Of a stretch of 48,833 nucleotides of DNA, positions 1 through 48,833 are shown piece after piece. The notes under the pieces were generated by a model that did no database searches, was not told the DNA's origin, and saw only the letters and a program-made list of their open reading frames with translations. Positions within the stretch are counted from its first letter, which is position 1. The number at the start of each line of letters is the position of its first letter. Location of the stretch: NCBI GenBank assembly GCA_964483505.1, contig CAZAAQ010000001.1:3821-52653 (forward strand), given 5' to 3'. This DNA comes from an uncultured Candidatus Saccharibacteria bacterium (GTDB lineage: Bacteria; Patescibacteriota; Saccharimonadia; Saccharimonadales; Saccharimonadaceae). The translations under genes were made by a program, and so were the position numbers.

Positions 1-25
1 AATCCACCCGAATCTCTCTAATCGA

Positions 26-34
26 TGTTATAAT
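26..34 (+). promoter_or_regulatory. extended -10 box TGTTATAAT, 8 nt upstream of murD ATG
   Basis: TGnTATAAT match read directly. No SD between the box and the ATG at 43. Confidence 0.45.
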
Positions 35-42
35 TTTAATCA

Positions 43-1341
43 ATGCAAAACACTACTAAACAAGCCATTATTGATTATCTAACTGACAAAAGTCTTTTAA
101 TTTTAGGCTATGGCAGAGAAGGAAAGAGTGCGCTCCAGTTCATCCAACAGAATTTACCAACCGCAACTGTTGCCGTAGCTGACCAAGCCACCATTGACTT
201 GCCGGGCGTTAGAACTATCTCTGGTCCAGATTATCTCCAAGCCGTTAATGATTATGATCTTGTCATCAAATCGCCTGGCGTCGTTATCGAAGATGCGCTA
301 AGCACTGAGCAAAAGCAAAAACTCACCTCTATTACTGATTTATTTTTGCGATTTTGCCCGAACTCAATTATTGGCATCACCGGCACCAAGGGAAAGAGCA
401 CAACCGCCTCACTCACCTACCATATTCTAAAGACCTGTGGCAAAAATGCTCTATTAGTTGGCAATATCGGCAAACCATGTTTCGACGTGCTCGACGAGAT
501 AGCGCCGGATTCCATCATCGTTTTCGAACTATCCTGCCACCAACTCGAGTTTGTCCAAGCCAGTCCGCATATTGCTATCTTGCTCAATCTTTACGAAGAA
601 CATCTTGATCACTATATTAACGCTGAAGCCTACTATACGGCCAAAAAGAATATCTACGCCCATCAAACTGCCGCCGATTTTCTGATTTATGGCGACATTT
701 TTCAGCACGCTAGCCGGAGCGAAATTGATTATCTACCAATGCATAAGGTTGATTTATATCATGACATGCATATTGAACCACAAGAAGTTCACACCAGTTT
801 GCTCGGCGAACATAACATGTATGATATATTTGCCGCTACCGCTGCTTGTGAAGCCGTCGGCTTAGACCGACAAGACATTTTAGCCGCCGTTGCGTCATTC
901 CACGGCTTGCCACATCGTCTTGAATTTATCGGCAACTACCACCAAATTAATTTTTATAACGATTCCATCGCCACCGCTCAAGAAGCCACCATTAATGGCA
1001 TCAAAGCCCTTAGCAACGTTGATACCGTCATCCTCGGCGGCATGGATCGAGGTCTTGATTATCATCCATTAGTTGATTTTCTCCGCAGTAGTACCGTTCG
1101 CAATGTGCTGCTGCTACCAAACACCGAACAGTCTTTTCAACGCATTTTCAACGAAGCACCTTTCTCACAGAATCTCCGCTTTGCAAAAGACTTAGATGAG
1201 GCCGTCAAACTATCTTATCAGCTTACCGCCGAAGGACACAGTTGCTTACTTTCTCCTGCTGCCGCCAGTTATGGATTTTATAAAAACTTCGAAGCACGCG
1301 GCGACCATTTCCGCCAATTAGTCCAAAAATACGCCAAATAA
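43..1341 (+). CDS. murD: UDP-N-acetylmuramoylalanine--D-glutamate ligase
   Basis: 432-aa ORF with Mur-ligase P-loop GITGTKGKSTT, N-terminal LILGYGREGKS segment and C-terminal GLPHRLE motif. Confidence 0.9.
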   Translation: MQNTTKQAIIDYLTDKSLLILGYGREGKSALQFIQQNLPTATVAVADQATIDLPGVRTISGPDYLQAVNDYDLVIKSPGVVIEDALSTEQKQKLTSITDLFLRFCPNSIIGITGTKGKSTTASLTYHILKTCGKNALLVGNIGKPCFDVLDEIAPDSIIVFELSCHQLEFVQASPHIAILLNLYEEHLDHYINAEAYYTAKKNIYAHQTAADFLIYGDIFQHASRSEIDYLPMHKVDLYHDMHIEPQEVHTSLLGEHNMYDIFAATAACEAVGLDRQDILAAVASFHGLPHRLEFIGNYHQINFYNDSIATAQEATINGIKALSNVDTVILGGMDRGLDYHPLVDFLRSSTVRNVLLLPNTEQSFQRIFNEAPFSQNLRFAKDLDEAVKLSYQLTAEGHSCLLSPAAASYGFYKNFEARGDHFRQLVQKYAK

Positions 1342-1403
1342 AGAATCTTTCGCCGAAACTTAAAAAGTATGCCAAAATAAAAGCAAAAGGAGAATTCATA
1401 AAA

Positions 1404-1901
1404 ATGGATTATAGTTACAGTTACTCAACACCAACCGCAACAAGTGATGGGGCTATAGCAGTATTTACGGGAATGTTTGCCGCTTATTGGCTTGTCATGG
1501 TTGCTTTTGCAGTTCTTGCAATCATTGCTAACTGGAAAATCTTCACAAAGGCTGGTAGGGAAGGCTGGAAATCGATTATCCCAATTTACAATATGTGGGT
1601 ATTGTTCGAAATCGCTGGTATGGAAGGAGCACTGTCTCTCTTATTGTTTGTGCCAATCGCCAATCTTGTTGTAACAATTATGGCGTATCTTAAATTAGCC
1701 AAAGCATTTGGCAAGAGCGACGGTTTTGGGATTGGATTAATTTTGCTCAGTCCAATCTTTATGATTATTCTAGCTTTCGATAAATCTGAATATCTATTAG
1801 ACAAACCAGAAGGCGCAACCGCGTCAGCCCAACCAGCGGCTCCAACCGCTCCAGCTGCCCAACCAAAGCCAGAAGACCCATGGGTCAACGGCCAGAACTA
1901 A
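1404..1901 (+). CDS. small multi-pass membrane protein, DUF5684-like
   Basis: 165 aa. The core WKIFTKAGREGWKSIIPIYNMWVLFEIAG followed by hydrophobic helices resembles the DUF5684 family. Pro/Ala-rich tail. SD AAGGAG lies upstream. Confidence 0.6.
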   Translation: MDYSYSYSTPTATSDGAIAVFTGMFAAYWLVMVAFAVLAIIANWKIFTKAGREGWKSIIPIYNMWVLFEIAGMEGALSLLLFVPIANLVVTIMAYLKLAKAFGKSDGFGIGLILLSPIFMIILAFDKSEYLLDKPEGATASAQPAAPTAPAAQPKPEDPWVNGQN

Positions 1902-1921
1902 ATCAAAAATTAATCGCTATA

Positions 1922-1956
1922 AAAAATCTCCCTACATCAATCGGGGAGATTTTTGA
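1922..1956 (+). terminator. intrinsic terminator after the DUF5684-like gene
   Basis: Hairpin AAAATCTCCC / GGGAGATTTT with a 10-11 nt loop, followed by a T-run. Confidence 0.7.
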
Positions 1957-1970
1957 TTCAGACGTTAAAC

Positions 1971-1979
1971 TGATATAAT
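1971..1979 (+). promoter_or_regulatory. extended -10 box TGATATAAT, 7 nt upstream of uvrB GTG
   Basis: Read directly. No SD in the spacer AAAAACC. Confidence 0.45.
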
Positions 1980-1986
1980 AAAAACC

Positions 1987-3957
1987 GTGAATTTCAAGTT
2001 ACATAGTAAATATCAGCCAACTGGCGACCAACCTCAGGCCATCGAAACCCTAATGAATGGGCTGAATCATGGTCAACGTGCGCAGACTTTGCTCGGCGTC
2101 ACTGGTTCCGGCAAAACTTTCACGATGGCAAACATTATTGAAAAATATAATAAACCGACCCTAGTTTTGGCACACAACAAAACGCTCGCCGCTCAGCTAT
2201 ATTCTGAATTCCGTGATTTCTTTCCGGAAAACGAAGTCCATTATTTTGTTTCTTACTTCGATTACTACCAACCAGAAGCTTACATCGCTAGCACCGACAC
2301 CTACATTGAAAAGGATAGCGCCATCAATGAGGAAATTGATCGCTTACGCCACGCTGCTACGGAAGCACTGCTAACCCGTAAAGACACCATCATTGTCGCC
2401 TCCGTTTCTTGTATCTACGGCATTGGCTCGCCGTCCAACTATAAGGCCATGGCAATTCGGCTAGCCAAGGGTGAGCAGCGCGATACTTCGCAATTTATTC
2501 GATTACTAAATGAAATCCAGTATCATCGCAACGACATCGCGTTTGAACGGGGCAACTTTCGTGTACGCGGCGATACAATTGACGTGTTTCCAGCCTCCGG
2601 CGATCGCGCCTATCGACTAGAATTTGGTTTTGGCATACTAGAGAATATCAAGGTTATTGACCCACTAACTGCTGAAGTTCTGGCTGAACCCACCGAAATT
2701 GGAATCTTTCCAAATACTCACTATGCTACGCCGAAAGATTCGCTTGAACTCGCTATCCGTAAAATCCGCGCCGAATACGAAGAACGTGTCAAATATTTTG
2801 ACCAAGAACATAAATATCTTGAAGCTCAACGTTTATCCCAACGCATCAAATATGACCTCGAGATGCTAGAGCAAACCGGCTTCGTAAAAGGTATTGAAAA
2901 CTACTCCCGCCACCTTGATGGTCGCGCCCAAGGGCAACCGCCAGCCACTTTACTAGATTATTTCCCAGAAGAATTTTTGATGATGATTGACGAATCGCAT
3001 ATGACCTTACCGCAAGTCCGCGGTATGTATAACGGCGACCGCGCACGCAAAGAAACTCTCGTCGAATATGGCTTCCGTTTGCCCAGCGCTCTGGATAACC
3101 GCCCGCTCACTTTCGAAGAATTTGATCGCCACATTCATCAAGTCATTTATACTTCTGCCACGCCTGGCGAGTATGAACTTGGGCATAGCCCACGTCCAGC
3201 CGAGCAAGTCATTCGCCCAACTGGTCTATTAGACCCAGAAATCAGCGTGCGCCCAAGCGAAAATCAAATTGATGACTTAGTCGAAGAGATTGACCAGTGC
3301 ATCAGCAAGGGACAACGCGTGCTAGTTACCACTCTAACTAAGCGGATGGCCGAAGATTTATCTGAGCATCTTGTTGAACTCGGTATCAAAACCGCCTACA
3401 TTCACAGCGACATTGATACGCTCGAACGTGGCGATATTTTACATGATTTAAGGGCTGGCACTTATGACGTGCTGGTCGGTATTAACTTATTACGCGAAGG
3501 CCTAGATTTGCCAGAAGTCGCACTGGTTGCCATTCTCGACGCCGACAAAGAAGGCTTTTTGCGCAGTGAGTCGGCCTTAATTCAAACGATTGGTCGCGCC
3601 GCCCGCCACGTTGAAGGCCATGTAATTATGTATGCCGACAACATGACCGGCAGCATGGAACGCGCAATTTCCGAAACCTACCGCCGCCGAGAAATTCAAC
3701 AAAAATACAACGAAGAGCATCACATCACGCCACAAAGCGTCTCCAAAGAGCTTTCCGAAGGTTTGCGTGCCATCATCCCAGAAAAAGAGAAGAGCAATAA
3801 ACTTAATCTCAAGAAAATTCCGCGCGAAGAATTACCAACTATTATCAAAGAACTGAGCTCTCAGATGCAACTTGCTGCCGCGAACTTGGAATTTGAACGT
3901 GCCGCCGAGCTGCGTGACCAAATCGAAGATATCAAAACCGCACTAGAGCACAAATAG
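1987..3957 (+). CDS. uvrB: excinuclease ABC subunit B
   Basis: 656 aa with Walker [14 protein letters not shown] box, helicase C motifs and C-terminal UVR domain ([13 protein letters not shown]). GTG start. Confidence 0.95.
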
Positions 3958-3987
3958 CCAGCGCGAACATTTCTTTAAAACTGTCTT

Positions 3988-4809
3988 CTATTTTGCTTGA
4001 TGTACATTAATTTGTGGAAACGGTATCGAAATATGAGCACGCTCAAACTCGGCTTTGATCTCTTTACGCAAAGCCCGCTCCACGTCATTATGCTTGTTTG
4101 GCTTACACAGCATACGCACACGCCAAACTACGGCGGAATCCGCAAAATCTTCAATGCCAAGAACCTGCAGCTCGCCTGTTGCGCCCGGTACCACGCCAGT
4201 CACTTTTTGGCCAGCTTGACGGAGCGCATATTCGACTTCCTCGGACTTAGCGTCATATGGCGCGTTCACATCAACTTGTGCCAAAAAATCACCATCCGTA
4301 AAATTAGTCACCTGCGTAATGCCGCGGTTTGCAATCCATTTAATCTGTCCGCGATAGTTCCGGATCGTTGTGGTTTTTAGACCAAGGCCAATCACTTCGC
4401 CCTCAAAGCCATCAATTTCAACCACGTCGCCCACATCATATTCACCTTCCGTGATAATCGAAACACCAGCAATAATATCCGTTGCAAAATCTTTTAGCGC
4501 TAAACCAGCTAACAAAGTAAAAATGCCTAGACCGGCCAGCATCGACGTAACATTTACGCCAAATACCCCTAACACCGCTAGCAATGCAATAAACAATACA
4601 ATATATTTTTCAACGTTGACAATCATACCTTGCATTGTGGCAACGCGCTGGCGTTTTTGCGCACTACGCAAACGTTTGCGCGATTTGCCCATAATTCGCT
4701 TCGTAATATTTTTGATAATCACATAAATGACCACCGCCACCAATATAATCACGACCGGATAGATAATCTTTGTCCAATCAATCGTTTCAAATTTTAATTC
4801 TACTGACAT
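3988..4809 (-). CDS. MscS-family mechanosensitive channel
   Basis: 273 aa with N-terminal TM helices, then GDVVEIDGFEGEVIGLGLKTTTIRNYRGQ, typical of the MscS beta domain. SD GTGAGG lies upstream. Confidence 0.75.
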   Translation of the reverse strand: MSVELKFETIDWTKIIYPVVIILVAVVIYVIIKNITKRIMGKSRKRLRSAQKRQRVATMQGMIVNVEKYIVLFIALLAVLGVFGVNVTSMLAGLGIFTLLAGLALKDFATDIIAGVSIITEGEYDVGDVVEIDGFEGEVIGLGLKTTTIRNYRGQIKWIANRGITQVTNFTDGDFLAQVDVNAPYDAKSEEVEYALRQAGQKVTGVVPGATGELQVLGIEDFADSAVVWRVRMLCKPNKHNDVERALRKEIKAEFERAHISIPFPQINVHQAK

Positions 4810-4876
4810 TCTTGCCTCACTTTTATTGGTTTAAATATACCACAAGCCGACTTCAGTAGCGATTTATCCCTTACAA

Positions 4877-4885
4877 TGCTATAAT
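4877..4885 (+). promoter_or_regulatory. extended -10 box TGCTATAAT, 10 nt upstream of gltX ATG
   Basis: Read directly. Very short or absent leader. Confidence 0.45.
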
Positions 4886-4895
4886 TAGCCTAATT

Positions 4896-6338
4896 ATGGC
4901 AGTTACACGTTTTGCGCCCTCACCGACGGGCTATATCCATATCGGCAATGTTCGTTCCGCGATTTACCCATATCTAATTGCGAAACAGAGCAAAGGCACT
5001 TTTATTTTACGCATCGAAGACACCGATCGCGCTCGCTATGTTGATGGTGCCACCAAACTAATCGAGGACACCTTGACTTGGCTTGGACTTGACTGGGATG
5101 AAGGCCCAGAAAAAGGTGGCGCTCACGGTCCATATTTTCAAACTGAACGCACTGCTATTTATCAAGCATGGGCAGAAAAATTAATCGCCGCTGGCCGTGC
5201 CTACGCCGACCCAACCGATGCCGAAACTATCAACCAATATCGCGCCGAAGCCAACGCCAACAAAGTGCCATTTTTGTATCGTAACTACCGGCCAAATCAG
5301 AATATCACTTGGCAACCTGGCATTCCGCTGCGCTTCAAGGCTCAACCAAAAAGTTATAATTACCACGATGCGGTATTTGGCGATTTGCACATGGGTCCAG
5401 AAACCCAAGATGACATCATTCTAATTAAAGCCGACGGCTTACCAACCTACAACTTTGCGCATATTGTTGATGATGCCACCATGGGCGTAACTCACATCTT
5501 GCGCGGACAAGAATATTTACCAAGCATGGGCAACTATTTAGCCCTCTACGAAGCGCTCAATCTTGAACGCCCAATTTTCGTGCATTTACCGCACATCTTA
5601 GCACCAACTGGCAACAAAAAACTCGGCAAACGTGATGGCGCCAAATCAGCAGCTGATTATCGTACAGACGGCATTTTACCAGAAGCCATGCTGAATTTTC
5701 TTGCCTGCTTAGGCTGGAACGATGGCACTGAACAAGAAATCTACACTAAATCAGAACTTATTGAAAAATTTAGTATTGATCGCATTCAACACGCCGGTGC
5801 TCGATTTGACGAGCAAAAATTACTTTGGCTCAACGGTCAATGGGTCCGTCGTTTATTTGCCGAAGATGCGCGCGCTTTATTCGCCCGCACGGCAGAGTTC
5901 TGGCCAGATAGTGCCCAAAACGCTTCTGAAGATCAAAAATTCCGCATCTTTAGTATTATTTACGACCGTCTAAAAACTCTTTCCGATATTAAAGATATGA
6001 CCAACTATTTCTTCGCTGACCCACAAGTTGATTTGGACATGTTGGCTAACAATAAAGCCCTAAAAAAGCTTTCCGAACAAGAAATGTGCGATTTACTACA
6101 TCAAAGCATCACTAAACTTGACGCTCTCGATGAATGGTCGCCCGAAATGTTGCAACGGTCTCTCAACGAATTATTGACCGAAACCGCACAAAAACCTGCC
6201 ACTTTGTTTGGCCTAATTCGTCTAAGCGTATCTTTTGCGCCGTTTAGCCCAGCTTTGCATGATACGCTCAGCGTCATTGGCAAAGATGCAACTATGGCAA
6301 GACTTAACGCTGTTGTTACTGCATTTAGCCGCGACTAA
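4896..6338 (+). CDS. gltX: glutamate--tRNA ligase
   Basis: 480 aa with class I motifs PSPTGYIHIGN (HIGH-type) and KLGKRDG (KMSKS-type). Confidence 0.92.
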   Translation: MAVTRFAPSPTGYIHIGNVRSAIYPYLIAKQSKGTFILRIEDTDRARYVDGATKLIEDTLTWLGLDWDEGPEKGGAHGPYFQTERTAIYQAWAEKLIAAGRAYADPTDAETINQYRAEANANKVPFLYRNYRPNQNITWQPGIPLRFKAQPKSYNYHDAVFGDLHMGPETQDDIILIKADGLPTYNFAHIVDDATMGVTHILRGQEYLPSMGNYLALYEALNLERPIFVHLPHILAPTGNKKLGKRDGAKSAADYRTDGILPEAMLNFLACLGWNDGTEQEIYTKSELIEKFSIDRIQHAGARFDEQKLLWLNGQWVRRLFAEDARALFARTAEFWPDSAQNASEDQKFRIFSIIYDRLKTLSDIKDMTNYFFADPQVDLDMLANNKALKKLSEQEMCDLLHQSITKLDALDEWSPEMLQRSLNELLTETAQKPATLFGLIRLSVSFAPFSPALHDTLSVIGKDATMARLNAVVTAFSRD

Positions 6339-6378
6339 TTAATCAAAATTCAGCCAAAATTATACTTTATTGCGCTTA

Positions 6379-6387
6379 TGCTATAAT
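6379..6387 (+). promoter_or_regulatory. extended -10 box TGCTATAAT, 6 nt upstream of ATG 6394
   Basis: Read directly. The box lies inside the upstream extension (from 6370) of the ORF-track call, which argues for the ATG at 6394 as the true start. Confidence 0.5.
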
Positions 6388-6393
6388 TATCTT

Positions 6394-7731
6394 ATGGATA
6401 AACGCAATAGGTCCGGATCCGGCGCGCATAAGATTCGCGTCCGCACCGAAGACGACGAAGACAACACTTTAGCAAAGTTATATTCCGAAAGCGAATTTAC
6501 GCACGACAATGCGGCACCCGACGATGAAAAAGCTGCCGAAGTCAACGCTGACCTTAGTGATTTTATTGACAACGCCGGCAAAAAACTTAAGGATGAAGAC
6601 GAGGTCCCAGCTAAAGCAGGCCGTCAAAAAGCCAAAAAACCAAAAGCAAAACATTCTAGCTCAACTTTCAAAAAAATCCTAAAAGTCGCCATTCCGCTAC
6701 TCATTATTGTTGCAGCCGGCACCGCAATTACGCTAGCATTCTTCCGCCCAGCCATTACTATTGGTGAATCTGACCAGGGCAACGCTACCACCACCGAAGC
6801 CGACAAAATTTATTATTCGCCACTCACGGGTAACGAGGTTAAAGATGCCGCGACCGTTACTTCTGCTGTCACTTGCGTCATGATTGAAAATAGCATCGAC
6901 GCTAGGCCACAATCTGGGCTAGATCAAGCTGGCGTTGTTTACGAAGCAATTGCCGAAGGCGGCATTACGCGGTTTATGGCGCTTTTTCAAGAAGCTAAAC
7001 CGCAGTACATCGGACCAGTTCGCAGTGTCCGCCTAACTTATGCCGAATTAGCTAAACCATACCAATGTTCAATCGCTCACGTCGGTGGTTCTGGCAATGC
7101 GCTCAATCTTATCCGCAACAGCTCCAACGGTTATCGTGATATTGATCAATATTTTAACGGCAGTTTCTATTGGCGCATTAGCAGCCGTCGCGCTCCGCAC
7201 AATGTCTACACTAGTTTCGAAAAGCTCGACCAGCTCAACTTCAACAAAGGCTATACTACCTCCAATTTCAAAGGATTCGCTCGCGTCAGTCCAGACGAAG
7301 CACCTGCCGCCAGTGAGCAAAACGCTACTACCATTAACATCACTATGTCTTCCAACTCGTATAATCCAGTTTTCAATTACGATGCCGTTTCTAACACCTA
7401 TAAACGTTCACACGTCTCCGGCGGCCCACATCTAGTGGTCGACGGTAGCGGCGCAAAAGTGCAATTAGCACCAACCGTAGTTATCGCAATGAAAGTGAAT
7501 CCAATTACTCGCACTTCAGAAACTCGCTTTAGTGATTACACCACTACCGGCTCTGGCGATGCTTTTGTCTTCCAAAATGGTTCTGTCACGGCAGCCACCT
7601 GGCAACGTGCTGACGTCAATTCTGAATTAAAATTCGTCGACAAAACTACCGGTAATGAAATCTTGTTAAATCGCGGCCAAACTTGGATTAGTCTTTACCC
7701 AAGTCGAGGTGGCGCTGTCACTTGGAAATAA
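6394..7731 (+). CDS. membrane-anchored DUF3048-like protein
   Basis: Basic/acidic disordered N-terminus, one TM helix (VAIPLLIIVAAGTAITLAFF), then a domain with YEAIAEGGITRFMALF resembling DUF3048. Confidence 0.6.
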   Translation: MDKRNRSGSGAHKIRVRTEDDEDNTLAKLYSESEFTHDNAAPDDEKAAEVNADLSDFIDNAGKKLKDEDEVPAKAGRQKAKKPKAKHSSSTFKKILKVAIPLLIIVAAGTAITLAFFRPAITIGESDQGNATTTEADKIYYSPLTGNEVKDAATVTSAVTCVMIENSIDARPQSGLDQAGVVYEAIAEGGITRFMALFQEAKPQYIGPVRSVRLTYAELAKPYQCSIAHVGGSGNALNLIRNSSNGYRDIDQYFNGSFYWRISSRRAPHNVYTSFEKLDQLNFNKGYTTSNFKGFARVSPDEAPAASEQNATTINITMSSNSYNPVFNYDAVSNTYKRSHVSGGPHLVVDGSGAKVQLAPTVVIAMKVNPITRTSETRFSDYTTTGSGDAFVFQNGSVTAATWQRADVNSELKFVDKTTGNEILLNRGQTWISLYPSRGGAVTWK

Positions 7732-7744
7732 CAAAGGAGTATAT

Positions 7745-8806
7745 ATGTACGGAGCTTACGATCCCAGTTACAACCCAGAAGTACTAAACAGTAAAGAGCG
7801 CCGGGAAGTTGCGCCGGATAGTCTTGAGGGCCAACGTGCTGCCGCATGGGATAATTTTGCTAATGAAATGGCGACCGAGCAGGGAGCTGAAGAAATTGCC
7901 ACCAGCACCAACGATGGCCTCATCGATGCCTACCAAGAAACTTCAGCCAAAACAGTAGAAGTCCCAGAGCAAAAGCTCAATCAAGGCATTGTCGGCCAAG
8001 AAGTCGTTCAAGAGCAGAACGCCGGTGCCGGCGCCGATCTAGAAGGTGCATATCAAAATCTTCGCGGTTCAATCTCTAACGCCGATTTGCAACAAGCCGT
8101 CACCAAAGAACAACCAGAAATTCAAAAAGTCGAAAACAAAATGGGGCAGCAAACCGCCTATACCGACGAAAGCGAAAATGTTAACAATTACGCGCAATCC
8201 GTTGAAGCTGACAACGACGTCCGCGCCGCATCGCTCAAGGCACTTGACGCCAAGGCCAAGGCCGAACATGCCACAGCCGCTATCAAGGCCGAAACCAATA
8301 ATTCCGAAAGTCTCGCCGAAGACGCCCTTGCTGCCGCCACATCTGCTCAAACCACTGCTGAAACCGCCGAGACTGCTATCGACCGACTCGCCGATACTGA
8401 TAAGGACGACATGGCCGCCAACCGTGAGCTCATCTCACAAGCTAAAGAAATGGCTGCCAATGCTAGGGCTCAAATCACCGCCGCTAAGGAAGATAGCCAG
8501 CCAATCGTTGCAGAGGGACAAACCGATTACGACACTGCCAATGACGACGATATGCCAGCTCCGGAAAATAATGCCACAACTAACTCAGACGAAGAACAAC
8601 CAACTAGTGCCCAAAACCTATTTGAATTTAACAACCAATCAACTACTAGCCAAGAAACGAATTCAACTAATTCCGCCGAGTCTAGCGCCAATGATCAATC
8701 CGCGCTACTCAATCCAGAATTAACCAAAGTCGACAATGCCGAGCGGCGCAAGCTCAAAATTACACCAACCGAACAAGCTGATCTCACACCTGAAGATCTT
8801 AAATAG
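7745..8806 (+). CDS. acidic Ala/Glu/Thr-rich low-complexity protein, function unknown
   Basis: ATG at 7745 preceded by AAAGGAG. 353 aa with no recognisable domain. Confidence 0.5.
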   Translation: MYGAYDPSYNPEVLNSKERREVAPDSLEGQRAAAWDNFANEMATEQGAEEIATSTNDGLIDAYQETSAKTVEVPEQKLNQGIVGQEVVQEQNAGAGADLEGAYQNLRGSISNADLQQAVTKEQPEIQKVENKMGQQTAYTDESENVNNYAQSVEADNDVRAASLKALDAKAKAEHATAAIKAETNNSESLAEDALAAATSAQTTAETAETAIDRLADTDKDDMAANRELISQAKEMAANARAQITAAKEDSQPIVAEGQTDYDTANDDDMPAPENNATTNSDEEQPTSAQNLFEFNNQSTTSQETNSTNSAESSANDQSALLNPELTKVDNAERRKLKITPTEQADLTPEDLK

Positions 8807-8859
8807 ATAGCCTAAATTTGATTTAAGTTAGTCATCACGCATAATCTGTTTATCAACAA

Positions 8860-8892
8860 AAAATCTCACACTTTCGGCTGTGAGATTTTATT
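8860..8892. terminator. bidirectional intrinsic terminator
   Basis: Hairpin AAAATCTCACA / TGTGAGATTTT with loop CTTTCGGC. A-run and T-run flanks serve the + gene and the - strand tRNA-Glu. Confidence 0.65.
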
Positions 8893-8903
8893 CTACTAAT
8901 TGA

Positions 8904-8980
8904 TGGTGATTCCGGAGGGAGTCGAACCCTCGATTTTCTGGATGAGAACCAGACGTCCTGGACCACTAGACGACGGAACC
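8904..8980 (-). tRNA. tRNA-Glu(CUC)
   Basis: Hand-folded cloverleaf. Acceptor GGTTCCG/CGGAATC, anticodon loop TTCTCAT, T-arm GAGGG-TTCGACT-CCCTC, encoded CCA. Confidence 0.85.
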
Positions 8981-9028
8981 GTTACGCTTATCTTAACAAA
9001 GATAGATATTTTTGTAAACTTGAAAATA

Positions 9029-9037
9029 TGGTATAAT
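9029..9037 (+). promoter_or_regulatory. extended -10 box TGGTATAAT, 6 nt upstream of ATG 9044
   Basis: Read directly. No SD. Confidence 0.5.
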
Positions 9038-9043
9038 TAAACC

Positions 9044-9490
9044 ATGATTTTTCTAAAACGCTACTGGCGAATCATATTTCCAATATTTTTCATCATCGTA
9101 ATTTGGTGTTTTTCCGCCACTAGTGGTGACGCTTCTAATGCTGAATCGCTCAAGGTCGCCTCAATTTTCGGCTTACCGAATGCCGTAATGCGCAAACTCG
9201 CCCATATGGCCTTGTTTGGCGCACTCGGTTATTCCGTGGCTAGTTATATTAAAGGTTTACATACTGCTATCTTCCCAAATGCTCGCATTTTTATTTCTTG
9301 CGTCATTCCAGTTGTCGTTTACGGCGCCATTGACGAAGTCCACCAACTCACCGTTGCAGGACGTAACGCTACTATCAATGACGTAATTATTGACTCCATC
9401 GCGGGCATCTGTGGCGTCCTAGTCTATATTGCCATTTTCTGCTTTTACCGCCGCTGGAAACTTTATCACATTATTCGAAAAAAGAATTAA
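9044..9490 (+). CDS. VanZ-like family membrane protein
   Basis: 148 aa with 4 hydrophobic helices. RKLAHMALFGALGY and DEVHQ motifs are typical of VanZ-like proteins. Confidence 0.65.
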   Translation: MIFLKRYWRIIFPIFFIIVIWCFSATSGDASNAESLKVASIFGLPNAVMRKLAHMALFGALGYSVASYIKGLHTAIFPNARIFISCVIPVVVYGAIDEVHQLTVAGRNATINDVIIDSIAGICGVLVYIAIFCFYRRWKLYHIIRKKN

Positions 9491-9575
9491 CTCGTCATTT
9501 GCCATACCACTAGGCACATGACTTTTTGTTCACTAATCTTTCTATTATATCACACTTTACATACTCTGTCAATTT

Positions 9576-9584
9576 TGCTATACT
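9576..9584 (+). promoter_or_regulatory. extended -10 box TGCTATACT, 6 nt upstream of der ATG
   Basis: Read directly. No SD. Confidence 0.5.
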
Positions 9585-9590
9585 AAGATT

Positions 9591-10901
9591 ATGAAATTAC
9601 CCGTTGTAGCAATCATTGGCCAAACAAATGCCGGCAAATCCAGCTTGTTTAACCGTATCATCCGTAAATCACAAGCCATCGTTGCACGCGAAGCGGGCAC
9701 CACACGTGATAATGTTGTCGCGAAAGTTGACAACCAATATTTACTTATCGATACCGCTGGTCTCAAAGACCCAAGTGATGAATTTGAAGCACATATTCAA
9801 GATCAAATTGACGACGCCGTTAGCTCCGCTGATTTAATTTTGCTTGCGCTTGATGGAACTAAATATCCTAACCATGACGACAAACTGATTGCCAAAAAAG
9901 CACTCAAAAGCGGCAAACCAGTTATCCTATTGCTCAACAAAAGCGATTTAGGCGAATCTTTGCCAGTTGAAGAGTTCTACAATCTTGGCGTCAAAAATCC
10001 CATCCGAGTTTCAGCTACTACTGGCACTAATATTAATGAGCTTCGGACCCAAATTATTGCCGGTCTGCGCGCCCAAGGTTTGCGGCCAATCGCCGACGAA
10101 GCAGGCGAACAGGATGATGACGTCTTACGCATTGCCTTAATCGGTCGACCAAACGTCGGGAAAAGCTCTTTATTCAATACCTTAGCCAAAAAGCAACAAG
10201 CCGTTGTAGCAGACTTATCTGGCACGACTAGAGACGTTAACCGCATCGAATTACGCTACAAAGGTCGCACTATCGAATTACTTGATACGGCTGGCCTACG
10301 CCGCCCAGGCAAACGGGAAGTGGGCATTGAAAAGTTCTCCGCAGTACGCAGTTTAGCCGCCATCCAAGAAGCCGACATTTGTTGCTTACTCGTTGATAGC
10401 ACCGAGCCACATTCAAAATTAGACCAAACTTTAGCTGGCCAAATTATCGAAGCCGGCAAAGGCATTATTATTGTTGTCACTAAAACCGATCTCGACCATG
10501 ATGATTCAGATGAAATCTTGAATAACCTCGAACGCGATTTTAATTTTATTCCGTATGCACCAGTCGTTCTGACTAGCAGCGAAACTGGCAAAAACGTCAC
10601 CAAAATCTTTGAGCTCGCTGAACAAATTGACCGCGCTCGCCACGCCGAATTGAAGACTTCCGACCTTAACAAAGTCTTAATGGCTGCCGTTGCCGCGCAC
10701 CCACCGGCTGGGCTCAAAAATACGCATCCAAAACTTCGTTACATGGTCCAAACTGATACCTGCCCACCATGGTTTGTGGTTTACGGCAGTAATCTCAGTC
10801 TTTTACACTGGAGCTACAAACGCTATCTTGAGGGATGCCTCCGCGATGCGTTTCCTTTTGAAGGTACGCCAATTTGTTTTAGCTTCCGCAACCGCGATTA
10901 A
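9591..10901 (+). CDS. der: ribosome-biogenesis GTPase Der (EngA)
   Basis: 436 aa with two tandem G domains (GQTNAGKSSLFN ... DTAG; GRPNVGKSSLFN ... DTAG) and a KH-like C-terminus. Confidence 0.92.
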   Translation: MKLPVVAIIGQTNAGKSSLFNRIIRKSQAIVAREAGTTRDNVVAKVDNQYLLIDTAGLKDPSDEFEAHIQDQIDDAVSSADLILLALDGTKYPNHDDKLIAKKALKSGKPVILLLNKSDLGESLPVEEFYNLGVKNPIRVSATTGTNINELRTQIIAGLRAQGLRPIADEAGEQDDDVLRIALIGRPNVGKSSLFNTLAKKQQAVVADLSGTTRDVNRIELRYKGRTIELLDTAGLRRPGKREVGIEKFSAVRSLAAIQEADICCLLVDSTEPHSKLDQTLAGQIIEAGKGIIIVVTKTDLDHDDSDEILNNLERDFNFIPYAPVVLTSSETGKNVTKIFELAEQIDRARHAELKTSDLNKVLMAAVAAHPPAGLKNTHPKLRYMVQTDTCPPWFVVYGSNLSLLHWSYKRYLEGCLRDAFPFEGTPICFSFRNRD

Positions 10902-10936
10902 GCATTGCGCTTCTCCTTTCGCAATCGCAATTTATC

Positions 10937-10945
10937 TGTTATAGT
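10937..10945 (+). promoter_or_regulatory. extended -10 box TGTTATAGT for the phoH-like gene (leadered)
   Basis: Possible -35 TTCGCA lies 16 nt upstream. The roughly 55-nt leader contains the hairpin CCATACCC/GGGTGATGG and the SD AGAGGAGG. Confidence 0.4.
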
Positions 10946-11007
10946 GTCCCCATACCCCTGGAGGGTGATGGCACTTTTACATTGCAAGAAAAGAGGAGGA
11001 CTATTCT

Positions 11008-12420
11008 ATGACAGATTATCATGCAACCCTAGTACCAGCATTAGACGCACTAATTGGCGATCCTAGCATTCTTATGCCAGAAGCCAGCTCCAAAAAGAAG
11101 GCCGATTTACTGTTAATACCCGCGCACTATATTCGTCGTGTCACCAGTTTTCGTGATGAAATCAGTAGCCGCGGCGAAGCATCACAGGTGTTAATCGGAT
11201 ATTTCGCCAAGATACTTGAAAAGATTCACTACAGCAAAGACAACCAATACGTCTGCGATAACGGCATGCGCATCGAATTTGTCGATGAAAAGCATTACGT
11301 CAACCGCGCCGGTGACAACAATGCTTCGTTGACTTTAGCTGCAGCCCAGTACTATAAAGAATCCAATGAGACTGCTAATCTTGCCATTCTCACCGGCGAC
11401 AACAGCATGTGTGCTTGCGCGCTGATGGGAGACATCGACGTAGCTCACATCAATCCCGAAAAGTACACCGGCCGTCGCAAGCTTGTTCTACCGCTCGATT
11501 TATATACCGCTTGGTATAAATTTGGCTATCTAACCATCGAGCAAATCAAGGAGTATTTTCCAAACGAAAAGCCATTGCTGATTAACGAGTTTGTCGAATT
11601 TGAAGTTGACGAAACTACTGCTCCGAAGAAGACCCTCGGATCACGCATCGGCCGCTTCGAAATTCCGCGTTTCAGCAACGAACCACCTTGCCTGCAGTGC
11701 CTGCATTATATCGACGACTTGCCAAACAACATTAAGCCACGCACCGCCGGTCAGGCGATGCTGCTTGAAGCACTGCTTGCGCCAGTTGACGAGATTCCTA
11801 TCGTCATCAGCCCGAGCATCTTTGGCACTGGCAAGACCTTCTGCGCCGTCGCAGTCGGCACCTATCTGACATCGGAGATTAAGAAACATCGCTATGACCA
11901 AGTCTTTGTTGTACCGCGCGACAGCTCACTGGGCAAAGAAATCGGTTTCTTGCCAGGTGACGAACGCGACAAGACCATTTCTAAAGCCATGCCAATCGTT
12001 GACAACATCAAGGCTTACGTCAAGACCAACAAAGACAAGACTAAGGGCGGCATGCCCATCAGTGGCAAGGAAGTAAAAATCAAAGTCAAGGATATCCTGG
12101 ACAACCAGTACGAATTCGTACCGATTATCAGCATGGGCGGGCGTTCCATCGCCGACTCTTGGATTATCTACGACGAAGCCCAAGACATGGAGCGTTTCCA
12201 AATCAAACAACTGATGGAGCGTATTGGCGACGGTTCAAAGATGATCATTATCGGCGATCCAGACCAAGTTTACAACACGCACATGAACGCGCAGTCTAAC
12301 GGCTTGTCTTATGCCGCTACCAAAATGGCTGGCAGTCCTTACGCCGTCGTCGTCTCTCTCGACGAAGAAGAAATCACACGTTCGACCGCTGCCCAAGAAA
12401 TCGCTAAGCGCCTGAAATAA
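11008..12420 (+). CDS. PhoH-family ATPase with N-terminal PIN-like domain (PhoH2-like)
   Basis: 470 aa with Walker A GTGKTF and Walker B IIYDEAQD. The N-terminal 150 aa look PIN-like, but the usual second acidic residue is not evident. Confidence 0.7.
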   Translation: MTDYHATLVPALDALIGDPSILMPEASSKKKADLLLIPAHYIRRVTSFRDEISSRGEASQVLIGYFAKILEKIHYSKDNQYVCDNGMRIEFVDEKHYVNRAGDNNASLTLAAAQYYKESNETANLAILTGDNSMCACALMGDIDVAHINPEKYTGRRKLVLPLDLYTAWYKFGYLTIEQIKEYFPNEKPLLINEFVEFEVDETTAPKKTLGSRIGRFEIPRFSNEPPCLQCLHYIDDLPNNIKPRTAGQAMLLEALLAPVDEIPIVISPSIFGTGKTFCAVAVGTYLTSEIKKHRYDQVFVVPRDSSLGKEIGFLPGDERDKTISKAMPIVDNIKAYVKTNKDKTKGGMPISGKEVKIKVKDILDNQYEFVPIISMGGRSIADSWIIYDEAQDMERFQIKQLMERIGDGSKMIIIGDPDQVYNTHMNAQSNGLSYAATKMAGSPYAVVVSLDEEEITRSTAAQEIAKRLK

Positions 12421-12482
12421 ATCAGAGCCTTAGCGCAACTTTGCGCTTAAACTCGCAAACGCCTCATTGCAATTCTTGCAAG

Positions 12483-12514
12483 AAAGCCGCCCCAGTACCT
12501 TGGGCGGCTTTTTC
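12483..12514 (+). terminator. intrinsic terminator after the phoH-like gene
   Basis: Hairpin AAAGCCGCCC / GGGCGGCTTT followed by TTTTT. Confidence 0.7.
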
Positions 12515-12525
12515 TTAGTGTCCTG

Positions 12526-12534
12526 TGTTAAAAT
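12526..12534 (+). promoter_or_regulatory. extended -10 box TGTTAAAAT, 6 nt upstream of pth ATG
   Basis: Read directly. No SD. Confidence 0.5.
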
Positions 12535-12540
12535 CTAGAT

Positions 12541-13062
12541 ATGAAATTAATTATCGGCTTTGGCAACCCAGGCCCAAATTATAACTTTACCCGCCATAAC
12601 TTCGGTTTTTTAGCACTCGATTTTTATGCCAAAGTGCATCAACTCAATTGGCAAACCAAACCCAAATTCTTTGCCGAAGTCGCCAAAGACGACGAACATG
12701 ATTTATTACTAATTAAACCGCAGACTTTTTATAACGATGTTGGCAACAGCATTCAGGCTGTCTGTAATTTTTATAAAATTGCCTCCACTGATATTCTAGT
12801 CATTTGTGACGACTTTAATCTAGATTTTGGCAAGTTACGTTTCCGCGAACGGGGCAGTAGTGGTGGCAATAATGGACTTAAATCAACTATTGCCGCACTT
12901 GGCACTGAAGATTTTCCGCGCTTACGACTCGGTACCGCTAATGATGAATTGCGCCGCCAAATTGGCGATGTCGATTTTGTGCTGTCACGTTTTACGGACG
13001 TCGAGCATGAGCAATTGCCACAAATTTTGCAAAACGTCACCAAATATATTGCAGAGTACTAG
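12541..13062 (+). CDS. pth: peptidyl-tRNA hydrolase
   Basis: 173 aa. The N-terminus LIIGFGNPGPNYNFTRHNFGF is the canonical Pth signature. Confidence 0.9.
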   Translation: MKLIIGFGNPGPNYNFTRHNFGFLALDFYAKVHQLNWQTKPKFFAEVAKDDEHDLLLIKPQTFYNDVGNSIQAVCNFYKIASTDILVICDDFNLDFGKLRFRERGSSGGNNGLKSTIAALGTEDFPRLRLGTANDELRRQIGDVDFVLSRFTDVEHEQLPQILQNVTKYIAEY

Positions 13063-13111
13063 TAAAATCATACTTTTATAACACATTTATTCGCGATAAC
13101 AATAAGCACTT

Positions 13112-13137
13112 TCACCCCTGTTTTATCTGTAAAACCT
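13112..13137 (+). repeat. TCACCCCTGT-tttatctg-TAAAACCT repeat, copy a
   Basis: Matches copy b on both flanks, with an internal 8-nt duplication. Confidence 0.6.
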
Positions 13138-13190
13138 TAAAAATACGCTGAAATATACAGTTGATTTTAAGAAAAAAAGTGAAAAAAGTG

Positions 13191-13219
13191 TTGACCAAAA
13201 GTCAAGTGTATGCTATAAT
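13191..13219 (+). promoter_or_regulatory. near-consensus sigma-70 promoter (TTGACC, 17-nt spacer, TGcTATAAT)
   Basis: -35 at 13191-13196, TG at 13211-13212, -10 at 13214-13219. This is the best promoter match in the window. Confidence 0.65.
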
Positions 13220-13225
13220 CCAACT

Positions 13226-13525
13226 AGTTTTGATCGATGAGGTCAAAAACCCGCACCTAAATAAATTATTCAAACTTTGCTAAATTTATTTTAGCAATTG
13301 TTGCGTGCTTTGGAAACTCTTTCGGCCTTCAAATTTCTTTTATACAATTTGAAGTGAAAAAGTATTACCTCCACTTAGAAAGTTGCTTCTAAAGCTAGCA
13401 ATCCCTTTAACCGGCGGACCCCGCGCTTTGTGAGGTGGGTCACGCTCCGGATCATCCGGTACCATGGAGGTGTGTTGAAGGGCCAAATAGCCCCAGGTGA
13501 TGCCCACCCTTACCTGGGGCTTTTT
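13226..13525 (+). ncRNA. candidate structured small RNA of about 300 nt, family unknown
   Basis: Bounded by the consensus promoter and a strong terminator, with no credible ORF. Hairpins at 13277-13297 and 13327-13354. Long-range pairing of 13366-13373 with 13465-13472. Confidence 0.45.
13489..13525 (+). terminator. intrinsic terminator of the candidate sRNA
   Basis: 10-bp stem AGCCCCAGGT / ACCTGGGGCT with a 13-nt loop, then TTTTT. Confidence 0.75.
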
Positions 13526-13574
13526 GATGGAAAATTTTTTCAATCTCTTATAACGTGCTAGACTGCAAGAAAGA

Positions 13575-13583
13575 TGTTAATAT
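13575..13583 (+). promoter_or_regulatory. extended -10 box TGTTAATAT, 7 nt upstream of topA ATG
   Basis: Read directly. It supports ATG 13591 (MSKNLVIVESPAKA) rather than the longer ORF-track start. Confidence 0.5.
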
Positions 13584-13590
13584 AAAACAC

Positions 13591-15873
13591 ATGAGTAAAA
13601 ACTTAGTCATCGTCGAGTCCCCAGCGAAAGCCCATACTATCGAGAAATATCTCGGTAGTGATTTTCAGGTCCTAGCTTCCGTCGGCCATATTCGCAAAGA
13701 CACTAAGGTTGATAAGAATACGTTCGATGTCACTTACGAAATTGACCCCGGTCATAAATCCGTTATTGCTGAACTGAAAAAAGCTGCCAAAGCTACTGAT
13801 AAAATCTGGCTCGCAACCGATGAGGACCGCGAAGGAGAAGCCATCTCTTGGCATCTTTTGCAGGTGTTAAATTTGCCAGACAGCACTGCGCGCATTACTT
13901 TCCACGAAATTACCAAAACTGCCCTTGAGAACGCCATTCAAAATCCTCGCACTGTCGATATGGATATGGTTTCTAGCCAACAAGCCCGTCAAACGCTTGA
14001 TATGCTAGTTGGTTTCGACTTGTCCGGCATCGTCCGCAAGAAAGTACCTGGTGCCATTTCCGCCGGCCGCGTGCAAAGTCCAGCGCTCCGTCTAATCGTT
14101 GAAAGGGAACAGAGCATTGAAAAATTCAACGGTAGTGCCAACTATAAAGTAACTGGCGATTTCGGCTTTGCTACTGCTCTTAATCATGATTTCGCCACTG
14201 AGGCCGAAGCGAATGATTATTTACACCAACTGGTCGGCGCCAAATACGTCGTCTCAGGCGTCATAACCACGCCTGGCGTGCGTAAACCGGCCCCGCCTTT
14301 CACCACTGCATCTATGCAAATTGAAGCCAACAGTAAGCTAGGATTTAGCACGCGTACTACCATGCAGGCCGCCCAAGCCCTTTATCAAGCCGGCTTAATT
14401 ACTTATCACCGCACCGATAGCCTAAACCTCAGTAAACAGGCCATCGCCGCCATGGCCAGCTACATTGAACAGACTTATGGCAAATCTTATTTGCGTACCC
14501 GAAATTTCCATACTAAAAGTATGAACGCGCAGGAAGCGCATGAAGCCATCCGTCCAACCAATATCAGCACCGAAGTAGCCGGCAGGAACGATTATGAACG
14601 CCGACTTTATAACCTCATTCGCGGTCGTGCTCTCGCCACACAAATGAGCGACGCCGAAATTGAAAACACTACCGCCCGCATTGCAGCTCCAGCTGATTAT
14701 TTCTTTGAAGGGAAGGGCGAAGTCGTCATCTTTGATGGCTTCCTAAAAGTCTACGGCCGTTTTAAAGAAAACAACCTGCCTAAATTAACCGCCGGCGACG
14801 CACTCAAAGCCAAAACTATTATCGCAAAACAAACTTTTGCCAAAGCTCCAGCTAGATACACTGAGGGCTCACTCGTCAAAAAACTGGAAGAACTCGGCAT
14901 TGGTCGACCAAGCACTTATGCTAGCATTATGTCTGCTATCCAAGCCCGCGGCTATGTGATTAAAGGTGAGTCAGACGGCGAAGAGCGCGATGTCCGGATA
15001 CTCAAGTTGGAAAATGACCAAATTACGGCCGAAACCGTCACCGAAAAGTTCGGCGCCAACAAGGGCAAACTTATTCCGACTCCAATCGGTGAGCTCATCT
15101 CTGGTTTTTTGACCGATAACTTTAAAAATATCGTCGACTACAAATTCACTGCTAATATTGAAAAAGATCTTGATTTAATTGCCGCGCACAAACTCGAGCG
15201 AGTCAAAATGCTACGTGATTTCTATGGACCTTTTAACGACGAAGTCCTTGCCGCCGAAGGCATTGAACGTTACAACAATGCGCGCTTGTTAGGGCACGAC
15301 CCAGAAACCGGCAAACCAATTTACGCGAAAGTCGGTAAAAACGGTGGCTTTATCCAACTCGGCGAAAACGAAAAGGAAAGTGGCGAAAAACCACGCTTTG
15401 CGCCATTGCCAAAACGCAAAAGCGTCAAAACCGTTACTCTTGAATTAGCGCTCAAGCAATTAGCGCTGCCGCAATTACCACGCGCACTTGGCACCACCAA
15501 GGATGGCGTTGAATTAATTGCCGCCTCTGGCCCATTTGGACCATATCTTAAAGCTGGCAAATACAACATTCCAATCAAAGATTTTGATCCATATACTATT
15601 ACATTAGAAGACGCGGAACCACTCTATGAAAAGAAACGCGATTCCTACATTGCAGATTGGGGCGAAATTCAAATTATCAACGGCGCATATGGCCCTTACG
15701 TAAAAGGACCTGGCCGCCGCAATAATGCGCGCATTCCAAAAGATGTCGACCCCAAGACTATAACTGAGGCTCAGGCCAAGGAGATGCTTGAGAACAAGCC
15801 TAAAACTCGGCGTCGCCCAGTCAAACGCAGTCGTGGCAAATCAACGACCAAAACCACCAAAAAAAGCGGCTAA
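13591..15873 (+). CDS. topA: DNA topoisomerase I
   Basis: Toprim N-terminus VIVESPAKA ... TDEDREGE, active-site region ITYHRTDS, basic Lys/Arg-rich C-terminal tail. Confidence 0.93.
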   Translation: MSKNLVIVESPAKAHTIEKYLGSDFQVLASVGHIRKDTKVDKNTFDVTYEIDPGHKSVIAELKKAAKATDKIWLATDEDREGEAISWHLLQVLNLPDSTARITFHEITKTALENAIQNPRTVDMDMVSSQQARQTLDMLVGFDLSGIVRKKVPGAISAGRVQSPALRLIVEREQSIEKFNGSANYKVTGDFGFATALNHDFATEAEANDYLHQLVGAKYVVSGVITTPGVRKPAPPFTTASMQIEANSKLGFSTRTTMQAAQALYQAGLITYHRTDSLNLSKQAIAAMASYIEQTYGKSYLRTRNFHTKSMNAQEAHEAIRPTNISTEVAGRNDYERRLYNLIRGRALATQMSDAEIENTTARIAAPADYFFEGKGEVVIFDGFLKVYGRFKENNLPKLTAGDALKAKTIIAKQTFAKAPARYTEGSLVKKLEELGIGRPSTYASIMSAIQARGYVIKGESDGEERDVRILKLENDQITAETVTEKFGANKGKLIPTPIGELISGFLTDNFKNIVDYKFTANIEKDLDLIAAHKLERVKMLRDFYGPFNDEVLAAEGIERYNNARLLGHDPETGKPIYAKVGKNGGFIQLGENEKESGEKPRFAPLPKRKSVKTVTLELALKQLALPQLPRALGTTKDGVELIAASGPFGPYLKAGKYNIPIKDFDPYTITLEDAEPLYEKKRDSYIADWGEIQIINGAYGPYVKGPGRRNNARIPKDVDPKTITEAQAKEMLENKPKTRRRPVKRSRGKSTTKTTKKSG

Positions 15874-15895
15874 ATAATTCTAGCCGCCTTTTTTA
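15866..15895 (+). terminator. intrinsic terminator of topA
   Basis: Hairpin GCGGCTA / TAGCCGC overlapping the stop codon, followed by CTTTTTT. Confidence 0.7.
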
Positions 15896-16059
15896 AAACG
15901 AAAAAAACGAAACATTTTTTCGATTTATTTTTTGTTAAAAAATTATTAACAGATACGTACCATAGCATAAAACATAAGCATTTTAAACTCTAATACAATT
16001 AGTTATATTTTGTGGCAAGAATGTGGTAAAATAAAACACAAGTAAAGGAATTTTACTTG

Positions 16060-16088
16060 TTGACAACATGATTTTATCATGTTAATAT
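16060..16088 (+). promoter_or_regulatory. sigma-70 promoter (TTGACA, 17-nt spacer, TGtTAATAT) with an embedded inverted repeat
   Basis: -35 at 16060-16065 and -10 at 16083-16088. The spacer is filled by the palindrome AACATGAT-ttt-ATCATGTT (16065-16083), which looks like an operator. Confidence 0.55.
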
Positions 16089-16140
16089 ATATTAAAATAA
16101 TCTATTAACCTGAGACGGGAGAGTAAGGAAAAACGATAGC

Positions 16141-17172
16141 ATGAATAATGCGGAAACAATTACTAAGGCTATTTCGAGTAGTCTAAGTATTATCGAACAA
16201 GAACGCGAAAGAGAAATCACATCCCGCCGTTTCGGTCTCAACGGACACAAAGAGACGCTTGAGCAGATCGGCGAAATGTTATCTATTACACGTGAGCGTG
16301 TACGCCAACTAGAAAAGGCTATTCTTATCCGTCTCCGTATTGCTGCCGAAGAGGGCAAAATCGCTGAACTTGCTCCCGCCGAAAAGATTATCATCCGCAA
16401 CTTGACCGAAATGGGCCGCATTGCTCGTACTTCCGATCTTGCTAAAAAAGTCCTTGGGCACGAAGCATCCGAGGTCGAAAAAGCCAACTTTAATTTCCTT
16501 GGTGAAATCTCACCAGCTCTCATCATCTTAGCCGAAAACGATAAATATCATAACGCAATTGGCATTGCCGAATATGGCGATGAAAAAGCCATCCGTGCTA
16601 AGATTGATGAAATCGTCAACTTGATTAAAACCAACAAAAAACCGATGGATCTTGATGAGCTTGATGCCAAACTCAACTACGAACACCCGAGCCACATCGA
16701 AGCCATTGCTCGTCTCAGTAAACAACTTTCCAGCCTTAACGGCCAATGGGGTTTAACTAAATGGCCAACTGTTAATCCAAAGAATATTCGTGACAAAATC
16801 TATGTTGTGCTAGAAGAGCACAAAGAACCAATGCATTTCTCCGATATTGCGAAAGCCATCAGCTCATCGGATTTCCGCCGCAAAAATGTCACTATCCAAG
16901 CTATCCACAACGAGCTCATTAAAGATTCTCGTTTTGTGCTAATCGGTCGCGGGATTTATGCACTTGATAGTTGGGGTTTTGAAAAGGGCACCGTATCTGA
17001 TATCATCATTAAAATTCTCAAGAAAGCGGGCTCAGAAGGCCTATCACGCAAAGAAATCGTCAAGCAAGTGCTCAAAGAGCGCAAAGTTAAAGAAACTACT
17101 GTTTTGCTCAATCTTCAAGACAAAAAATTGTTTACGCGAGTTGGTAAAGATTACTACAAACTTGCGGCTTAA
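16141..17172 (+). CDS. sigma-70 region 4 plus HARE-HTH-like domain DNA-binding protein (not a complete sigma factor)
   Basis: Residues 25-70, RRFGLNGHKETLEQIGEMLSITRERVRQLEKAILIRLR, match sigma region 4.2. No region 2 is present. The C-terminal half has two winged-helix segments ending RFVLIGRGIYAL and LFTRVGKDYYKL, typical of HARE-HTH. Confidence 0.7.
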   Translation: MNNAETITKAISSSLSIIEQEREREITSRRFGLNGHKETLEQIGEMLSITRERVRQLEKAILIRLRIAAEEGKIAELAPAEKIIIRNLTEMGRIARTSDLAKKVLGHEASEVEKANFNFLGEISPALIILAENDKYHNAIGIAEYGDEKAIRAKIDEIVNLIKTNKKPMDLDELDAKLNYEHPSHIEAIARLSKQLSSLNGQWGLTKWPTVNPKNIRDKIYVVLEEHKEPMHFSDIAKAISSSDFRRKNVTIQAIHNELIKDSRFVLIGRGIYALDSWGFEKGTVSDIIIKILKKAGSEGLSRKEIVKQVLKERKVKETTVLLNLQDKKLFTRVGKDYYKLAA

Positions 17173-17198
17173 TCTCTATACCGAACCCTTTACGTCTA

Positions 17199-17207
17199 TG
17201 CTAAAAT
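17199..17207 (+). promoter_or_regulatory. extended -10 box TGCTAAAAT, 7 nt upstream of ATG 17215
   Basis: Read directly. No SD. Confidence 0.45.
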
Positions 17208-17214
17208 ACTAGTT

Positions 17215-20130
17215 ATGGATATCTTTCACTTTTTATTTACGCCTATTGTCTGGATTTCGATTGTCGTCATCTTAGTGATCTTAACAATCCGTAACTACAA
17301 GAAGCTTAATCGTCTCAGCGTGTTGAACGTCGATAGCGTGCTTTTGATGCTCGAAATCCCAAAAGCCAACGACAAGAAGGAACTGGCAGCCGAACAAATG
17401 TTTGCTTCTCTGCATGGTATTTTGCGTGACGCCAACGAGCTCAAAAACTCTGGCGGTGTACAAGAACACCTTTCTTTTGAGATTGCCTCCACTGGTAATC
17501 AAATTCGTTTCTTCGTCTGGGTGCCAAAAATCCTGCAATCATTCGTAGAAGGCCAAATCTATTCTCAATATCCAAGCGTACAAATCTATCGCATGAAAGA
17601 AGATTACGTCGACCGTCGTAGTAATTATCCCGTAGCATATAGTGCCGAAATCGCTTTGACTGATAATGAGGCGCTACCGATTAAAACCTTCGAATCCTTT
17701 GAAGTGGACCCACTCGCTGGCATCACTGGTACTCTAGCCAAGCTCAGTCCAGAAGGTGGCGAAGAATTATGGATTCAAATTTTGACTCGTCCAATTGCCG
17801 ATAGCTGGCATACTAAAACCGAACAATGGATTAGTAGCGTCAAAGCCGGCAAAGGTTTTAGCCTCTTTGGCAAAATTGACTTTGCTTGGTTCGCTCAGGT
17901 TATTGCAGCGCTTTGGCGACCACCAGAGGGCGGCACTGGCTCTACCTCAACCGTTGAACTCTCCGATCGCGATAAAACTCGAATCACCAAAGCCGAAGAA
18001 AAAGCAACTAAGCTTGGCTATGAAGTCAAAATTCGCATTGCCTATGTGGGGCAAAGCCAAATTAACGCTAAACTCAATATGCAAGCTCTCGTTGGAACCT
18101 TTAAACAATACAACTCCACTAACTTGAATGGCTTCAAAATGGTCGGCAGTAGTTTTGATCCAGCCGCATTGGACGCTTACAAAACTCGCCAATTCACCGA
18201 CCATGGTTTTATTCTCAATATTTCCGAGCTAGCTTCGGTCTATCATTTGCCCCACACGAACGTGGAAACGCCAAACATCGTTTGGGCCACTAATAAGACC
18301 GCTGAACCACCAGCCAAATTGCCAATGCTCACCGGCAACCCAAGCTACGACGAAAACATTTCCGCCTTTGGCCTCACGGACTTCCGCGGTATTAAACACC
18401 AGTTCGGCATGTTCCGCCGCGACCGTTCACGCCACGTTTATATCATTGGTCAAACTGGTTCTGGTAAATCTGGTTTGCTTGAGCTGTTCACTTTATCCGA
18501 TATCTATCACAATCAAGGTTATTGCATCATTGATCCGCACGGCGACTTAGCGATGGATAACCTCAAATTTATCCCAGAATCTCGCATTAAAGACGTCGTC
18601 TATTTCAATCCAGCCGACACTCAATACCCAATGGCATTTAACCCACTTGAAGTCTACGATCCTTCCCGCAAGCCGAATATTTCTTCTGAGGTCATCGGCG
18701 TGTTGAAACGGATGTTCGGCGATTCTTGGGGTCCACGTCTAGAGCATATCTTACGCTACACACTGTTGGCGCTATTGGATCGTCCAGAAACAACTCTGCT
18801 CGATATTTCGCGCATGCTGACCGATAAAGATTTTCGCAAAGAAACTTTGGACTATTGCCAAGACGTCACTGTCTTGCAATTCTGGAAACATGAATTCGGT
18901 AGCTGGAGCGAAAAGCAGGTCACAGAATCAGTTGCGCCAGTGCTCAACAAGGTGGGAGCCTTCACGGCTAACCCAATCATTCGCAACATTATTGGCCAAC
19001 CAAAATCTAGCTTTGATATCCGCAAGATTATGGATGAGGGCAAAATCTTTGTCGTTAACCTATCTAAAGGTCTCATCGGTGAGGATAACGCCGCTATTCT
19101 AGGCGCCTTCCTCGTTACTAAAGTCCAGCTAGCCGCCATGTCACGTTCGGATATCGTAAACGTCGAGGACCGTCGCCCATTCTATCTCTATGTTGATGAG
19201 TTCCAAAACTTTGCCACCGATTCCTTCGCAGTCATTCTATCTGAGGCTCGTAAATATGGCCTCAATCTTACGGTCGCCAACCAGTACACTTCACAGATGA
19301 CCGAAGCCGTTCGTGACGCCGTTTTTGGCAACGTCGGTACCACTATTTCCTTCCGCGTCTCCGCCGATGACGCCCCAGAACTAGCCAAACAATTTGAGCC
19401 AGTCTTTGAAGAGGGCGATCTGCTTAATCTTCACAACCGTCACTTTATCGTCTCAATGATTATTAACGGCGAAAAAGCCCCAGCCTTCTCCGCCACCACC
19501 CTCAGTATCCCAGACACTCCAAGTGATCTCACCGCTCAAATAATCCGCAATTCACGTCTACTTTACTCACGCCCACGCGAAGAAGTCGAAGCGGAAATTC
19601 GCGCCAACATTGAAGCCGCCGACAAATGGAAAAAAGAATTATCCGATTCTGGCCGCCAAGACCGCGACGGTGAAGATAGCGGCGACAGGGAAGAGCGCAA
19701 TTCACGCGCCATTCGCCCAACCTATCAGTTTGTCCCTACCCCACAAGCCGAATTCCGCAAACAAAAGATCTCCCCAGACCAAGCCGAGAACGGCACCAAG
19801 TCCAACGGCCTCAAAGATTTGAATAAGCTCTTTGGTGAAAAAATCAGTCAAGTCGAAACCGCCACCGCCGGGCAGGGCGATTCCCCAGCTCAACCACTCT
19901 TTGATAAGCATGCCGGCAACCCAAACATTGTCCACCCTGCTAATGACCGGCTATTCCAAGAAAATGATAGCCGCGCTGTACAAGCAGACGATCCGCAACG
20001 GCTTAATCGCCCGGCTATTTCATCCAACGGCGTCATCAATCTTGATTATGAGGCCACTCCAGCGCCTTCAGAACGCAATCGCAACAAGAACCGCAATCAT
20101 AACCGCAACCATAGCAAAAACCGCAACTAG
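17215..20130 (+). CDS. membrane-anchored P-loop ATPase of the VirD4/TraG/HerA-FtsK (type IV coupling protein-like) class
   Basis: 971 aa. N-terminal TM helix, a roughly 390-aa domain of unknown function, Walker A GQTGSGKSG (nt 18448-18474), Walker B LYVDEFQNF, and a roughly 190-aa disordered tail ending in NRNKNRNHNRNHSKNRN. Confidence 0.7.
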   Translation: MDIFHFLFTPIVWISIVVILVILTIRNYKKLNRLSVLNVDSVLLMLEIPKANDKKELAAEQMFASLHGILRDANELKNSGGVQEHLSFEIASTGNQIRFFVWVPKILQSFVEGQIYSQYPSVQIYRMKEDYVDRRSNYPVAYSAEIALTDNEALPIKTFESFEVDPLAGITGTLAKLSPEGGEELWIQILTRPIADSWHTKTEQWISSVKAGKGFSLFGKIDFAWFAQVIAALWRPPEGGTGSTSTVELSDRDKTRITKAEEKATKLGYEVKIRIAYVGQSQINAKLNMQALVGTFKQYNSTNLNGFKMVGSSFDPAALDAYKTRQFTDHGFILNISELASVYHLPHTNVETPNIVWATNKTAEPPAKLPMLTGNPSYDENISAFGLTDFRGIKHQFGMFRRDRSRHVYIIGQTGSGKSGLLELFTLSDIYHNQGYCIIDPHGDLAMDNLKFIPESRIKDVVYFNPADTQYPMAFNPLEVYDPSRKPNISSEVIGVLKRMFGDSWGPRLEHILRYTLLALLDRPETTLLDISRMLTDKDFRKETLDYCQDVTVLQFWKHEFGSWSEKQVTESVAPVLNKVGAFTANPIIRNIIGQPKSSFDIRKIMDEGKIFVVNLSKGLIGEDNAAILGAFLVTKVQLAAMSRSDIVNVEDRRPFYLYVDEFQNFATDSFAVILSEARKYGLNLTVANQYTSQMTEAVRDAVFGNVGTTISFRVSADDAPELAKQFEPVFEEGDLLNLHNRHFIVSMIINGEKAPAFSATTLSIPDTPSDLTAQIIRNSRLLYSRPREEVEAEIRANIEAADKWKKELSDSGRQDRDGEDSGDREERNSRAIRPTYQFVPTPQAEFRKQKISPDQAENGTKSNGLKDLNKLFGEKISQVETATAGQGDSPAQPLFDKHAGNPNIVHPANDRLFQENDSRAVQADDPQRLNRPAISSNGVINLDYEATPAPSERNRNKNRNHNRNHSKNRN

Positions 20131-20321
20131 CGCCTTTTACGCAGTCATTAGGCTATGTCCGAAAAAACGCTAGAAACCACTTTTGATTTTTAATCTCGTC
20201 AACTTGCGGTACCAATACTAAAAAATATCCAGACAAAAACCGAACATCAACCAGCAGGGAAGCCATAACTGTTTTTGTTATGTCATTTATGCCATTACAA
20301 AAATAATGCATACTTCCCCTT

Positions 20322-20338
20322 CTCTGTTCCACCCCTAT
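20322..20338. repeat. left arm of an inverted repeat, CTCTGTTCCACCCCTAT
   Basis: The reverse complement of 21072-21087 is CTCTGTTCTCCCCTAT, which is identical except for CA versus T. Confidence 0.6.
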
Positions 20339-20375
20339 AATTTTTTGCGCTCATTGCGTCAACCAGCGGACAAAC

Positions 20376-20392
20376 TCACCCCTGTAAAACCT
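20376..20392 (+). repeat. TCACCCCTGTAAAACCT repeat, copy b
   Basis: The exact 14-mer TCACCCCTGTAAAA also occurs at 20875-20888. A variant with an 8-nt internal duplication is at 13112-13137. Confidence 0.7.
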
Positions 20393-20874
20393 CAAATTAA
20401 CAGATAAGATGCCAGTACAGATAAAGCCAGCCATCATAGGTTTTAGACCGATATGCACAAAATCAAGTTCAGAAACAGCAACAGCCACAGTAGGGCAAAT
20501 ACAGAACCGCAACGCAAGGCTATTAGCAGCCAGCCGGCAGATTCTAAGCATAATCGAGACGAGTGTTTATGCGTCTTTTTGCCAAACATGAAATGTCGCA
20601 CAATATATCTTTTGCGACTTAATAACTGGTAAAGTCGGTTCAGCAACTATATATCCCACATGCTGATAGTCTCCAGCAGAACAGACCGACCCACTACAAA
20701 TCTACTAACAGTTTTATCATTATTAATGCATTAAACCCGCTGGATATTTACTTATTCGCAACGTTTTTTCAGGTAGAATCGCAGGCTCTACGACTACTAA
20801 GACATCCATCTAAGCCACTTTTTAAGCCTAAATTCATTTGGAAAATTTGACATTTTGACAACAGTTTTTCCACA

Positions 20875-20888
20875 TCACCCCTGTAAAA
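20875..20888 (+). repeat. TCACCCCTGTAAAA repeat, copy c
   Basis: Exact 14-mer match to 20376-20389. Confidence 0.7.
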
Positions 20889-20894
20889 ATATAT

Positions 20895-20903
20895 ATTATA
20901 ACA
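20895..20903 (-). promoter_or_regulatory. orphan extended -10 box TGTTATAAT on the - strand
   Basis: The reverse complement of ATTATAACA. It points into the ORF-poor gap, and the predicted transcript would begin with TTTTACAGGGGTGA. Confidence 0.4.
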
Positions 20904-20926
20904 TATTTACTTACTACATTGCAAGT

Positions 20927-20942
20927 ATTTCACGCGTGAAAT
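20927..20942. repeat. perfect 16-bp palindrome ATTTCACGCGTGAAAT
   Basis: Self-complementary, read directly. A second perfect 12-bp palindrome, TTAATGCATTAA, lies at 20723-20734. Confidence 0.8.
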
Positions 20943-20988
20943 TGTCCCTAATTCTAATTTTTGATTACCCTGTTCTTTGCTCTTCTCT

Positions 20989-21014
20989 ACCCCTGTTTAA
21001 CAGATAGAAAACCG
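20989..21014 (+). repeat. ACCCCTGTTTAACAGATAGAAAACCG composite repeat, copy d
   Basis: Shares CCCCTGT with copies a-c and TAACAGATA(G/C)AAAACCG with 31851-31867. Confidence 0.55.
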
Positions 21015-21071
21015 CGCTCAGCCCTATTCACTGATCATTCCTCGCCGACGCCTTCCGAACAAAAACCGAAC

Positions 21072-21087
21072 ATAGGGGAGAACAGAG
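21072..21087. repeat. right arm of the inverted repeat, ATAGGGGAGAACAGAG
   Basis: See 20322-20338. It abuts the AAAAACCGAACAT copy at 21061-21073. Confidence 0.6.
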
Positions 21088-21115
21088 CATAATTTTCCTC
21101 AAAAGCCCTCAAACC

Positions 21116-21757
21116 TTATTTGTAATACGCCCTACCCTCGACTCTCAAATCAACATAAGTACAACTAATATTTTTATCATTCAGATACTTAATCATATGT
21201 GACATATCCTCAGCCTGCACTGCACTACTGCGATCAATTGATAATTTATAATATTCATTGCGGCCCTGAATATAAACAACGATTTCTCGAGCCATATTAA
21301 GGGGCAGCACGACGTGATCTACGGTATAACCATAGGTCTTAGTATCCGCTTCTAGATGCGCTACGAATTCTTTCACTCGGGAGCTGACATTATCACCACT
21401 ATTTTCGTCGATAATCTTAACCGTTGGTGTAATAGCGGCAGCCTGGTCAGCGGCTTCCAATGCCTTACGTTCTTTCATCATATCCACCAAAAAACTTGCT
21501 ACTAATACCGCTAGAGTTGCGATGATTGCCAACACCACCAGTATCACGATGACGTTCTTTCGGTCTTTTTTCTTACGCGCCTCAATCCGTTCCAATTCAA
21601 CTTCACGGTTCTGACGACTCTCGCCCGCAATCGTGCGACCGATGCGAAAACTATCGTCATTCACATGATGGCGACGGCGATAAACCAACGCTTCATTTTC
21701 ATCGGGCTGGCTATTTTTTTGATGGCCAGCAGCTTTTTTACCCCGCCACCACTTCAT
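21116..21757 (-). CDS. single-pass membrane protein, function unknown (possible divisome accessory, FtsQ/DivIB-like position)
   Basis: 213 aa with a basic N-terminus, TM helix VIVILVVLAIIATLAVLVASFLV and a roughly 115-aa outer domain ending YVDLRVEGRAYYK. The start abuts the pgk stop. Confidence 0.45.
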   Translation of the reverse strand: MKWWRGKKAAGHQKNSQPDENEALVYRRRHHVNDDSFRIGRTIAGESRQNREVELERIEARKKKDRKNVIVILVVLAIIATLAVLVASFLVDMMKERKALEAADQAAAITPTVKIIDENSGDNVSSRVKEFVAHLEADTKTYGYTVDHVVLPLNMAREIVVYIQGRNEYYKLSIDRSSAVQAEDMSHMIKYLNDKNISCTYVDLRVEGRAYYK

Positions 21758-21758
21758 A

Positions 21759-22832
21759 TTAGTTGTCTTGTAGCACCTCTAAGCCTGGTAATTTCTTCCC
21801 AGATAGTAATTCCAAGCTAGCGCCACCACCAGTAGAGATTAGTGAATACTTCAAGCTATCATCTTGAGCCGCAAGCCCTTCCACAAAGCCAGCCGTGTCG
21901 CCGCCACCGATAATTGTGGTCGCTTGACTGTGGCCCATAGCCTTGGCGACTTCTAGCGAACCAGCTGCAAAACGTGGATCTTCAACCATGCCGAGTGTGC
22001 CATTCCACACAATCGTCTTGGCTTGGCTAACCATATGCACAATCTCCGTGATGCTATCGGAACCGATATCCAACTTAACGCCATTCTCATCCGTTGCAAA
22101 GTCTTGTGCAACGTAAACCTTGCCATCTTGGCTTTGATAACCATCAGCTGCAATCTTACCGCCGACCGCAATCATGTCCGCAATCGGCAAGAAAGTCGCA
22201 ATCATCGGCTCTTTATCGGCAACTTTTGCTCCACCGATAATCACGAGCAACGGATGCTCCGGATTTGTAATTGCGCCTTCAAGACTAGTTACCTCTTTTT
22301 CAACCAAGAAACCTGCCACCGCCGGCAATTGCTTAGCGATCGCATCAGTTGAAGCATGTGCGCGGTGAATAACCGCAAAACCATCTTGCACAAAAATCTC
22401 GGCACCAGTGCTAGCAATAATTTGCTGCGCAAACTCTACCGAGTCCGCTTCTTCATCGGGGAAGAAACGCAAGTTTTCCAACATTAAGATTCCGCCAGTT
22501 GGCAATTCTGACACCGCCGCTTGGACTTTTTCGCCATAGCAAGCATCGACAAATTTGACTGTCTCATTTGGCAATAATTCGGCCAATTTTTGTGCCGCTG
22601 GAGCCAGAGAGAACTCCGGCTTAACTTCCCCATCCGGGCGTCCAAGATGCGAAATCAAAATAATTTTTTGGCTGCCCTGCTCTTTTAAATATTGTAAAGT
22701 CGGTAAACTGCTACGAATCCGCATGTCTTCCGTGATCACACCATTTTGCATTGGCACATTATAATCTACCCGAACCAATACGACTTTACCGTTTACATCA
22801 ATATCTCTAATAGTTTTCTTTCGAAATGACAT
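21759..22832 (-). CDS. pgk: phosphoglycerate kinase
   Basis: 357 aa with the VRVDYNVP N-terminal signature and C-terminal STGGGASLELL. SD AAGGAGG lies upstream. Confidence 0.9.
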   Translation of the reverse strand: MSFRKKTIRDIDVNGKVVLVRVDYNVPMQNGVITEDMRIRSSLPTLQYLKEQGSQKIILISHLGRPDGEVKPEFSLAPAAQKLAELLPNETVKFVDACYGEKVQAAVSELPTGGILMLENLRFFPDEEADSVEFAQQIIASTGAEIFVQDGFAVIHRAHASTDAIAKQLPAVAGFLVEKEVTSLEGAITNPEHPLLVIIGGAKVADKEPMIATFLPIADMIAVGGKIAADGYQSQDGKVYVAQDFATDENGVKLDIGSDSITEIVHMVSQAKTIVWNGTLGMVEDPRFAAGSLEVAKAMGHSQATTIIGGGDTAGFVEGLAAQDDSLKYSLISTGGGASLELLSGKKLPGLEVLQDN

Positions 22833-22844
22833 CTCTGCCTCCTT

Positions 22845-24278
22845 TTAAATGTGACGAATTTCAATCGAATTAGTACCACCCTGCTCATCTCTTAAGCCAG
22901 AGACTAATACAACTAGCAATGAATCTTTGCCTTCCGGTACGCGCAAATAGCCTCTATCTTTAAGCTCTTGCGCTAGGTCAAAGGCATAATTTTCATCATA
23001 TGGGCGCACAAACGACACATTTGAATAAGTCAACGCCAGTTGACCAGCCACCCGCGGGTCGCTCGTTACCGAAAGCGTTGGGATGTTTGGGCGTTGCGCC
23101 GCAATTGCCGCTGCCGTTGCACCGCTCTTAGTCGCCGCAACAATTAAATCAGCGTCAATTTGCTCAGCCATCTGGACTGCTGCGCGCGCAATTGCATCAT
23201 AGTTATGATATTCGCCGACCGGCTCAGACTCAATCGCCGAAATCTTCGAGTTCGCTTGTGTATACAGAATTACCTTTTTCATCTCTTTAATAGCTTCAAT
23301 TGGATACTTACCATTGGCTGTCTCATCTGACAACATCACTGCGTCTGCGCCCAAAATCACCGCCGTTGCGACATCGCTCACTTCGGCTCGCGTCGGCTCT
23401 GGATTGTCCACCATGCTAGCCATCATTTGAGTTGCCACAATACAAAGCTTCGAATATTGGCGACATAAGGCAATCAATTTACGTTGTACGATTGGTACAA
23501 CTTCTGCTCCGGCTTCTACCGCCATGTCCCCACGCGCAATCATGATACCGTCTGTTGCTTTAACAATAGCTTCCATCGCTTCGTCAGACTCAATGGCTTT
23601 TTTAGTTTCAATCTTAGCAATAATTTGCGCCGTGCTACCGTGACCCACCAAAATTTGGCGCAATTTTTCAATATCTTCAGCTGATTGAATAAAGCTCATC
23701 GCGACATAATCAAAATCACGCGACGCTCCAAACTCAAGGTCAGCTAAATCCTTATCAGTGATAATGTCGCCGCCAAGATCAGTGTCTGGCAAGTTAATGC
23801 CCTTATGGCTCATAATAAAGCCATCATTTTCAATTTCAATCTTGATTGCTGTAGCTGAAGCAATTTCTACAACTTTCGCGCGAATCTTTCCATCAAATAG
23901 AAAAATCGGCTCACCAACTTTTACTTTTTCCGCCAGGTTATATTGTACAGGTAGACAATTGCCGCCATCGTGCTCTTCGACCGCATGATCGAGAATCAAT
24001 ACATCGCCTGTATGAACATCATAATGGTTATCTTTTAGATCGCCCAAACGAATCTTCGGACCTTGCAAGTCTTGCACGATAGCCACGGATTTACCGCGCT
24101 CCGCCGCATATTTACGAATAATACGAATTTGTTCGTCTCGCTCATCGTAGGTACCGTGGCTAAAATTTAGGCGAAAGCCATTTACGCCGGCATAAACCAT
24201 CTCTTTTAATTTGTCTTCAGCAAAGACCGACGGACCAACCGTCGCTAGGATTTTTGTTCTTTTTAGTAATTTGCTCAT
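22845..24278 (-). CDS. pyk: pyruvate kinase
   Basis: 477 aa with KILATVGP, GVNGFRLNFSHG and MIARGDMAVE motifs. Confidence 0.92.
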   Translation of the reverse strand: MSKLLKRTKILATVGPSVFAEDKLKEMVYAGVNGFRLNFSHGTYDERDEQIRIIRKYAAERGKSVAIVQDLQGPKIRLGDLKDNHYDVHTGDVLILDHAVEEHDGGNCLPVQYNLAEKVKVGEPIFLFDGKIRAKVVEIASATAIKIEIENDGFIMSHKGINLPDTDLGGDIITDKDLADLEFGASRDFDYVAMSFIQSAEDIEKLRQILVGHGSTAQIIAKIETKKAIESDEAMEAIVKATDGIMIARGDMAVEAGAEVVPIVQRKLIALCRQYSKLCIVATQMMASMVDNPEPTRAEVSDVATAVILGADAVMLSDETANGKYPIEAIKEMKKVILYTQANSKISAIESEPVGEYHNYDAIARAAVQMAEQIDADLIVAATKSGATAAAIAAQRPNIPTLSVTSDPRVAGQLALTYSNVSFVRPYDENYAFDLAQELKDRGYLRVPEGKDSLLVVLVSGLRDEQGGTNSIEIRHI

Positions 24279-24284
24279 ATAACT

Positions 24285-24293
24285 ATCTTACCA
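24285..24293 (-). promoter_or_regulatory. extended -10 box TGGTAAGAT, 6 nt upstream of pyk ATG
   Basis: The reverse complement of ATCTTACCA. No SD. Confidence 0.45.
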
Positions 24294-24324
24294 TATCCGC
24301 TATCATCACTCATCAAAACTATCA

Positions 24325-24356
24325 TAAAAAATGGTCTAGCTCTTTAAACTAGACCA
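24325..24356 (-). terminator. intrinsic terminator after tRNA-Glu(UUC)
   Basis: Hairpin GGTCTAG / CTAGACC followed by a T-run on the - strand. Confidence 0.6.
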
Positions 24357-24368
24357 ATATTGCAAAAC

Positions 24369-24444
24369 TGGTGATCACGGTGGGACTCGAACCCACGATT
24401 GCCAGGATGAAAACCTGGAGTCCTAACCACTAGACGACGTGACC
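24369..24444 (-). tRNA. tRNA-Glu(UUC)
   Basis: Hand-folded. Acceptor GGTCACG/CGTGATC, anticodon loop TTTTCAT, T-arm GTGGG-TTCGAGT-CCCAC, encoded CCA. Confidence 0.88.
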
Positions 24445-24489
24445 AGTATCGTTATTTTAACATAGAACCAAACGTCAGTCCAGTTATTT

Positions 24490-25662
24490 CTAATCTTTTA
24501 TCACCCCAAGAATCATTACCGCTAAGTTCTTTGCGGCATCATCTTTCGCAAAACCCCGCAAATTTTTCGCATACGTCTCGCGTTTTTCTTTGTCTTTAAT
24601 CATGCTTTTTATGGCTTTTAACAACATTCCTGGTTGATCACACATTTCCTCATCTTGTACCACTATGGCCGCCTTAGCTTTGGCATATGCTTCGGCATTC
24701 TTCACCTGGTGATGACCGGGCAATTTTTGATTTGGCACCATAATCACTGCCTTGCCCATACTAGCCAGCTCAGACATGGTGGATGCCCCCGCGCGACTCA
24801 CTACGACATCGGCCGCCCCAAATAATTTCCACATCTCACTCGAAAATTCCAACATCCGGAAATTCGATTGCAATTTACCATTTTCCCACCGCTCATAATC
24901 TTTTAAATCTAGCATTTCTGGATACCGTTCCCGCCCCGCAACCAGTAGCACACTGGTCGTTTTGAGCAACTCTGGTAAGATATCTCGAATCGCGATATTG
25001 ATATGCTCTGCCCCCAAACTGCCTCCGGTAACCACAGTTAAAGGCTGTTCTGGATCAAACCCTAATTCACGTTTCAAACTTTTTTGCGTCGCGGCATTCG
25101 TTGGACGGAACTCTTCACTGACCGGAATGCCAGTCCATTCCGCCTTTTCGGCCGGATAAGAATAATATTCCAATGGCATTCCCGTCGCAATTTTAACCGC
25201 TCGCTTTGCTAGCACTCGGTTAGTCAAGCCCGGTACCGTGTCGCTATCATGAATCACGTAAGGAATTCTTAGAATTTTTGCCGCCACTCCGACCGGCAAA
25301 CAAGTGTAGCCGCCTTTCAGAAAAATTACATCTGGTCGGTTCGCAATCAAACGCCATATGCTCTGGCAAAAACCACCAATAATTCTAAAGAAATCCGCCA
25401 CATTTTTTAGTACAACATCGAAATGTTCCAAATACATCAAAAAAGTAAAGTTTGTATAGCGGCGCAACTTTCCCGCCGCCACTTTTCGCACCGTCAGCGA
25501 CATCCCACTTTCTATCGTAATCTTTTTGACGTTTTTGTAATATTTTTTATCAGTCCAAAATTCAATCTTGGCACGTGGTTTAATTTTCCAAATTTCACGA
25601 ACGACGGCTACTATTGGCGTAACGTGTCCGCCGCTTCCCCCACCTACTACTAGAATCTTCAT
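24490..25662 (-). CDS. murG: undecaprenyldiphospho-muramoylpentapeptide beta-N-acetylglucosaminyltransferase
   Basis: Start set at MKILVVGGGSGGHVTP, the canonical MurG N-terminus. It overlaps the ftsW 3' end by 68 nt. Confidence 0.88.
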   Translation of the reverse strand: MKILVVGGGSGGHVTPIVAVVREIWKIKPRAKIEFWTDKKYYKNVKKITIESGMSLTVRKVAAGKLRRYTNFTFLMYLEHFDVVLKNVADFFRIIGGFCQSIWRLIANRPDVIFLKGGYTCLPVGVAAKILRIPYVIHDSDTVPGLTNRVLAKRAVKIATGMPLEYYSYPAEKAEWTGIPVSEEFRPTNAATQKSLKRELGFDPEQPLTVVTGGSLGAEHINIAIRDILPELLKTTSVLLVAGRERYPEMLDLKDYERWENGKLQSNFRMLEFSSEMWKLFGAADVVVSRAGASTMSELASMGKAVIMVPNQKLPGHHQVKNAEAYAKAKAAIVVQDEEMCDQPGMLLKAIKSMIKDKEKRETYAKNLRGFAKDDAAKNLAVMILGVIKD

Positions 25663-26797
25663 TTGAAACCTCTCTTCTGGTCCAACCAGAAATTTGCAGC
25701 ACAATTCCCATAGTCAATGCCATGAAGAACATGCTGGTTCCGCCATAGCTCAAGAACGGCAGCGTGATACCTTTCATCGGGGTCAGCCCTGTCATTCCTC
25801 CGACGTTAATTATAACATGTGCCAGTAGCCACGCAAAAAACCCAGCCACAAATAGGCTCTGTTCCACATCTTGGGTCTTCTGTGAAACACTTAAAATTCG
25901 GCGCGCCAATACAATATAGCCGACCATCACTGCCATGGCTCCCAAAAAGCCCCAGGTCTCTCCCACAATCGAAAAGATTGAATCACTCAAAGCTTCCGGC
26001 AAATAGCCCGTCGATTGGATACTATTGCCCAGCCCAACTCCAAACAAGCCGCCAGTACCCATACCAATTAGCGAGTTCTCGATATGATAGCTATCACCTT
26101 CACCATTAAAACTCTCCAGACGTGCAATCCGGTGCGGTTCGACCACAATCATTACACCAGCTGCGACCACAATACCTAACAGCAAAATGCCGAGCTGCTT
26201 TATTTCTACTCCAGCCAAGAATACTAACGTCAGCACCATACAAAAAATTACCATCGTACTGCCCAAATCCTTTTGTAACCATCCCACAAATATCACCGTA
26301 AACAGCAATAAGGCTCCAACCGGCACCCAAAATTCCTTTTTACCCAATAAGTTTTGTTCTTTGCGTTTTTTGATTAATCCCGATAGATACAATAAAATCC
26401 CCAGCTTCAACATTTCGACTGCCTGAAACCCAAATCCCAATCCAGGGATACGGATTGATCGGCAGGCTCCTAAGTCACAAGTGACTAATGGCGACCCCGG
26501 CAACTTCCCCAGCAGTGGGATTAACGCACATAGCACCATGCTGACAATCAAAATAGTTTTACTCATCTTTTGCCAAAATTTATATGGCAACAACCAGCCC
26601 AACACCAACATCACAATACTTGCCAGTACGAACAGCCCGTGGTGCAAGATAAAATAGTTATCGCTAAAATTCGTGCCACTTTGGCTATTCTCAAACTGCG
26701 CCACTCTTGCCCCAATGGCATAGATAATAATTAATCCAGCCGCCAGCAAAGCAAACGTTAATAGCGCAATAACAAAATCTGGTCGGTGCTTTCTCAT
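25595..26797 (-). CDS. ftsW: SEDS-family peptidoglycan polymerase FtsW/RodA
   Basis: 400 aa and about 10 TM helices. GVGLGNSIQSTGYLPEALSDSIFSIVGE is the SEDS signature. It sits between mraY and murG. Confidence 0.85.
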   Translation of the reverse strand: MRKHRPDFVIALLTFALLAAGLIIIYAIGARVAQFENSQSGTNFSDNYFILHHGLFVLASIVMLVLGWLLPYKFWQKMSKTILIVSMVLCALIPLLGKLPGSPLVTCDLGACRSIRIPGLGFGFQAVEMLKLGILLYLSGLIKKRKEQNLLGKKEFWVPVGALLLFTVIFVGWLQKDLGSTMVIFCMVLTLVFLAGVEIKQLGILLLGIVVAAGVMIVVEPHRIARLESFNGEGDSYHIENSLIGMGTGGLFGVGLGNSIQSTGYLPEALSDSIFSIVGETWGFLGAMAVMVGYIVLARRILSVSQKTQDVEQSLFVAGFFAWLLAHVIINVGGMTGLTPMKGITLPFLSYGGTSMFFMALTMGIVLQISGWTRREVSNEDSSSRWGKRRTRYANSSRRS

Positions 26798-26798
26798 A

Positions 26799-27833
26799 TT
26801 AACGAATTATGCCTCCACCCATTGCCAAAAATACGCCTAGCATTGCGGTAATTCCACCGATAATCCAGAATCGCATTACTACTTTGCTCTCTTCCCAGCC
26901 TTTCGCCTGCAAATGATGGTGCAGTGGCGCGCTCAAGAAAATCTTCCGATGGAAAAACTTTTTCGAAATAATTTGAATCAAAGAGCTACCAGCTTCCACC
27001 ACAAACAGAAAACCAATTACCGGCAACAACAAAAACGATTTCGTTAACACCGCCACTGCACCGAGACCAGCACCCAATGCGAACGAACCCGTATCCCCCA
27101 TCATAAAACGGGCCGGATAGACATTAAACCAAGTGTAAGCTAACAGTGCGCCTACCACCACAATACAAAATCCCGCCAAATACCATTGTTCCTGCAATAA
27201 TGCGATGACGCCATATGAACCATAAGCCATCATTGCTAAACCGCCCGCCAAACCATCCATGCCATCCGAAATATTGACCGCATTGCCCGTCGCCACCACC
27301 GAGAAAGCAAATAGCAAAATCATTCCTACCACCCCAATATCTAGAGTGCCATAAAATGGCACATTCAAAGCCGTCCAACCCAACTTTACTGCAAAGAACC
27401 AACCCAAGAACAGGCCCAAAGCCGATATCATGGCAAACTTCACCGGTGCGCGCAACCCTGCTACGGCATTTTTGCCGTAAAGATTCATTAAATCATCAAT
27501 AAAACCAATCAAACCACCACCAATGAAAGCCGCCAGCGGCAACCAAGTTTGTTCGCGCGTCAAACAGTTGCAAGCAATGATTACTGTCGGCACTGAGACC
27601 AGCATAATCACGCCAGCCATCGTTGGAAAATGCCGTTTAATTTTTGCAGCATGTAATTTATTCATCACCGTCAATTCTTCGCCAGTAATTGCCACACTCT
27701 TTTGTTTCTTCCAAAGTTTATGCTTGTATGCGAAATTCGTATAAATTGGCGTCAAAAACATCGACAGCAAAAACGCCCCTAGAGCCAAAATCAGTTCATA
27801 TCCGATATTCTTATTTATGTCACTAAACAACAT
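26799..27833 (-). CDS. mraY: phospho-N-acetylmuramoyl-pentapeptide transferase
   Basis: 344 aa, polytopic, with NAVNISDGMDGLAGG and HHH-containing loop motifs. Confidence 0.9.
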   Translation of the reverse strand: MLFSDINKNIGYELILALGAFLLSMFLTPIYTNFAYKHKLWKKQKSVAITGEELTVMNKLHAAKIKRHFPTMAGVIMLVSVPTVIIACNCLTREQTWLPLAAFIGGGLIGFIDDLMNLYGKNAVAGLRAPVKFAMISALGLFLGWFFAVKLGWTALNVPFYGTLDIGVVGMILLFAFSVVATGNAVNISDGMDGLAGGLAMMAYGSYGVIALLQEQWYLAGFCIVVVGALLAYTWFNVYPARFMMGDTGSFALGAGLGAVAVLTKSFLLLPVIGFLFVVEAGSSLIQIISKKFFHRKIFLSAPLHHHLQAKGWEESKVVMRFWIIGGITAMLGVFLAMGGGIIR

Positions 27834-27845
27834 GCCTTTTCCTTT

Positions 27846-29633
27846 CTATATATTTGGCGCTACTCTTAAATATTCAATCATATAATTGCTAATTTCGGTG
27901 AAAATTGGCACGGCATTGATGCTTCCCCAAAGTAATCGATTGCCATCAAGTCTCACCATCACTACATACTGTGGCATAGCGTCATCTTTACCAGTACCGC
28001 CAAAACCGATCACGCTCGCCACTGTTTTATCAGAAGTATAATTGCCATTTTCGTCGTAAGTTTCAGCTGTACCAGTTTTGACGCCGACATAATATCCAGC
28101 TGGGTCATATTTACCGCCATTTACGCTACGCACCTCGCGCAACGCCTTTCGCATAGTGGCGCTGGTGCTAGCACTAATGGTCTGGCGTAGTGCTGCTTTT
28201 TGCTCAGCTTTTACCAACTTGCCATCCTGCATAGTCCCGGCCACAATCGTCGGCTGATAATATTTACCACCGTTGATAATTGAGGAAAATCCCGACGCCA
28301 CCTGCACCATCGTCAAGTTCATGCCCTGTCCAAAGGTCATATTAGCGTATCGTACCGCATTGCCTTCCGTCTCTTCTGGGCTAATAATCGTACCGGATTC
28401 CTCGTACAGCTCAACTCCAGTTTTTTGTCCAAGACCAAAATCATTATGTAAGTAATCGTATAATTTCGTTCTAGTAGCTTTGGTAATATCACCGCCTCCC
28501 ATTCGCCTCAAGACCTCTACGCTACCCGTATTCAGCGAAAAATCCAGCGCAGATTGAAAAGTCAGCGTCCCAGTGTGTGGATTAGAGCTGGTCGCGTTAT
28601 GAATCGTACGGTCAGCCACCACCGTCTTCCCGGTGTTCACATAAGTATCGCTCAAACTAATTGCACCCTCATTCAACGCCGTCGCATACGTAAATGTCTT
28701 ACAAACGCTAGCTGGCTCATAAGGACTTTCCGTAGTCCGATTCGTATAGACACTGCTATCAGTCACCTTCCAATATTGCTCGGGATTATAAGTTGGGTAA
28801 TTTGCCATCGCATATATTTTTCCCGTATTCGGGTCCATTACTAATGCACTCGCCGCACTAATTCCGCTGTTGTTCGCCATCGCACTCTGCAAAATTCTTT
28901 CAACCTTATGTTGGATATTCTCATCTAGCGTTAGCACTACATCTTCGCCGTCTTTTGCGGCAATTTCAATGTTATCATCGCCAATTGATAACGGGATATC
29001 ATTCACATCAGTCACCGATTTTAACAACCCATTAGTACCAGACAGCTTATCGTTCAACGAGCCCTCCACGCCAGTGCCAACACCTTCTGCATTTACAAAA
29101 CCAAGCACCTGGCTAGCTAGTTCTCCAGCTGGATAAACCCGCTTCGAAGTCTCCTTTTGCCCCACACCCCGAAGGTTAGCAGCCTTAATCTTTGATACCG
29201 TGTCATAGTTTACATTCTTTGCCACTTCGACATACATGTTCTTCATATTGGACCAAACTTTTGACCAATCCGTAATCATCTGATCACCTAAGATATTCGA
29301 AACTTCGCTTTGAACTTTATCCTTATCGGCCACGTAGCTCGGATCAATAAAGATTGTCCAAGTACGCTCATTCATCACCACTGGCGTCACGCCGTCTTCG
29401 CCGCTCATCATATAAATCTCACCCCGCTTTGCGATCAACTCAGTCTGTTTAACCCGTTGCGAACTTGCTTCAGCCACATATTTATCATGGTCAATAATTT
29501 GGACAAAAAACAGCCGAACACCAATCACGCACAATACCACCACTGGCAATAATGCCAATAAGCCATACCGCGTATTTTTGTTTTCCAGTATTTCTTTTAC
29601 CTTAGCCTTTGGCTTCGGTGGTTCCATTAACAT
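27846..29633 (-). CDS. ftsI: penicillin-binding protein (class B transpeptidase, FtsI/PBP2-like)
   Basis: N-terminal TM helix and dimerisation domain, then transpeptidase motifs SVCK (SxxK), SSN and KTGTA. Start moved to ATG 29633 because a TATAAT box lies 6 nt upstream. Confidence 0.85.
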   Translation of the reverse strand: MLMEPPKPKAKVKEILENKNTRYGLLALLPVVVLCVIGVRLFFVQIIDHDKYVAEASSQRVKQTELIAKRGEIYMMSGEDGVTPVVMNERTWTIFIDPSYVADKDKVQSEVSNILGDQMITDWSKVWSNMKNMYVEVAKNVNYDTVSKIKAANLRGVGQKETSKRVYPAGELASQVLGFVNAEGVGTGVEGSLNDKLSGTNGLLKSVTDVNDIPLSIGDDNIEIAAKDGEDVVLTLDENIQHKVERILQSAMANNSGISAASALVMDPNTGKIYAMANYPTYNPEQYWKVTDSSVYTNRTTESPYEPASVCKTFTYATALNEGAISLSDTYVNTGKTVVADRTIHNATSSNPHTGTLTFQSALDFSLNTGSVEVLRRMGGGDITKATRTKLYDYLHNDFGLGQKTGVELYEESGTIISPEETEGNAVRYANMTFGQGMNLTMVQVASGFSSIINGGKYYQPTIVAGTMQDGKLVKAEQKAALRQTISASTSATMRKALREVRSVNGGKYDPAGYYVGVKTGTAETYDENGNYTSDKTVASVIGFGGTGKDDAMPQYVVMVRLDGNRLLWGSINAVPIFTEISNYMIEYLRVAPNI

Positions 29634-29639
29634 AAGTTT

Positions 29640-29645
29640 ATTATA
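29640..29645 (-). promoter_or_regulatory. -10 box TATAAT, 6 nt upstream of ftsI ATG 29633
   Basis: The reverse complement of ATTATA, lying inside the upstream extension of the ORF-track call (GTG 29651). Confidence 0.4.
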
Positions 29646-29711
29646 CCGCACCCATTCAAAAAAAGAGACGACTAGACACTACGCCTACCGCCTCATCGTT
29701 ATTATCAATAA

Positions 29712-30074
29712 TTAGTTATTTGCGTAGCCAGAGCTCTTTGCCTCTGTCATCGTTGATGCAACCGTGTTGCTATCTTCATCTGCCGCTCCAGCTGTAATCT
29801 TCGCATTTTCCACCGCTAAAGCATCTTTTTGAGCTTCGAGATCAGTAATTTGGCTATTTACATCCGCAATCGCATGGTCGTAACTGGTGACCTTGGCGCT
29901 TTGGGAGACAAAAATCAAACCAAAGCAAGCCACAATCAGTAATACTGTGATGGTATGGCTAACCGGCCCTAATACGATTTTTGGGTTATGTCTAACGGCG
30001 TTACGGTTGGGAGCCCAAGCTGCTGACCCCATAGATGAACCCGCCATTCTTCTAGTTGCGTAATATGCAGACAT
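29712..30074 (-). CDS. FtsL/DivIC-like single-pass coiled-coil protein
   Basis: 120 aa with one TM helix (TVLLIVACFGLIFV) followed by a coiled coil (QITDLEAQKDALAVENAKI). It lies immediately upstream of ftsI. Confidence 0.45.
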   Translation of the reverse strand: MSAYYATRRMAGSSMGSAAWAPNRNAVRHNPKIVLGPVSHTITVLLIVACFGLIFVSQSAKVTSYDHAIADVNSQITDLEAQKDALAVENAKITAGAADEDSNTVASTMTEAKSSGYANN

Positions 30075-30280
30075 CAAAAATAATTCCGTTTCTTTTTGTT
30101 TTTATTTCCTTTTCTTTTCCTTTTTTGATCTTTAAAGCTTTAGGGGGCTAGCTAGGCCCTGAAAAGATAAGCCTAGCTGCCAGATTCCCCAAAGAGGTCA
30201 AAAAATTGTATACACACTCCACAAAAACTTCACCTATTCTTGGTACCCCATAGCTGGGGCATATAGGTTGTTTTTGTATC

Positions 30281-30308
30281 AAAAGTCAGCCGTTTATTAA
30301 CAGCCGAC
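30281..30308 (-). terminator. putative intrinsic terminator after the 20-codon ORF
   Basis: On the - strand, GUCGGCUG-uuaauaaa-CGGCUGAC forms 8 bp, including 2 G-U pairs that exist only on this strand, followed by UUUU. Confidence 0.4.
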
Positions 30309-30316
30309 TTTATAGC

Positions 30317-30379
30317 TTAACGAAAATGTACGGTAACTTTTTCTGCGCGAGAACGGTTGGTGACAATAATCTTTGCCAT
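30317..30379 (-). CDS. 20-codon ORF (MAKIIVTNRSRAEKVTVHFR) with a strong SD; micropeptide or leader peptide
   Basis: AAAGGAG lies 7 nt upstream of the ATG, and a TAA stop is followed by a hairpin and U-run. It sits between rsmH and the ftsL-like gene. Confidence 0.3.
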   Translation of the reverse strand: MAKIIVTNRSRAEKVTVHFR

Positions 30380-30460
30380 TTTGATTACTCCTTTTATTTG
30401 TTTGTTTTTATTTTTACGATGTGCAGCTCGTGCCCTACCGCAACTCGCCATCAAGATTTG

Positions 30461-31336
30461 CTAGATCTTTTCGGCAACTCGCAGCTTTGCACTCCTTGCA
30501 CGCGGATTGTTAACTATTTCAGTACTGTCCGCAATAATTGGCTTCTTCGTCAAAACTTTTAGTTGCGATTCAATCCCCTCACTGCTTTCCTCGCTAAAAT
30601 ATGTTTTGACCAAGCGGTCCTCGAGACTATGAAAAGAAATAATTGCGACTCTCCCACCCGGCTTCAGCAGCTTCGGTAGTAGCGGCAATGTTCGCTCAAT
30701 CTCACCCAACTCATCATTTACGACGATTCGGATGGCCTGAAAGATTCTAGTTGCTGGATGCACATGCATATATGGCGACTTACTTTTAATTAAGCCCGCC
30801 AGCTCAGTCGTCGTGTTGATAGGTCTATTTAAGACTATCTCGCGCGCCAACATTTTTGCTCTGCCGCTGTGCTCTTCTCCATAAACTTGGAAAATTTCCG
30901 CTAGCTTCCGTTCACTCCACTCGTTGACGATCGTCCAGGCGTCAAGCGCTTGTGACTGATCCATTCGCATGTCAAGTCGGGCTGGTTTTGTAAACGAAAA
31001 GCCTCTTTCATCTCGATCTAATTGCGGCGAAGAAACTCCAAAGTCCGCCAATATCATATCAAAGCGTTGTTTATTCTCCACTAGTCGTAGCGCCGTACTA
31101 TAAAAATCATCATGCATCAATTTCGGCTTCACTACTTGGTACTTCGCCATTAAGAAATCGATTGCATTTTGATCACGGTCATTTAAAACCGCCTCATTAT
31201 AATTCTGCGTTACTTCCAAAATTTTATCAGCATGCCCACCGTATCCAGCCGTCAGGTCAAGATAGCTCTCGCCCGCGCTTGGCTTTAAATACTTAAGTAC
31301 GCTTTCTAACAATACTGGAATATGAACTTCATTCAT
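30461..31336 (-). CDS. rsmH: 16S rRNA (cytosine1402-N4)-methyltransferase
   Basis: 291 aa with HIPVLL, DLTAGYGGH and DFGVSSPQLD motifs. Confidence 0.9.
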   Translation of the reverse strand: MNEVHIPVLLESVLKYLKPSAGESYLDLTAGYGGHADKILEVTQNYNEAVLNDRDQNAIDFLMAKYQVVKPKLMHDDFYSTALRLVENKQRFDMILADFGVSSPQLDRDERGFSFTKPARLDMRMDQSQALDAWTIVNEWSERKLAEIFQVYGEEHSGRAKMLAREIVLNRPINTTTELAGLIKSKSPYMHVHPATRIFQAIRIVVNDELGEIERTLPLLPKLLKPGGRVAIISFHSLEDRLVKTYFSEESSEGIESQLKVLTKKPIIADSTEIVNNPRARSAKLRVAEKI

Positions 31337-31342
31337 TTCTTC

Positions 31343-31348
31343 ATTATA
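31343..31348 (-). promoter_or_regulatory. -10 box TATAAT, 6 nt upstream of rsmH ATG
   Basis: The reverse complement of ATTATA. The spacer is GAAGAA. Confidence 0.4.
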
Positions 31349-32032
31349 TCTTGTTCGAACCCGAACATCTAGAAATTTCAGGTTTTTGTGTTTTTTGTTG
31401 TTTGTTTTGTTCCTTTACACATTTAAGATTTCCACGACTTTTGCTGGCATATAGCCGACTTACTGTCATGGCGTTGAGAGACTTAATTTGTGTGAGGTGG
31501 AGTTATATTGTTTGGGAGGTGTGTATTTTAGAGAATGTACCTACAGTTTTGATTTCGCGTATCCTAAACGCGCCCGAAACTCCTAGATGACCGGATTCGA
31601 ACTTTGTAAATGTGCAACAAAAACTACTCAGTTTAGCGTTTGACTAAAGTGATAATTTCGTAACTTTGCGATTGGTCCCTGTTCTCAGTTGTCTGATCCA
31701 TCTTTTCCAATCGTCCTTCTGATTTATTTTTGTTTGTTTCGTGGTGTTTATTTTTGCTTTCCACTTGCCATTAGTTTAAGCAACTTTTTAGACAAAATCA
31801 AGTGCCATTTTGTGACGCTTTTCCACATTTTGGTGCATAAATCCAACCGCTAACAGATACAAAACCGAACACTATTTTATTTTCGCTTGTGCTTTTGCAC
31901 ACTTGCGATATTTTAGAATATATATCATAAAAACCGAACATTGACCATATGCACCACCCATTGACAAATAGCACAATATATTTTAATTATTGACTTCACC
32001 CTACCCTTGCCAAAATTTAACAATATGGTCAC

Positions 32033-32059
32033 AAAAAGCCCCGGCTTTACGCCGAGGCT
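32033..32059 (-). terminator. intrinsic terminator after the 210-aa membrane protein gene
   Basis: On the - strand, AGCCUCGG / CCGGGGCU (one G-U pair) followed by UUUU. Confidence 0.5.
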
Positions 32060-32065
32060 CTTTTT

Positions 32066-32698
32066 CTAATAAACATAGTCCCGATAATCTAATGGTATCA
32101 GATAGACATCATTGTTAGAGCTACGAAAATAGATGTATCGCATCCCATTTTGGAAGCTCTCGTCATTACCATCAAATTGAGCGTCATCGCTCAATTTTAA
32201 GCCAAAAGACAAATCATCTAATTTTCCATCGCAGTCCATGGCATCGTAAAAATAGGCAATCGTCTTATCGTCACTGAGACGGCTGAAAGCAACGATTGTC
32301 GCCATCGATGCCATCTGGCCAAGCATTTCAACAACCAGACCAGCCCCAATGCCTAGCAAAATTACAATCTTTACGACAGTGCCATTAATGCCGACATCGC
32401 CTAACGGTATGCTCCAATTCCCAGGAATTGCAAACACCAATATCAGTACAATACCAACTGTTATCACAAACCAAATCGTCGTTCGATAAAGTAAGTCCAT
32501 GCCGCGCATTGTTTCATTCTTGTCCTGGAAGAACCCACGCCCGTTCGTCATAATGTAGTTATAGCTAGTATAGTAAAGCGACCTGTCGTAAATCTTGCCC
32601 TCTGGCAATTGAGCCAAAAGAACCGTGCCAACATATACTACAAAAAATAAAATCACTGATATGACCATGTTTACCACAAAATATAAAAGACCTAGCAT
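32066..32698 (-). CDS. multi-pass membrane protein, function unknown
   Basis: 210 aa with 3-4 hydrophobic helices and an acidic C-terminal domain. SD AAGGGGG lies upstream. Confidence 0.5.
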   Translation of the reverse strand: MLGLLYFVVNMVISVILFFVVYVGTVLLAQLPEGKIYDRSLYYTSYNYIMTNGRGFFQDKNETMRGMDLLYRTTIWFVITVGIVLILVFAIPGNWSIPLGDVGINGTVVKIVILLGIGAGLVVEMLGQMASMATIVAFSRLSDDKTIAYFYDAMDCDGKLDDLSFGLKLSDDAQFDGNDESFQNGMRYIYFRSSNNDVYLIPLDYRDYVY

Positions 32699-32760
32699 TT
32701 ATGTCACCCCCTTGATGTGCTCACGCACATCATAGCACAAATCTAAGGTGTTGTCATCTT

Positions 32761-32793
32761 AAAACCGCCAGCACATCTCTGTGACTGGCGGTT
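32761..32793 (-). terminator. intrinsic terminator of typA
   Basis: Hairpin AACCGCCAG / CTGGCGGTT followed by a U-run on the - strand. Confidence 0.65.
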
Positions 32794-32809
32794 CAAATTC
32801 TCAATGCTA

Positions 32810-34630
32810 TTATTGCTGTTTAATTTTCTGGCGTTTACGAATCGTTGGGTTCAGCTCTCGCTTGCGCAAGCGCAAATTCTTCGGCGTCACTTCAAGTAGT
32901 TCATCGTCCATCAAGAAATCTAAGCATTGCTCCAAAGATAATTGTGTATATGGTGTTAATTGAATAGCTCCATCCGATGCATGCGTCCGCATATTGTTTA
33001 ACTGTTTTTCACGACACACGTTAATATCGAGCTCGTCTTTTTTGGACAAACCAACAATCATGCCCTGATAAACGTCCACTTGCGGCGGAATATATAACAC
33101 ACCACGAGCCTGCGCCATGTCTAGCGCATAAGAAGTGCTGGCGCCAGCCTCTGATGCCACTAAGGCACCATTTCGCTCTTGGCGATAATGCGAAGAAACT
33201 TTTTGATAGCCTTTCGGCAAAGTGTTCATAATTGCCGTACCTTTAGTCGAAGTCAACATACTGTTGCGCAGACCGATCAAAGCCGCCGTCGTAATGTTAT
33301 AACGGAACCTAGTATTACCCGTTGAAGTCATTTCCTGCTCAACCAGCTCCGCTTTGCGGATACCTAGTTCTTGGCTCACGGCACCGACAAACTCTGGTGC
33401 TACCTCAATCGTCAATTCCTCAATTGGCTCCATTTCAACGCCGTCGATTTCCTTATAAACTACCTCCGGACGGCCCACTTCCATCTCGTAGCCCTCGCGG
33501 CGCATCGTTTCAATCAAAACCGATAGATGCAACTCACCACGACCAGAAACTTTGTATCCTAAACCTTGCGGTTCCAAACGTAAAGCAATATTGGTTTCCA
33601 GCTCACGATGCAATCGATCGCCAATTTGACGAGAAGTTGTGAAATCGCCCTCACGCCCTTTGAGTGGAGAAGTATTCGGCCCAATATAGATGCTGAGGGT
33701 TGGGGCTTCCAGCTCAATCGTCGGCAAGGCTTCCGGTTCATCGCCAGTCGCAATTGTATCACCGATATTTGCTACGCCCACACCTGCCATTGCTACGATA
33801 TCACCAGCAATTGCCTCATTTACCTCTTCACGGCTTAACCCACGGTAAGTGAACAAACGGTCAATCTTAGCCTTGGCCTGTTCGCCAGACGTTTTCATTA
33901 CAGTCACACTATCATTGCGTTTTAATTTACCGCGAAAAATTTTGCCAATCGCATATTTCCCAAGATAATTATCGGCTGCCAGCGCTGCTACGAGCAACTG
34001 TGCACCTTTTGAATTATCTGGATCGACGCGTGGCTCTGGAATCTCATGAATAATTGCCTCAAAAATTACATGCAAATCGTTGTCGAGCTTTGGTGTTTTG
34101 CCAGCTTTGCCATCTCTTGCAATCGCATAATAGATTGGGTATTTCAGTTGTTCTTCGTTGGTTGCAAGTTCTAGGAAAAGATCAGCAATTTCGTCTTCGA
34201 CTTCACCCAACCTAGCGGCTGGCTTGTCAATCTTATTCACAATCACGATTGGCGTCAAATTGAGTTCCAAAGCTTTCTGTAGCACGAACTTTGTTTGTGG
34301 CATTGGCCCTTCCTGTGCATCCACAATCAACAAAACACCATCCGCCATATTCAACGTTCGTTCGACTTCGCCAGAAAAATCGGCATGCCCTGGCGTGTCA
34401 ATAATGTTAATCTTATAGCCATCATAGAAAACCGATGTCTGCTTGGCCGTGATTGTAATGCCTCGCTCATGCTCCTGGTCACCAGAGTCCATGATTAAGG
34501 TCTCACTCATTTCTGCTTGGTTGTCGCGAAAAGTATGACTTTGCTTCAACAAGGCATCAACTAGTGTCGTTTTTCCGTGGTCAACGTGAGCAATAATCGC
34601 CACGTTGCGAATTTTAGATTTGTCGTTCAT
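32810..34630 (-). CDS. typA: translational GTPase TypA/BipA
   Basis: 606 aa with IRNVAIIAHVDHGKTTLVD, DTPGHADF and NKID motifs and EF-G-like domains. Confidence 0.93.
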   Translation of the reverse strand: MNDKSKIRNVAIIAHVDHGKTTLVDALLKQSHTFRDNQAEMSETLIMDSGDQEHERGITITAKQTSVFYDGYKINIIDTPGHADFSGEVERTLNMADGVLLIVDAQEGPMPQTKFVLQKALELNLTPIVIVNKIDKPAARLGEVEDEIADLFLELATNEEQLKYPIYYAIARDGKAGKTPKLDNDLHVIFEAIIHEIPEPRVDPDNSKGAQLLVAALAADNYLGKYAIGKIFRGKLKRNDSVTVMKTSGEQAKAKIDRLFTYRGLSREEVNEAIAGDIVAMAGVGVANIGDTIATGDEPEALPTIELEAPTLSIYIGPNTSPLKGREGDFTTSRQIGDRLHRELETNIALRLEPQGLGYKVSGRGELHLSVLIETMRREGYEMEVGRPEVVYKEIDGVEMEPIEELTIEVAPEFVGAVSQELGIRKAELVEQEMTSTGNTRFRYNITTAALIGLRNSMLTSTKGTAIMNTLPKGYQKVSSHYRQERNGALVASEAGASTSYALDMAQARGVLYIPPQVDVYQGMIVGLSKKDELDINVCREKQLNNMRTHASDGAIQLTPYTQLSLEQCLDFLMDDELLEVTPKNLRLRKRELNPTIRKRQKIKQQ

Positions 34631-34729
34631 TTCGCTTCTTCCTTACTTTTTTTATTCGTCCGCAATAAATAATAGGCGCAACATAAAACTACCTCTTAGT
34701 TTTATACCGCACCTATGATTTACATAGCT

Positions 34730-34806
34730 TGGTGGGTCGTGTAGGAGTCGAACCTACGACCTTATCTACGTCAAAGATACGCTCTAGCCAACTGAGCTAA
34801 CGACCC
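34730..34806 (-). tRNA. tRNA-Val(GAC)
   Basis: Hand-folded. Acceptor GGGTCGT/ACGACCC, anticodon loop TTGACGT, T-arm GTAGG-TTCGACT-CCTAC, encoded CCA. Confidence 0.88.
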
Positions 34807-34854
34807 ATAGCTAGGCTTTATTTTAACATAAACAGGCGCTTTTTTGCAAGTTAC

Positions 34855-34883
34855 TTGCAAGAATAAGTAATTTGAACTATAAT
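34855..34883 (+). promoter_or_regulatory. sigma-70 promoter of tRNA-Lys (TTGCAA, 17-nt spacer, TATAAT)
   Basis: -35 at 34855-34860 and -10 at 34878-34883. The tRNA 5' end lies 10 nt downstream. Confidence 0.6.
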
Positions 34884-34892
34884 CTCCACATT

Positions 34893-34969
34893 GGGTCCGT
34901 AGCTCAGCTGGTTAGAGCACCTGCCTTTTAAGCAGGGTGTCGTGAGTTCAAGTCTCACCGGACTCACCA
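34893..34969 (+). tRNA. tRNA-Lys(UUU)
   Basis: Hand-folded. Acceptor GGGTCCG/CGGACTC, anticodon loop CTTTTAA, T-arm GTGAG-TTCAAGT-CTCAC, encoded CCA. Confidence 0.9.
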
Positions 34970-34982
34970 TTTTTTTGCCCAA

Positions 34983-35012
34983 AAAAATAGCTCAATCAAT
35001 GAGCTATTTTTA
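34983..35012. terminator. bidirectional intrinsic terminator
   Basis: Hairpin AATAGCTCA / TGAGCTATT flanked by an A-run and a T-run. It lies between tRNA-Lys (+) and the 35030 gene (-). Confidence 0.65.
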
Positions 35013-35029
35013 TTATTGCTTAGGCTGCC

Positions 35030-36106
35030 CTAGCGTGAATCCTTTTCAATATCTGATTCTTCAACCGCATTATCGGCATCGACGCCATCTTCAGAATCAT
35101 CACTTTCTGGATCAGTCGCATCGTCATTACGGTCATTGTCCGTGCCATTCTCATCATCATTATCTGATTCTTTGCCCTTCTCATCAGATTCACCGCCCTC
35201 AGTTTCAGCCGACTTTGCAGATTTCTTATGATTTTTATGATGCTTCAGCACAACAATCAACATGATAATCAATACAATCAAGGCGCCCGCCACAATTACG
35301 CCCCATAATGGGCAATTAATTACTGGCCGCGTTAGTACCACTTCAACTAATTTCCCCGCCTCATTGTAATATGAAATTTTTTGTTCAACTTTATATACGC
35401 CATAAGCATAGTTACTTTTCAGCTCAAAAGTTTGCTCCGTTTCTGGCGTCAACTCCGCCGTATCATCTTTTAGGCTTTGCCAATTTTCAATTCCAAAGGC
35501 CGGCGAAATTCGAACACTATACTTAACTGGAAACCCAGCCGTACCCGCATTCTTCACTTTAGCAGAAGCTTTTATGGCCCCATCCAGACTCACCACATCC
35601 ACATGGTTGTCGCTCACGCTACCACCATACTTCAGGCCATCTCCCGCCACACTTAACTTTACTCGCACCGTTTTGGTTTCGCTGCCATCCTGATTCGTGA
35701 TAGTTACTGCCGCATACTGACTATTTGCTTTTGCGTCCGTTGGCACTACAGCGCGTAAACTCACATCTGCTGTGCCATTAGCGGCAATCTGATACTGCGT
35801 CTTGCCACCAATAAAGACTAGCCAATCTGATGCTAATTTATAGTCGTCTTTCAATTTTGCATCATCATATTTCACCACTGCCGTTTTTAACACGAGCACG
35901 GCGTCGGTATGATTTGTCACCGTAAATTTACTAGAGTAAGACTTCCCAGCCTCTGGAATCTGGCCAAAGTCTAATTGCTCCGTCGAAGTCGTAAACGCCT
36001 CAGCTTGTTCTTCCGCCCGCGCCGTTGGCGCCATTTGCAAATTGAACGCCAGCATGCCGCCAATTAGCGCTAAACTGCCGCCAAAGATTGCCCAGTATTT
36101 TTTCAT
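35030..36106 (-). CDS. secreted, C-terminally membrane-anchored surface protein with an acidic tail, function unknown
   Basis: Signal peptide MKKYWAIFGGSLALIGGMLAF, a roughly 250-aa beta-rich region, TM helix WGVIVAGALIVLIIMLIVV, and a Asp/Glu/Ser-rich cytoplasmic tail. Start chosen at the ATG with a GAGG SD. Confidence 0.5.
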   Translation of the reverse strand: MKKYWAIFGGSLALIGGMLAFNLQMAPTARAEEQAEAFTTSTEQLDFGQIPEAGKSYSSKFTVTNHTDAVLVLKTAVVKYDDAKLKDDYKLASDWLVFIGGKTQYQIAANGTADVSLRAVVPTDAKANSQYAAVTITNQDGSETKTVRVKLSVAGDGLKYGGSVSDNHVDVVSLDGAIKASAKVKNAGTAGFPVKYSVRISPAFGIENWQSLKDDTAELTPETEQTFELKSNYAYGVYKVEQKISYYNEAGKLVEVVLTRPVINCPLWGVIVAGALIVLIIMLIVVLKHHKNHKKSAKSAETEGGESDEKGKESDNDDENGTDNDRNDDATDPESDDSEDGVDADNAVEESDIEKDSR

Positions 36107-36174
36107 CTTACCTCTCATGGTTAATTACCATAATTTTACCATAAAACCCAACAGAAATATTTACATTTTTATAT

Positions 36175-36201
36175 AAAAAACCTCTGGCATACACCAGAGG
36201 C
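36175..36201 (-). terminator. intrinsic terminator after the 36227 gene
   Basis: Hairpin CCTCTGG / CCAGAGG followed by UUUUUU on the - strand. Confidence 0.6.
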
Positions 36202-36226
36202 TACTGAGACAGAAAAAACGCAAAGA

Positions 36227-36835
36227 TTACCAAGTATGGTATTGGTCGGTCACGTCGAAATATTCAACACAACAAGCGGCATCGTCGTTCAAGGCATCCC
36301 ATATCGCTGAGAAGGCCGCTCGGCTACCACGAGCCACCAGCACGTCCTCAAAACAGAATAGGCAGGTACGATCATTGCCGTCATCCGGACAACACTCATA
36401 GTTCTTGCCGGTACGCAAATTGACGACATGTATTTCCTTGATATTTCGCTGTTCGTTTTCTAACGTCAGCAACAGCTTGCCATGAAACATCATCACAACC
36501 ATACCTTCGCCAAACGAGAAAGAAATCTCACGCGGCGTCATGTTCCGGTACATGAGACGGTCCAGATGCACGTAAACTTGATTACTATCCAAATCTTCGC
36601 TGAACGATTCTTCATAATAACCAAGGTGCTCAGGCCCAACTTCGCAAAACTCTCGATAATCCGTAACTACTGGGACTACCACAGCCATTGCGAAAGTTGT
36701 TGGCACCAATGCCAAAAATGTCATCACAATCAGATTGACGGATCGAAACATTGCCACCCCAAAGACCGCCAATGATATTGCAATCAACACTGCCACGCTC
36801 ACAGCCACTGCTCTTTCTTTTCTTTTTGCTACCAT
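36227..36835 (-). CDS. two-TM membrane protein with a Cys-rich C-terminal domain, function unknown
   Basis: 202 aa. SD GAGGGGG lies upstream. No recognisable motif. Confidence 0.45.
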   Translation of the reverse strand: MVAKRKERAVAVSVAVLIAISLAVFGVAMFRSVNLIVMTFLALVPTTFAMAVVVPVVTDYREFCEVGPEHLGYYEESFSEDLDSNQVYVHLDRLMYRNMTPREISFSFGEGMVVMMFHGKLLLTLENEQRNIKEIHVVNLRTGKNYECCPDDGNDRTCLFCFEDVLVARGSRAAFSAIWDALNDDAACCVEYFDVTDQYHTW

Positions 36836-36955
36836 AATTTACCCCCTCATTATTTTTGCGTAAATCTCTACAACGAACACACGAGTGAATCTAGCCAACC
36901 ACGTGAAGCCTATATTATACCATATCTAACGGCAATCTTCAAGGCACGCCCCCAA

Positions 36956-36988
36956 CAAAAAGCTTCTTGCTCATCAAGAGCAAGAAGC
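36956..36988 (-). terminator. intrinsic terminator after tRNA-Leu
   Basis: 11-bp hairpin GCTTCTTGCTC / GAGCAAGAAGC followed by UUUUU on the - strand. Confidence 0.7.
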
Positions 36989-37003
36989 CAATCAATTACA
37001 ATC

Positions 37004-37090
37004 TGGTGCACCTGACTAGACTCGAACTAGCACAGCCTTACGGCCACTACCACCTCAAGGTAGCGTGTATACCAATTTCACCACAGGTGC
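37004..37090 (-). tRNA. tRNA-Leu(GAG)
   Basis: 87 nt. Acceptor GCACCTG/CAGGTGC, anticodon loop TTGAGGT, long variable arm TGGCCGTAAGGCTGT, encoded CCA. Confidence 0.88.
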
Positions 37091-37157
37091 AACGCGCTTA
37101 TTATATCAAGTTTTGCCCTACTCCGTCAATCTTGTCCTAGCCAAGACCCCCTCAGAA

Positions 37158-38954
37158 TTATGGCGTCAAATTCGCTGTCCGCTTTTCGCTTGACCAAAAT
37201 TGAACATCTGCAAATCGGTCCAACGTATTAGTCAAAACTGCATCTTCCGAATAAATATCTACATATTTTGCATAATAGTAATTCAGACTTTGACGATACA
37301 GACCAATCGCCGGTACATTGTTCACCCACATCTTCAAGAATGATTCATATTTAGCTTTACGTAAATCTTTTTTCATCGTCGTGCGAGCCGACAACAAAGC
37401 ATCATCCATTAAGCCATCTGCATAATTACTGAAATTCCAGCCCGAATTAGTAGCCTGTGTCGAGCTATAATAGACGAACGGATCAGCATTTACGCCCATA
37501 TCAATACCGTAAACCAAAACATCATAATTACGCGGTTGTACCGTTGATGCAAAGAAATCAGTCGTAGCCTGCGCTTCATCAACTTCCGACAAAGTTACTT
37601 CAAATCCCAATTTCTTCAACTGCTCTGCTAGCCGTTCTGCTACCGTCGCGATAGTTTCACGTTTTTGTACGGCCACACTAAGCGTCATCGTATTACCATC
37701 CGCATCAATAATTTTCCCCTCATTATTGTATTTATAACCAGCCGCTTCAATCAATTTTTTAGCTGCTTCTAGATCATATTTTGGTAATTCTGGATAATTT
37801 AAACCAGCTTCCTGCTGTTCCAAAATTGGGTAATCGAGTGCCGCCGCCGTATCAATGTCTGACCGCACCACGCTCATATCTACTCCCTGCTGAATTGCTT
37901 GACGAACTTTTTGCTTACTCAGTACAGCCGTTTTTGTATTCAAAAAAGCGAATACGCCACTATTCAATAAGCTCTGGCGAAGATTCATCTGTTTTTCAAG
38001 CTCCGTACTCTGCGAAATCCCCAGTTCAGCTGTTGCCATCACATCTAAATTCTTTAACGCTCGCAGAATGTCGTCCGAACTGGCATAAGTCTTCAGCGTA
38101 AAACTATCTAGTTTCGTATTCTTCAAGAAATATTTAGTATTTCGGTTTAAATGCAGCATCATCGTATACTTGTCGGTGGCCGAACTGCTCGCATTTTGCG
38201 TTGCATTTAACACAAACGGGCCAGATCCAACCGGATTACTGGAAAAATCACTCTCATACACTAAAGCTGGGCTAATTTTACCCAAAATATGTTCAGGCAC
38301 TAATGGAAACTCCAAATTGTTCATAAAATCTGCATAAGCTGATGGCAGGCTAAACTTCACCGTCAAATCATCAACTTTCTCTATTTTAACCTTAGAAAAA
38401 TTCGCCGCTACGGTCGTTTTAGCCGAACTATCAGCTAGTAAACCGACTGTATAGACTAAGTCGTTTGCCGTAATTGATTGCCCATCCGACCATTGCATAC
38501 CACTGTTTAATTTCACCGTCCAAATCTTACCGGTTTCATCCGACTTTACACTCTCCGCCAGAATACACTTATCGTGGCCCGAAACATCCGGCGCAACTAA
38601 ATTGGCGAACAGCAGTCGAGCTAACGCCTTTTCCGAATCAGTCACCGCATATAACGGATTCATTGAATTAACTTTGCCTAACGTTGCTTCACTGAAATTG
38701 CCACCGTCCACGTAGGCCGTAGTCTCGCTTGAGCCACCATACCAAATCGCCTGCACGATGGCTAATAAAAAGACAACTGAGACTAACAACGCCCATTCGA
38801 TTACCCAAAGTCTGACTTCTCGCACATTTTTCAGACGGTCCAAAAACAAAGCCGAAAAATGATCGCCAATCTTTTCTGAGCGCTCGCTTAAACTAACCCG
38901 TAAACTCTTCCGGTTTTGTTTATTTTGCCCACTCGTTTTATCTTTTTTCTTCAT
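37158..38954 (-). CDS. ABC transporter substrate-binding protein, family 5 (peptide/nickel type), membrane-anchored
   Basis: 598 aa with an N-terminal TM anchor instead of a lipobox, and family-5 SBP-like sequence throughout (WSDGQSITANDLVYTV etc.). Confidence 0.7.
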   Translation of the reverse strand: MKKKDKTSGQNKQNRKSLRVSLSERSEKIGDHFSALFLDRLKNVREVRLWVIEWALLVSVVFLLAIVQAIWYGGSSETTAYVDGGNFSEATLGKVNSMNPLYAVTDSEKALARLLFANLVAPDVSGHDKCILAESVKSDETGKIWTVKLNSGMQWSDGQSITANDLVYTVGLLADSSAKTTVAANFSKVKIEKVDDLTVKFSLPSAYADFMNNLEFPLVPEHILGKISPALVYESDFSSNPVGSGPFVLNATQNASSSATDKYTMMLHLNRNTKYFLKNTKLDSFTLKTYASSDDILRALKNLDVMATAELGISQSTELEKQMNLRQSLLNSGVFAFLNTKTAVLSKQKVRQAIQQGVDMSVVRSDIDTAAALDYPILEQQEAGLNYPELPKYDLEAAKKLIEAAGYKYNNEGKIIDADGNTMTLSVAVQKRETIATVAERLAEQLKKLGFEVTLSEVDEAQATTDFFASTVQPRNYDVLVYGIDMGVNADPFVYYSSTQATNSGWNFSNYADGLMDDALLSARTTMKKDLRKAKYESFLKMWVNNVPAIGLYRQSLNYYYAKYVDIYSEDAVLTNTLDRFADVQFWSSEKRTANLTP

Positions 38955-39179
38955 TTATCCAACGATTAATATTGCTAGAATCGAAGCTACAAAAATTAAT
39001 GCTACTATCACCGTCGCTCCGAATAACGATTTTTCAAGCCCTCTTCGCTCCGTATACAGCTCGCCTGATCCGCTCAAGCCCGCGCCAAGCGAAGCGCCAC
39101 GTTGCTGCAGCAACACTAGGATAATTAACAATATTGCCGATACAAAAGTTGTAATACCTAAAAACACGCCTATATTCAT
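38955..39179 (-). CDS. secG: preprotein translocase subunit SecG
   Basis: 74 aa with two TM helices flanking the Gly-rich loop LLQQRGASLGAGLSGSG. Confidence 0.7.
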   Translation of the reverse strand: MNIGVFLGITTFVSAILLIILVLLQQRGASLGAGLSGSGELYTERRGLEKSLFGATVIVALIFVASILAILIVG

Positions 39180-39184
39180 GTAGT

Positions 39185-39562
39185 CTATTTTACATCAGGC
39201 ACAACTAAATTGACAAGGAAGTTTATCAAAGAGATTAAGAGACAGCTCTCAATTGCGCCCCAAAAGGTCATCGTCACATCTGGCATAATCCAAATTGTTA
39301 AGGCTACCATCGCTGCATTCAAAATTAATGTGAACAAACCAAGCGTCACCAATAACAACGGCAACGCAAATATTGTCGCAATTGGCTTCACGATTGTATT
39401 TACGAGCGAAAAGACTAGACCGGCAATCACATAGAACCCCCAAGAAGTCCGCACCGCTTCCGACCCATCGGCAAAGGTGCCAAAACAATTGATGCAAACA
39501 TACATTGCGACACAAGACGTCAACCACCTCAGCAAAAAAGCGAGAATTTGCCGTTTAATCAT
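39185..39562 (-). CDS. 4-TM membrane protein of the phage-holin-4-like (YvlD/PF04020-like) family
   Basis: 125 aa. LVNTIVKPIATIFALPLLLVTLGLFTLILNAAMVALT is typical of this family. Confidence 0.6.
   Translation of the reverse strand: MIKRQILAFLLRWLTSCVAMYVCINCFGTFADGSEAVRTSWGFYVIAGLVFSLVNTIVKPIATIFALPLLLVTLGLFTLILNAAMVALTIWIMPDVTMTFWGAIESCLLISLINFLVNLVVPDVK
39187..39194 (-). promoter_or_regulatory. -10-like box TGTAAAAT, 7 nt upstream of secG ATG
   Basis: The reverse complement of ATTTTACA. It overlaps the stop of the upstream gene. Confidence 0.3.
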
Positions 39563-39566
39563 TTCT

Positions 39567-40847
39567 TCATTTTAAAGCATTTTTACGTTTAAGCAAACTG
39601 TGATACTGAATCGCAAAACGGTGGCTTTCCTCATCTATTCTGGCTATCAATTTTGCCACATGCCCATCACCTGCTAAGTCAATCATCCGATAATCGCTAT
39701 TGCCTTCCGTAAGGACAATCCTTACGCGAGCGTTCTTGCCATGATCACCACTTTTATCTCTACCAACTACCGCAATCTTCTGCGCTGCCAGCAATTCTCG
39801 CACCGCTTCAATTTGCCCGATTGAACCATCTAACACAATTAAATCTGGCCTGCCCCAATCGTCCAAATGGTTCAACCGTCGCATAATGACTTCTCGCATA
39901 CTTTCCGGATCATTATTTTGCTGCTTGCGTAATTTGAACCTGCGATATTTGGTCCGGTCAGCCGTCCCGTTAATAAAACAAACCATACTGCCAACTACAT
40001 TCGTACCAGACTGATGGCTAATATCATAACCCTCGATGCGAGCCGGAGGATGCTCCATTCCTAATAGTTCCTGCAATTCTTCCAAGGCTTTGTCGCTGGA
40101 AATATCCAAATATTCTTTATCTGAAAAAATAATCTTGGTGCCTAGCCCTTTGAGCCCAAATAATTGATTGCGATACTCAGCGGCATGCTCGTACTCACCC
40201 GCCGCCGCCGCCTCATACATCAATTTTTCGATATCTCGAGCAATTTTTTTGCGGTTCCCTTTGATATAGCTAATCATCCGACGCAAATTATGTTTATATT
40301 CGTATGAAGTCGTCTTGCCAACTTCAATTCCCGGCGTCAGACCAAGGTCAGTGTTCAAAGATTTTTTCCCATTATATGGTTTATCGTAATATGGAAAAAT
40401 CCGCCTCAGCACCCGTAAAGCCCGCGTAATTGCCGTCTTACCATAATAAGGCCCGTAATATTCCGCCCCATCGTCCTCCGGATTGCGCGTCATGCTGACA
40501 TATGGCACCGGCGATTTCATATCAATCCGAATATAGCAAACCGTCTTGTCGTCCCTTAGAAGAATGTTCCACTTTGGCATGTAGCGTTTTATCATTTCGC
40601 TTTCCAAAAATAGTGCATCCATTTCAGTATCCACTACGATCCAATCCGTGTCATCAATCTCGGCCACCAACGCTCGCGTTTTCACATCTTTGCGTTCTGG
40701 CGACTGAAAATATTGCCTAACCCGATTGCGCAAGATTGCCGCCTTACCCACATAAATTACCTCTCCGTCTTTATTCTTATGAAAATAAACTCCCGGCTCT
40801 TTCGGCAACTCTTTTAATTTGGCTTGTAATTTTGGCGATAAGCTCAT
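39567..40847 (-). CDS. uvrC: excinuclease ABC subunit C, short form lacking the C-terminal (HhH)2 domain
   Basis: GIY-YIG (GVYFHKNKDGEVIYVGKA ... RVRQYF), UVR domain (EYEHAAEYRNQLFGL) and endonuclease V-like domain (IEGYDISH). It ends at about 426 aa. Start moved to the second ATG because TATAAT abuts the first. Confidence 0.8.
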   Translation of the reverse strand: MSLSPKLQAKLKELPKEPGVYFHKNKDGEVIYVGKAAILRNRVRQYFQSPERKDVKTRALVAEIDDTDWIVVDTEMDALFLESEMIKRYMPKWNILLRDDKTVCYIRIDMKSPVPYVSMTRNPEDDGAEYYGPYYGKTAITRALRVLRRIFPYYDKPYNGKKSLNTDLGLTPGIEVGKTTSYEYKHNLRRMISYIKGNRKKIARDIEKLMYEAAAAGEYEHAAEYRNQLFGLKGLGTKIIFSDKEYLDISSDKALEELQELLGMEHPPARIEGYDISHQSGTNVVGSMVCFINGTADRTKYRRFKLRKQQNNDPESMREVIMRRLNHLDDWGRPDLIVLDGSIGQIEAVRELLAAQKIAVVGRDKSGDHGKNARVRIVLTEGNSDYRMIDLAGDGHVAKLIARIDEESHRFAIQYHSLLKRKNALK

Positions 40848-40890
40848 CTCTGTCATATTATACTATCTTTATTACGCTCTTGCTTGCGTC

Positions 40891-40925
40891 AAAAACCGCC
40901 CCTAGCATCGCTAGCGGCGGTTTTT
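40891..40925 (-). terminator. intrinsic terminator between the 620-aa gene and uvrC
   Basis: Long hairpin AAAAACCGCC..CTAGC / GCTAG..GGCGGTTTTT. Confidence 0.65.
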
Positions 40926-40941
40926 CACGATTTTTGTCTCT

Positions 40942-42804
40942 TTAAACTAAACCGTAAATCATGCTCTTAATTGCAGCGTCGCTATCACTACTAGAATTTT
41001 CTTCGTTGTAAGCTTTAACTAGTTTTTCGACACAACTGTCGATGTCGCTAGTTGATGTGTAATATTTGCTACAATAAGTTTTTGCTTCTGATTTAACGTA
41101 ATTACTTTGAGAAGTCTGGATTGCACCATTTACGTCAGTCATAAACTCACTCACGTTCTTAGCGTCAGACGGAGCGCTGACTGATTTCTTTTCGTAAGAA
41201 ATCGTAAACGTTGCTTCAGACTTCGCGCTATCACTATCGCTTGTAATTTCGACTTTTGTCAACTCGTGTGACCAGCCTTTAATACCGAGTTTAATTGTCG
41301 ATTTAGACAAATCAGATTCTTCCGTCTCGGTTGAAGTGCTGGTACTCATCACATCTTTACATTTAGAGATGAAGTCCAAATCAGCAACTTTCTCACCAAA
41401 TTTCTTTGCAGCGTCAGCATTAGCTTTCACGGTGTAGTATTTTACGCCATCTTTAGATTCAACCTTGACGTCTTTATCGTAGTTGATAAAAGTGTTGTCC
41501 TTATAGATATCCGCAATTTTATCTTTATTTTCTTTCTTAGACATCGCATCGGCAATTTCGGTCAAACAATCATAACTCTTTTTATAGGTGTCACTTGTAA
41601 TGTCGTTGGTGGTAACTTTATACCACTGGCCGTTGACCTTATCGGCAACGTTATCGACCATATCGCCAATCAAAGCAATCTCTTCGTCCGTTGCAGAATC
41701 ACTGGCAGAAGAACTAATCGCATCTTTAATTTGGCTCTTAACATCATTCAAATCTAATTTGAAGTATAGTTCACCACCGCTAATATAAGCTGCACTGACA
41801 CCAAAAGATATCGTCTTGTCATCATCGAGTTGCATGCTGATCTTAGTATCAGCTACCACATTGCTATTATCGCTAGTAGTATCGTAATCGATGGTCATGC
41901 TCTTATATGAGCTCGTTGATAGAGATGAAGTTGAACTGCTATCGCTATTTGGCGTTAGCGTAATCGTGCCCTTCATTTGTGTTTGGCTTGCATTCCAAGC
42001 ATTTGCTATGGCATCACTAACTGTTTTTTCAGCCGACTCGTGCCAATTAATAAAGAAAATGGCTCCAATTATGCCGCCGATTAGTACCACGGCTACAATA
42101 ATCGCAATAATTAAGCCCTTCTTTGATTTTTTCTTTGCTGGCTGCGCTTCAGTAACGGTCGTTTTGTCAGCATCTGGCGTCGTCGCCACAACTGGCTCAA
42201 CTGGCTGGCTAGCCACAGCATTATCTGTTGCGGCCACATTGTTTGATGTAGTTGTATCTGCAGCAGGTTCTTCAGCAGGCTGAGAATTGTTGACTTCGGT
42301 TGTCGCGTTTTCTGGCGAAACTTCACCCATCATCGCATCATCTGCCACTGGCTGCTGTTGCACATCATTATTCGTGGTGTCTACTGAATCTTGCGAAGGA
42401 GTAGCCTCACCTTCATTTGGCTGTCCACTCGTATTACCATTTTCTAAAAATGGATTTTCGTCATTATTCATTTTTTCTTCCTTTAAAGTCTGCTCATTAT
42501 TTACGGGTTCATCCGGAATCTCGACTTCAAGATTTCCCGATCCAATTGCCCCAGGCAATAAGTCTTCCGCCTTTTCCGCCTGTTGCTGTTGCTCCTTGTT
42601 TGATGCAGAGTCGTCTTCTGGCACCGCATCAAGCACTAAAGGATTTTCTAAGGTATCTTCCTGATCAGAGATGAACTCTTCCTCAGCCTTAGCCTCTTCA
42701 TCAATCGTAATCTTCTTAATGCTCGGCGAAATTGGCGTACCTGACGTATCATCTAGCTTCACGGCATCATTTTCGTCAAAGTTGCCGCTTTTATCGTCGC
42801 TCAT
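40942..42804 (-). CDS. single-pass membrane protein with an acidic disordered N-terminus and a Ser/Thr/Asp-rich outer domain, function unknown
   Basis: 620 aa. TM helix LIIAIIVAVVLIGGIIGAIFFI near residue 230. SD GGAG lies upstream. Confidence 0.5.
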   Translation of the reverse strand: MSDDKSGNFDENDAVKLDDTSGTPISPSIKKITIDEEAKAEEEFISDQEDTLENPLVLDAVPEDDSASNKEQQQQAEKAEDLLPGAIGSGNLEVEIPDEPVNNEQTLKEEKMNNDENPFLENGNTSGQPNEGEATPSQDSVDTTNNDVQQQPVADDAMMGEVSPENATTEVNNSQPAEEPAADTTTSNNVAATDNAVASQPVEPVVATTPDADKTTVTEAQPAKKKSKKGLIIAIIVAVVLIGGIIGAIFFINWHESAEKTVSDAIANAWNASQTQMKGTITLTPNSDSSSTSSLSTSSYKSMTIDYDTTSDNSNVVADTKISMQLDDDKTISFGVSAAYISGGELYFKLDLNDVKSQIKDAISSSASDSATDEEIALIGDMVDNVADKVNGQWYKVTTNDITSDTYKKSYDCLTEIADAMSKKENKDKIADIYKDNTFINYDKDVKVESKDGVKYYTVKANADAAKKFGEKVADLDFISKCKDVMSTSTSTETEESDLSKSTIKLGIKGWSHELTKVEITSDSDSAKSEATFTISYEKKSVSAPSDAKNVSEFMTDVNGAIQTSQSNYVKSEAKTYCSKYYTSTSDIDSCVEKLVKAYNEENSSSDSDAAIKSMIYGLV

Positions 42805-42809
42805 TCAGA

Positions 42810-43163
42810 CTACTCCTCGGTAGTAGTATCTTCGGTAGTAGTAGTCGTAGTGGTCGTACTTGTACTATCTTGTACGCTCACGTTGCAGGTGCCATTTGCG
42901 GTCGCACGAGCGCAGGCTTCAATAGACTCATACTTGTTCAAAACTTGGCTAGAAAAGACAAATAGCCATACTGACAAAGCGGCAAACAAAATTGTCGTGA
43001 CTGCAAATAAGCAATAAAAGAATTTATATTTGCCACTGATTGTATGGTTCTCTGGATTCTTCTCTTTATACAAAGGAATCTTTGCCATCTTAGCTTTCTT
43101 TGGTGCTACTTTTTTGACTTTTGCAGCTGAAGTTTTCGTTTTCGCGGCAGTTTTCGTTGCCAT
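42810..43163 (-). CDS. small single-pass membrane protein with a poly-Thr tail
   Basis: 117 aa with a Lys/Ala-rich N-terminus, one TM helix and C-terminal STSTTTTTTTTEDTTTEE. SD AGGAGGG lies upstream. Confidence 0.45.
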   Translation of the reverse strand: MATKTAAKTKTSAAKVKKVAPKKAKMAKIPLYKEKNPENHTISGKYKFFYCLFAVTTILFAALSVWLFVFSSQVLNKYESIEACARATANGTCNVSVQDSTSTTTTTTTTEDTTTEE

Positions 43164-43307
43164 GGCTAATTTGCCCTCCTACATATTGTGCTTTAGCTTA
43201 AATATAACACAAAAACTAATATTTTAGCCAAAGTTTTTATGCTTATAATATGATATTATATAGATAAATAGCTTGCATAACAAGGGAGTTAAAAACGAAA
43301 GGCATCT

Positions 43308-44603
43308 ATGCAGAAAAATAATTTTAATATCAAGCTCATTCGAGCTCGCCAAATCCTCGACTCACGCGGCAATCCAACTGTCGAGGCTGACGTCGTACTA
43401 GAAAGCGGACACGCTGGTCGCGCTGCCGTTCCATCTGGTGCTTCGACTGGTGCCGGTGAAGCACTAGAATTACGCGATCAAGACCCAACCCGTTTTGATG
43501 GCAAAGGCGTCTTAAAGGCCGTCTGGAACGTCAATAATAAAATCAGCGATGTGCTTGTTGGCAACGATGCTAGCGACCAACGCCAAATCGACCAATTGAT
43601 GTTAGATCTCGATGGCACCGAAAACAAATCAAATCTTGGGGCTAATGCCATTCTAGCCGTCTCTCTAGCCGCAGCAAAAGCTGCCGCCCATGCCAAAAAC
43701 CGCCGTTTCTATGAATATGTCGCCGATTTAGCTGGGACTACCGATGAAATGTGCCTACCAATGCCAATGATGAATGTCATGAATGGCGGCGCGCATGCTG
43801 ATTGGTCAACTGACTTTCAAGAATATATGATTATTCCAACCAGTGCCGGCAATATTGCCGACGCCGTTCGCATGGGGGCAGAAGTTTTTCATAAATTAAA
43901 GACTGTCCTCAAAAATCGTGGCTATGTCACTACCGTCGGCGATGAGGGTGGCTATGCCCCACGCGTCAAAGATGGCAATAATGAACCCCTTGAGCTGATT
44001 AAAGAAGCTATCGAAAGCGCTGGCTACGCACTCGGCAAAGATATTTCGATTGCCATGGACATTGCCGCTTCCGAATTTGCTAAAGATGATCACTACGAAC
44101 TCAAAACAAATGGTGATTGGAAATATGCTAACAATCTCGCCGACTGGTATCAATGGATCATCGATAATTACCCAGTAGTTTCCATTGAGGACGGACTTGG
44201 CGAAAACGACTGGAACGGTTGGAAAATGCTGACCGAACGCTTCAAAGACCGCATTCAATTAGTCGGCGATGACCTATTCGTCACTAACGCCAAACTATTG
44301 CAAAAAGGCATCGATGAGCACGCCGCCAATGCTATTTTGATTAAACCGAACCAGATTGGCTCATTGACTGAGACTATCGACACCGTCAAATTAGCTAAGA
44401 AAAACGGCTACCGTTGCGTTATGTCACACCGTTCTGGTGAGACCGAAGACACTAGTATTGCGCATCTTGCCGTCGGTCTTGGCACTGGCCAAATCAAAAC
44501 TGGCTCCCTGTCACGCACCGAGCGCATTGCAAAATACAATGAATTGATGCGCATTGCTGAAGCTAATTCGACTTTGCCGCTTACTAACCCATTTGCAAAA
44601 TAA
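43308..44603 (+). CDS. eno: enolase
   Basis: 431 aa with [13 protein letters not shown] and SHRSGETED signatures. Confidence 0.95.
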
Positions 44604-44624
44604 TTCCCATTGCTTTGCAAGCCA

Positions 44625-44660
44625 AAAAAGAATTGCCGGAATCGGCAATTCTTTTCTTTT
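44625..44660. terminator. bidirectional intrinsic terminator between eno and pgi
   Basis: Hairpin AGAATTGCCG-gaat-CGGCAATTCT flanked by an A-run and a T-run. Confidence 0.7.
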
Positions 44661-44675
44661 TCTCGTTATCTTTTT

Positions 44676-45935
44676 CTAGGCTTCGTAGCCAGGCTTACCT
44701 AGTAACTTGAACATGTTAGTTTTATAGGCCTCTACGCCTGGTTGATTGAATGGATTGACACCTAAAGTGAAGCCGCTCAATGCACAGCTCGTCTCGAAGA
44801 AGTAAATCAATCCACCCAAGGTTCGCGCCGATAACTCCGGCAATTTTACTTCAAGAATCGGCACTCCACCAGTCGCATGCGCCGACCTTGTTGCTTCATT
44901 TGCTTTTTTGCAAATGTAGTCCATCTCTTTACCTTCAAGATATTTTAACCCGTCCAAATCTTCCGCTAAAGTCGGTACGGCGATTTCGCCCAAGGTGTGT
45001 TCAATCTCTACAAAAGTTTCGAACAAGTTTCGTCTTCCCTCTTGGATATATTGTCCCATCGAATGCAAATCAGTCGAATCAATGACGCTAGCTGGAAAAA
45101 TTCCCTTGTTTTCCTTCCCCTCAGACTCCCCGAACAATTGCTTCCACCATTCATTAAACATCGCAAAGTTTGGTTCAAAATTCGCTAGAATCTCAATATT
45201 GTAGTTTTTAGCTAACAACAGGTTACGTACCGCCGCATACTCAGCCGCCGCGCCACCATCCGAAATCAACGCACTTCGCTCCTCTTCGGCTCCGTCCATC
45301 AACGTATCGATATCAATCCCAGCCGTCGCGATAGCAAGCAGCCCCACCGCCGTTAGCACAGAATAGCGTCCACCAATATTATCTGGGACTACAAAGCGTG
45401 CGTAATTCTTTGCAACTGCTTCATCATGCAGGGCACCTTTATTAGCATCCGTTGTTGCATAAATTCGCTTACCAGCTTCATTTTCACCGTATTTGGCCAC
45501 CAACATCTGTTTGAAAATTCGAAATGCCACGGCCGGCTCCGTCGTAGTACCAGATTTCGAGATTACGTTCACCGAAAAATCTTTATTGCCAATTGTGTCA
45601 ATCGCTTTCTGCAGAGCCAAAGGACTCAACGAATTACCAGCATAAATAATTTTTGTCCGCCCTTTTTCACCACCCAACGCCTCAATTACTGCACGATGAC
45701 CCAAATAACTGCCGCCAATACCAATACAAACCAAATAGTCTGAGTCGGAATTAATCTTTGCAGCAGCACTCTTAATCCTCGCAAATTCATCTTTATCGTA
45801 AGCAATTGGCAAATCTACCCAACCGCCAAAGGTATCTTCTTGTGCTTTTTGGACAAAGGTTCTTGCCTGAGCCACTTTTTGAGCCAACTCATCCTCTGCG
45901 ACTAGTCCTAGTAAGTCGCTCTTGAATTCAATCAT
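44676..45935 (-). CDS. pgi: glucose-6-phosphate isomerase (short form)
   Basis: 419 aa with [17 protein letters not shown] and C-terminal PGI signatures. SD AAGGAGG lies upstream. Confidence 0.88.
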
Positions 45936-45944
45936 ATTTCCTCC

Positions 45945-47045
45945 TTATAAGCTTACGGCGATATCGTGCAAATCACTGGAAGTGAGTTTTCCAGATTCAT
46001 TCTCAATCACGTAAAATACCCCACCATTCACCCAAGCCGCATTAGACTTGGACACATAAATCGTCAGCCCTTGACCTTTAGCAATCGAATAATCATCGCC
46101 CCACTCTTTTTTCACATAATTAGACAATACGGCAGACGAATCCCAAGTTGTTTTTTCCTCTTTCAACGTGAATTTTTCGCCATCATCGTTTTTAAAAGCC
46201 ATCGTCAAGCAGCCATTATTTTCGCTCACCAGCCCATCTAATCGATAATCGGTCGGTACATAACTTGGGTAAGCGTTATCGATGCCAGTTTGCATAGCCG
46301 CCACGCGGACCGACAAATCAGGCAAATTCAAATATACCAAATATCCTAATAGCGCAATCGAAATTACTGCCATTGACGAAGCAATCGCAAATTTTTTGTT
46401 CTGCCAAAAATGCGTCTTTTTCTGCACCGCTTCACCAAATTGCGTTTGCGTCTCATTCATCGTTGAAACCTTACGTAAAGCCTGTTGGATTGCGCGATCC
46501 TTGAGCTCTTGGGCACTTAAACGCTCCGGTTCTGCTTTGCGAGCAGCCATCCGCGCCTTCGCAATCTTTGCTATATGATGTTGTTGCAACTGACCAGATG
46601 TAATCATCTGACGCTTTTCGGTGATGTCGTCTTGTTGCTGCGTTCGACTAAGCTTTGTATACTCTTGCGACGCCGCTTGTCTAATCTCTTGCATTCTTGC
46701 AGCGCGCTGTTGCTGTTGATTTTGAATCTGTTTTGTTTGCTGATTAGCGGCTACGATGCGCACTGGCTGCTGAGTCGATTGTCGTGCCGTACCAGACGTC
46801 CTGGATATATCATTAGTTGGATGTAATTGAACTTGATGCTGCTTCTGTAACAATTCTTTTCTCTGGCTCATTTGACGCAGAGATACTGATGCTGCGCCAG
46901 CCACAGTACTAATTTTTGGCGCAACAGTTGGCTTTTTCACAAAACGTCGGTTAAGAGTAGAAGATTTTTGGACTCTCCGATGATCAACCGAGCTTGCATG
47001 TTTTGCGGTTACACCTTTTGTCGAAACTCTTTTGATCCCGTCCAT
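45945..47045 (-). CDS. single-pass membrane protein with a Gln/Arg-rich N-terminus, function unknown
   Basis: 366 aa. TM helix FAIASSMAVISIALLGYLVYL and a roughly 140-aa C-terminal outer domain. SD GTGAGGA lies upstream. Confidence 0.5.
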   Translation of the reverse strand: MDGIKRVSTKGVTAKHASSVDHRRVQKSSTLNRRFVKKPTVAPKISTVAGAASVSLRQMSQRKELLQKQHQVQLHPTNDISRTSGTARQSTQQPVRIVAANQQTKQIQNQQQQRAARMQEIRQAASQEYTKLSRTQQQDDITEKRQMITSGQLQQHHIAKIAKARMAARKAEPERLSAQELKDRAIQQALRKVSTMNETQTQFGEAVQKKTHFWQNKKFAIASSMAVISIALLGYLVYLNLPDLSVRVAAMQTGIDNAYPSYVPTDYRLDGLVSENNGCLTMAFKNDDGEKFTLKEEKTTWDSSAVLSNYVKKEWGDDYSIAKGQGLTIYVSKSNAAWVNGGVFYVIENESGKLTSSDLHDIAVSL

Positions 47046-47192
47046 TTTTCCTCACTTTATTCTGCTTAATTTATCTTAAAACATAACAAGTAAGAAATCA
47101 ATAGCGTTTTAATATTTTTGTTCAGTATCTTCCCTTTTGTAAAACATAAACATTTCGCGTTTTATTAAAATGATATAATATATTAATAACTT

Positions 47193-48704
47193 ATGATGGA
47201 TAAGAACAAAAAAAGAAAGCAACGCGCGTTACGTGTTGCTATCACGAATATCTTTATGGGGATATCCGTTGTCGCCATTGTCTTCGTGCTCATGTTCATT
47301 GCTATGGGCTATTCTTTTAATAATAAATCTGGCGAGCTGGAACAATCTGGTCTCGTCCAAATCGATTCTGAGCCAAGTGGCGCCACCGTAGAAATTGATG
47401 GCACTACTCAATTTAGCCACACCGAAATGAACAAAATGCTCAGCCCGGGTGTTCATCATCTTGTTGTCAGTAAATCTGGCTATGACATTTGGAAAAAAGA
47501 TTTATCCGTCGACACTGGCTTACTTACTCGCATCGAATGGATTCGTTTATTCCCTGTCTCGCCAGAAGTTTCCGACGTAGCCAGTTTCAAAAATGTCCGT
47601 CTGGCAAACTATTCCGCCGATCGCAAAGTCTTGCTCGTCATCGAGCAAGCCAACCCTGATATTATTGTACTCAATATCCAAGATGATCAAGTCAATCGCA
47701 CCGTCATATCTTTAGCAACCGCGCTTGGCACCGATGATGCCACTGCGCTTACTGGCACTATCGCCATCAAAACTTGGAGCCGGAGTAGCGACAAGGTTTT
47801 ACTAACTTGGGAACATGATAACACTACGACCTGGCATCTAGTCGAACTCAATAAAGACAATGCCAAAAAGAGTCTAGACTTAACCACCAAATTCAATCTC
47901 CAGTTTTCAAATATCTTGATTGCTAACGACTCCGCCTCAAAACTCTGGGGCATCGAGAACGGTAACCTTCGCCTAATTGACGCCGACAATCTGACGATTT
48001 CTGGCGTCATTGCTAAAAATGTTGAAAAAATCACTAATAATAAAGACACCGTAGCTTTTGTTAACGCCAACGATGACGGCAATCGCTTCGTTAGCACCTA
48101 TAAAGATGGCGAGGATGGCCCCGTCGTAATTGCTAAGTTAGAAAAAGAGACACCGACCATCAATCTTGCTATGGGCACATATTGGGGTGCCGAATGGCTC
48201 GCCTACGCAAAAGATAAGCACGTTGAAATTATTAGCGGGTCTTACCCTTCTTACGGCAAATCTGATAGTGCCAATTTCAAGACTACCATCAAAAAAGACC
48301 TTAGCTATGTGCCACAACTCATTTCCGTTGATAGTGACGAACGCATCCTTACTCTAGCCGCCGATAAAAATATGTCATCAATTGATTTAGAGATTAAACA
48401 TACCTATGATTACACCTTCGAGAATGCAGTCAGCAAGATTAACTGGCTAGACGGATTTTTAACTTGGCAAAAAACCGACGATAATAAAATATTTGTTCGA
48501 GACTTTGACGGCGATAACCAGCGCGAAATTGTCAGCAACGCCGACAATGACTACGGAGTAAATATCACCGATAACAACAATTGGCTTTATTACTTCAATG
48601 TCTCAAAACCAGAAACCACTGAAGCAACGACCGCCACAACATCTACGACAACTGCTACAACCACCACAACTTACACGCTCAAGCGCGAGAAACTCAATAT
48701 TTAA
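47193..48704 (+). CDS. membrane-anchored PEGA-domain protein with a beta-rich C-terminal region
   Basis: 503 aa with an N-terminal TM helix and a PEGA-like segment LVQIDSEPSGATVEIDG...LSPGVHHLVVSKSGYDIWKKDLSV. Thr-rich C-terminal tail. Confidence 0.55.
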   Translation: MMDKNKKRKQRALRVAITNIFMGISVVAIVFVLMFIAMGYSFNNKSGELEQSGLVQIDSEPSGATVEIDGTTQFSHTEMNKMLSPGVHHLVVSKSGYDIWKKDLSVDTGLLTRIEWIRLFPVSPEVSDVASFKNVRLANYSADRKVLLVIEQANPDIIVLNIQDDQVNRTVISLATALGTDDATALTGTIAIKTWSRSSDKVLLTWEHDNTTTWHLVELNKDNAKKSLDLTTKFNLQFSNILIANDSASKLWGIENGNLRLIDADNLTISGVIAKNVEKITNNKDTVAFVNANDDGNRFVSTYKDGEDGPVVIAKLEKETPTINLAMGTYWGAEWLAYAKDKHVEIISGSYPSYGKSDSANFKTTIKKDLSYVPQLISVDSDERILTLAADKNMSSIDLEIKHTYDYTFENAVSKINWLDGFLTWQKTDDNKIFVRDFDGDNQREIVSNADNDYGVNITDNNNWLYYFNVSKPETTEATTATTSTTTATTTTTYTLKREKLNI

Positions 48705-48833
48705 TTAGTCGCAATTCGAAGTTGAGCCAATCCAAAATCAGACTCCCTCTAATTGCTCTCTGATACTTTATGTTTATTCCTGGTCTTTACCGGTCAGCCA
48801 GTTCCAAAACTGTTCTAGCGGCGAAGCTTGGTT

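Follow-up and report, generated by a model that had tools for sequence, protein, structure and literature searches.

Repeats Confined to Non-Coding DNA

Three short sequences, M1, M2, and M3, recur in the largest non-coding regions of the window, a stretch of 48,833 nucleotides from an uncultured Candidatus Saccharibacteria bacterium. The question is whether a single regulator binds such repeats, whether they are the conserved 5' starts of small RNAs (sRNAs), or whether they are pieces of a miniature repeat element. The exact copies listed by the sequence-only reading were all recovered at their coordinates, and all are on the + strand. M1 (TCACCCCTGTAAAA) is found at 20376 and 20875, and M2 (AAAAACCGAACAT) is found at 20235, 21061, and 31929, with an additional copy at 31860 that has 2 mismatches. 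M3 is TAACAGATA, and its longer form M3b, TAACAGATA[G/C]AAAACCG, is found at 20998 and 31851.

The chance expectation was estimated by shuffling the window, with mismatches permitted. With up to 2 mismatches, M1 was observed twice against 0.37 expected, and M2 nine times against 2.6 expected, a count matched in 1 of 100 shuffles. M3b with up to 3 mismatches was observed three times against 0.22 expected, and no shuffle of 100 matched it. In the 708-kb assembly, exact M1, M2, and M3b occur at these window sites alone and none of the sites is coding, which upholds the claim that the family is confined to non-coding DNA. Eleven of the 16 genome copies of TAACAGATA are in the non-coding 12-13% of the genome, and the cores CCCCTGT, CCTGTTA, and TAACAGA are enriched 4-5 times in non-coding DNA genome-wide. 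Some TAACAGA matches are extended -10 promoters of the opposite strand (10941 and 20398) or parts of terminator stems.

Some sequences once counted as outlying members are not supported as part of the family. The "degenerate copy" of M1 near 32005 aligns with a + strand promoter, TTGACx-N17-TAnnAT, which drives a gene in the relatives; here the promoter is decayed (32005..32036, + strand, -35 box TTGCCA) and the downstream gene is absent. AAAAACGAAACAT at 15903, which was taken for a relative of M2 and shows 2 mismatches, sits in an A/T run past the topA terminator. At the 3' end of the ATPase gene, the AACCGCAAY repeat codes for an Asn/Arg-rich tail (NRNKNRNHNRN), and nothing ties it to M2. 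An M2 identity was also rejected for CCCGAACAT at 31358, which in the alignment falls on the -35 zone (TTGAAC in other genera) of the rsmH promoter. This promoter is leaderless, belongs to rsmH itself, and lies 6 nt from the ATG.

A Conserved Module between the ATPase Gene and the dcw Block

At least 56 Saccharibacteria genomes (Nanosyncoccaceae-like) have the repeat blocks at orthologous positions. Those of the first intergenic region (IGR1) form a ~0.9-kb module, with the gene of a VirD4-like ATPase on one side and the final gene of the dcw block on the other. The first reading did not recognize that the entire region is a deeply conserved module. The M2 18-mer, a core palindrome, iterons, and M1 occur together in a fixed order in about 56-64 genomes, which are relatives of one another, so that the counts of conservation here and of spacing below overstate independence. 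In every genome with recovered flanks, the module is flanked by the ATPase gene and a gene for a protein of 213 aa. The ATPases from the at least 56 genomes with this module context are 60-85% identical in amino acids. Among genomes of the same genus, identity is 88-97% in those parts of IGR1 which carry M1 copy 2 and M2 copy 2. In the second region, upstream of the dcw cluster (IGR2), ~600 nt with no ORF are 75-81% identical, with indels throughout.

The tblastx matches in IGR1 are spread over all frames, and thus its conservation is not protein-coding. A large structured RNA in IGR1 was rejected, as its central part folds no better than shuffled sequence (z-scores -0.96 and +0.17). RNAalifold on the core region returned the short stem of the palindrome alone. 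The search against Rfam, with gathering and E-value thresholds, found no family in IGR1 or IGR2, and none in the distant loci upstream of rsmH.

The expectation that the copies have a common function or ancestry is borne out by these conserved, syntenic blocks. From the sequence comparison, it is somewhat likely that M1, M2, and M3 are conserved cis-acting blocks of two non-coding loci in Saccharibacteria of the Nanosyncoccus group.

M1 and M3 as a Half-Site for Iterons

M1 and M3 are one half-site in two orientations, CCCCTGT[T/A]A and TAACAG, a relationship missed in the first reading. In the relatives, this half-site builds 22-bp iterons whose spacings are multiples of 11 bp. The iteron zone of this genome (20322..20406, + strand) contains CCACCCCTATAA (20330-20341), M1 copy 1 TCACCCCTGTAAAA (20376-20389), which is the last iteron, and M3 TAACAGATA (20398-20406), which is the inverted partner of M1 copy 1. 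The relatives have 2-8 units of ~22 bp (CCCTAT..ACCCCTGTTA) in this zone, one as the perfect palindrome CTGTTATAACAG. Helical phasing is observed: 37 of the 48 iteron spacings deviate by at most 1 bp from a multiple of 11 (binomial p ~1e-12 for these related genomes).

The half-site is also found outside the zone. CCCCTGTTTAACAGATAGAAAACCG (20990..21014, + strand) is an iteron half-site pair with the palindrome CTGTT-T-AACAG, fused to a partial M2; the position of this M3-M2 junction is not conserved in the relatives. M1-like and M3 motifs are also between the DnaA boxes upstream of dnaA, at oriC. The M1 copy at 13113..13137 (+ strand) has the reported 8-nt internal duplication, which its ortholog TTTCGCCCCTGTAAAAACCTTAAAAA in a related genome (G041) does not have. 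This copy is 55 nt upstream of the -35 box of the promoter TTGACC-N17-TATAAT (13193-13221, + strand), which drives a conserved structured RNA of ~300 nt.

The iteron arrays (CCCCTGTTA), which in the relatives are on one face of the DNA helix, would be loading sites for a DNA-binding protein. We infer that proteins bind these sites, and the candidates for the cognate protein, namely a syntenic sigma-region-4/HARE-HTH protein, DnaA, and an OmpR-type regulator, are only guesses. The arrays are similar to plasmid and chromid iterons and to centromere-like arrays (parC of plasmid R1) in the ~22-bp direct repeats, the ~11-bp sub-repeats, the single helical face, the adjoining DnaA box, and the AT-rich DNA. 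In contrast to those systems, a cognate gene, such as one for Rep or ParR, was not found here, and the array is chromosomal, single-copy, and ancient, with genes that converge on it instead of diverging.

M2 and Its Neighboring DnaA Boxes

M2 consists of a 10-11-bp unit, (A)AACCGAACA, either in tandem with an 11-bp period, which had been overlooked, or inverted. Copies of it stand at both ends of the 0.9-kb module and again upstream of rsmH and the dcw cluster, with a tendency to adjoin DnaA boxes. All M2 copies in the genome have the same orientation. The left block (20228..20262, + strand) is TCCAGACAAAAACCGAACAT followed by a decayed second unit CAACCAGCA and GGGAAG; in the relatives, 2-3 AACCGAACA units form a regular tandem here, and TAGGGAAG comes next. 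The right block (21055..21080, + strand) is CCGAACA-AAAA-CCGAACA, with an 11-bp period, followed by T and AGGGGA. The right 18-mer is identical in 9 of 9 aligned species of the genus and present in dozens of other Saccharibacteria genomes. The tandem has a single intergenic copy in this genome and likewise in G041.

The region upstream of the dcw cluster (31819..31941, + strand), in IGR2, shows DnaA boxes alternating with M3-M2 and M2. They are the DnaA box TTTTCCACA (31819-31827), M3-M2 (31851-31872, + strand), the DnaA box TTTTGCACA (31893-31901), which is TTTTCCACA in most relatives, and M2 (31929-31941, + strand). All of them are conserved in 9 aligned species. The M2 at 31929 is followed by a + strand promoter (TTGACA at 31961), whose predicted start is ~61 nt downstream of the M2 center.

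Within the module, a DnaA-box match, TTTTCCACA (20866..20874, + strand), adjoins M1 copy 2. A box at this exact spot is specific to this genome, but in 19 of 56 modules TTTTCCACA is found ~100 nt ahead of the right M2 block. In G041, an inverted M2 pair, AAAACCGAACA-TCG-TGTTCGGTTTT, is beside DnaA boxes in the ppa-gap intergenic region, and M2 is found again near oriC. Two of the four M2 loci of G041 have a DnaA box no more than 150 nt away (permutation p ~0.001). The association is weak in the present genome (1 of 5 loci, p = 0.12).

M2 would be the site of a second DNA-binding protein, separate from the iteron binder. The proposal of regulator sites is plausible as to the type of site. Instead of one regulator, however, the data favor two or more specificities, with M1 and M3 (the CTGT[T/A]A iterons) under one and M2 (the AACCGAACA unit) under another. 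Further arrays, GTGAAAT inverted repeats and DnaA boxes, are beside M1, M2, and M3.

The direct-repeat boxes of the OmpR/PhoB family (the Pho box, and the sites of CtrA and MtrA at oriC and cell-division genes) are the closest in form. M2 is likewise a 7-nt repeat with a 4-nt A-rich spacer and an 11-bp period, it neighbors DnaA boxes and precedes the dcw cluster, and a single OmpR-type regulator is encoded in the genome. Unlike these boxes, M2 also comes in an inverted arrangement, and its sites upstream of rsmH are separated by 500-600 bp from the leaderless promoter of that gene; nothing ties the OmpR-type regulator of this genome to M2, and there is no M2 upstream of the regulator gene. The regulator gene adjoins genes for a kinase and an FtsX-like permease.

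The LexA (Cheo) box has the palindromic consensus CGAAC-N4-GTTCG. It was rejected for M2, which is a direct repeat here and, in the inverted form of G041, has a 5-nt spacer between CGAAC and GTTCG. An MraZ operator was rejected as well: a six-frame search of the 95%-complete genome found no MraZ domain, and rsmH has its own promoter.

The three conserved same-orientation DnaA boxes in ~140 bp of non-coding DNA in IGR2 are similar to DnaA-box clusters outside oriC (datA and DARS of E. coli, DBCs of B. subtilis), including their interleaving with putative sites of another factor. IGR2 has fewer boxes than those clusters, and its boxes may do no more than regulate the flanking promoters.

The Core Palindrome as a Candidate dif Site

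The core palindrome, AATGTCGCACA-ATATATCT-TTTGCGACTTA (20592..20621), has two 11-bp inverted arms and an 8-bp center. Its family consensus is AATGTCGCACA-N8-TTTACGACATT, with arms symmetric at 9 of 11 positions and a variable center. There is one intergenic copy in this genome and one in G041, and the only other exact 13-mer of the palindrome is inside a conserved coding gene. A strict-pattern scan across all genomes gave 19 matches, 5 of them in Saccharibacteria, the pattern being too strict. A hairpin, AGACG-N9-CGTCT, followed by a T run, is at 20558..20580, and in other genomes a (A)GACG-N10-CGTC(TTTT) unit is on one or both sides of the palindrome.

The genome has one tyrosine recombinase, which scores as XerD/XerC-like and above the cut-off of the single-recombinase XerA model. 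An FtsK-type ORF at C2:41145-43382 was identified by its Walker A motif alone. The palindrome is regarded as a candidate dif site because it has a single intergenic copy, is at the position where the gene orientation flips, and is in a genome with a single Xer recombinase. It resembles the dif sites of single-recombinase systems (XerH/difH, XerS/difSL, and archaeal XerA/dif) in the single intergenic copy, the inverted 11-bp arms, the short variable center, and the non-coding position at a switch of gene orientation in a one-Xer genome. It differs from XerCD and XerH sites, which have a 6-bp center, in its 8-bp center. It also differs from dif systems in its lack of similarity to published dif consensus sequences, in a position that is not across from oriC, and in the absence of a skew inversion. 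A search of the genome with E. coli, B. subtilis, and actinobacterial dif sequences gave nothing convincing; the best matches had at least 7 mismatches, and none was at the core palindrome.

There is a tentative case that the 0.9-kb module is a chromosome-maintenance locus, in which the palindrome would be dif, flanked by helically phased arrays and same-orientation AACCGAACA repeats for fork pausing or organization. If so, the locus would be only about one quarter round the chromosome from oriC, implying either very unequal replication arms or a broad one-sided termination zone.

Another reading makes IGR1 the region of dimer resolution and fork meeting, with the palindrome as the dif of the single Xer and the repeats as accessory or fork-pausing sites and not operators. 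We consider it rather unlikely. The gene orientation does turn from + to - exactly at the module in this genome, in G041 (153 kb), and in G042 (422 kb), but synteny is inherited and the three flips are not independent. At the module, the GC skew steps from about -0.13 to -0.23 and the gene-strand-corrected 5-mer signature goes from -0.9 to about 0; the far side is, however, compositionally neutral and not a mirror image, and the skew never changes its sign. The high conservation of the palindrome, its near-identical arms, the single XerD/XerC/XerA-like recombinase, the presence of FtsK, and the lack of a canonical dif elsewhere in the genome fit this reading, although known dif sites are palindromic at the inner arm positions and the core palindrome at the outer ones. 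The common direction of all M2 copies also speaks for it, but M2 is found near oriC and in a metabolic promoter region as well, a poor fit to a fork barrier. In addition, classic DnaA boxes accompany oriC at the dnaA gene of contig C14, and the module is ~235 kb from dnaA in a genome of ~0.9 Mb, so the replichores would be very unequal. Placement of oriC or the terminus by simple GC skew was rejected, as the skew is negative over the entire window.

Another palindrome, ATTTCACGCGTGAAAT (20927..20942), corresponds to CGTGAAA-N20-TTTCACG in the relatives, which carry a second copy just past the ATPase gene. A parS centromere, TGTTNCACGTGAAACA, was rejected, with no match in the genome at up to 2 mismatches. 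Compared with parS, ATTTCACGCGTGAAAT has two extra central bases, and the halves in the relatives are everted and 20 nt apart.

A Predicted sRNA Gene on the Minus Strand

M1 copy 2 (20875-20888) is at the start of a predicted conserved sRNA gene on the - strand. The best IGR1 promoter is on this strand (20895..20924), reading TTGCAA-N18-TATAAT with an upstream TG. Its extended -10 element, TGTTATAAT or TGTTGTAAT, is retained in nearly all genomes with the sRNA block, and is 7-9 nt upstream of (A/U)UUUACAGGGGU in 21 distinct sequences. The predicted sRNA body is at 20770..20888 (- strand), and its 5' end, UUUUACAGGGGUGA, is the reverse complement of M1 copy 2. A conserved block, UGUCAAAU (20845-20852, - strand; reverse complement of ATTTGACA), follows the 5' end. 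We infer that this sRNA is transcribed.

In about 20 relatives, a GC-rich hairpin is located ~60-110 nt from the sRNA start, mostly followed by a U run. It has at least four different stem sequences, and the pairing is maintained: 90% of cells pair, 8 of 14 pairs are changed on both sides, and 0 of 500 shuffles reached this level. With E up to 0.1, a covariance model built on the 5'/3' helix and the hairpin found full-length homologs in the expected orientation at 14 of the 19 loci searched. The sRNA of the present genome has no clear terminator of the relatives' type and was not recovered by the model at E up to 1.

The earlier idea that the repeats are conserved 5' ends of sRNAs thus holds for M1 at 20875 only, and on the opposite strand; the remaining copies do not have such geometry. 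At +1 to +14 of the sRNA gene, M1 copy 2 would be an operator, a functional RNA 5' end, or both. The gene is similar to trans-acting sRNAs with a 5' seed and an intrinsic terminator in the conserved extended -10, the conserved first ~13 nt, the variable middle, the co-varying hairpin usually followed by a U run, and the length of ~100-120 nt. It differs from them in having no Rfam family and, in this genome, no recognizable terminator.

It is also conceivable, at low probability, that the M1 copies are targets or sponges of this sRNA and not protein sites. The sRNA 5' end UUUACAGGGGUG would pair with the + strand sequence ACCCCUGU(A/U)A, and the targets would be the iterons in the long 3' region past the ATPase gene and the 13112 copy past pth. 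The M1 copies and iterons are all on the + strand, 3' of + strand genes, and perfectly complementary to the sRNA 5' end, and the sRNA gene is convergent with the ATPase gene. Against this, the spacing by multiples of 11 bp is a property of the DNA helix and unnecessary for RNA pairing. Moreover, the sRNA 5' end departs from the CCCC core in three species (L042, L136, and L132) while their iterons keep it, indicating that the two are not strictly coupled. No co-variation between the sRNA 5' end and the iterons was seen.

Absence of Mobile-Element Features

A relic of a mobile or plasmid-like element, either an integrated iteron-type origin or a non-autonomous element between two M2 direct repeats, is very improbable. 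In its favor, ~20-bp direct repeats flank an 830-bp segment in which AT-rich DNA and a DnaA box are found together with iterons and a palindrome of the recombinase type. Against it, there is a single copy per genome, in an identical context in at least 56 genomes whose ATPases share 60-85% amino-acid identity; no empty site and neither a transposase nor a rep gene was found, blastn against 72,556 plasmids and 50,697 phages gave no match, and a pattern-specific viral scan gave only 2 matches. The proposal of a miniature repeat element is refuted by the mere 2-3 copies in the genome, at orthologous, syntenic positions in at least 56 genomes and the lack of any plasmid or phage match. A MITE or IS fragment was likewise rejected, because the exact motifs are limited to 2-3 named intergenic regions of the 708-kb assembly and the module has an invariant position in all relatives with recovered flanks.

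Implications for Saccharibacteria

To our knowledge, gene regulation, small RNAs, and chromosome maintenance are almost undescribed in Saccharibacteria and other Patescibacteria, and neither this locus nor any dif site or sRNA of the group was described in the literature we searched. The module is single-copy, contains many repeated sites, and is conserved to the same degree as the flanking proteins. Annotators are cautioned that these repeats are not mobile DNA. They provide two candidate operator motifs for a proteome with very few DNA-binding proteins. For Saccharibacteria, which are now transformable, the candidate sRNA and the candidate dimer-resolution site would serve as experimental handles.

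Distribution of the Short Repeats

The exact repeats M1, M2, and M3b are at the positions given for them in the sequence-only reading, and every one is on the plus strand. M1 (TCACCCCTGTAAAA) is found at 20376 and 20875, and M2 (AAAAACCGAACAT) at 20235, 21061, and 31929; M2 also has a near copy, at 31860. M3b (TAACAGATA[G/C]AAAACCG), in which M3 is joined to part of M2, is found at 20998 and 31851. Shuffles of the window contained far fewer matches than observed, confirming that the copies are beyond chance. Their restriction to non-coding DNA also holds: in the assembly containing the window (708 kb, 40 contigs, 44% G+C), exact M1, M2, and M3b occur only at sites in the window, each non-coding. 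The cores CCCCTGT, CCTGTTA, and TAACAGA are enriched 4–5 times in the non-coding 12% of the genome. Some sequences that had been assigned to the family are outside it. The claimed degenerate copy near 32005 is a decayed plus-strand promoter, the claimed copy at 15903 sits within the A/T run of a terminator, and the AACCGCAAY repeat codes for the Asn/Arg-rich tail of an ATPase.

Most copies are in two intergenic regions, IGR1 (20131–21115), between the converging 3' ends of the ATPase gene and a gene for a 213-aa protein, and IGR2 (31337–32065), upstream of rsmH. IGR1 is partly conserved in 19 of 24 genomes of the same genus. The conserved parts are 20529–20621, the block around M1 copy 2 (88–91% identity), and the block around M2 copy 2 (91–97%). 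In IGR2, ~600 nt without an ORF are conserved at 75–81% identity in 22 of the 24 genomes, and the conservation stops exactly at the M2 copy at 31929–31941. The tblastx matches are spread over every reading frame, indicating that what is conserved is the nucleotide sequence.

Structure of the Module

The 18-mer CCGAACAAAAACCGAACA is present in dozens of Saccharibacteria genomes. In 56–64 genomes, it is accompanied, in a fixed order, by other blocks of a ~0.9-kb conserved non-coding locus in IGR1, the module. The block order along the plus strand was assembled from the comparison of relatives. The module begins with CGTGAAA-N20-TTTCACG, followed by a tandem of 2–3 AACCGAACA units and (T)AGGGAAG. 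Next are iterons of ~22 bp (CCCTAT..ACCCCTGTTA), the last of which is often a perfect palindrome (CTGTTATAACAG), a short GACG/CGTC hairpin, a core palindrome (AATGTCGCACA-N8-TTTACGACATT), and a predicted sRNA gene on the minus strand. A second CGTGAAA-N20-TTTCACG follows, in many genomes together with the DnaA box TTTTCCACA and TTTCCCT repeats, and the module ends with CCGAACA-AAAA-CCGAACA and (T)AGGGGA.

It follows from this anatomy that M1 (CCCCTGT[T/A]A) and M3 (TAACAG) are one half-site in two orientations, that M1 copy 1 and the M3 at 20398 constitute the final iteron of the array, and that M2, tandemly repeated with a period of 11 bp, brackets the module in direct orientation. The spacings between iterons cluster at 11–12, 21–23, 32–34, 44–45, and 55–56 bp. 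Among 48 spacings, 37 deviate from a multiple of 11 by no more than 1 bp, although the p-value overstates independence as the genomes are related. Spacing in multiples of 11 characterizes sites on one face of the DNA helix.

In more distant genomes (loci L026, L045, L054, L099, and L127), an imperfect hairpin of ~200 nt lies between the core palindrome and an M1-like block. Its stems co-vary and its tip, CCGGTATTACAGTACCGTACTCGG, is conserved, in reversed orientation in L045. The hairpin is possibly a further RNA, or else a segment that is invertible or cruciform.

Association of M2 with DnaA Boxes

M2 is used in both tandem and inverted forms, which, with the 11-bp period, fits a putative site for a DNA-binding protein. 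The genome containing the window has one response regulator, of the OmpR type (searched with an approximate CheY probe), and nothing connects it with M2. IGR2 contains three DnaA-box matches of a single orientation, alternating with M3-M2 and M2, and all of these elements are conserved in the genus. M2 occurs together with DnaA boxes in further genera too, 390–680 nt upstream of rsmH. Contig C14 carries oriC, located at dnaA and rich in TT[A/T/G]TCCACA boxes; upstream of dnaA, one M3 motif and one M1-like motif lie between DnaA boxes. A second, weak Bac_DnaA-domain match is present in a 302-aa open frame at C40:2224–2517 (E = 4.6e-10); the true dnaA is the C14 gene.

Non-coding AACCGAACA sites were scanned on a 735-kb contig of a relative, G041. 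They are located in the module, between ppa and gap (an inverted pair, AAAACCGAACA-TCG-TGTTCGGTTTT, and a third copy, adjoining two DnaA boxes), near oriC, adjoining DnaA boxes, and at one further site. Two of these four loci have a DnaA box no more than 150 nt away (permutation p about 0.001). The corresponding number in the genome containing the window is one of five (p = 0.12).

Predicted RNAs

The proposal that the repeats are conserved 5' ends of small RNAs stands for M1 copy 2, on the minus strand. The other M1 copies lack the promoter geometry, so it accounts for one copy only. The best promoter match in IGR1 reads along the minus strand, where TTGCAA-N18-TATAAT with TG spans 20924–20895, and its extended -10 is kept in relatives. 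The predicted sRNA would start near 20888, and would thus begin with UUUUACAGGGGUGA (M1 copy 2 in reverse complement), after which comes the conserved UGUCAAAU.

A GC-rich hairpin is found 60–110 nt downstream of the predicted start in ~20 relatives. It has at least four unrelated stem sequences, most followed by a U run, on the sRNA strand only. A covariance model (CM) built with a 5'/3' closing helix in addition to this hairpin retrieved full-length homologs on the expected strand from 14 of the 19 loci searched, with E up to 0.1. In the CM-based alignment, 90% of cells pair, and both sides are changed in 8 of 14 pairs, a level reached by 0 of 500 shuffles; slid controls gave at most 4 such pairs. 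This co-variation is supportive, not conclusive, because the alignment was fitted to the CM. In the genome containing the window, the predicted sRNA gene has an intact promoter and 5' part, no clear terminator was seen, and the CM gives no score.

Another RNA candidate is at 13193–13530 on the plus strand. The promoter TTGACC-N17-TATAAT precedes a strongly folding RNA of ~300 nt (z = -4.75), which ends with an intrinsic terminator (13484–13530) and has no Rfam match. Both the RNA sequence and the promoter are conserved in G041 before a different gene. A topA leader was therefore rejected, and the RNA is probably an independent ncRNA gene.

Core Palindrome and Replication

That the module is a dif/terminus locus is a serious but unproven explanation. 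The 30-bp core palindrome, in which two nearly identical inverted arms of 11 bp flank a variable 8-bp centre, has one intergenic copy each in the genome containing the window and in G041; the sole other exact 13-mer is within a conserved gene. The only tyrosine recombinase in the genome scores as XerD/XerC-like, and its score against the single-recombinase XerA model is above that model's cut-off. The genome also has an FtsK-type ORF, identified from the Walker A motif only, and the search found no canonical dif sequence. Gene orientation switches at the module in this genome and in the relatives G041 and G042, GC skew steps there, and the gene-strand-corrected 5-mer signature changes from -0.9 to about 0. 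These features favour a boundary at the module. Three others speak against a simple terminus: the GC skew keeps one sign throughout, the sequence beyond the module is compositionally neutral and not a mirror image, and dnaA is only about 235 kb away in a genome of about 0.9 Mb.

The whole contig C3 of G041 (loci L152–L188) has C in excess of G on the plus strand almost throughout. Its strand-independent skew is -0.23 left of dnaA, climbs slowly from -0.11 to +0.03 right of dnaA, and is intermediate over the first 150 kb, and the 5-mer signature has the same gradient. The pattern is an unusual replication-linked composition or, possibly, a MAG artefact.

Gene Context

One flank of IGR1 encodes a 971-aa membrane-anchored VirD4/TraD-like ATPase, with a sigma-region-4/HARE-HTH protein encoded ahead of it. 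Both (16141–20130, plus strand) keep strict synteny with the module in every genome checked. In Streptomyces, traB has clt repeats downstream. The arrangement of the ATPase gene and its downstream repeats recalls this layout. The 213-aa protein at the opposite flank, with no family assigned, is the last of a minus-strand block that starts at rsmH and includes ftsL- and ftsI-like genes.

No MraZ domain was found in the genome, and rsmH is served by a promoter of its own, in which TATAAT is 6 nt ahead of the ATG (31337–31356, minus strand). On this basis, rsmH appears leaderless. Every Nanosyncoccaceae-type genome examined has TATAAT, often as TGTATAAT, 6–7 nt ahead of the rsmH ATG. The element AACACCTCCCAAAACTCCACCTCACACATAAGTCTCTCAA is read on the minus strand toward rsmH at 31474–31540 and contains the anti-Shine-Dalgarno-like CACCTC twice. 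Around 57 Saccharibacteria genomes from across the order have it, 170–400 nt upstream of rsmH. There is no mraZ gene; the element has no Rfam match, and RNAalifold gives no common fold. At 31961–32070 on the plus strand, the promoter TTGACA-N17/18-TAATTA(T) is followed after ~75 nt by a hairpin (AGCCCCGGC-TTTAC-GCCGAGGCT) and a T run. The equivalent promoter in relatives drives a Cys-rich (zinc-ribbon-like) gene that is absent here, where a short orphan transcript may be left.

A MITE or IS element, as had been suggested for the repeats, is excluded because the module keeps its block order and syntenic position between constant flanks (amino-acid identity of 60–85% for the ATPase and 30–50% for the 213-aa protein) and matches no record in plasmid and phage collections.

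The repeats are neither mobile DNA nor chance matches. In the favoured interpretation, the module, which may serve in chromosome maintenance or transcriptional control, would combine three parts. Two or more DNA-binding proteins would have putative sites in it, one family of the iteron-type CTGT[T/A]A and the other of AACCGAACA, the latter linked with DnaA boxes. The second part is one predicted sRNA gene carrying an iteron half-site at its 5' end, and the third is a possible recombinase site. The repeats are conserved cis-elements, most likely functional, and belong to a non-coding locus that had not been described before.

What the first reader, a model, noticed from the sequence alone, without database searches (positions are those of the whole stretch)
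13191..13525. Orphan noncoding unit of about 300 nt with a consensus promoter, between pth and topA
The best promoter in the window sits 130 nt after pth: TTGACC at 13191-13196, a 17-nt spacer, then TGcTATAAT ending at 13219. About 300 nt downstream is the strongest terminator-like hairpin I found. It has a 10-bp stem, AGCCCCAGGT/ACCTGGGGCT at 13489-13521, followed by TTTTT. topA then has its own TGTTAATAT box 7 nt before its ATG, so this unit is self-contained and not simply a topA leader. The only ATG ORF on the sense strand is 7 codons long. The 67-aa antisense ORF runs through the terminator stem. The transcript has an AU-rich 5' half with two clean hairpins, 8 bp at 13277-13297 and 9 bp at 13327-13354. 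Its GC-rich 3' half is closed by the long-range pairing UACCUCCA (13366-13373) with UGGAGGUG (13465-13472). I could not match it to RNase P, tmRNA, SRP RNA, a T-box or the common riboswitch cores. A promoter this strong in a streamlined genome suggests an abundant stable RNA.
Basis: seen in the sequence. Interest (0 to 1): 0.62.

Follow-up and report, generated by a model that had tools for sequence, protein, structure and literature searches.

The report
Conserved orphan RNA gene of Saccharibacteria
The stretch between pth and topA is a real, separately transcribed gene for a roughly 300-nucleotide folded RNA that is kept almost unchanged across Saccharibacteria (tiny bacteria that live on other bacteria), matches no catalogued RNA family, and has an unknown job.

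Summary
At 13191-13525 there is a near-consensus extended -10 promoter, about 300 nt with no conserved ORF, and a strong hairpin followed by a U-tract. Homologues occur once per locus in about 190 Saccharibacteria loci, giving 134 distinct full-length sequences. Of 153 unique elements, 146 keep TTGACN-17-TGnTANNNT. Helices are supported by compensatory changes: 22 of 35 pairs in the 3' core and 25 of 70 pairs full length, with 0 of 500 shuffles reaching the observed values. Blocks of 13-21 nt are invariant, although the neighbouring Pth protein is only 58-74% identical.

The gene is inverted relative to pth and topA in about 17 loci. topA has its own leaderless promoter in 104 of 115 relatives. 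So this is a stand-alone RNA gene, not a topA leader.

Rfam 15 and ARAGORN give nothing. The architecture does not fit RNase P, tmRNA, SRP or 6S RNA. The held literature describes no Saccharibacteria sRNA.

The UACCUCCA/UGGAGGUG pairing is not conserved, and this is the second-best promoter in the window, not the best.

Function is unknown. My best guess, at about 35%, is a modular riboregulator or RNP. An invariant 3' junction would serve as scaffold, and C-rich anti-Shine-Dalgarno-like loops (AUUACCUCC, UGCCCACCC) would serve as contact sites.

The parts
13191..13196 (+). -35 hexamer TTGACC
   Evidence: TTGACN is present in 146 of 153 unique homologous elements, always with a 17-nt spacer.
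13211..13219 (+). Extended -10 box TGcTATAAT
   Evidence: The TG extension is present in all 146 promoters found. TATAAT itself occurs in 116 of them.
13226..13526 (+). Predicted transcript of about 300 nt. The 5' end is inferred at about 7 nt after the -10 box, and the 3' end in the U-tract. Neither end has been mapped.
   Evidence: Predicted length in relatives is 231-370 nt, median 309. Contigs from RNA-labelled runs lie inside it. G-U pairs in P6 and P8 fit only the + strand.
13228..13248 (+). P1, the 5'-terminal hairpin (UUUUGAUC / GGUCAAAA)
   Evidence: 6 of 7 pairs show compensatory changes.
13252..13264 (+). Conserved single-stranded block CGCACCUAAAUAA
   Evidence: Nearly invariant in the alignments.
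13277..13297 (+).
   Evidence: 4 of 5 modelled pairs are compensatory.
13300..13323 (+). 5' strands of P3a (13300-13304), P3b (13307-13315) and P3c (about 13319-13323). Together they close the central three-way junction.
   Evidence: P3b has 4 compensatory pairs. P3c pairs 13320:13381 and 13321:13380 are 90-97% paired with UA/CG/UG exchange. The other P3c pairs score lower (15-69%), partly from alignment noise.
13327..13354 (+).
   Evidence: 6 of 9 pairs are compensatory.
13360..13376 (+). P4b hairpin, AAGU/ACUU, presenting the invariant loop AUUACCUCC (anti-Shine-Dalgarno-like)
   Evidence: The 17-mer is invariant in A1. The 13360:13376 pair switches AU to UA in 10 of 134 sequences.
13378..13402 (+). 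3' strands of P3c, P3b (13387-13395) and P3a (13398-13402)
13403..13411 (+). P5 5' strand CCCUUUAAC, which closes the 3' core junction
   Evidence: 6 of 9 pairs are compensatory and 99.7% of cells are paired in 69 sequences. Pair 13407:13478 gives the top mutual-information signal.
13413..13446 (+). P6: GGCGGACCC pairs with GGGUC(A)CGCU, with a bulged purine. The 15-nt loop contains the invariant GUGAGGU (Shine-Dalgarno-like).
   Evidence: 100% of cells are paired. 7 of 9 pairs never vary and 2 change on one side only, as GC/GU and GU/AU/GC.
13447..13459 (+). P7, a variable hairpin (CCGGA/UCCGG)
   Evidence: 4 of 5 pairs are compensatory. It is lengthened in L156 and lost in L129.
13459..13473 (+). 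P7b, a short local hairpin (GUACC / GGUGU).
   Evidence: Pair 13462:13470 is UA in 110 sequences and CG in 23, and 99% paired. Pair 13459:13473 is 93% paired. Support is moderate.
13474..13482 (+). P5 3' strand GUUGAAGGG
13487..13521 (+). P8: a long hairpin with the invariant apical loop UGCCCACCC (13501-13509). In this genome it also serves as the intrinsic terminator.
   Evidence: All 12 modelled pairs show compensatory changes. GCCCACCC is invariant in A2. In relatives the hairpin is duplicated (L114) or followed by a separate terminator (L035, L137).
13521..13525 (+). U-tract (T5) directly after P8
   Evidence: A T-run follows the hairpin in most relatives.
13575..13593 (+). Boundary marker, not part of the RNA: topA's own TGTTAATAT box and its ATG at 13591, giving a leaderless start
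   Evidence: In 104 of 115 unique relatives a -10 box ends 5-9 nt before the topA start. 94 of these have the TG extension, and only 1 has an SD-like sequence.

Best explanation
This is a stand-alone gene for a stable, highly structured non-coding RNA of about 300 nt. It represents a new family found so far only in Saccharibacteria.

Shown:
- It has its own near-consensus extended -10 sigma-70-type promoter.
- It has a protective 5' hairpin (P1).
- It folds into two domains. The central domain is a three-way junction (P3/P4/P4b). The 3' core is a junction (P5/P6/P7/P7b).
- It ends in a terminal hairpin (P8) that doubles as the terminator here.
- It occurs once per locus and is conserved in sequence and structure.
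- It is independent of the neighbouring genes.

Inferred mechanism (about 35% likely): it works in trans as a modular riboregulator or RNP.
- The almost invariant 3' core (P5-P6 plus the P8 loop) would be the scaffold recognised by a conserved partner.
- The exposed C-rich elements would contact G-rich, Shine-Dalgarno-type sequences in mRNAs, modulating translation initiation. These elements are CACCU at 13255-13259, AUUACCUCC in the P4b loop, and UGCCCACCC in the P8 loop.
- The same elements could also pair with the RNA's own invariant GAGGUGGG, as a loop-loop or pseudoknot contact.

The confidence value refers to the identity claim (independent, conserved, structured, new-family ncRNA gene), not to the mechanism.
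For: Promoter and hairpin:
- Both are present as described. The promoter is conserved in 146 of 153 unique elements, always with a 17-nt spacer and the TG extension.

Conservation:
- 69 of 80 pth-anchored loci hold a homologue. A motif scan found more than 120 hits, all on Saccharibacteria contigs apart from a few differently labelled bins. There is one copy per locus and one in the window.

Structure:
- 3' core: 98.9% of cells paired, 22 of 35 pairs compensatory, 0 of 500 shuffles as high. Slid controls reach only 28-55% paired.
- Full length: 97.6% paired, 25 of 70 pairs compensatory.
- Mutual information recovers the same helices and adds P3c and P7b.

Not coding:
- No conserved ORF and no Pfam hit.

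Independent of topA:
- The gene is inverted in about 17 loci and other genes are interposed in many more.
- topA has its own leaderless promoter.

Expression:
- In RNA-labelled runs X46 and X47 (samples under coded organism labels B and C), and in the bovine gut and bovine metatranscriptomes X59 and X65, contigs lie only inside the RNA gene.
- In X27 and X28, both wastewater, the only contigs within about 100 nt of the gene lie inside it, at 13215-13413 and 13214-13408. Both runs also have low-depth contigs elsewhere in the flanking genes.

Mechanism clues:
- The C-rich motifs sit in loops or single strands of the covariation-supported fold.
- Divergent forms keep the 3' core and still carry an ACCUCC or C-rich motif in an otherwise different 5' half (L121, L129, L156).
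- The P8 hairpin is retained even where it is not the terminator.
- The genome uses both SD-led and apparently leaderless genes.
Against: - No target was found. Complements of the loops are not enriched in the window or in 1.3 Mb of relatives' loci.
- The loops and GAGGUGGG never vary, so neither the proposed contacts with other RNAs nor the loop-loop or pseudoknot pairing can be tested by covariation.
- One natural variant (L043, GCGCACCC) has no compensating change.
- About 60 invariant nucleotides in helices and junctions is more than a base-pairing sRNA needs. That level of invariance fits a protein-binding, ligand-binding or catalytic RNA equally well.
- Expression evidence comes from assembled contigs without strand information or true depth.
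- The 5' and 3' ends are not mapped. Two metatranscriptome contigs begin at 13214/13215, about 11 nt upstream of the inferred start.
- Distribution outside the Nanosyncoccus/Nanosynbacter-type Saccharibacteria is untested.
Confidence: 0.85

Rival explanations
1. It is a housekeeping RNP scaffold or a protein-sequestering RNA with no base-pairing targets. The invariant 3' junction and C-rich loops would be binding sites for a conserved protein or machine. Candidates are a KH-domain or poly(C)-binding protein, the 30S subunit via the SD-like GAGGUG, or RNA polymerase. The RNA would either titrate that partner or be part of it.
For: - Blocks of 13-21 nt are invariant, and P6 never covaries although its neighbours P5, P7 and P8 do.
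- Every homologue has a near-consensus promoter.
- It is a single-copy, syntenic gene in genomes described as about 94% coding.
- No mRNA target signal was found.
Against: - No partner protein was identified, and no conserved neighbouring gene points to one.
- The 5' domain can be largely replaced while a C-rich motif is kept. That looks more like a seed than a protein-recognition surface.
- The architecture is unlike the known protein-sequestering RNAs 6S, Ms1 and CsrB.
Confidence: 0.3
2. It is a ligand-sensing or catalytic RNA acting in trans, a riboswitch-like sensor or ribozyme. The invariant P5/P6/P7b junction and a P6-loop to P8-loop pseudoknot (GGUGGG x CCCACC) would form a binding or active site.
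For: - The conservation pattern is typical of aptamers and ribozymes: invariant junction nucleotides flanked by covarying helices.
- A 6-bp pseudoknot is possible, and it extends to 7 bp in L026 and L072, which carry an extra G.
- P6 strands that never covary could reflect two mutually exclusive pairings.
Against: - There is no match to any riboswitch or ribozyme model in Rfam 15, even at E <= 10.
- No downstream gene is consistently controlled.
- There is no covariation for the pseudoknot. The L043 variant breaks it without compensation.
Confidence: 0.12
3. It is a highly diverged form of a universal RNA (RNase P RNA, tmRNA, SRP RNA or 6S RNA) that standard models miss, as reported for RNase P RNA in some CPR (candidate phyla radiation) genomes.
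For: - RNase P RNA falls below Rfam cut-offs in 10 of 35 circular CPR genomes.
- NCBI's PGAP annotation pipeline annotates only 2 ncRNAs in a complete Nanosynbacter genome, so at least one universal RNA may be unannotated there.
- The size, strong promoter and conservation would all fit.
Against: - cmscan at E <= 10 on two divergent members lists no RNase P, tmRNA, SRP or 6S hit. ARAGORN finds no tmRNA.
- The covariation-supported fold is a string of local domains whose 5' and 3' ends do not pair. There is no P1/P4-type long-range helix, no tRNA-like domain, no SRP helix-8 motif and no 6S-like rod with a central bubble.
- The CR-I motif GAGGAAAGUCC is absent from the element and from all 200 loci.
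- Lui et al. recovered class-A RNase P RNAs with model RF00010 in all 35 CPR genomes, two Saccharimonadia included.
Confidence: 0.04
4. It is a cis-acting leader of topA (attenuator, riboswitch or T-box-like), and the hairpin plus U-tract is a regulated terminator.
For: topA follows on the same strand within 300 nt in about 45 loci, and within 2 kb in about 70 more.
Against: - The RNA gene is on the opposite strand to topA in about 17 loci, and other genes lie between them in many more.
- topA has its own -10 box 5-9 nt before the start codon in 104 of 115 relatives.
- No antiterminator alternative is conserved.
- The P8 hairpin is kept where a second terminator follows.
- There is no T-box or riboswitch hit.
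Confidence: 0.03
5. It encodes a small protein: the 67-aa antisense ORF, the 43-aa sense ORF or a micropeptide.
For: ORFs of 40-67 codons exist in the window sequence.
Against: - The longest ORF changes strand, frame and length among 46 homologues, from 23 to 99 aa.
- There are no Pfam hits.
- Invariant 17-21-mers show no third-position wobble.
- Stem insertions of arbitrary length are accompanied by compensatory changes.
Confidence: 0.01

Closest known systems
C-rich-loop base-pairing sRNAs of Gram-positive bacteria (RsaE/RoxS; UCCC-motif sRNAs and RNAIII of Staphylococcus)
   Same: It is a stand-alone gene with its own promoter and intrinsic terminator. Conserved, unpaired C-rich motifs sit in hairpin loops and are complementary to Shine-Dalgarno-type G-rich sequences. 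The motifs recur several times in one RNA.
   Different: It is about three times longer than RsaE. Around 60 invariant nucleotides lie outside the loops, in a multi-helix junction. There is no sequence or covariance-model similarity. No targets have been found. It occurs in a different phylum. The resemblance to this class rests on my own knowledge of it, not on a test.
6S RNA and Ms1 RNA (abundant RNA-polymerase-binding RNAs)
   Same: It is single-copy, strongly transcribed and lineage-wide, about 200-300 nt long, and independent of neighbouring genes.
   Different: 6S and Ms1 are rods whose 5' and 3' ends pair around a central bubble. This RNA is a chain of local domains with unpaired ends. 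There is no Rfam hit.
Orphan structured ncRNAs of unknown function (raiA, OLE, ROOL/GOLLD classes)
   Same: It has complex junctions with invariant nucleotides and covarying helices. It is restricted to particular lineages and is recognisable only by comparative analysis. Its function cannot be deduced from context.
   Different: There is no model match to any of them (for the whole window; at E <= 10). The size, architecture and host lineage all differ.
Diverged RNase P RNAs of CPR bacteria (Lui et al. 2021, PMC8172020)
   Same: The host group is CPR, the length is about 300 nt, and it is missed by default annotation.
   Different: It lacks the P1/P4 long-range helices and the conserved CR-I/CR-V sequences. 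It has no RF00010 hit even at E <= 10.

Membership tests
Any Rfam 15 family | cmscan score at or above the family's gathering threshold | tested here: not met
   A gathering-threshold scan of the whole window finds only 5 tRNAs. Scans at E <= 10 of 13000-13700, of 13220-13530 and of the L061 homologue give only terminator-like or chance hits of 10-18 bits.
Bacterial RNase P RNA | 5' and 3' ends paired (P1) and a long-range P4 helix enclosing the core | tested here: not met
   The covariation-supported structure consists of local domains: a P1 hairpin, P2, a P3 junction, a P5 junction and P8. The ends are not paired.
Bacterial RNase P RNA | Conserved CR-I/CR-V sequences (GAGGAAAGUCC, ACAGAA..GGCUUA) and a hit to RF00010/RF00011 | tested here: not met
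   The motifs are absent from the element and from all 200 loci. No RNase P hit appears at E <= 10. The motif sequences are quoted from my own knowledge.
Bacterial RNase P RNA | Cleaves pre-tRNA 5' leaders | not testable with these tools
   This needs a biochemical assay.
tmRNA | tRNA-like domain (acceptor stem plus T-arm) and a tag reading frame | tested here: not met
   ARAGORN finds 5 tRNAs and no tmRNA in the window. No T-arm motif is present and the ends are not paired.
SRP RNA (4.5S or long type) | Helix 8 with conserved symmetric and asymmetric loops and a GNRA tetraloop | tested here: not met
   There is no SRP hit at E <= 10. The only candidate hairpin, P7, is variable in sequence and loop, and is lost in L129.
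6S RNA / Ms1 | Extended rod with a large central bubble, closed by pairing of the two ends | tested here: not met
   The consensus fold is multi-domain. No 6S-family hit was found. RNA polymerase binding was not testable.
cis-regulatory leader (riboswitch, T-box or attenuator) of topA | Always directly upstream of, and on the same strand as, the regulated gene, with no separate promoter for that gene | tested here: not met
   The gene is on the opposite strand to topA in about 17 loci, and other genes are interposed in many more. topA has its own -10 box in 104 of 115 relatives.
C-rich-loop base-pairing sRNAs (RsaE/RoxS type) | Conserved unpaired C-rich motifs in loops | tested here: met
   AUUACCUCC in the P4b loop and UGCCCACCC in the P8 loop are invariant and lie in loops of the covariation-supported fold.
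C-rich-loop base-pairing sRNAs (RsaE/RoxS type) | Homology to the family model, and G-rich (SD) target sites that pair with the loops | tested here: inconclusive
   There is no model hit. Loop complements are not enriched in 48.8 kb of window or 1.3 Mb of loci. Generic GGAGG-type SDs do exist in the genome. A whole-genome target search was not possible.
Small protein gene | An ORF conserved in frame and length among homologues | tested here: not met
   The longest ORF varies from 23 to 99 aa and switches strand and frame. There is no Pfam hit.

The most novel reading that the evidence does not exclude
The RNA is a previously unknown housekeeping RNA class of a whole episymbiotic bacterial lineage. 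It would be either the RNA core of an undescribed RNP, or a structured anti-Shine-Dalgarno mimic. Through its three CACCU/ACCUCC/CCCACCC elements and its internal GAGGUGGG, such a mimic could shift ribosomes between the SD-led and the many leaderless mRNAs of these reduced genomes.
Probability: 0.25. Interest if true: 0.85.

Novelty: new member of a known kind. Interest (0 to 1): 0.7.

Why it matters
Saccharibacteria are ultrasmall obligate epibionts. By literature accounts their genomes are about 94% coding and no small RNA had been validated in them. A 300-nt RNA that keeps a near-consensus promoter and invariant blocks of 13-21 nt across organisms from rumen, gut, mouth and wastewater is therefore probably important to their biology.

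It gives a concrete handle on post-transcriptional control or RNP biology in the candidate phyla radiation. It can be tested now, because Saccharibacteria can be genetically manipulated by natural transformation (PMC10633639).

It would also add a missing family to RNA annotation. In addition, it would provide a compact marker for Saccharibacteria contigs in metagenome bins, since it flagged contigs deposited under Bulleidia and Clostridiales labels.

Tried and rejected
1. Rfam at gathering and at E <= 10 on the window and on a distant homologue gave only terminator-like noise.
2. ARAGORN found no tmRNA.
3. I compared the element by eye with RNase P, SRP, tmRNA, T-box, ZTP and box C/D k-turn motifs. 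There were only superficial resemblances, such as GAGG-NNN-GUC and AACCGGC, in the wrong order and in the wrong structural context. All were rejected.
5. A search for loop complements (GGGUGGGC, GUGGAGGUAAU, and the complement of the 5' block) found no enrichment in the window or in the loci.
6. Small-ORF hypotheses were rejected.
7. No copies were found in the viral contig collection.
8. Literature searches on Saccharibacteria, TM7x or Patescibacteria combined with ncRNA, sRNA, riboswitch or Tn-seq found no description of this RNA.
9. Expression could only be judged from assembled contigs, so transcript ends and abundance could not be measured.
11. I could not locate rnpB, ssrA or ffs of a relative, because only windows of 8 kb or less can be fetched.
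Full report
**Observation**

- TTGACC lies at 13191-13196, followed by a 17-nt spacer and TGcTATAAT at 13211-13219. This site matches 11 of 12 positions with the TG extension and is the top hit of the 10-18 kb scan.
- A long G+C-rich hairpin at 13487-13521 is followed directly by T5. The scanner missed it only because its loop limit is 8 nt.
- The interval folds with an MFE of -100.7 kcal/mol and z = -4.8 against dinucleotide shuffles.
- pth (PF01195, E = 8.6e-52) ends at 13062. topA (PF01131, PF01751, PF13368) starts at the ATG at 13591.
- One detail is wrong. A whole-window scan finds a better promoter, 12/12 with TG, on the minus strand at 9572-9544.

**Organism and homologues**

The window is near-identical to DNA in wastewater metagenomes. 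Its Pth protein is 58-74% identical to Pth of Saccharibacteria (TM7) genomes labelled Nanosyncoccaceae, Nanosyncoccus or Nanosynbacter.
- In 69 of these 80 pth-anchored loci, nhmmer finds a homologue of the 350-nt element. By blastn these are about 68-87% identical at the nucleotide level.
All are Saccharibacteria, apart from a few bins labelled otherwise. None is viral.
- Across 200 loci and the window there is one copy per locus.
- I collected 134 distinct full-length sequences.

**A transcription unit of its own**

- Of 153 unique elements with complete flanks, 146 have TTGACN, a spacer of exactly 17 nt, and a TG-extended TANNNT box. TATAAT itself occurs in 116.
- The predicted length from about +1 to the U-tract is 231-370 nt, median 309.
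- The gene usually lies between pth and topA on their strand. In about 17 loci it is inverted relative to them, and in many others further genes lie between it and pth or topA.
- In 104 of 115 unique relatives, topA carries a -10 box ending 5-9 nt before its start codon. 94 of these have TG, and only 1 has a Shine-Dalgarno-like sequence. topA is therefore transcribed as a leaderless mRNA from its own promoter.
- This excludes a general role as a topA leader.

**Not protein-coding**

- The longest ORF in 46 homologues ranges from 23 to 99 codons and changes strand and frame.
- The window's 67-aa antisense and 43-aa sense ORFs have no Pfam match.
- Invariant 17-21-mers and stem insertions of arbitrary length with compensatory changes are RNA signatures.

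**Structure**

RNAalifold on 20 full-length sequences, a covariance-model alignment of 69 3' cores, and a mutual-information scan of 134 sequences all agree. In window coordinates:
- P1, the 5'-terminal hairpin: 13228-13248.
- A conserved single strand, CGCACCUAAAUAA: 13252-13264.
- P2: 13277-13297.
- A central junction closed by P3a/b/c (13300-13323 with 13378-13402). It holds P4 (13327-13354) and P4b (13360-13376), whose 9-nt loop AUUACCUCC is invariant.
- A 3' core closed by P5 (13403-13411 with 13474-13482). It holds P6 (13413-13446), the variable P7 (13447-13459) and a short P7b (13459-13473).
- P8 (13487-13521), with the invariant loop UGCCCACCC.

Support for this model:
- In the 3' core, 98.9% of cells are standard pairs and 22 of 35 pairs show changes on both sides. 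0 of 500 shuffles reach the observed values, and sliding the partners drops pairing to 28-55%.
- Full length, 97.6% of cells are paired and 25 of 70 pairs are compensatory. The core alignment was fitted to the model, which favours it. The full-length alignment was plain MAFFT.
- P6 is exceptional. It is 100% paired but never covaries, showing only GC/GU and GU/AU/GC exchanges.
- G-U pairs in P6 and P8 fit only the + strand.

- The two 'clean hairpins' are P2 and P4, and both are confirmed.
- The proposed long-range closure UACCUCCA (13366-13373) with UGGAGGUG (13465-13472) is not conserved. Its 5' strand is invariant while the 3' strand drifts through AGAGAUG and AAGAAG. Only 70.6% of cells pair in 20 sequences, with no covariation.
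- In 134 sequences the C13368:G13470 pair holds in just 18%. G13470 instead covaries with position 13462 (UA in 110, CG in 23) in the local P7b hairpin.
- The 3' hairpin is more than a terminator. GCCCACCC is invariant in the 39-sequence core alignment A2; one relative outside it, L043, reads GCGCACCC. The hairpin is duplicated in L114, and in L035 and L137 it is followed by a separate terminator.

**Expression**

Only assembled contigs of public runs were available, so depth and strand are unreliable.
- In RNA-labelled runs X46 and X47 (samples under coded organism labels B and C), contigs cover only the RNA gene of the Nanosynbacter locus L061 (4479-4723 and 4485-4634). About 1 kb on each side has zero coverage.
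- In the bovine gut and bovine metatranscriptomes X59 and X65, contigs cover only 3693-3947 of L019. pth has none, and topA has none apart from a 38-nt stretch of an unrelated 3.7-kb X59 contig.
- In the wastewater metatranscriptomes X27 and X28, contigs cover 13215-13413 and 13214-13408 of the window.
- This fits a transcript more abundant than its neighbours but does not map its ends. The contigs start about 11 nt upstream of the inferred start.

**Known families**

- Rfam 15 gives no hit at gathering thresholds. At E <= 10, on two divergent members, it gives nothing beyond terminator-like noise.
- ARAGORN finds no tmRNA.
- The 'diverged universal RNA' rival deserved attention. RNase P RNA falls below Rfam cut-offs in some CPR genomes, and NCBI's PGAP annotation pipeline annotates only 2 ncRNAs in a complete Nanosynbacter genome.
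- However, the covariation-supported fold has unpaired ends and only local domains. It has no P1/P4-type helices, no tRNA-like domain, no SRP helix 8 and no 6S-like rod.
- The RNase P CR-I motif is absent here and in all 200 loci.
- Lui et al. recovered class-A RNase P RNAs in all 35 CPR genomes, two Saccharimonadia included.
- I rate this rival at about 4%.
- The held literature describes no such RNA. A TM7x transcriptome paper states that there are no validated small RNAs.

**Mechanism (inferred)**

Divergent relatives (L121, L129, L156) replace most of the 5' half but keep the 3' core. They still carry an ACCUCC or C-rich motif. The RNA thus displays up to three C-rich, anti-Shine-Dalgarno-like elements (CACCU, ACCUCC, CCCACCC) in loops or single strands, plus one invariant SD-like GAGGUGGG in and next to the P6 loop.

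The window's genes fall into two classes, SD-led and apparently leaderless.

My preferred model, at about 35%, is a modular trans-acting riboregulator or RNP:
- The invariant 3' core is the scaffold for a conserved partner.
- The C-rich loops contact G-rich sequences. These could be mRNA SD regions, or GAGGUGGG within the same molecule.

I found no target enrichment locally, and the invariance of all candidate partners prevents a covariation test.

A pure protein-binding housekeeping RNP (about 30%) and a ligand-sensing or catalytic RNA (about 12%) remain open.

**Verdict**

This is a real, conserved, independently transcribed, structured ncRNA gene of a family that is not in Rfam and not in the literature I could search. 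It is found across many Saccharibacteria. Its function is unknown, and it can be tested experimentally in the cultivated, transformable strains.

Noticed in passing
window 9544-9572 (minus strand): A perfect 12/12 TTGACA-17-TGaTATAAT promoter, better than the one in the finding. It points leftwards into the 3' end of a + strand ORF at about 9046-9510. I read that ORF by eye as a VanZ-like membrane protein. The promoter overlaps the + strand promoter of the leaderless gene at 9591. It may drive an antisense transcript. tRNA-Glu (8904-8980, minus strand) has its own closer TTTACA-17-TGtTAAGAT box.
   Followed up: partly
window-wide, e.g. starts at 43, 1987, 9591, 12541, 13591, 17215, 47193 (+) and 24278, 31336 (-): Roughly a third to a half of the larger ORFs have a TAnnnT box, often with TG, ending 5-9 nt before the start codon and no Shine-Dalgarno sequence. 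The rest have GGAGG- or AAGGAG-type SDs. This suggests extensive leaderless transcription of first genes in this Saccharibacterium. topA shows the same pattern in 104 of 115 relatives.
   Followed up: partly
window 16141-17172 (+): A 343-aa protein combining an N-terminal Sigma70_r4 domain with a HARE-HTH domain, the fold of the RNA polymerase delta subunit. It sits downstream of a 10/12 TG-extended promoter at 16060.
   Followed up: no
L114 about 5688-5875 (-); L035 about 2290-2427 (-); L137 1211-1346 (+): In these relatives the conserved GCCCACCC hairpin is duplicated in tandem (L114) or lacks a U-tract and is followed by a separate terminator hairpin (L035, L137). The hairpin's function is therefore separable from termination.
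   Followed up: partly
L121 about 880-1215 (+), L129 about 1102-1340 (-), L163, L156 about 101-440 (-): These are variants of the RNA in which the 5' half is replaced; in L121 and L129 it is also shorter. The 3' core is intact. The new 5' halves again contain ACCUCC or CCCCUUCCCC motifs.
   Followed up: partly
L084 (CAVDHS010000017.1, 'Bulleidia sp.') and L092 (CAVEVP010000003.1, 'Clostridiales bacterium'): These contigs are deposited under Firmicutes names but carry this Saccharibacteria-specific RNA motif. They are probably mis-binned Saccharibacteria contigs in those MAGs.
   Followed up: no
window 37129 (minus strand), upstream of tRNA-Leu 37004-37090: The third-best promoter of the window, TTGACG-18-TATAAT with TG, drives a tRNA gene. 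The sites at 13191 and 37129 both lie directly upstream of RNA genes; the best site, at 9572, does not.
   Followed up: no

Follow-up and report, generated by a model that had tools for sequence, protein, structure and literature searches.

Organisation of the gap between the ATPase gene and the 213-aa gene

In the window, the whole 48.8-kb stretch of DNA that was analysed and that belongs to a Saccharibacteria (TM7) chromosome, the longest intergenic stretch spans positions 20131-21115 (985 bp; the runners-up measure 492 and 475 bp). As its neighbours, this clade has a TrwB/VirD4-like ATPase gene and a gene for a 213-aa membrane protein, and in the window the gap runs from the stop codon of the former (+ strand) to the stop codon of the latter (- strand). 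The first-pass annotation had drawn attention to the length of the gap and to a series of motifs; the unusual length proved real and all motifs were found at their positions. No gene was called inside the gap in ten independent assemblies of the same species, and the assemblies end approximately 6.5 kb left of the window start. The features of the gap are as follows.

20131-20555, no strand: fast-evolving spacer from the ATPase stop codon to the hairpin, with degenerate copies of the right-half motifs
20153-20311, - strand: 52-aa open reading frame, rejected as a gene
20443-20589, - strand: 48-aa hydrophobic open reading frame, probably no gene
20556-20581, + strand: terminator-like hairpin, GAGACG-N10-CGTCT followed by TTTTT, part of a 66-nt element
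20592-20623, + strand: putative dif-type core site, AATGTCGCACAAT ATATCT TTTGCGACTTAAT, with conserved arms and a variable centre (in an 11-6-11 reading, left arm 20593-20603, centre 20604-20609, right arm 20610-20620)
20624-20845, no strand: variable interior of the conserved unit, aligning only among the closest relatives
20846-20852 and 20854-20860, + strand: TTTGACA boxes (tandem TTGACA at 20847 and 20855)
20866-20874, + strand: TTTTCCACA box, DnaA-box-like
20875-20889, - strand: CACCCCTGTAAAA box
20924-20895, - strand: promoter-like TTGCAA-18-TGtTATAAT, the best promoter-like match in the region
20927-20942, no strand: palindrome ATTTCACGCGTGAAAT of the GTGAAAT / ATTTCAC inverted-repeat family
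20966 and 20987-21007, + strand: CCCTGT boxes ACCCTGTTC and CTACCCCTGTTTAACAGATAG, within 20966-21007
21055-21072, + strand: C box, CCGAACA-AAAA-CCGAACA, a 7-nt direct repeat with an 11-nt period
21055-21087, + strand: C box together with TAGGGGAGAACAGAG, which directly follows it

Comparison of the interval beside the ATPase gene in relatives showed that equivalent sequence is conserved and that the gap is not a product of decay, because the flanking genes never abut and lie at least 502 bp apart in 52 related species (502-3910 bp). A 66-nt element was found with nhmmer 3' of the ATPase gene in nearly all of 80 species loci, and a unit of 380-640 nt with conserved ends is kept in 56 of 71 species. 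Inert decay, which had been considered for the gap as a whole, describes its first ~425 bp only and not the conserved remainder. In one pair of strains, about 45 substitutions and three indels had accumulated in 20145-20530, compared to a single substitution in 20530-21097. This spacer is dispensable, since in compact relatives the ATPase stop codon lies only 41-130 nt from the palindrome at 20592-20623.

Several repeats link the spacer to the right half of the gap: a 20-nt direct repeat (20228-20247 and 21054-21073), a C-box-like copy with two mismatches at 20229-20246, exact copies of TCACCCCTGTAAAA at 20376 and 20875, and an inverted repeat (20322-20334 / 21075-21087) with 85% complementarity. 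The spacer also holds ACCCCTGT at 20378, a motif present four times in the window, three of them in the gap, against 0.57 occurrences expected for the whole window. CCGAACA, TTTTCCACA, and GTGAAAT are each approximately 10-fold or more over-represented in the gap. We rejected ACAGGGGTGA as a Shine-Dalgarno sequence: although real genes are preceded by similar AGGGGGTGA sites, none of its three copies in the gap is followed by a usable start codon or a conserved open reading frame.

Neither of the two small - strand reading frames put forward earlier behaved as a gene. Pfam searches of five open reading frames from the gap, these two included, gave no matches. The 52-aa frame was discarded: in strains L001 and L009 its start codon is missing and it is interrupted by an in-frame stop codon as well as a frameshift, and its frame is not conserved in relatives. 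The 48-aa frame stays open among strains and is probably not a gene either: outside the species it finds matches only where it overlaps a conserved DNA element, and this overlapping stretch matches relatives in several frames and on both strands. Likewise, six-frame comparison of the gap and of the units of 56 species gave matches only at the conserved DNA ends, in several frames.

The first-pass annotation had reported no clean terminator. However, a hairpin with a T-run is present at 20556-20581 (predicted stem energy -5.6 kcal/mol), was overlooked by the consensus scan, and is kept in relatives as the ATPase-proximal hairpin; it probably terminates transcription of the ATPase gene. Distant species have a second terminator-like hairpin on the opposite side of the palindrome.

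The right-hand motif cluster and candidate transcripts

To the right of the palindrome, the interior at 20624-20845 holds no conserved sequence, open reading frame, or predicted fold, and the motifs that follow it are concentrated in the conserved unit. Inside the units of 56 species, TTTTCCACA occurs 22 times, always on the + strand, compared to four times in the rest of those loci. TTTGACA reaches 1.26 copies per kb inside versus 0.17 outside, GTGAAAT 1.06 versus 0.18, and CCCTGT 2.99 versus 0.53, with 78 of 90 CCCTGT copies on the + strand. Whereas the GTGAAAT / ATTTCAC inverted repeat has a spacer of 0 to 20 nt depending on the species, the CCCTGT boxes keep a fixed spacing to the C box even in distant species. 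A further perfect palindrome lies at 20723-20734.

Across the 56 species the C box is essentially invariant and is present once, or twice at a distance of 37 nt. It always lies 380-640 nt to the right of the palindrome, also in species where its position is separated from the 213-aa gene by accessory genes. These accessory genes, inserted beside the unit in relatives, encode surface proteins, FemAB-like proteins, and others; none is an integrase, and in the 56 species no insertion falls between the palindrome and the C box. The C box is probably bound by a protein as a tandem dimer, and the right-hand motifs in general look like protein-binding sites. They may represent accessory sequences for recombination, a regulated promoter, or elements of replication control. 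A promoter reading of the palindrome and the TTGACA/TTTCCC cluster was rejected by eye, as no conserved -10 box lies at the right distance.

The gap had also been proposed to hold small RNA or micropeptide genes, which we consider unlikely. The candidate sRNA would be a - strand RNA of ~270-330 nt that starts at approximately 20888 and ends at hairpins near 20560-20620. In favour of such a transcript, TTGCAA-18-TGtTATAAT is the best promoter-like site and belongs to a block (20875-20924) conserved in 11 close relatives only, and hairpins able to end it exist; short leaderless genes are likewise conceivable, as many genes here start 6-10 nt after a -10 box. However, the -10 box, which lies upstream of the ACAGGGGTGA motif that the first-pass annotation would place at the 5' ends of transcripts, is only partly conserved (TATAAT is replaced by TGCAAT or TGTAAT in close relatives), its key second base is lost in L013-L015, and no start codon follows it at leaderless distance. 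With Rfam 15 at the gathering score, only five tRNAs were found in the window and none of them in the gap, where even a permissive E-value gave a best E of 0.36; 11 related loci searched at the gathering threshold and a tRNA and tmRNA scan of the gap returned nothing. Folding was no better than that of shuffled sequence (z-score 0.09 for the - strand stretch, -1.14 for the + strand), and no peptide or reading frame is conserved in 56 species.

The core palindrome and known Xer recombination sites

The 32-nt palindrome at 20592-20623, not singled out in the first-pass annotation, is the most conserved element of the gap. It is identical in nine of ten strains and follows the general form of an asymmetric palindrome, AATGTCGCACAAT-N6-TTTTRCGACATT. 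Conservation across 71 species reaches at least 90% in each of the two arms, compared to 50-70% in the centre, for which 17 different hexamers were found. The arms do not co-vary as an RNA stem would: a right-arm C is replaced by A or G without any change in its left-arm partner G. The palindrome is always intergenic and occurs once per species locus, in fixed orientation, and once in the window; in L089, two tandem copies lie beside an assembly gap.

The palindrome was found in at least 120 metagenome contigs with differing neighbours, in one stretch per contig among the matches listed, including contigs of 956 kb (Ga0209542_10000005), 775 kb (Ga0265297_10000016), and 609 kb (Ga0315912_10000014). 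Genes converge on the site: in the 120 metagenome loci listed, the + strand carries 85% of the coding bases in the 4 kb on its left, and the - strand 81% of those in the 4 kb on its right. Many lineages carry the palindrome without a C box.

The palindrome thus has the form of a dif site, with approximately 28-32 bp, two partly mirror-image arms, and a centre of about 6 bp that varies between species. A centre that is stable within species and variable between them is a hallmark of dif (Carnoy and Roten, PMC2731167). Like the sites of XerCD systems, it is an imperfect palindrome of ~30 nt with a 6-nt centre, intergenic and apparently single-copy. Its left arm and centre, CGCACAATGTATAT, are close to proteobacterial dif (E. 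coli GGTGCGCATAATGTATAT, with ACTGCGCACAATGTATAT listed in the same table; PMC2731167), and the inner left arm and centre, CGCAcAA-TGTATA, nearly match E. coli dif, which reads GGTGCGCATAA-TGTATA-TTATGTTAAAT (PMC2731167). In contrast, the right arm TTTTACGACAT differs from the well-conserved XerD arm TTATGTTAAAT, mirror images are found in the outer rather than the inner parts of the arms, and no skew switch was found at the site in the window's clade.

Xer-family genes adjoin the site in some lineages. A full-length recombinase gene lies 311-1136 nt from it in L165, L174 (on the 956-kb contig), and L214, with Phage_integrase matches of 1e-41 and NCBIfam XerC/XerD matches of 1e-67 to 1e-75 over the whole length, scoring under the NCBIfam equivalog cut-offs. 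The recombinases of L162 and L229 group with these by clustering. An arrangement with the recombinase gene beside the site is known from xerS-difSL of streptococci and xerH-difH of epsilon-proteobacteria (PMC2731167), and a distance of no more than ~1 kb in the three lineages resembles it. XerL-dif of Legionellales offers another parallel, as that dif site was recognised via a mobile element integrating at it (PMC9765430). Unlike in these systems, the neighbours of the site in the window's clade include no recombinase gene, and no xer gene was found within the 48.8-kb window. The sequence of the core site is unrelated to difSL, difH, and difLp.

Based on comparative sequence analysis, the palindrome is likely the dif (Xer) site of Saccharibacteria, and there is a good probability that the gap as a whole is the dif region of their chromosome. 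One or two host Xer-family tyrosine recombinases would bind the site at both of its conserved arms, cleave it, and carry out strand exchange over the 6-nt centre that varies between species, a reaction that would resolve chromosome dimers; we infer that the site also lies near the replication terminus. Integrase-less filamentous phages would borrow the same Xer reaction for their integration. The site itself would not be transcribed through, since the hairpin at 20556-20581 would end the ATPase transcript and shield it from read-through.

The motifs to the right of the core also recall the resolution sites of plasmids. As at cer (ColE1) and psi (pSC101), an Xer core would here be accompanied, on one side, by a few hundred bp of protein-binding DNA. 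At psi, the response regulator ArcA is employed, which recognises direct repeats, and the C box is a repeat of this kind. The unit could accordingly be read as a plasmid-style resolution or replication-control module that works independently of chromosomal position, with an Xer core and distant accessory sites (the CCGAACA repeats, CCCTGT boxes, and TTTTCCACA box). It might then even sit beside an origin or a fork barrier, in chromosomes whose two strands differ in composition to either side of it. Such a module would explain both a dif site away from the skew switch in many Saccharibacteria and phages that copy the core together with the C box. However, the accessory regions of cer and psi measure ~180 bp and directly adjoin the core, whereas the conserved motifs here lie 250-480 nt away, and lineages with the core only exist; we give this reading a small probability.

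Prophages, phages, and replication around the site

Prophages occupy the site in several relatives. In L031, two copies of the core site in direct orientation (8165 and 12679) enclose a 4.5-kb element. The element encodes Rep_OBD (7e-9), DUF2726, and small membrane proteins, as well as a Zot protein detected below Pfam's cut-off (7e-4) and by phrog_197 (3e-6), and no integrase was found in it. The left copy (8165) is a hybrid that pairs the chromosomal left arm with a foreign right arm; the right junction is truncated where the locus ends. This hybrid site recurs in L037, again ahead of similar genes. In L092, a G2P-type Rep gene (2e-14) stops 32 nt short of the site, beyond which comes a chromosomal-type unit with C box. 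L096 carries a Zot gene, and its copy of the site is at the end of the contig. An integrase-less element between two sites in direct orientation, one of them hybrid, is the configuration of an IMEX target. Indeed, CTXphi, VGJphi, and TLCphi at Vibrio dif are likewise small integrase-less Rep/Zot genomes between dif-like sites, one of the two flanking sites being a hybrid with a degenerate arm (PMC5357621). These observations support the recombination hub suggested in the first-pass annotation, with a dif-type core used, as XerCD dif is, by integrase-less filamentous phages and with an adjoining Xer-family gene in some lineages. In contrast to the known IMEX, the hosts belong to the phylum Patescibacteria and the site is also carried by tailed phages, including phi29-like ones. 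We know of no Xer-dependent integration of tailed phages.

The core site was found in approximately 15 distinct viral contigs with unrelated flanks and with no chromosomal neighbour genes beside it. Among 53 open reading frames near these copies, Phage_integrase is absent from the 25 most frequent of 37 Pfam families. Some of the contigs are lytic-type phi29-like phages, whose possession of the site integration explains poorly. The 17-mer of the C box occurs in phage contigs, too; in phi29-like contigs it stands near the contig end beside three TGTGGAAAA boxes, upstream of the terminal-protein and polymerase genes.

The presence of the site in phages and of prophages at the site would also be expected if the palindrome were only an attB for phage-encoded integrases and had no role in resolving host dimers, and an integrase could lie elsewhere in the larger phage contigs, which were covered in part. 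This reading is quite improbable. It does not account for integrated Rep/Zot/small-membrane-protein elements without an integrase or for the absence of Phage_integrase from the 25 most frequent Pfam families near the phage copies, and a chromosomal XerC/D-like gene beside the site in three or more lineages speaks against it. Moreover, a site without a role would not hold its arms at 90% or more in 71 species, and its recurrence beside different neighbours in at least 120 metagenome contigs would be unexpected.

Like other Patescibacteria, Saccharibacteria are very small bacteria with an epibiotic lifestyle for which genetic work is just becoming feasible, and their chromosome replication and segregation are poorly known. 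Literature searches found no paper naming a dif site together with Saccharibacteria, and nothing relevant for Saccharibacteria with dif, XerD, or Inoviridae. A dif-type site, once defined, would provide a terminus-region landmark for fragmented assemblies and a safe, conserved target for DNA insertion; it would also account for the hotspot of accessory genes and prophages and point to filamentous prophages of this phylum that depend on a host recombinase.

Analysis of coding-strand GC3 skew revealed no switch at the site in the window's species between -27 kb and +28 kb, with + strand genes at about -0.44 and - strand genes at about +0.23 on both sides. A terminus-type switch at the site was found in none of 56 related species, and a switch in the expected direction occurs only in L230 and, weakly, in L177. 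A terminus marked by a skew switch at the site itself was rejected. The positions of dif and of the switch need not coincide, as the distance between Legionella dif and the skew inflection ranges from 89 bp to 79 kb (PMC9765430). Two clades with the same gene order show opposite skew signs, which fits a terminus nearby on either side. The missing switch across the clade, together with the invariant co-travelling motif cluster, could signal an unusual mode of replication or resolution in these reduced genomes. An oriC was rejected for the unit, which has at most one to three TTTTCCACA boxes, in 20 of 56 species, no skew switch, and converging genes.

The skew data bear on a further reading, by which the unit is a replication control region instead of, or besides, a resolution site: an origin or polar fork barrier beside dif, which supposes that origin and terminus lie close together or that replication is one-way. 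In line with this, the two flanks of the unit share one skew sign in each of the 56 species, the DnaA-box-like TTTTCCACA is enriched more than 100-fold in the units, and the C box is iteron-like, with an 11-nt-period direct repeat in fixed orientation that recurs beside three TGTGGAAAA boxes in phi29-like phage contigs. Monotonic cumulative skew in some CPR genomes has been read as a close origin and terminus or as unidirectional replication, providing a precedent (PMC7143001). However, in a Saccharibacterium from soil the skew is of the ordinary bidirectional kind and the origin lies at dnaA-dnaN (PMC6031116). In addition, TTTTCCACA is found in just 20 of 56 units, usually once, and same-sign skew also occurs in palindrome-only lineages without a C box (L174 and L165). 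A polar origin would leave unexplained the opposite skew signs of two clades with the same unit orientation, and an origin at the unit would place the genes to its left head-on to replication, making this reading very unlikely.

Finally, the conserved arms and variable spacer would also suit a non-recombinase dimer that binds the palindrome as an operator or a parS-/Ter-like site copied by phages, and lytic-type phi29-like phages do carry it, much as phi29 itself carries host parS and Spo0A sites, but we hold this to be highly improbable, as it explains neither the direct copies around integrase-less Rep/Zot elements, with their hybrid left copy, nor the adjacent Xer-like gene, and the site lies between convergent gene ends rather than at a promoter.

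A conserved unit between the ATPase and the 213-aa gene

The window covers core chromosomal DNA of a Saccharibacterium (TM7), with housekeeping genes to the left (uvrB, gltX, der, pth, topA) and to the right of the gap (pgk, pyk, murG, mraY, a penicillin-binding protein gene, mraW). The closest relatives of the gap-adjacent ATPase (about 80% identity) are source-named Candidatus Saccharibacteria proteins, and the loci retrieved through it belong to Saccharibacteria and Nanosyncoccus genomes from gut and rumen. The 985-bp gap (20131–21115) proved to be real and is the longest intergenic stretch of the window. All repeats, palindromes, boxes and small ORFs listed for it in the first-pass annotation were recovered at the given positions, and the gap motifs are enriched well above chance, with three of the four window copies of ACCCCTGT falling in the gap compared with 0.57 expected window-wide.

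In order to assess conservation, we compared 10 assemblies of the same species and 80 species-level loci retrieved with an ATPase alignment. All 10 same-species assemblies carry a gap of about 985 bp with no gene called in it. The order ATPase (+), gap, 213-aa homologue (-) is retained in 52 of the 80 relatives, with stop-to-stop distances of 502–3910 bp and never less. Abutting flanking genes, which the first-pass annotation had considered a sign of inert decay, were thus not seen in these 52 relatives. The gap is conserved, not decayed.

In almost all of the 80 loci, an iterated nhmmer search revealed an element of about 66 nt 3' of the ATPase gene, composed of a hairpin with a T run and, 10–12 nt further on, a 32-nt palindrome. 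The features of the locus are:

Features of the gap and its flanking genes (window coordinates)
ATPase gene, ends at the left edge of the gap, + strand: 971 aa, membrane protein, DUF8128 and TrwB/VirD4-like domains
20556–20581: hairpin with T run, general form AGACG-N10-CGTCTTTT
20592–20623: 32-nt asymmetric palindrome, general form AATGTCG(C/T)ACAAT-N6-TTT(T)RCGACATT
21055–21072: C box, CCGAACA-AAAA-CCGAACA, essentially invariant
21116–21757, - strand: gene for the 213-aa membrane protein, stop codon at the right edge of the gap

The C box lies 380–640 nt right of the palindrome in 56 of 71 species, in one or two copies (37 nt apart). Extra genes in the gaps of relatives sit left of the palindrome or right of the C box but never in between, so that the two delimit a unit. 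The interior of this unit is variable, yet contains recurring motifs, namely CCCTGT/ACCCCTGT boxes, TTTGACA, TTTTCCACA and an inverted repeat (GTGAAAT...ATTTCAC, spacer 0–20 nt); more distant species also carry TTTCCC boxes whose distances to the C box are fixed. The unit does not include the first ~425 bp of the window gap, and in compact relatives the palindrome is only 41–130 nt from the ATPase stop. Between the same two strains of the window species, these ~425 bp differ by about 45 substitutions and 3 indels, compared to a single substitution in the unit.

The palindrome as a candidate Xer recombination site

Among 71 species, both arms of the palindrome are at least 90% conserved and the centre 50–70%, with 17 distinct central hexamers, while 9 of 10 strains of the window species share an identical 32-mer. 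A hexamer that varies between species but not within one, set between inverted repeats, is named as a hallmark of dif by Carnoy and Roten (PMC2731167). Read as 11-6-11, the consensus is ATGTCGCACAA-TATATA-TTTTACGACAT, which in its inner left arm and centre resembles proteobacterial dif (GGTGCGCATAA-TGTATA in E. coli, ACTGCGCACAA-TGTATA in a second entry of the same table; PMC2731167). In contrast, the right arm is unlike the XerD arm of dif.

In a metagenome scan, the site was present in at least 120 contigs, each with one stretch and three of them 956, 775 and 609 kb long. The ATPase gene, the 213-aa gene and the C box are missing from many of these contigs, and the site is therefore conserved outside the window's clade and across differing gene neighbourhoods. 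Genes converge on it almost everywhere: within 4 kb, 85% of coding bases on the left share one strand, and 81% of those on the right lie on the opposite one.

In one relative (L031), two directly oriented copies of the site enclose a 4.5-kb element. Its products are a replication protein (Rep_OBD), an assembly ATPase of the Zot-like type, a DUF2726 protein and small membrane proteins, with no integrase; the left copy of the site retains the chromosomal hairpin and left arm, and the right arm is foreign. The same type of hybrid site, followed by similar genes, is present in a second relative (L037). In contig L092, the end of a G2P-type Rep gene lies 32 nt ahead of the site and a chromosomal-type unit with C box follows, and in contig L096 a Zot gene is accompanied by a site at the contig end. 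IMEXs are integrase-less filamentous phages that have dif-like sites on both sides and exploit the host XerCD; the L031 element is likewise integrase-less, of the Rep/Zot type and flanked by two dif-like sites. For Legionella, too, a dif site was recognised from a mobile element that inserts there (PMC9765430).

The 32-nt site, with its own central hexamer, was also found in 20 IMG/VR contigs (about 15 distinct), which have unrelated flanks and none of the chromosomal neighbour genes. They encode phi29-like connector and capsid proteins, terminases, DnaB and lysins, and Phage_integrase was absent from the 25 most frequent of 37 Pfam families among 53 ORFs near the phage copies. The tailed phages may use the site for integration by the host recombinase or in another way. 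Six of these contigs (L093, L105, L095, L103, L106, L098) are from tailed phages, some of them phi29-like and ~16 kb in length, in which the palindrome is intergenic, with lysis genes on one side and packaging or structural genes on the other; no integrase was seen in the examined parts. A further site-bearing phage contig, L109, carries an intein (Intein_splicing, Hint_2) in its terminase large subunit gene (3485–5467).

A full-length gene for an Xer-family tyrosine recombinase is located 311–1136 nt from the site in contigs L165, L174 (956 kb) and L214. Its products match Phage_integrase (1e-41) and, over their whole length, NCBIfam XerC/XerD models (1e-67 to 1e-75), the latter below the equivalog cut-offs; by sequence clustering, L162 and L229 group with these three. 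The module layout is the same as for xerS-difSL and xerH-difH (PMC2731167). Conservation, prophage junctions, phage copies, breadth and context, and recombinase linkage therefore represent five lines of sequence evidence that point the same way, to the palindrome as a probable recombination site.

The relative L059 carries a rearranged site (10078–10140), in which the left arm and centre are followed by an inverted partial arm and, 32 nt on, by a reversed right arm. In L089, the hairpin and palindrome occur in two tandem copies 178 nt apart (6767 and 6945), beside a run of N. Both arrangements could be recombination products or assembly artefacts.

GC skew and the direction of replication

On both sides of the gap, GC3 skew is set only by gene strand (coding strand; about -0.44 for + and about +0.23 for - strand genes), and the pattern is unchanged 27 kb left of the gap. 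The whole window is therefore on one replication arm, which puts an uninterrupted run of 13 + strand housekeeping genes on the lagging strand, all of them left of the gap and including uvrB, gltX, der, pth and topA. The strand-wide GC3 skew is very strong throughout window 43–48704 and positions 1–7886 of the same-species assembly L149, at least 55 kb without a switch.

A terminus-type skew switch at the site was observed in none of 56 related species. Instead, the loci (L011–L090) fall into two clades with opposite skew signs, + strand C-rich (window-like) versus G-rich (the clade with two C boxes). Within each clade the sign is equal on both sides of the site, and gene order and site orientation are the same in both, which implies that the direction of replication through the conserved gene order has changed between them. 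Opposite signs at conserved synteny would be expected if a nearby terminus lay on different sides in the two clades. Outside the clade, contig L230 switches in the expected direction and L177 weakly so; other contigs are same-sign or have too little skew for a judgement. As dif in Legionella lies 89 bp to 79 kb from the skew inflection (PMC9765430), the lacking switch is not fatal to the dif reading, yet it is an unmet expectation. A soil Saccharibacterium shows ordinary bidirectional skew (PMC6031116), and the monotonic cumulative skew of some other CPR genomes has been taken to indicate either a short distance between origin and terminus or replication in one direction (PMC7143001).

Overall, the gap most likely comprises a Saccharibacteria dif-type site, which a terminator formed by the hairpin and T run would precede, together with a conserved motif cluster and a dispensable spacer. 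This kind of element is already known and does not represent a new class of system. It differs from known examples in its sequence, its noncanonical right arm and its setting in this clade, in the lack of a skew switch and in the phages by which it is used or copied, and it deserves follow-up.

The motif cluster, candidate transcripts and flanking genes

In the C box, 7 nt are directly repeated with a period of 11 nt, a geometry that would fit sites for tandem winged-helix dimers. Its 17-mer is also present in viral contigs, several of which resemble Saccharibacteria phages; in phi29-like contigs, it occurs no more than 150 bp from the contig end with three TGTGGAAAA boxes, ahead of a promoter-like site and of the genes for the terminal protein and polymerase. 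Four phi29-like IMG/VR contigs (L113, L130, L132, L148; terminal protein, B-family polymerase, packaging ATPase) have a CCGAACAAAAACCGAAC box near the contig end with two or three TGTGGAAAA boxes alongside; in L132 and L148 at most 150 bp separate the CCGAACAAAAACCGAAC box from the end, and a promoter-like site (TTGCAA-N17-TATACT) lies downstream of it. Enrichment of TTTTCCACA in the units exceeds 100-fold, yet only 20 of 56 contain it. The motif cluster may represent recombination accessory sequences, for which cer and psi are the model, a regulated promoter, or replication control elements. Since lineages with the core site alone exist, the cluster is not needed for keeping the core.

Small genes, as suggested in the first-pass annotation, and known RNA families found no support. 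The 52-aa ORF lacks its start codon and contains a stop and a frameshift in two strains. The 48-aa ORF is open in strains, but beyond the species its matches are confined to the overlap with the conserved element, in several frames and on both strands. When all open frames of the 56 units were compared with one another, similarity was limited to the two conserved ends, Rfam gave no match in the gap or in 11 related loci, and predicted folding energies were ordinary (z-scores 0.09 and -1.14). Variation in the palindrome is also unlike that of an RNA stem, as the right-arm C is replaced by A or G in many species while the partner G is constant.

Many window genes have a -10 box, often TG-extended, 6–10 nt before the start codon and no Shine-Dalgarno sequence (starts at 43, 1987, 4896, 9044, 9591, 12541, 17215, 22845, 30461, 35030, 39567 and 47193), and leaderless mRNAs thus seem common in this genome; other genes have AGGAGG- or AGGGGGTGA-type sites. 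The best promoter-like site of the region is on the - strand (20895–20924), in a block common to 11 close relatives, some of which lack the critical second base of the -10 box; at the leaderless spacing common in this genome, a start codon is absent. A transcript from this site is possible but unsupported.

The 213-aa protein had no match in a Pfam search. In contig L257, a 304-aa gene (3638–4552) directly after ftsW and murG takes its place beside the site; the product was not flagged as a homologue in the metagenome locus scan. Based on this position and the matching C-terminal motifs (...VRLADKVYYK versus ...RVEGRAYYK), the 213-aa protein may be a divergent FtsQ/DivIB-like division protein. 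In the ATPase, the C-terminal tail (19900–20130) consists of a low-complexity Asn/Arg-rich repeat (NRNKNRNHNRNHSKNRN). The underlying DNA is made up of AACCGCAA-like repeats, close to a 3-nt indel (19978–19980) that differs among strains. This repeat DNA is C-box-like and yields spurious in-gene C-box matches in relatives. The second-largest gap, between pth and topA (13063–13554, 492 bp), holds the sole ACCCCTGT outside the main gap, at 13114, and a good terminator-like hairpin ahead of topA. Three independent same-species assemblies (L149–L151) all stop ~6–6.6 kb left of the window start, just past uvrA, which suggests a repeat or strain-variable region there.
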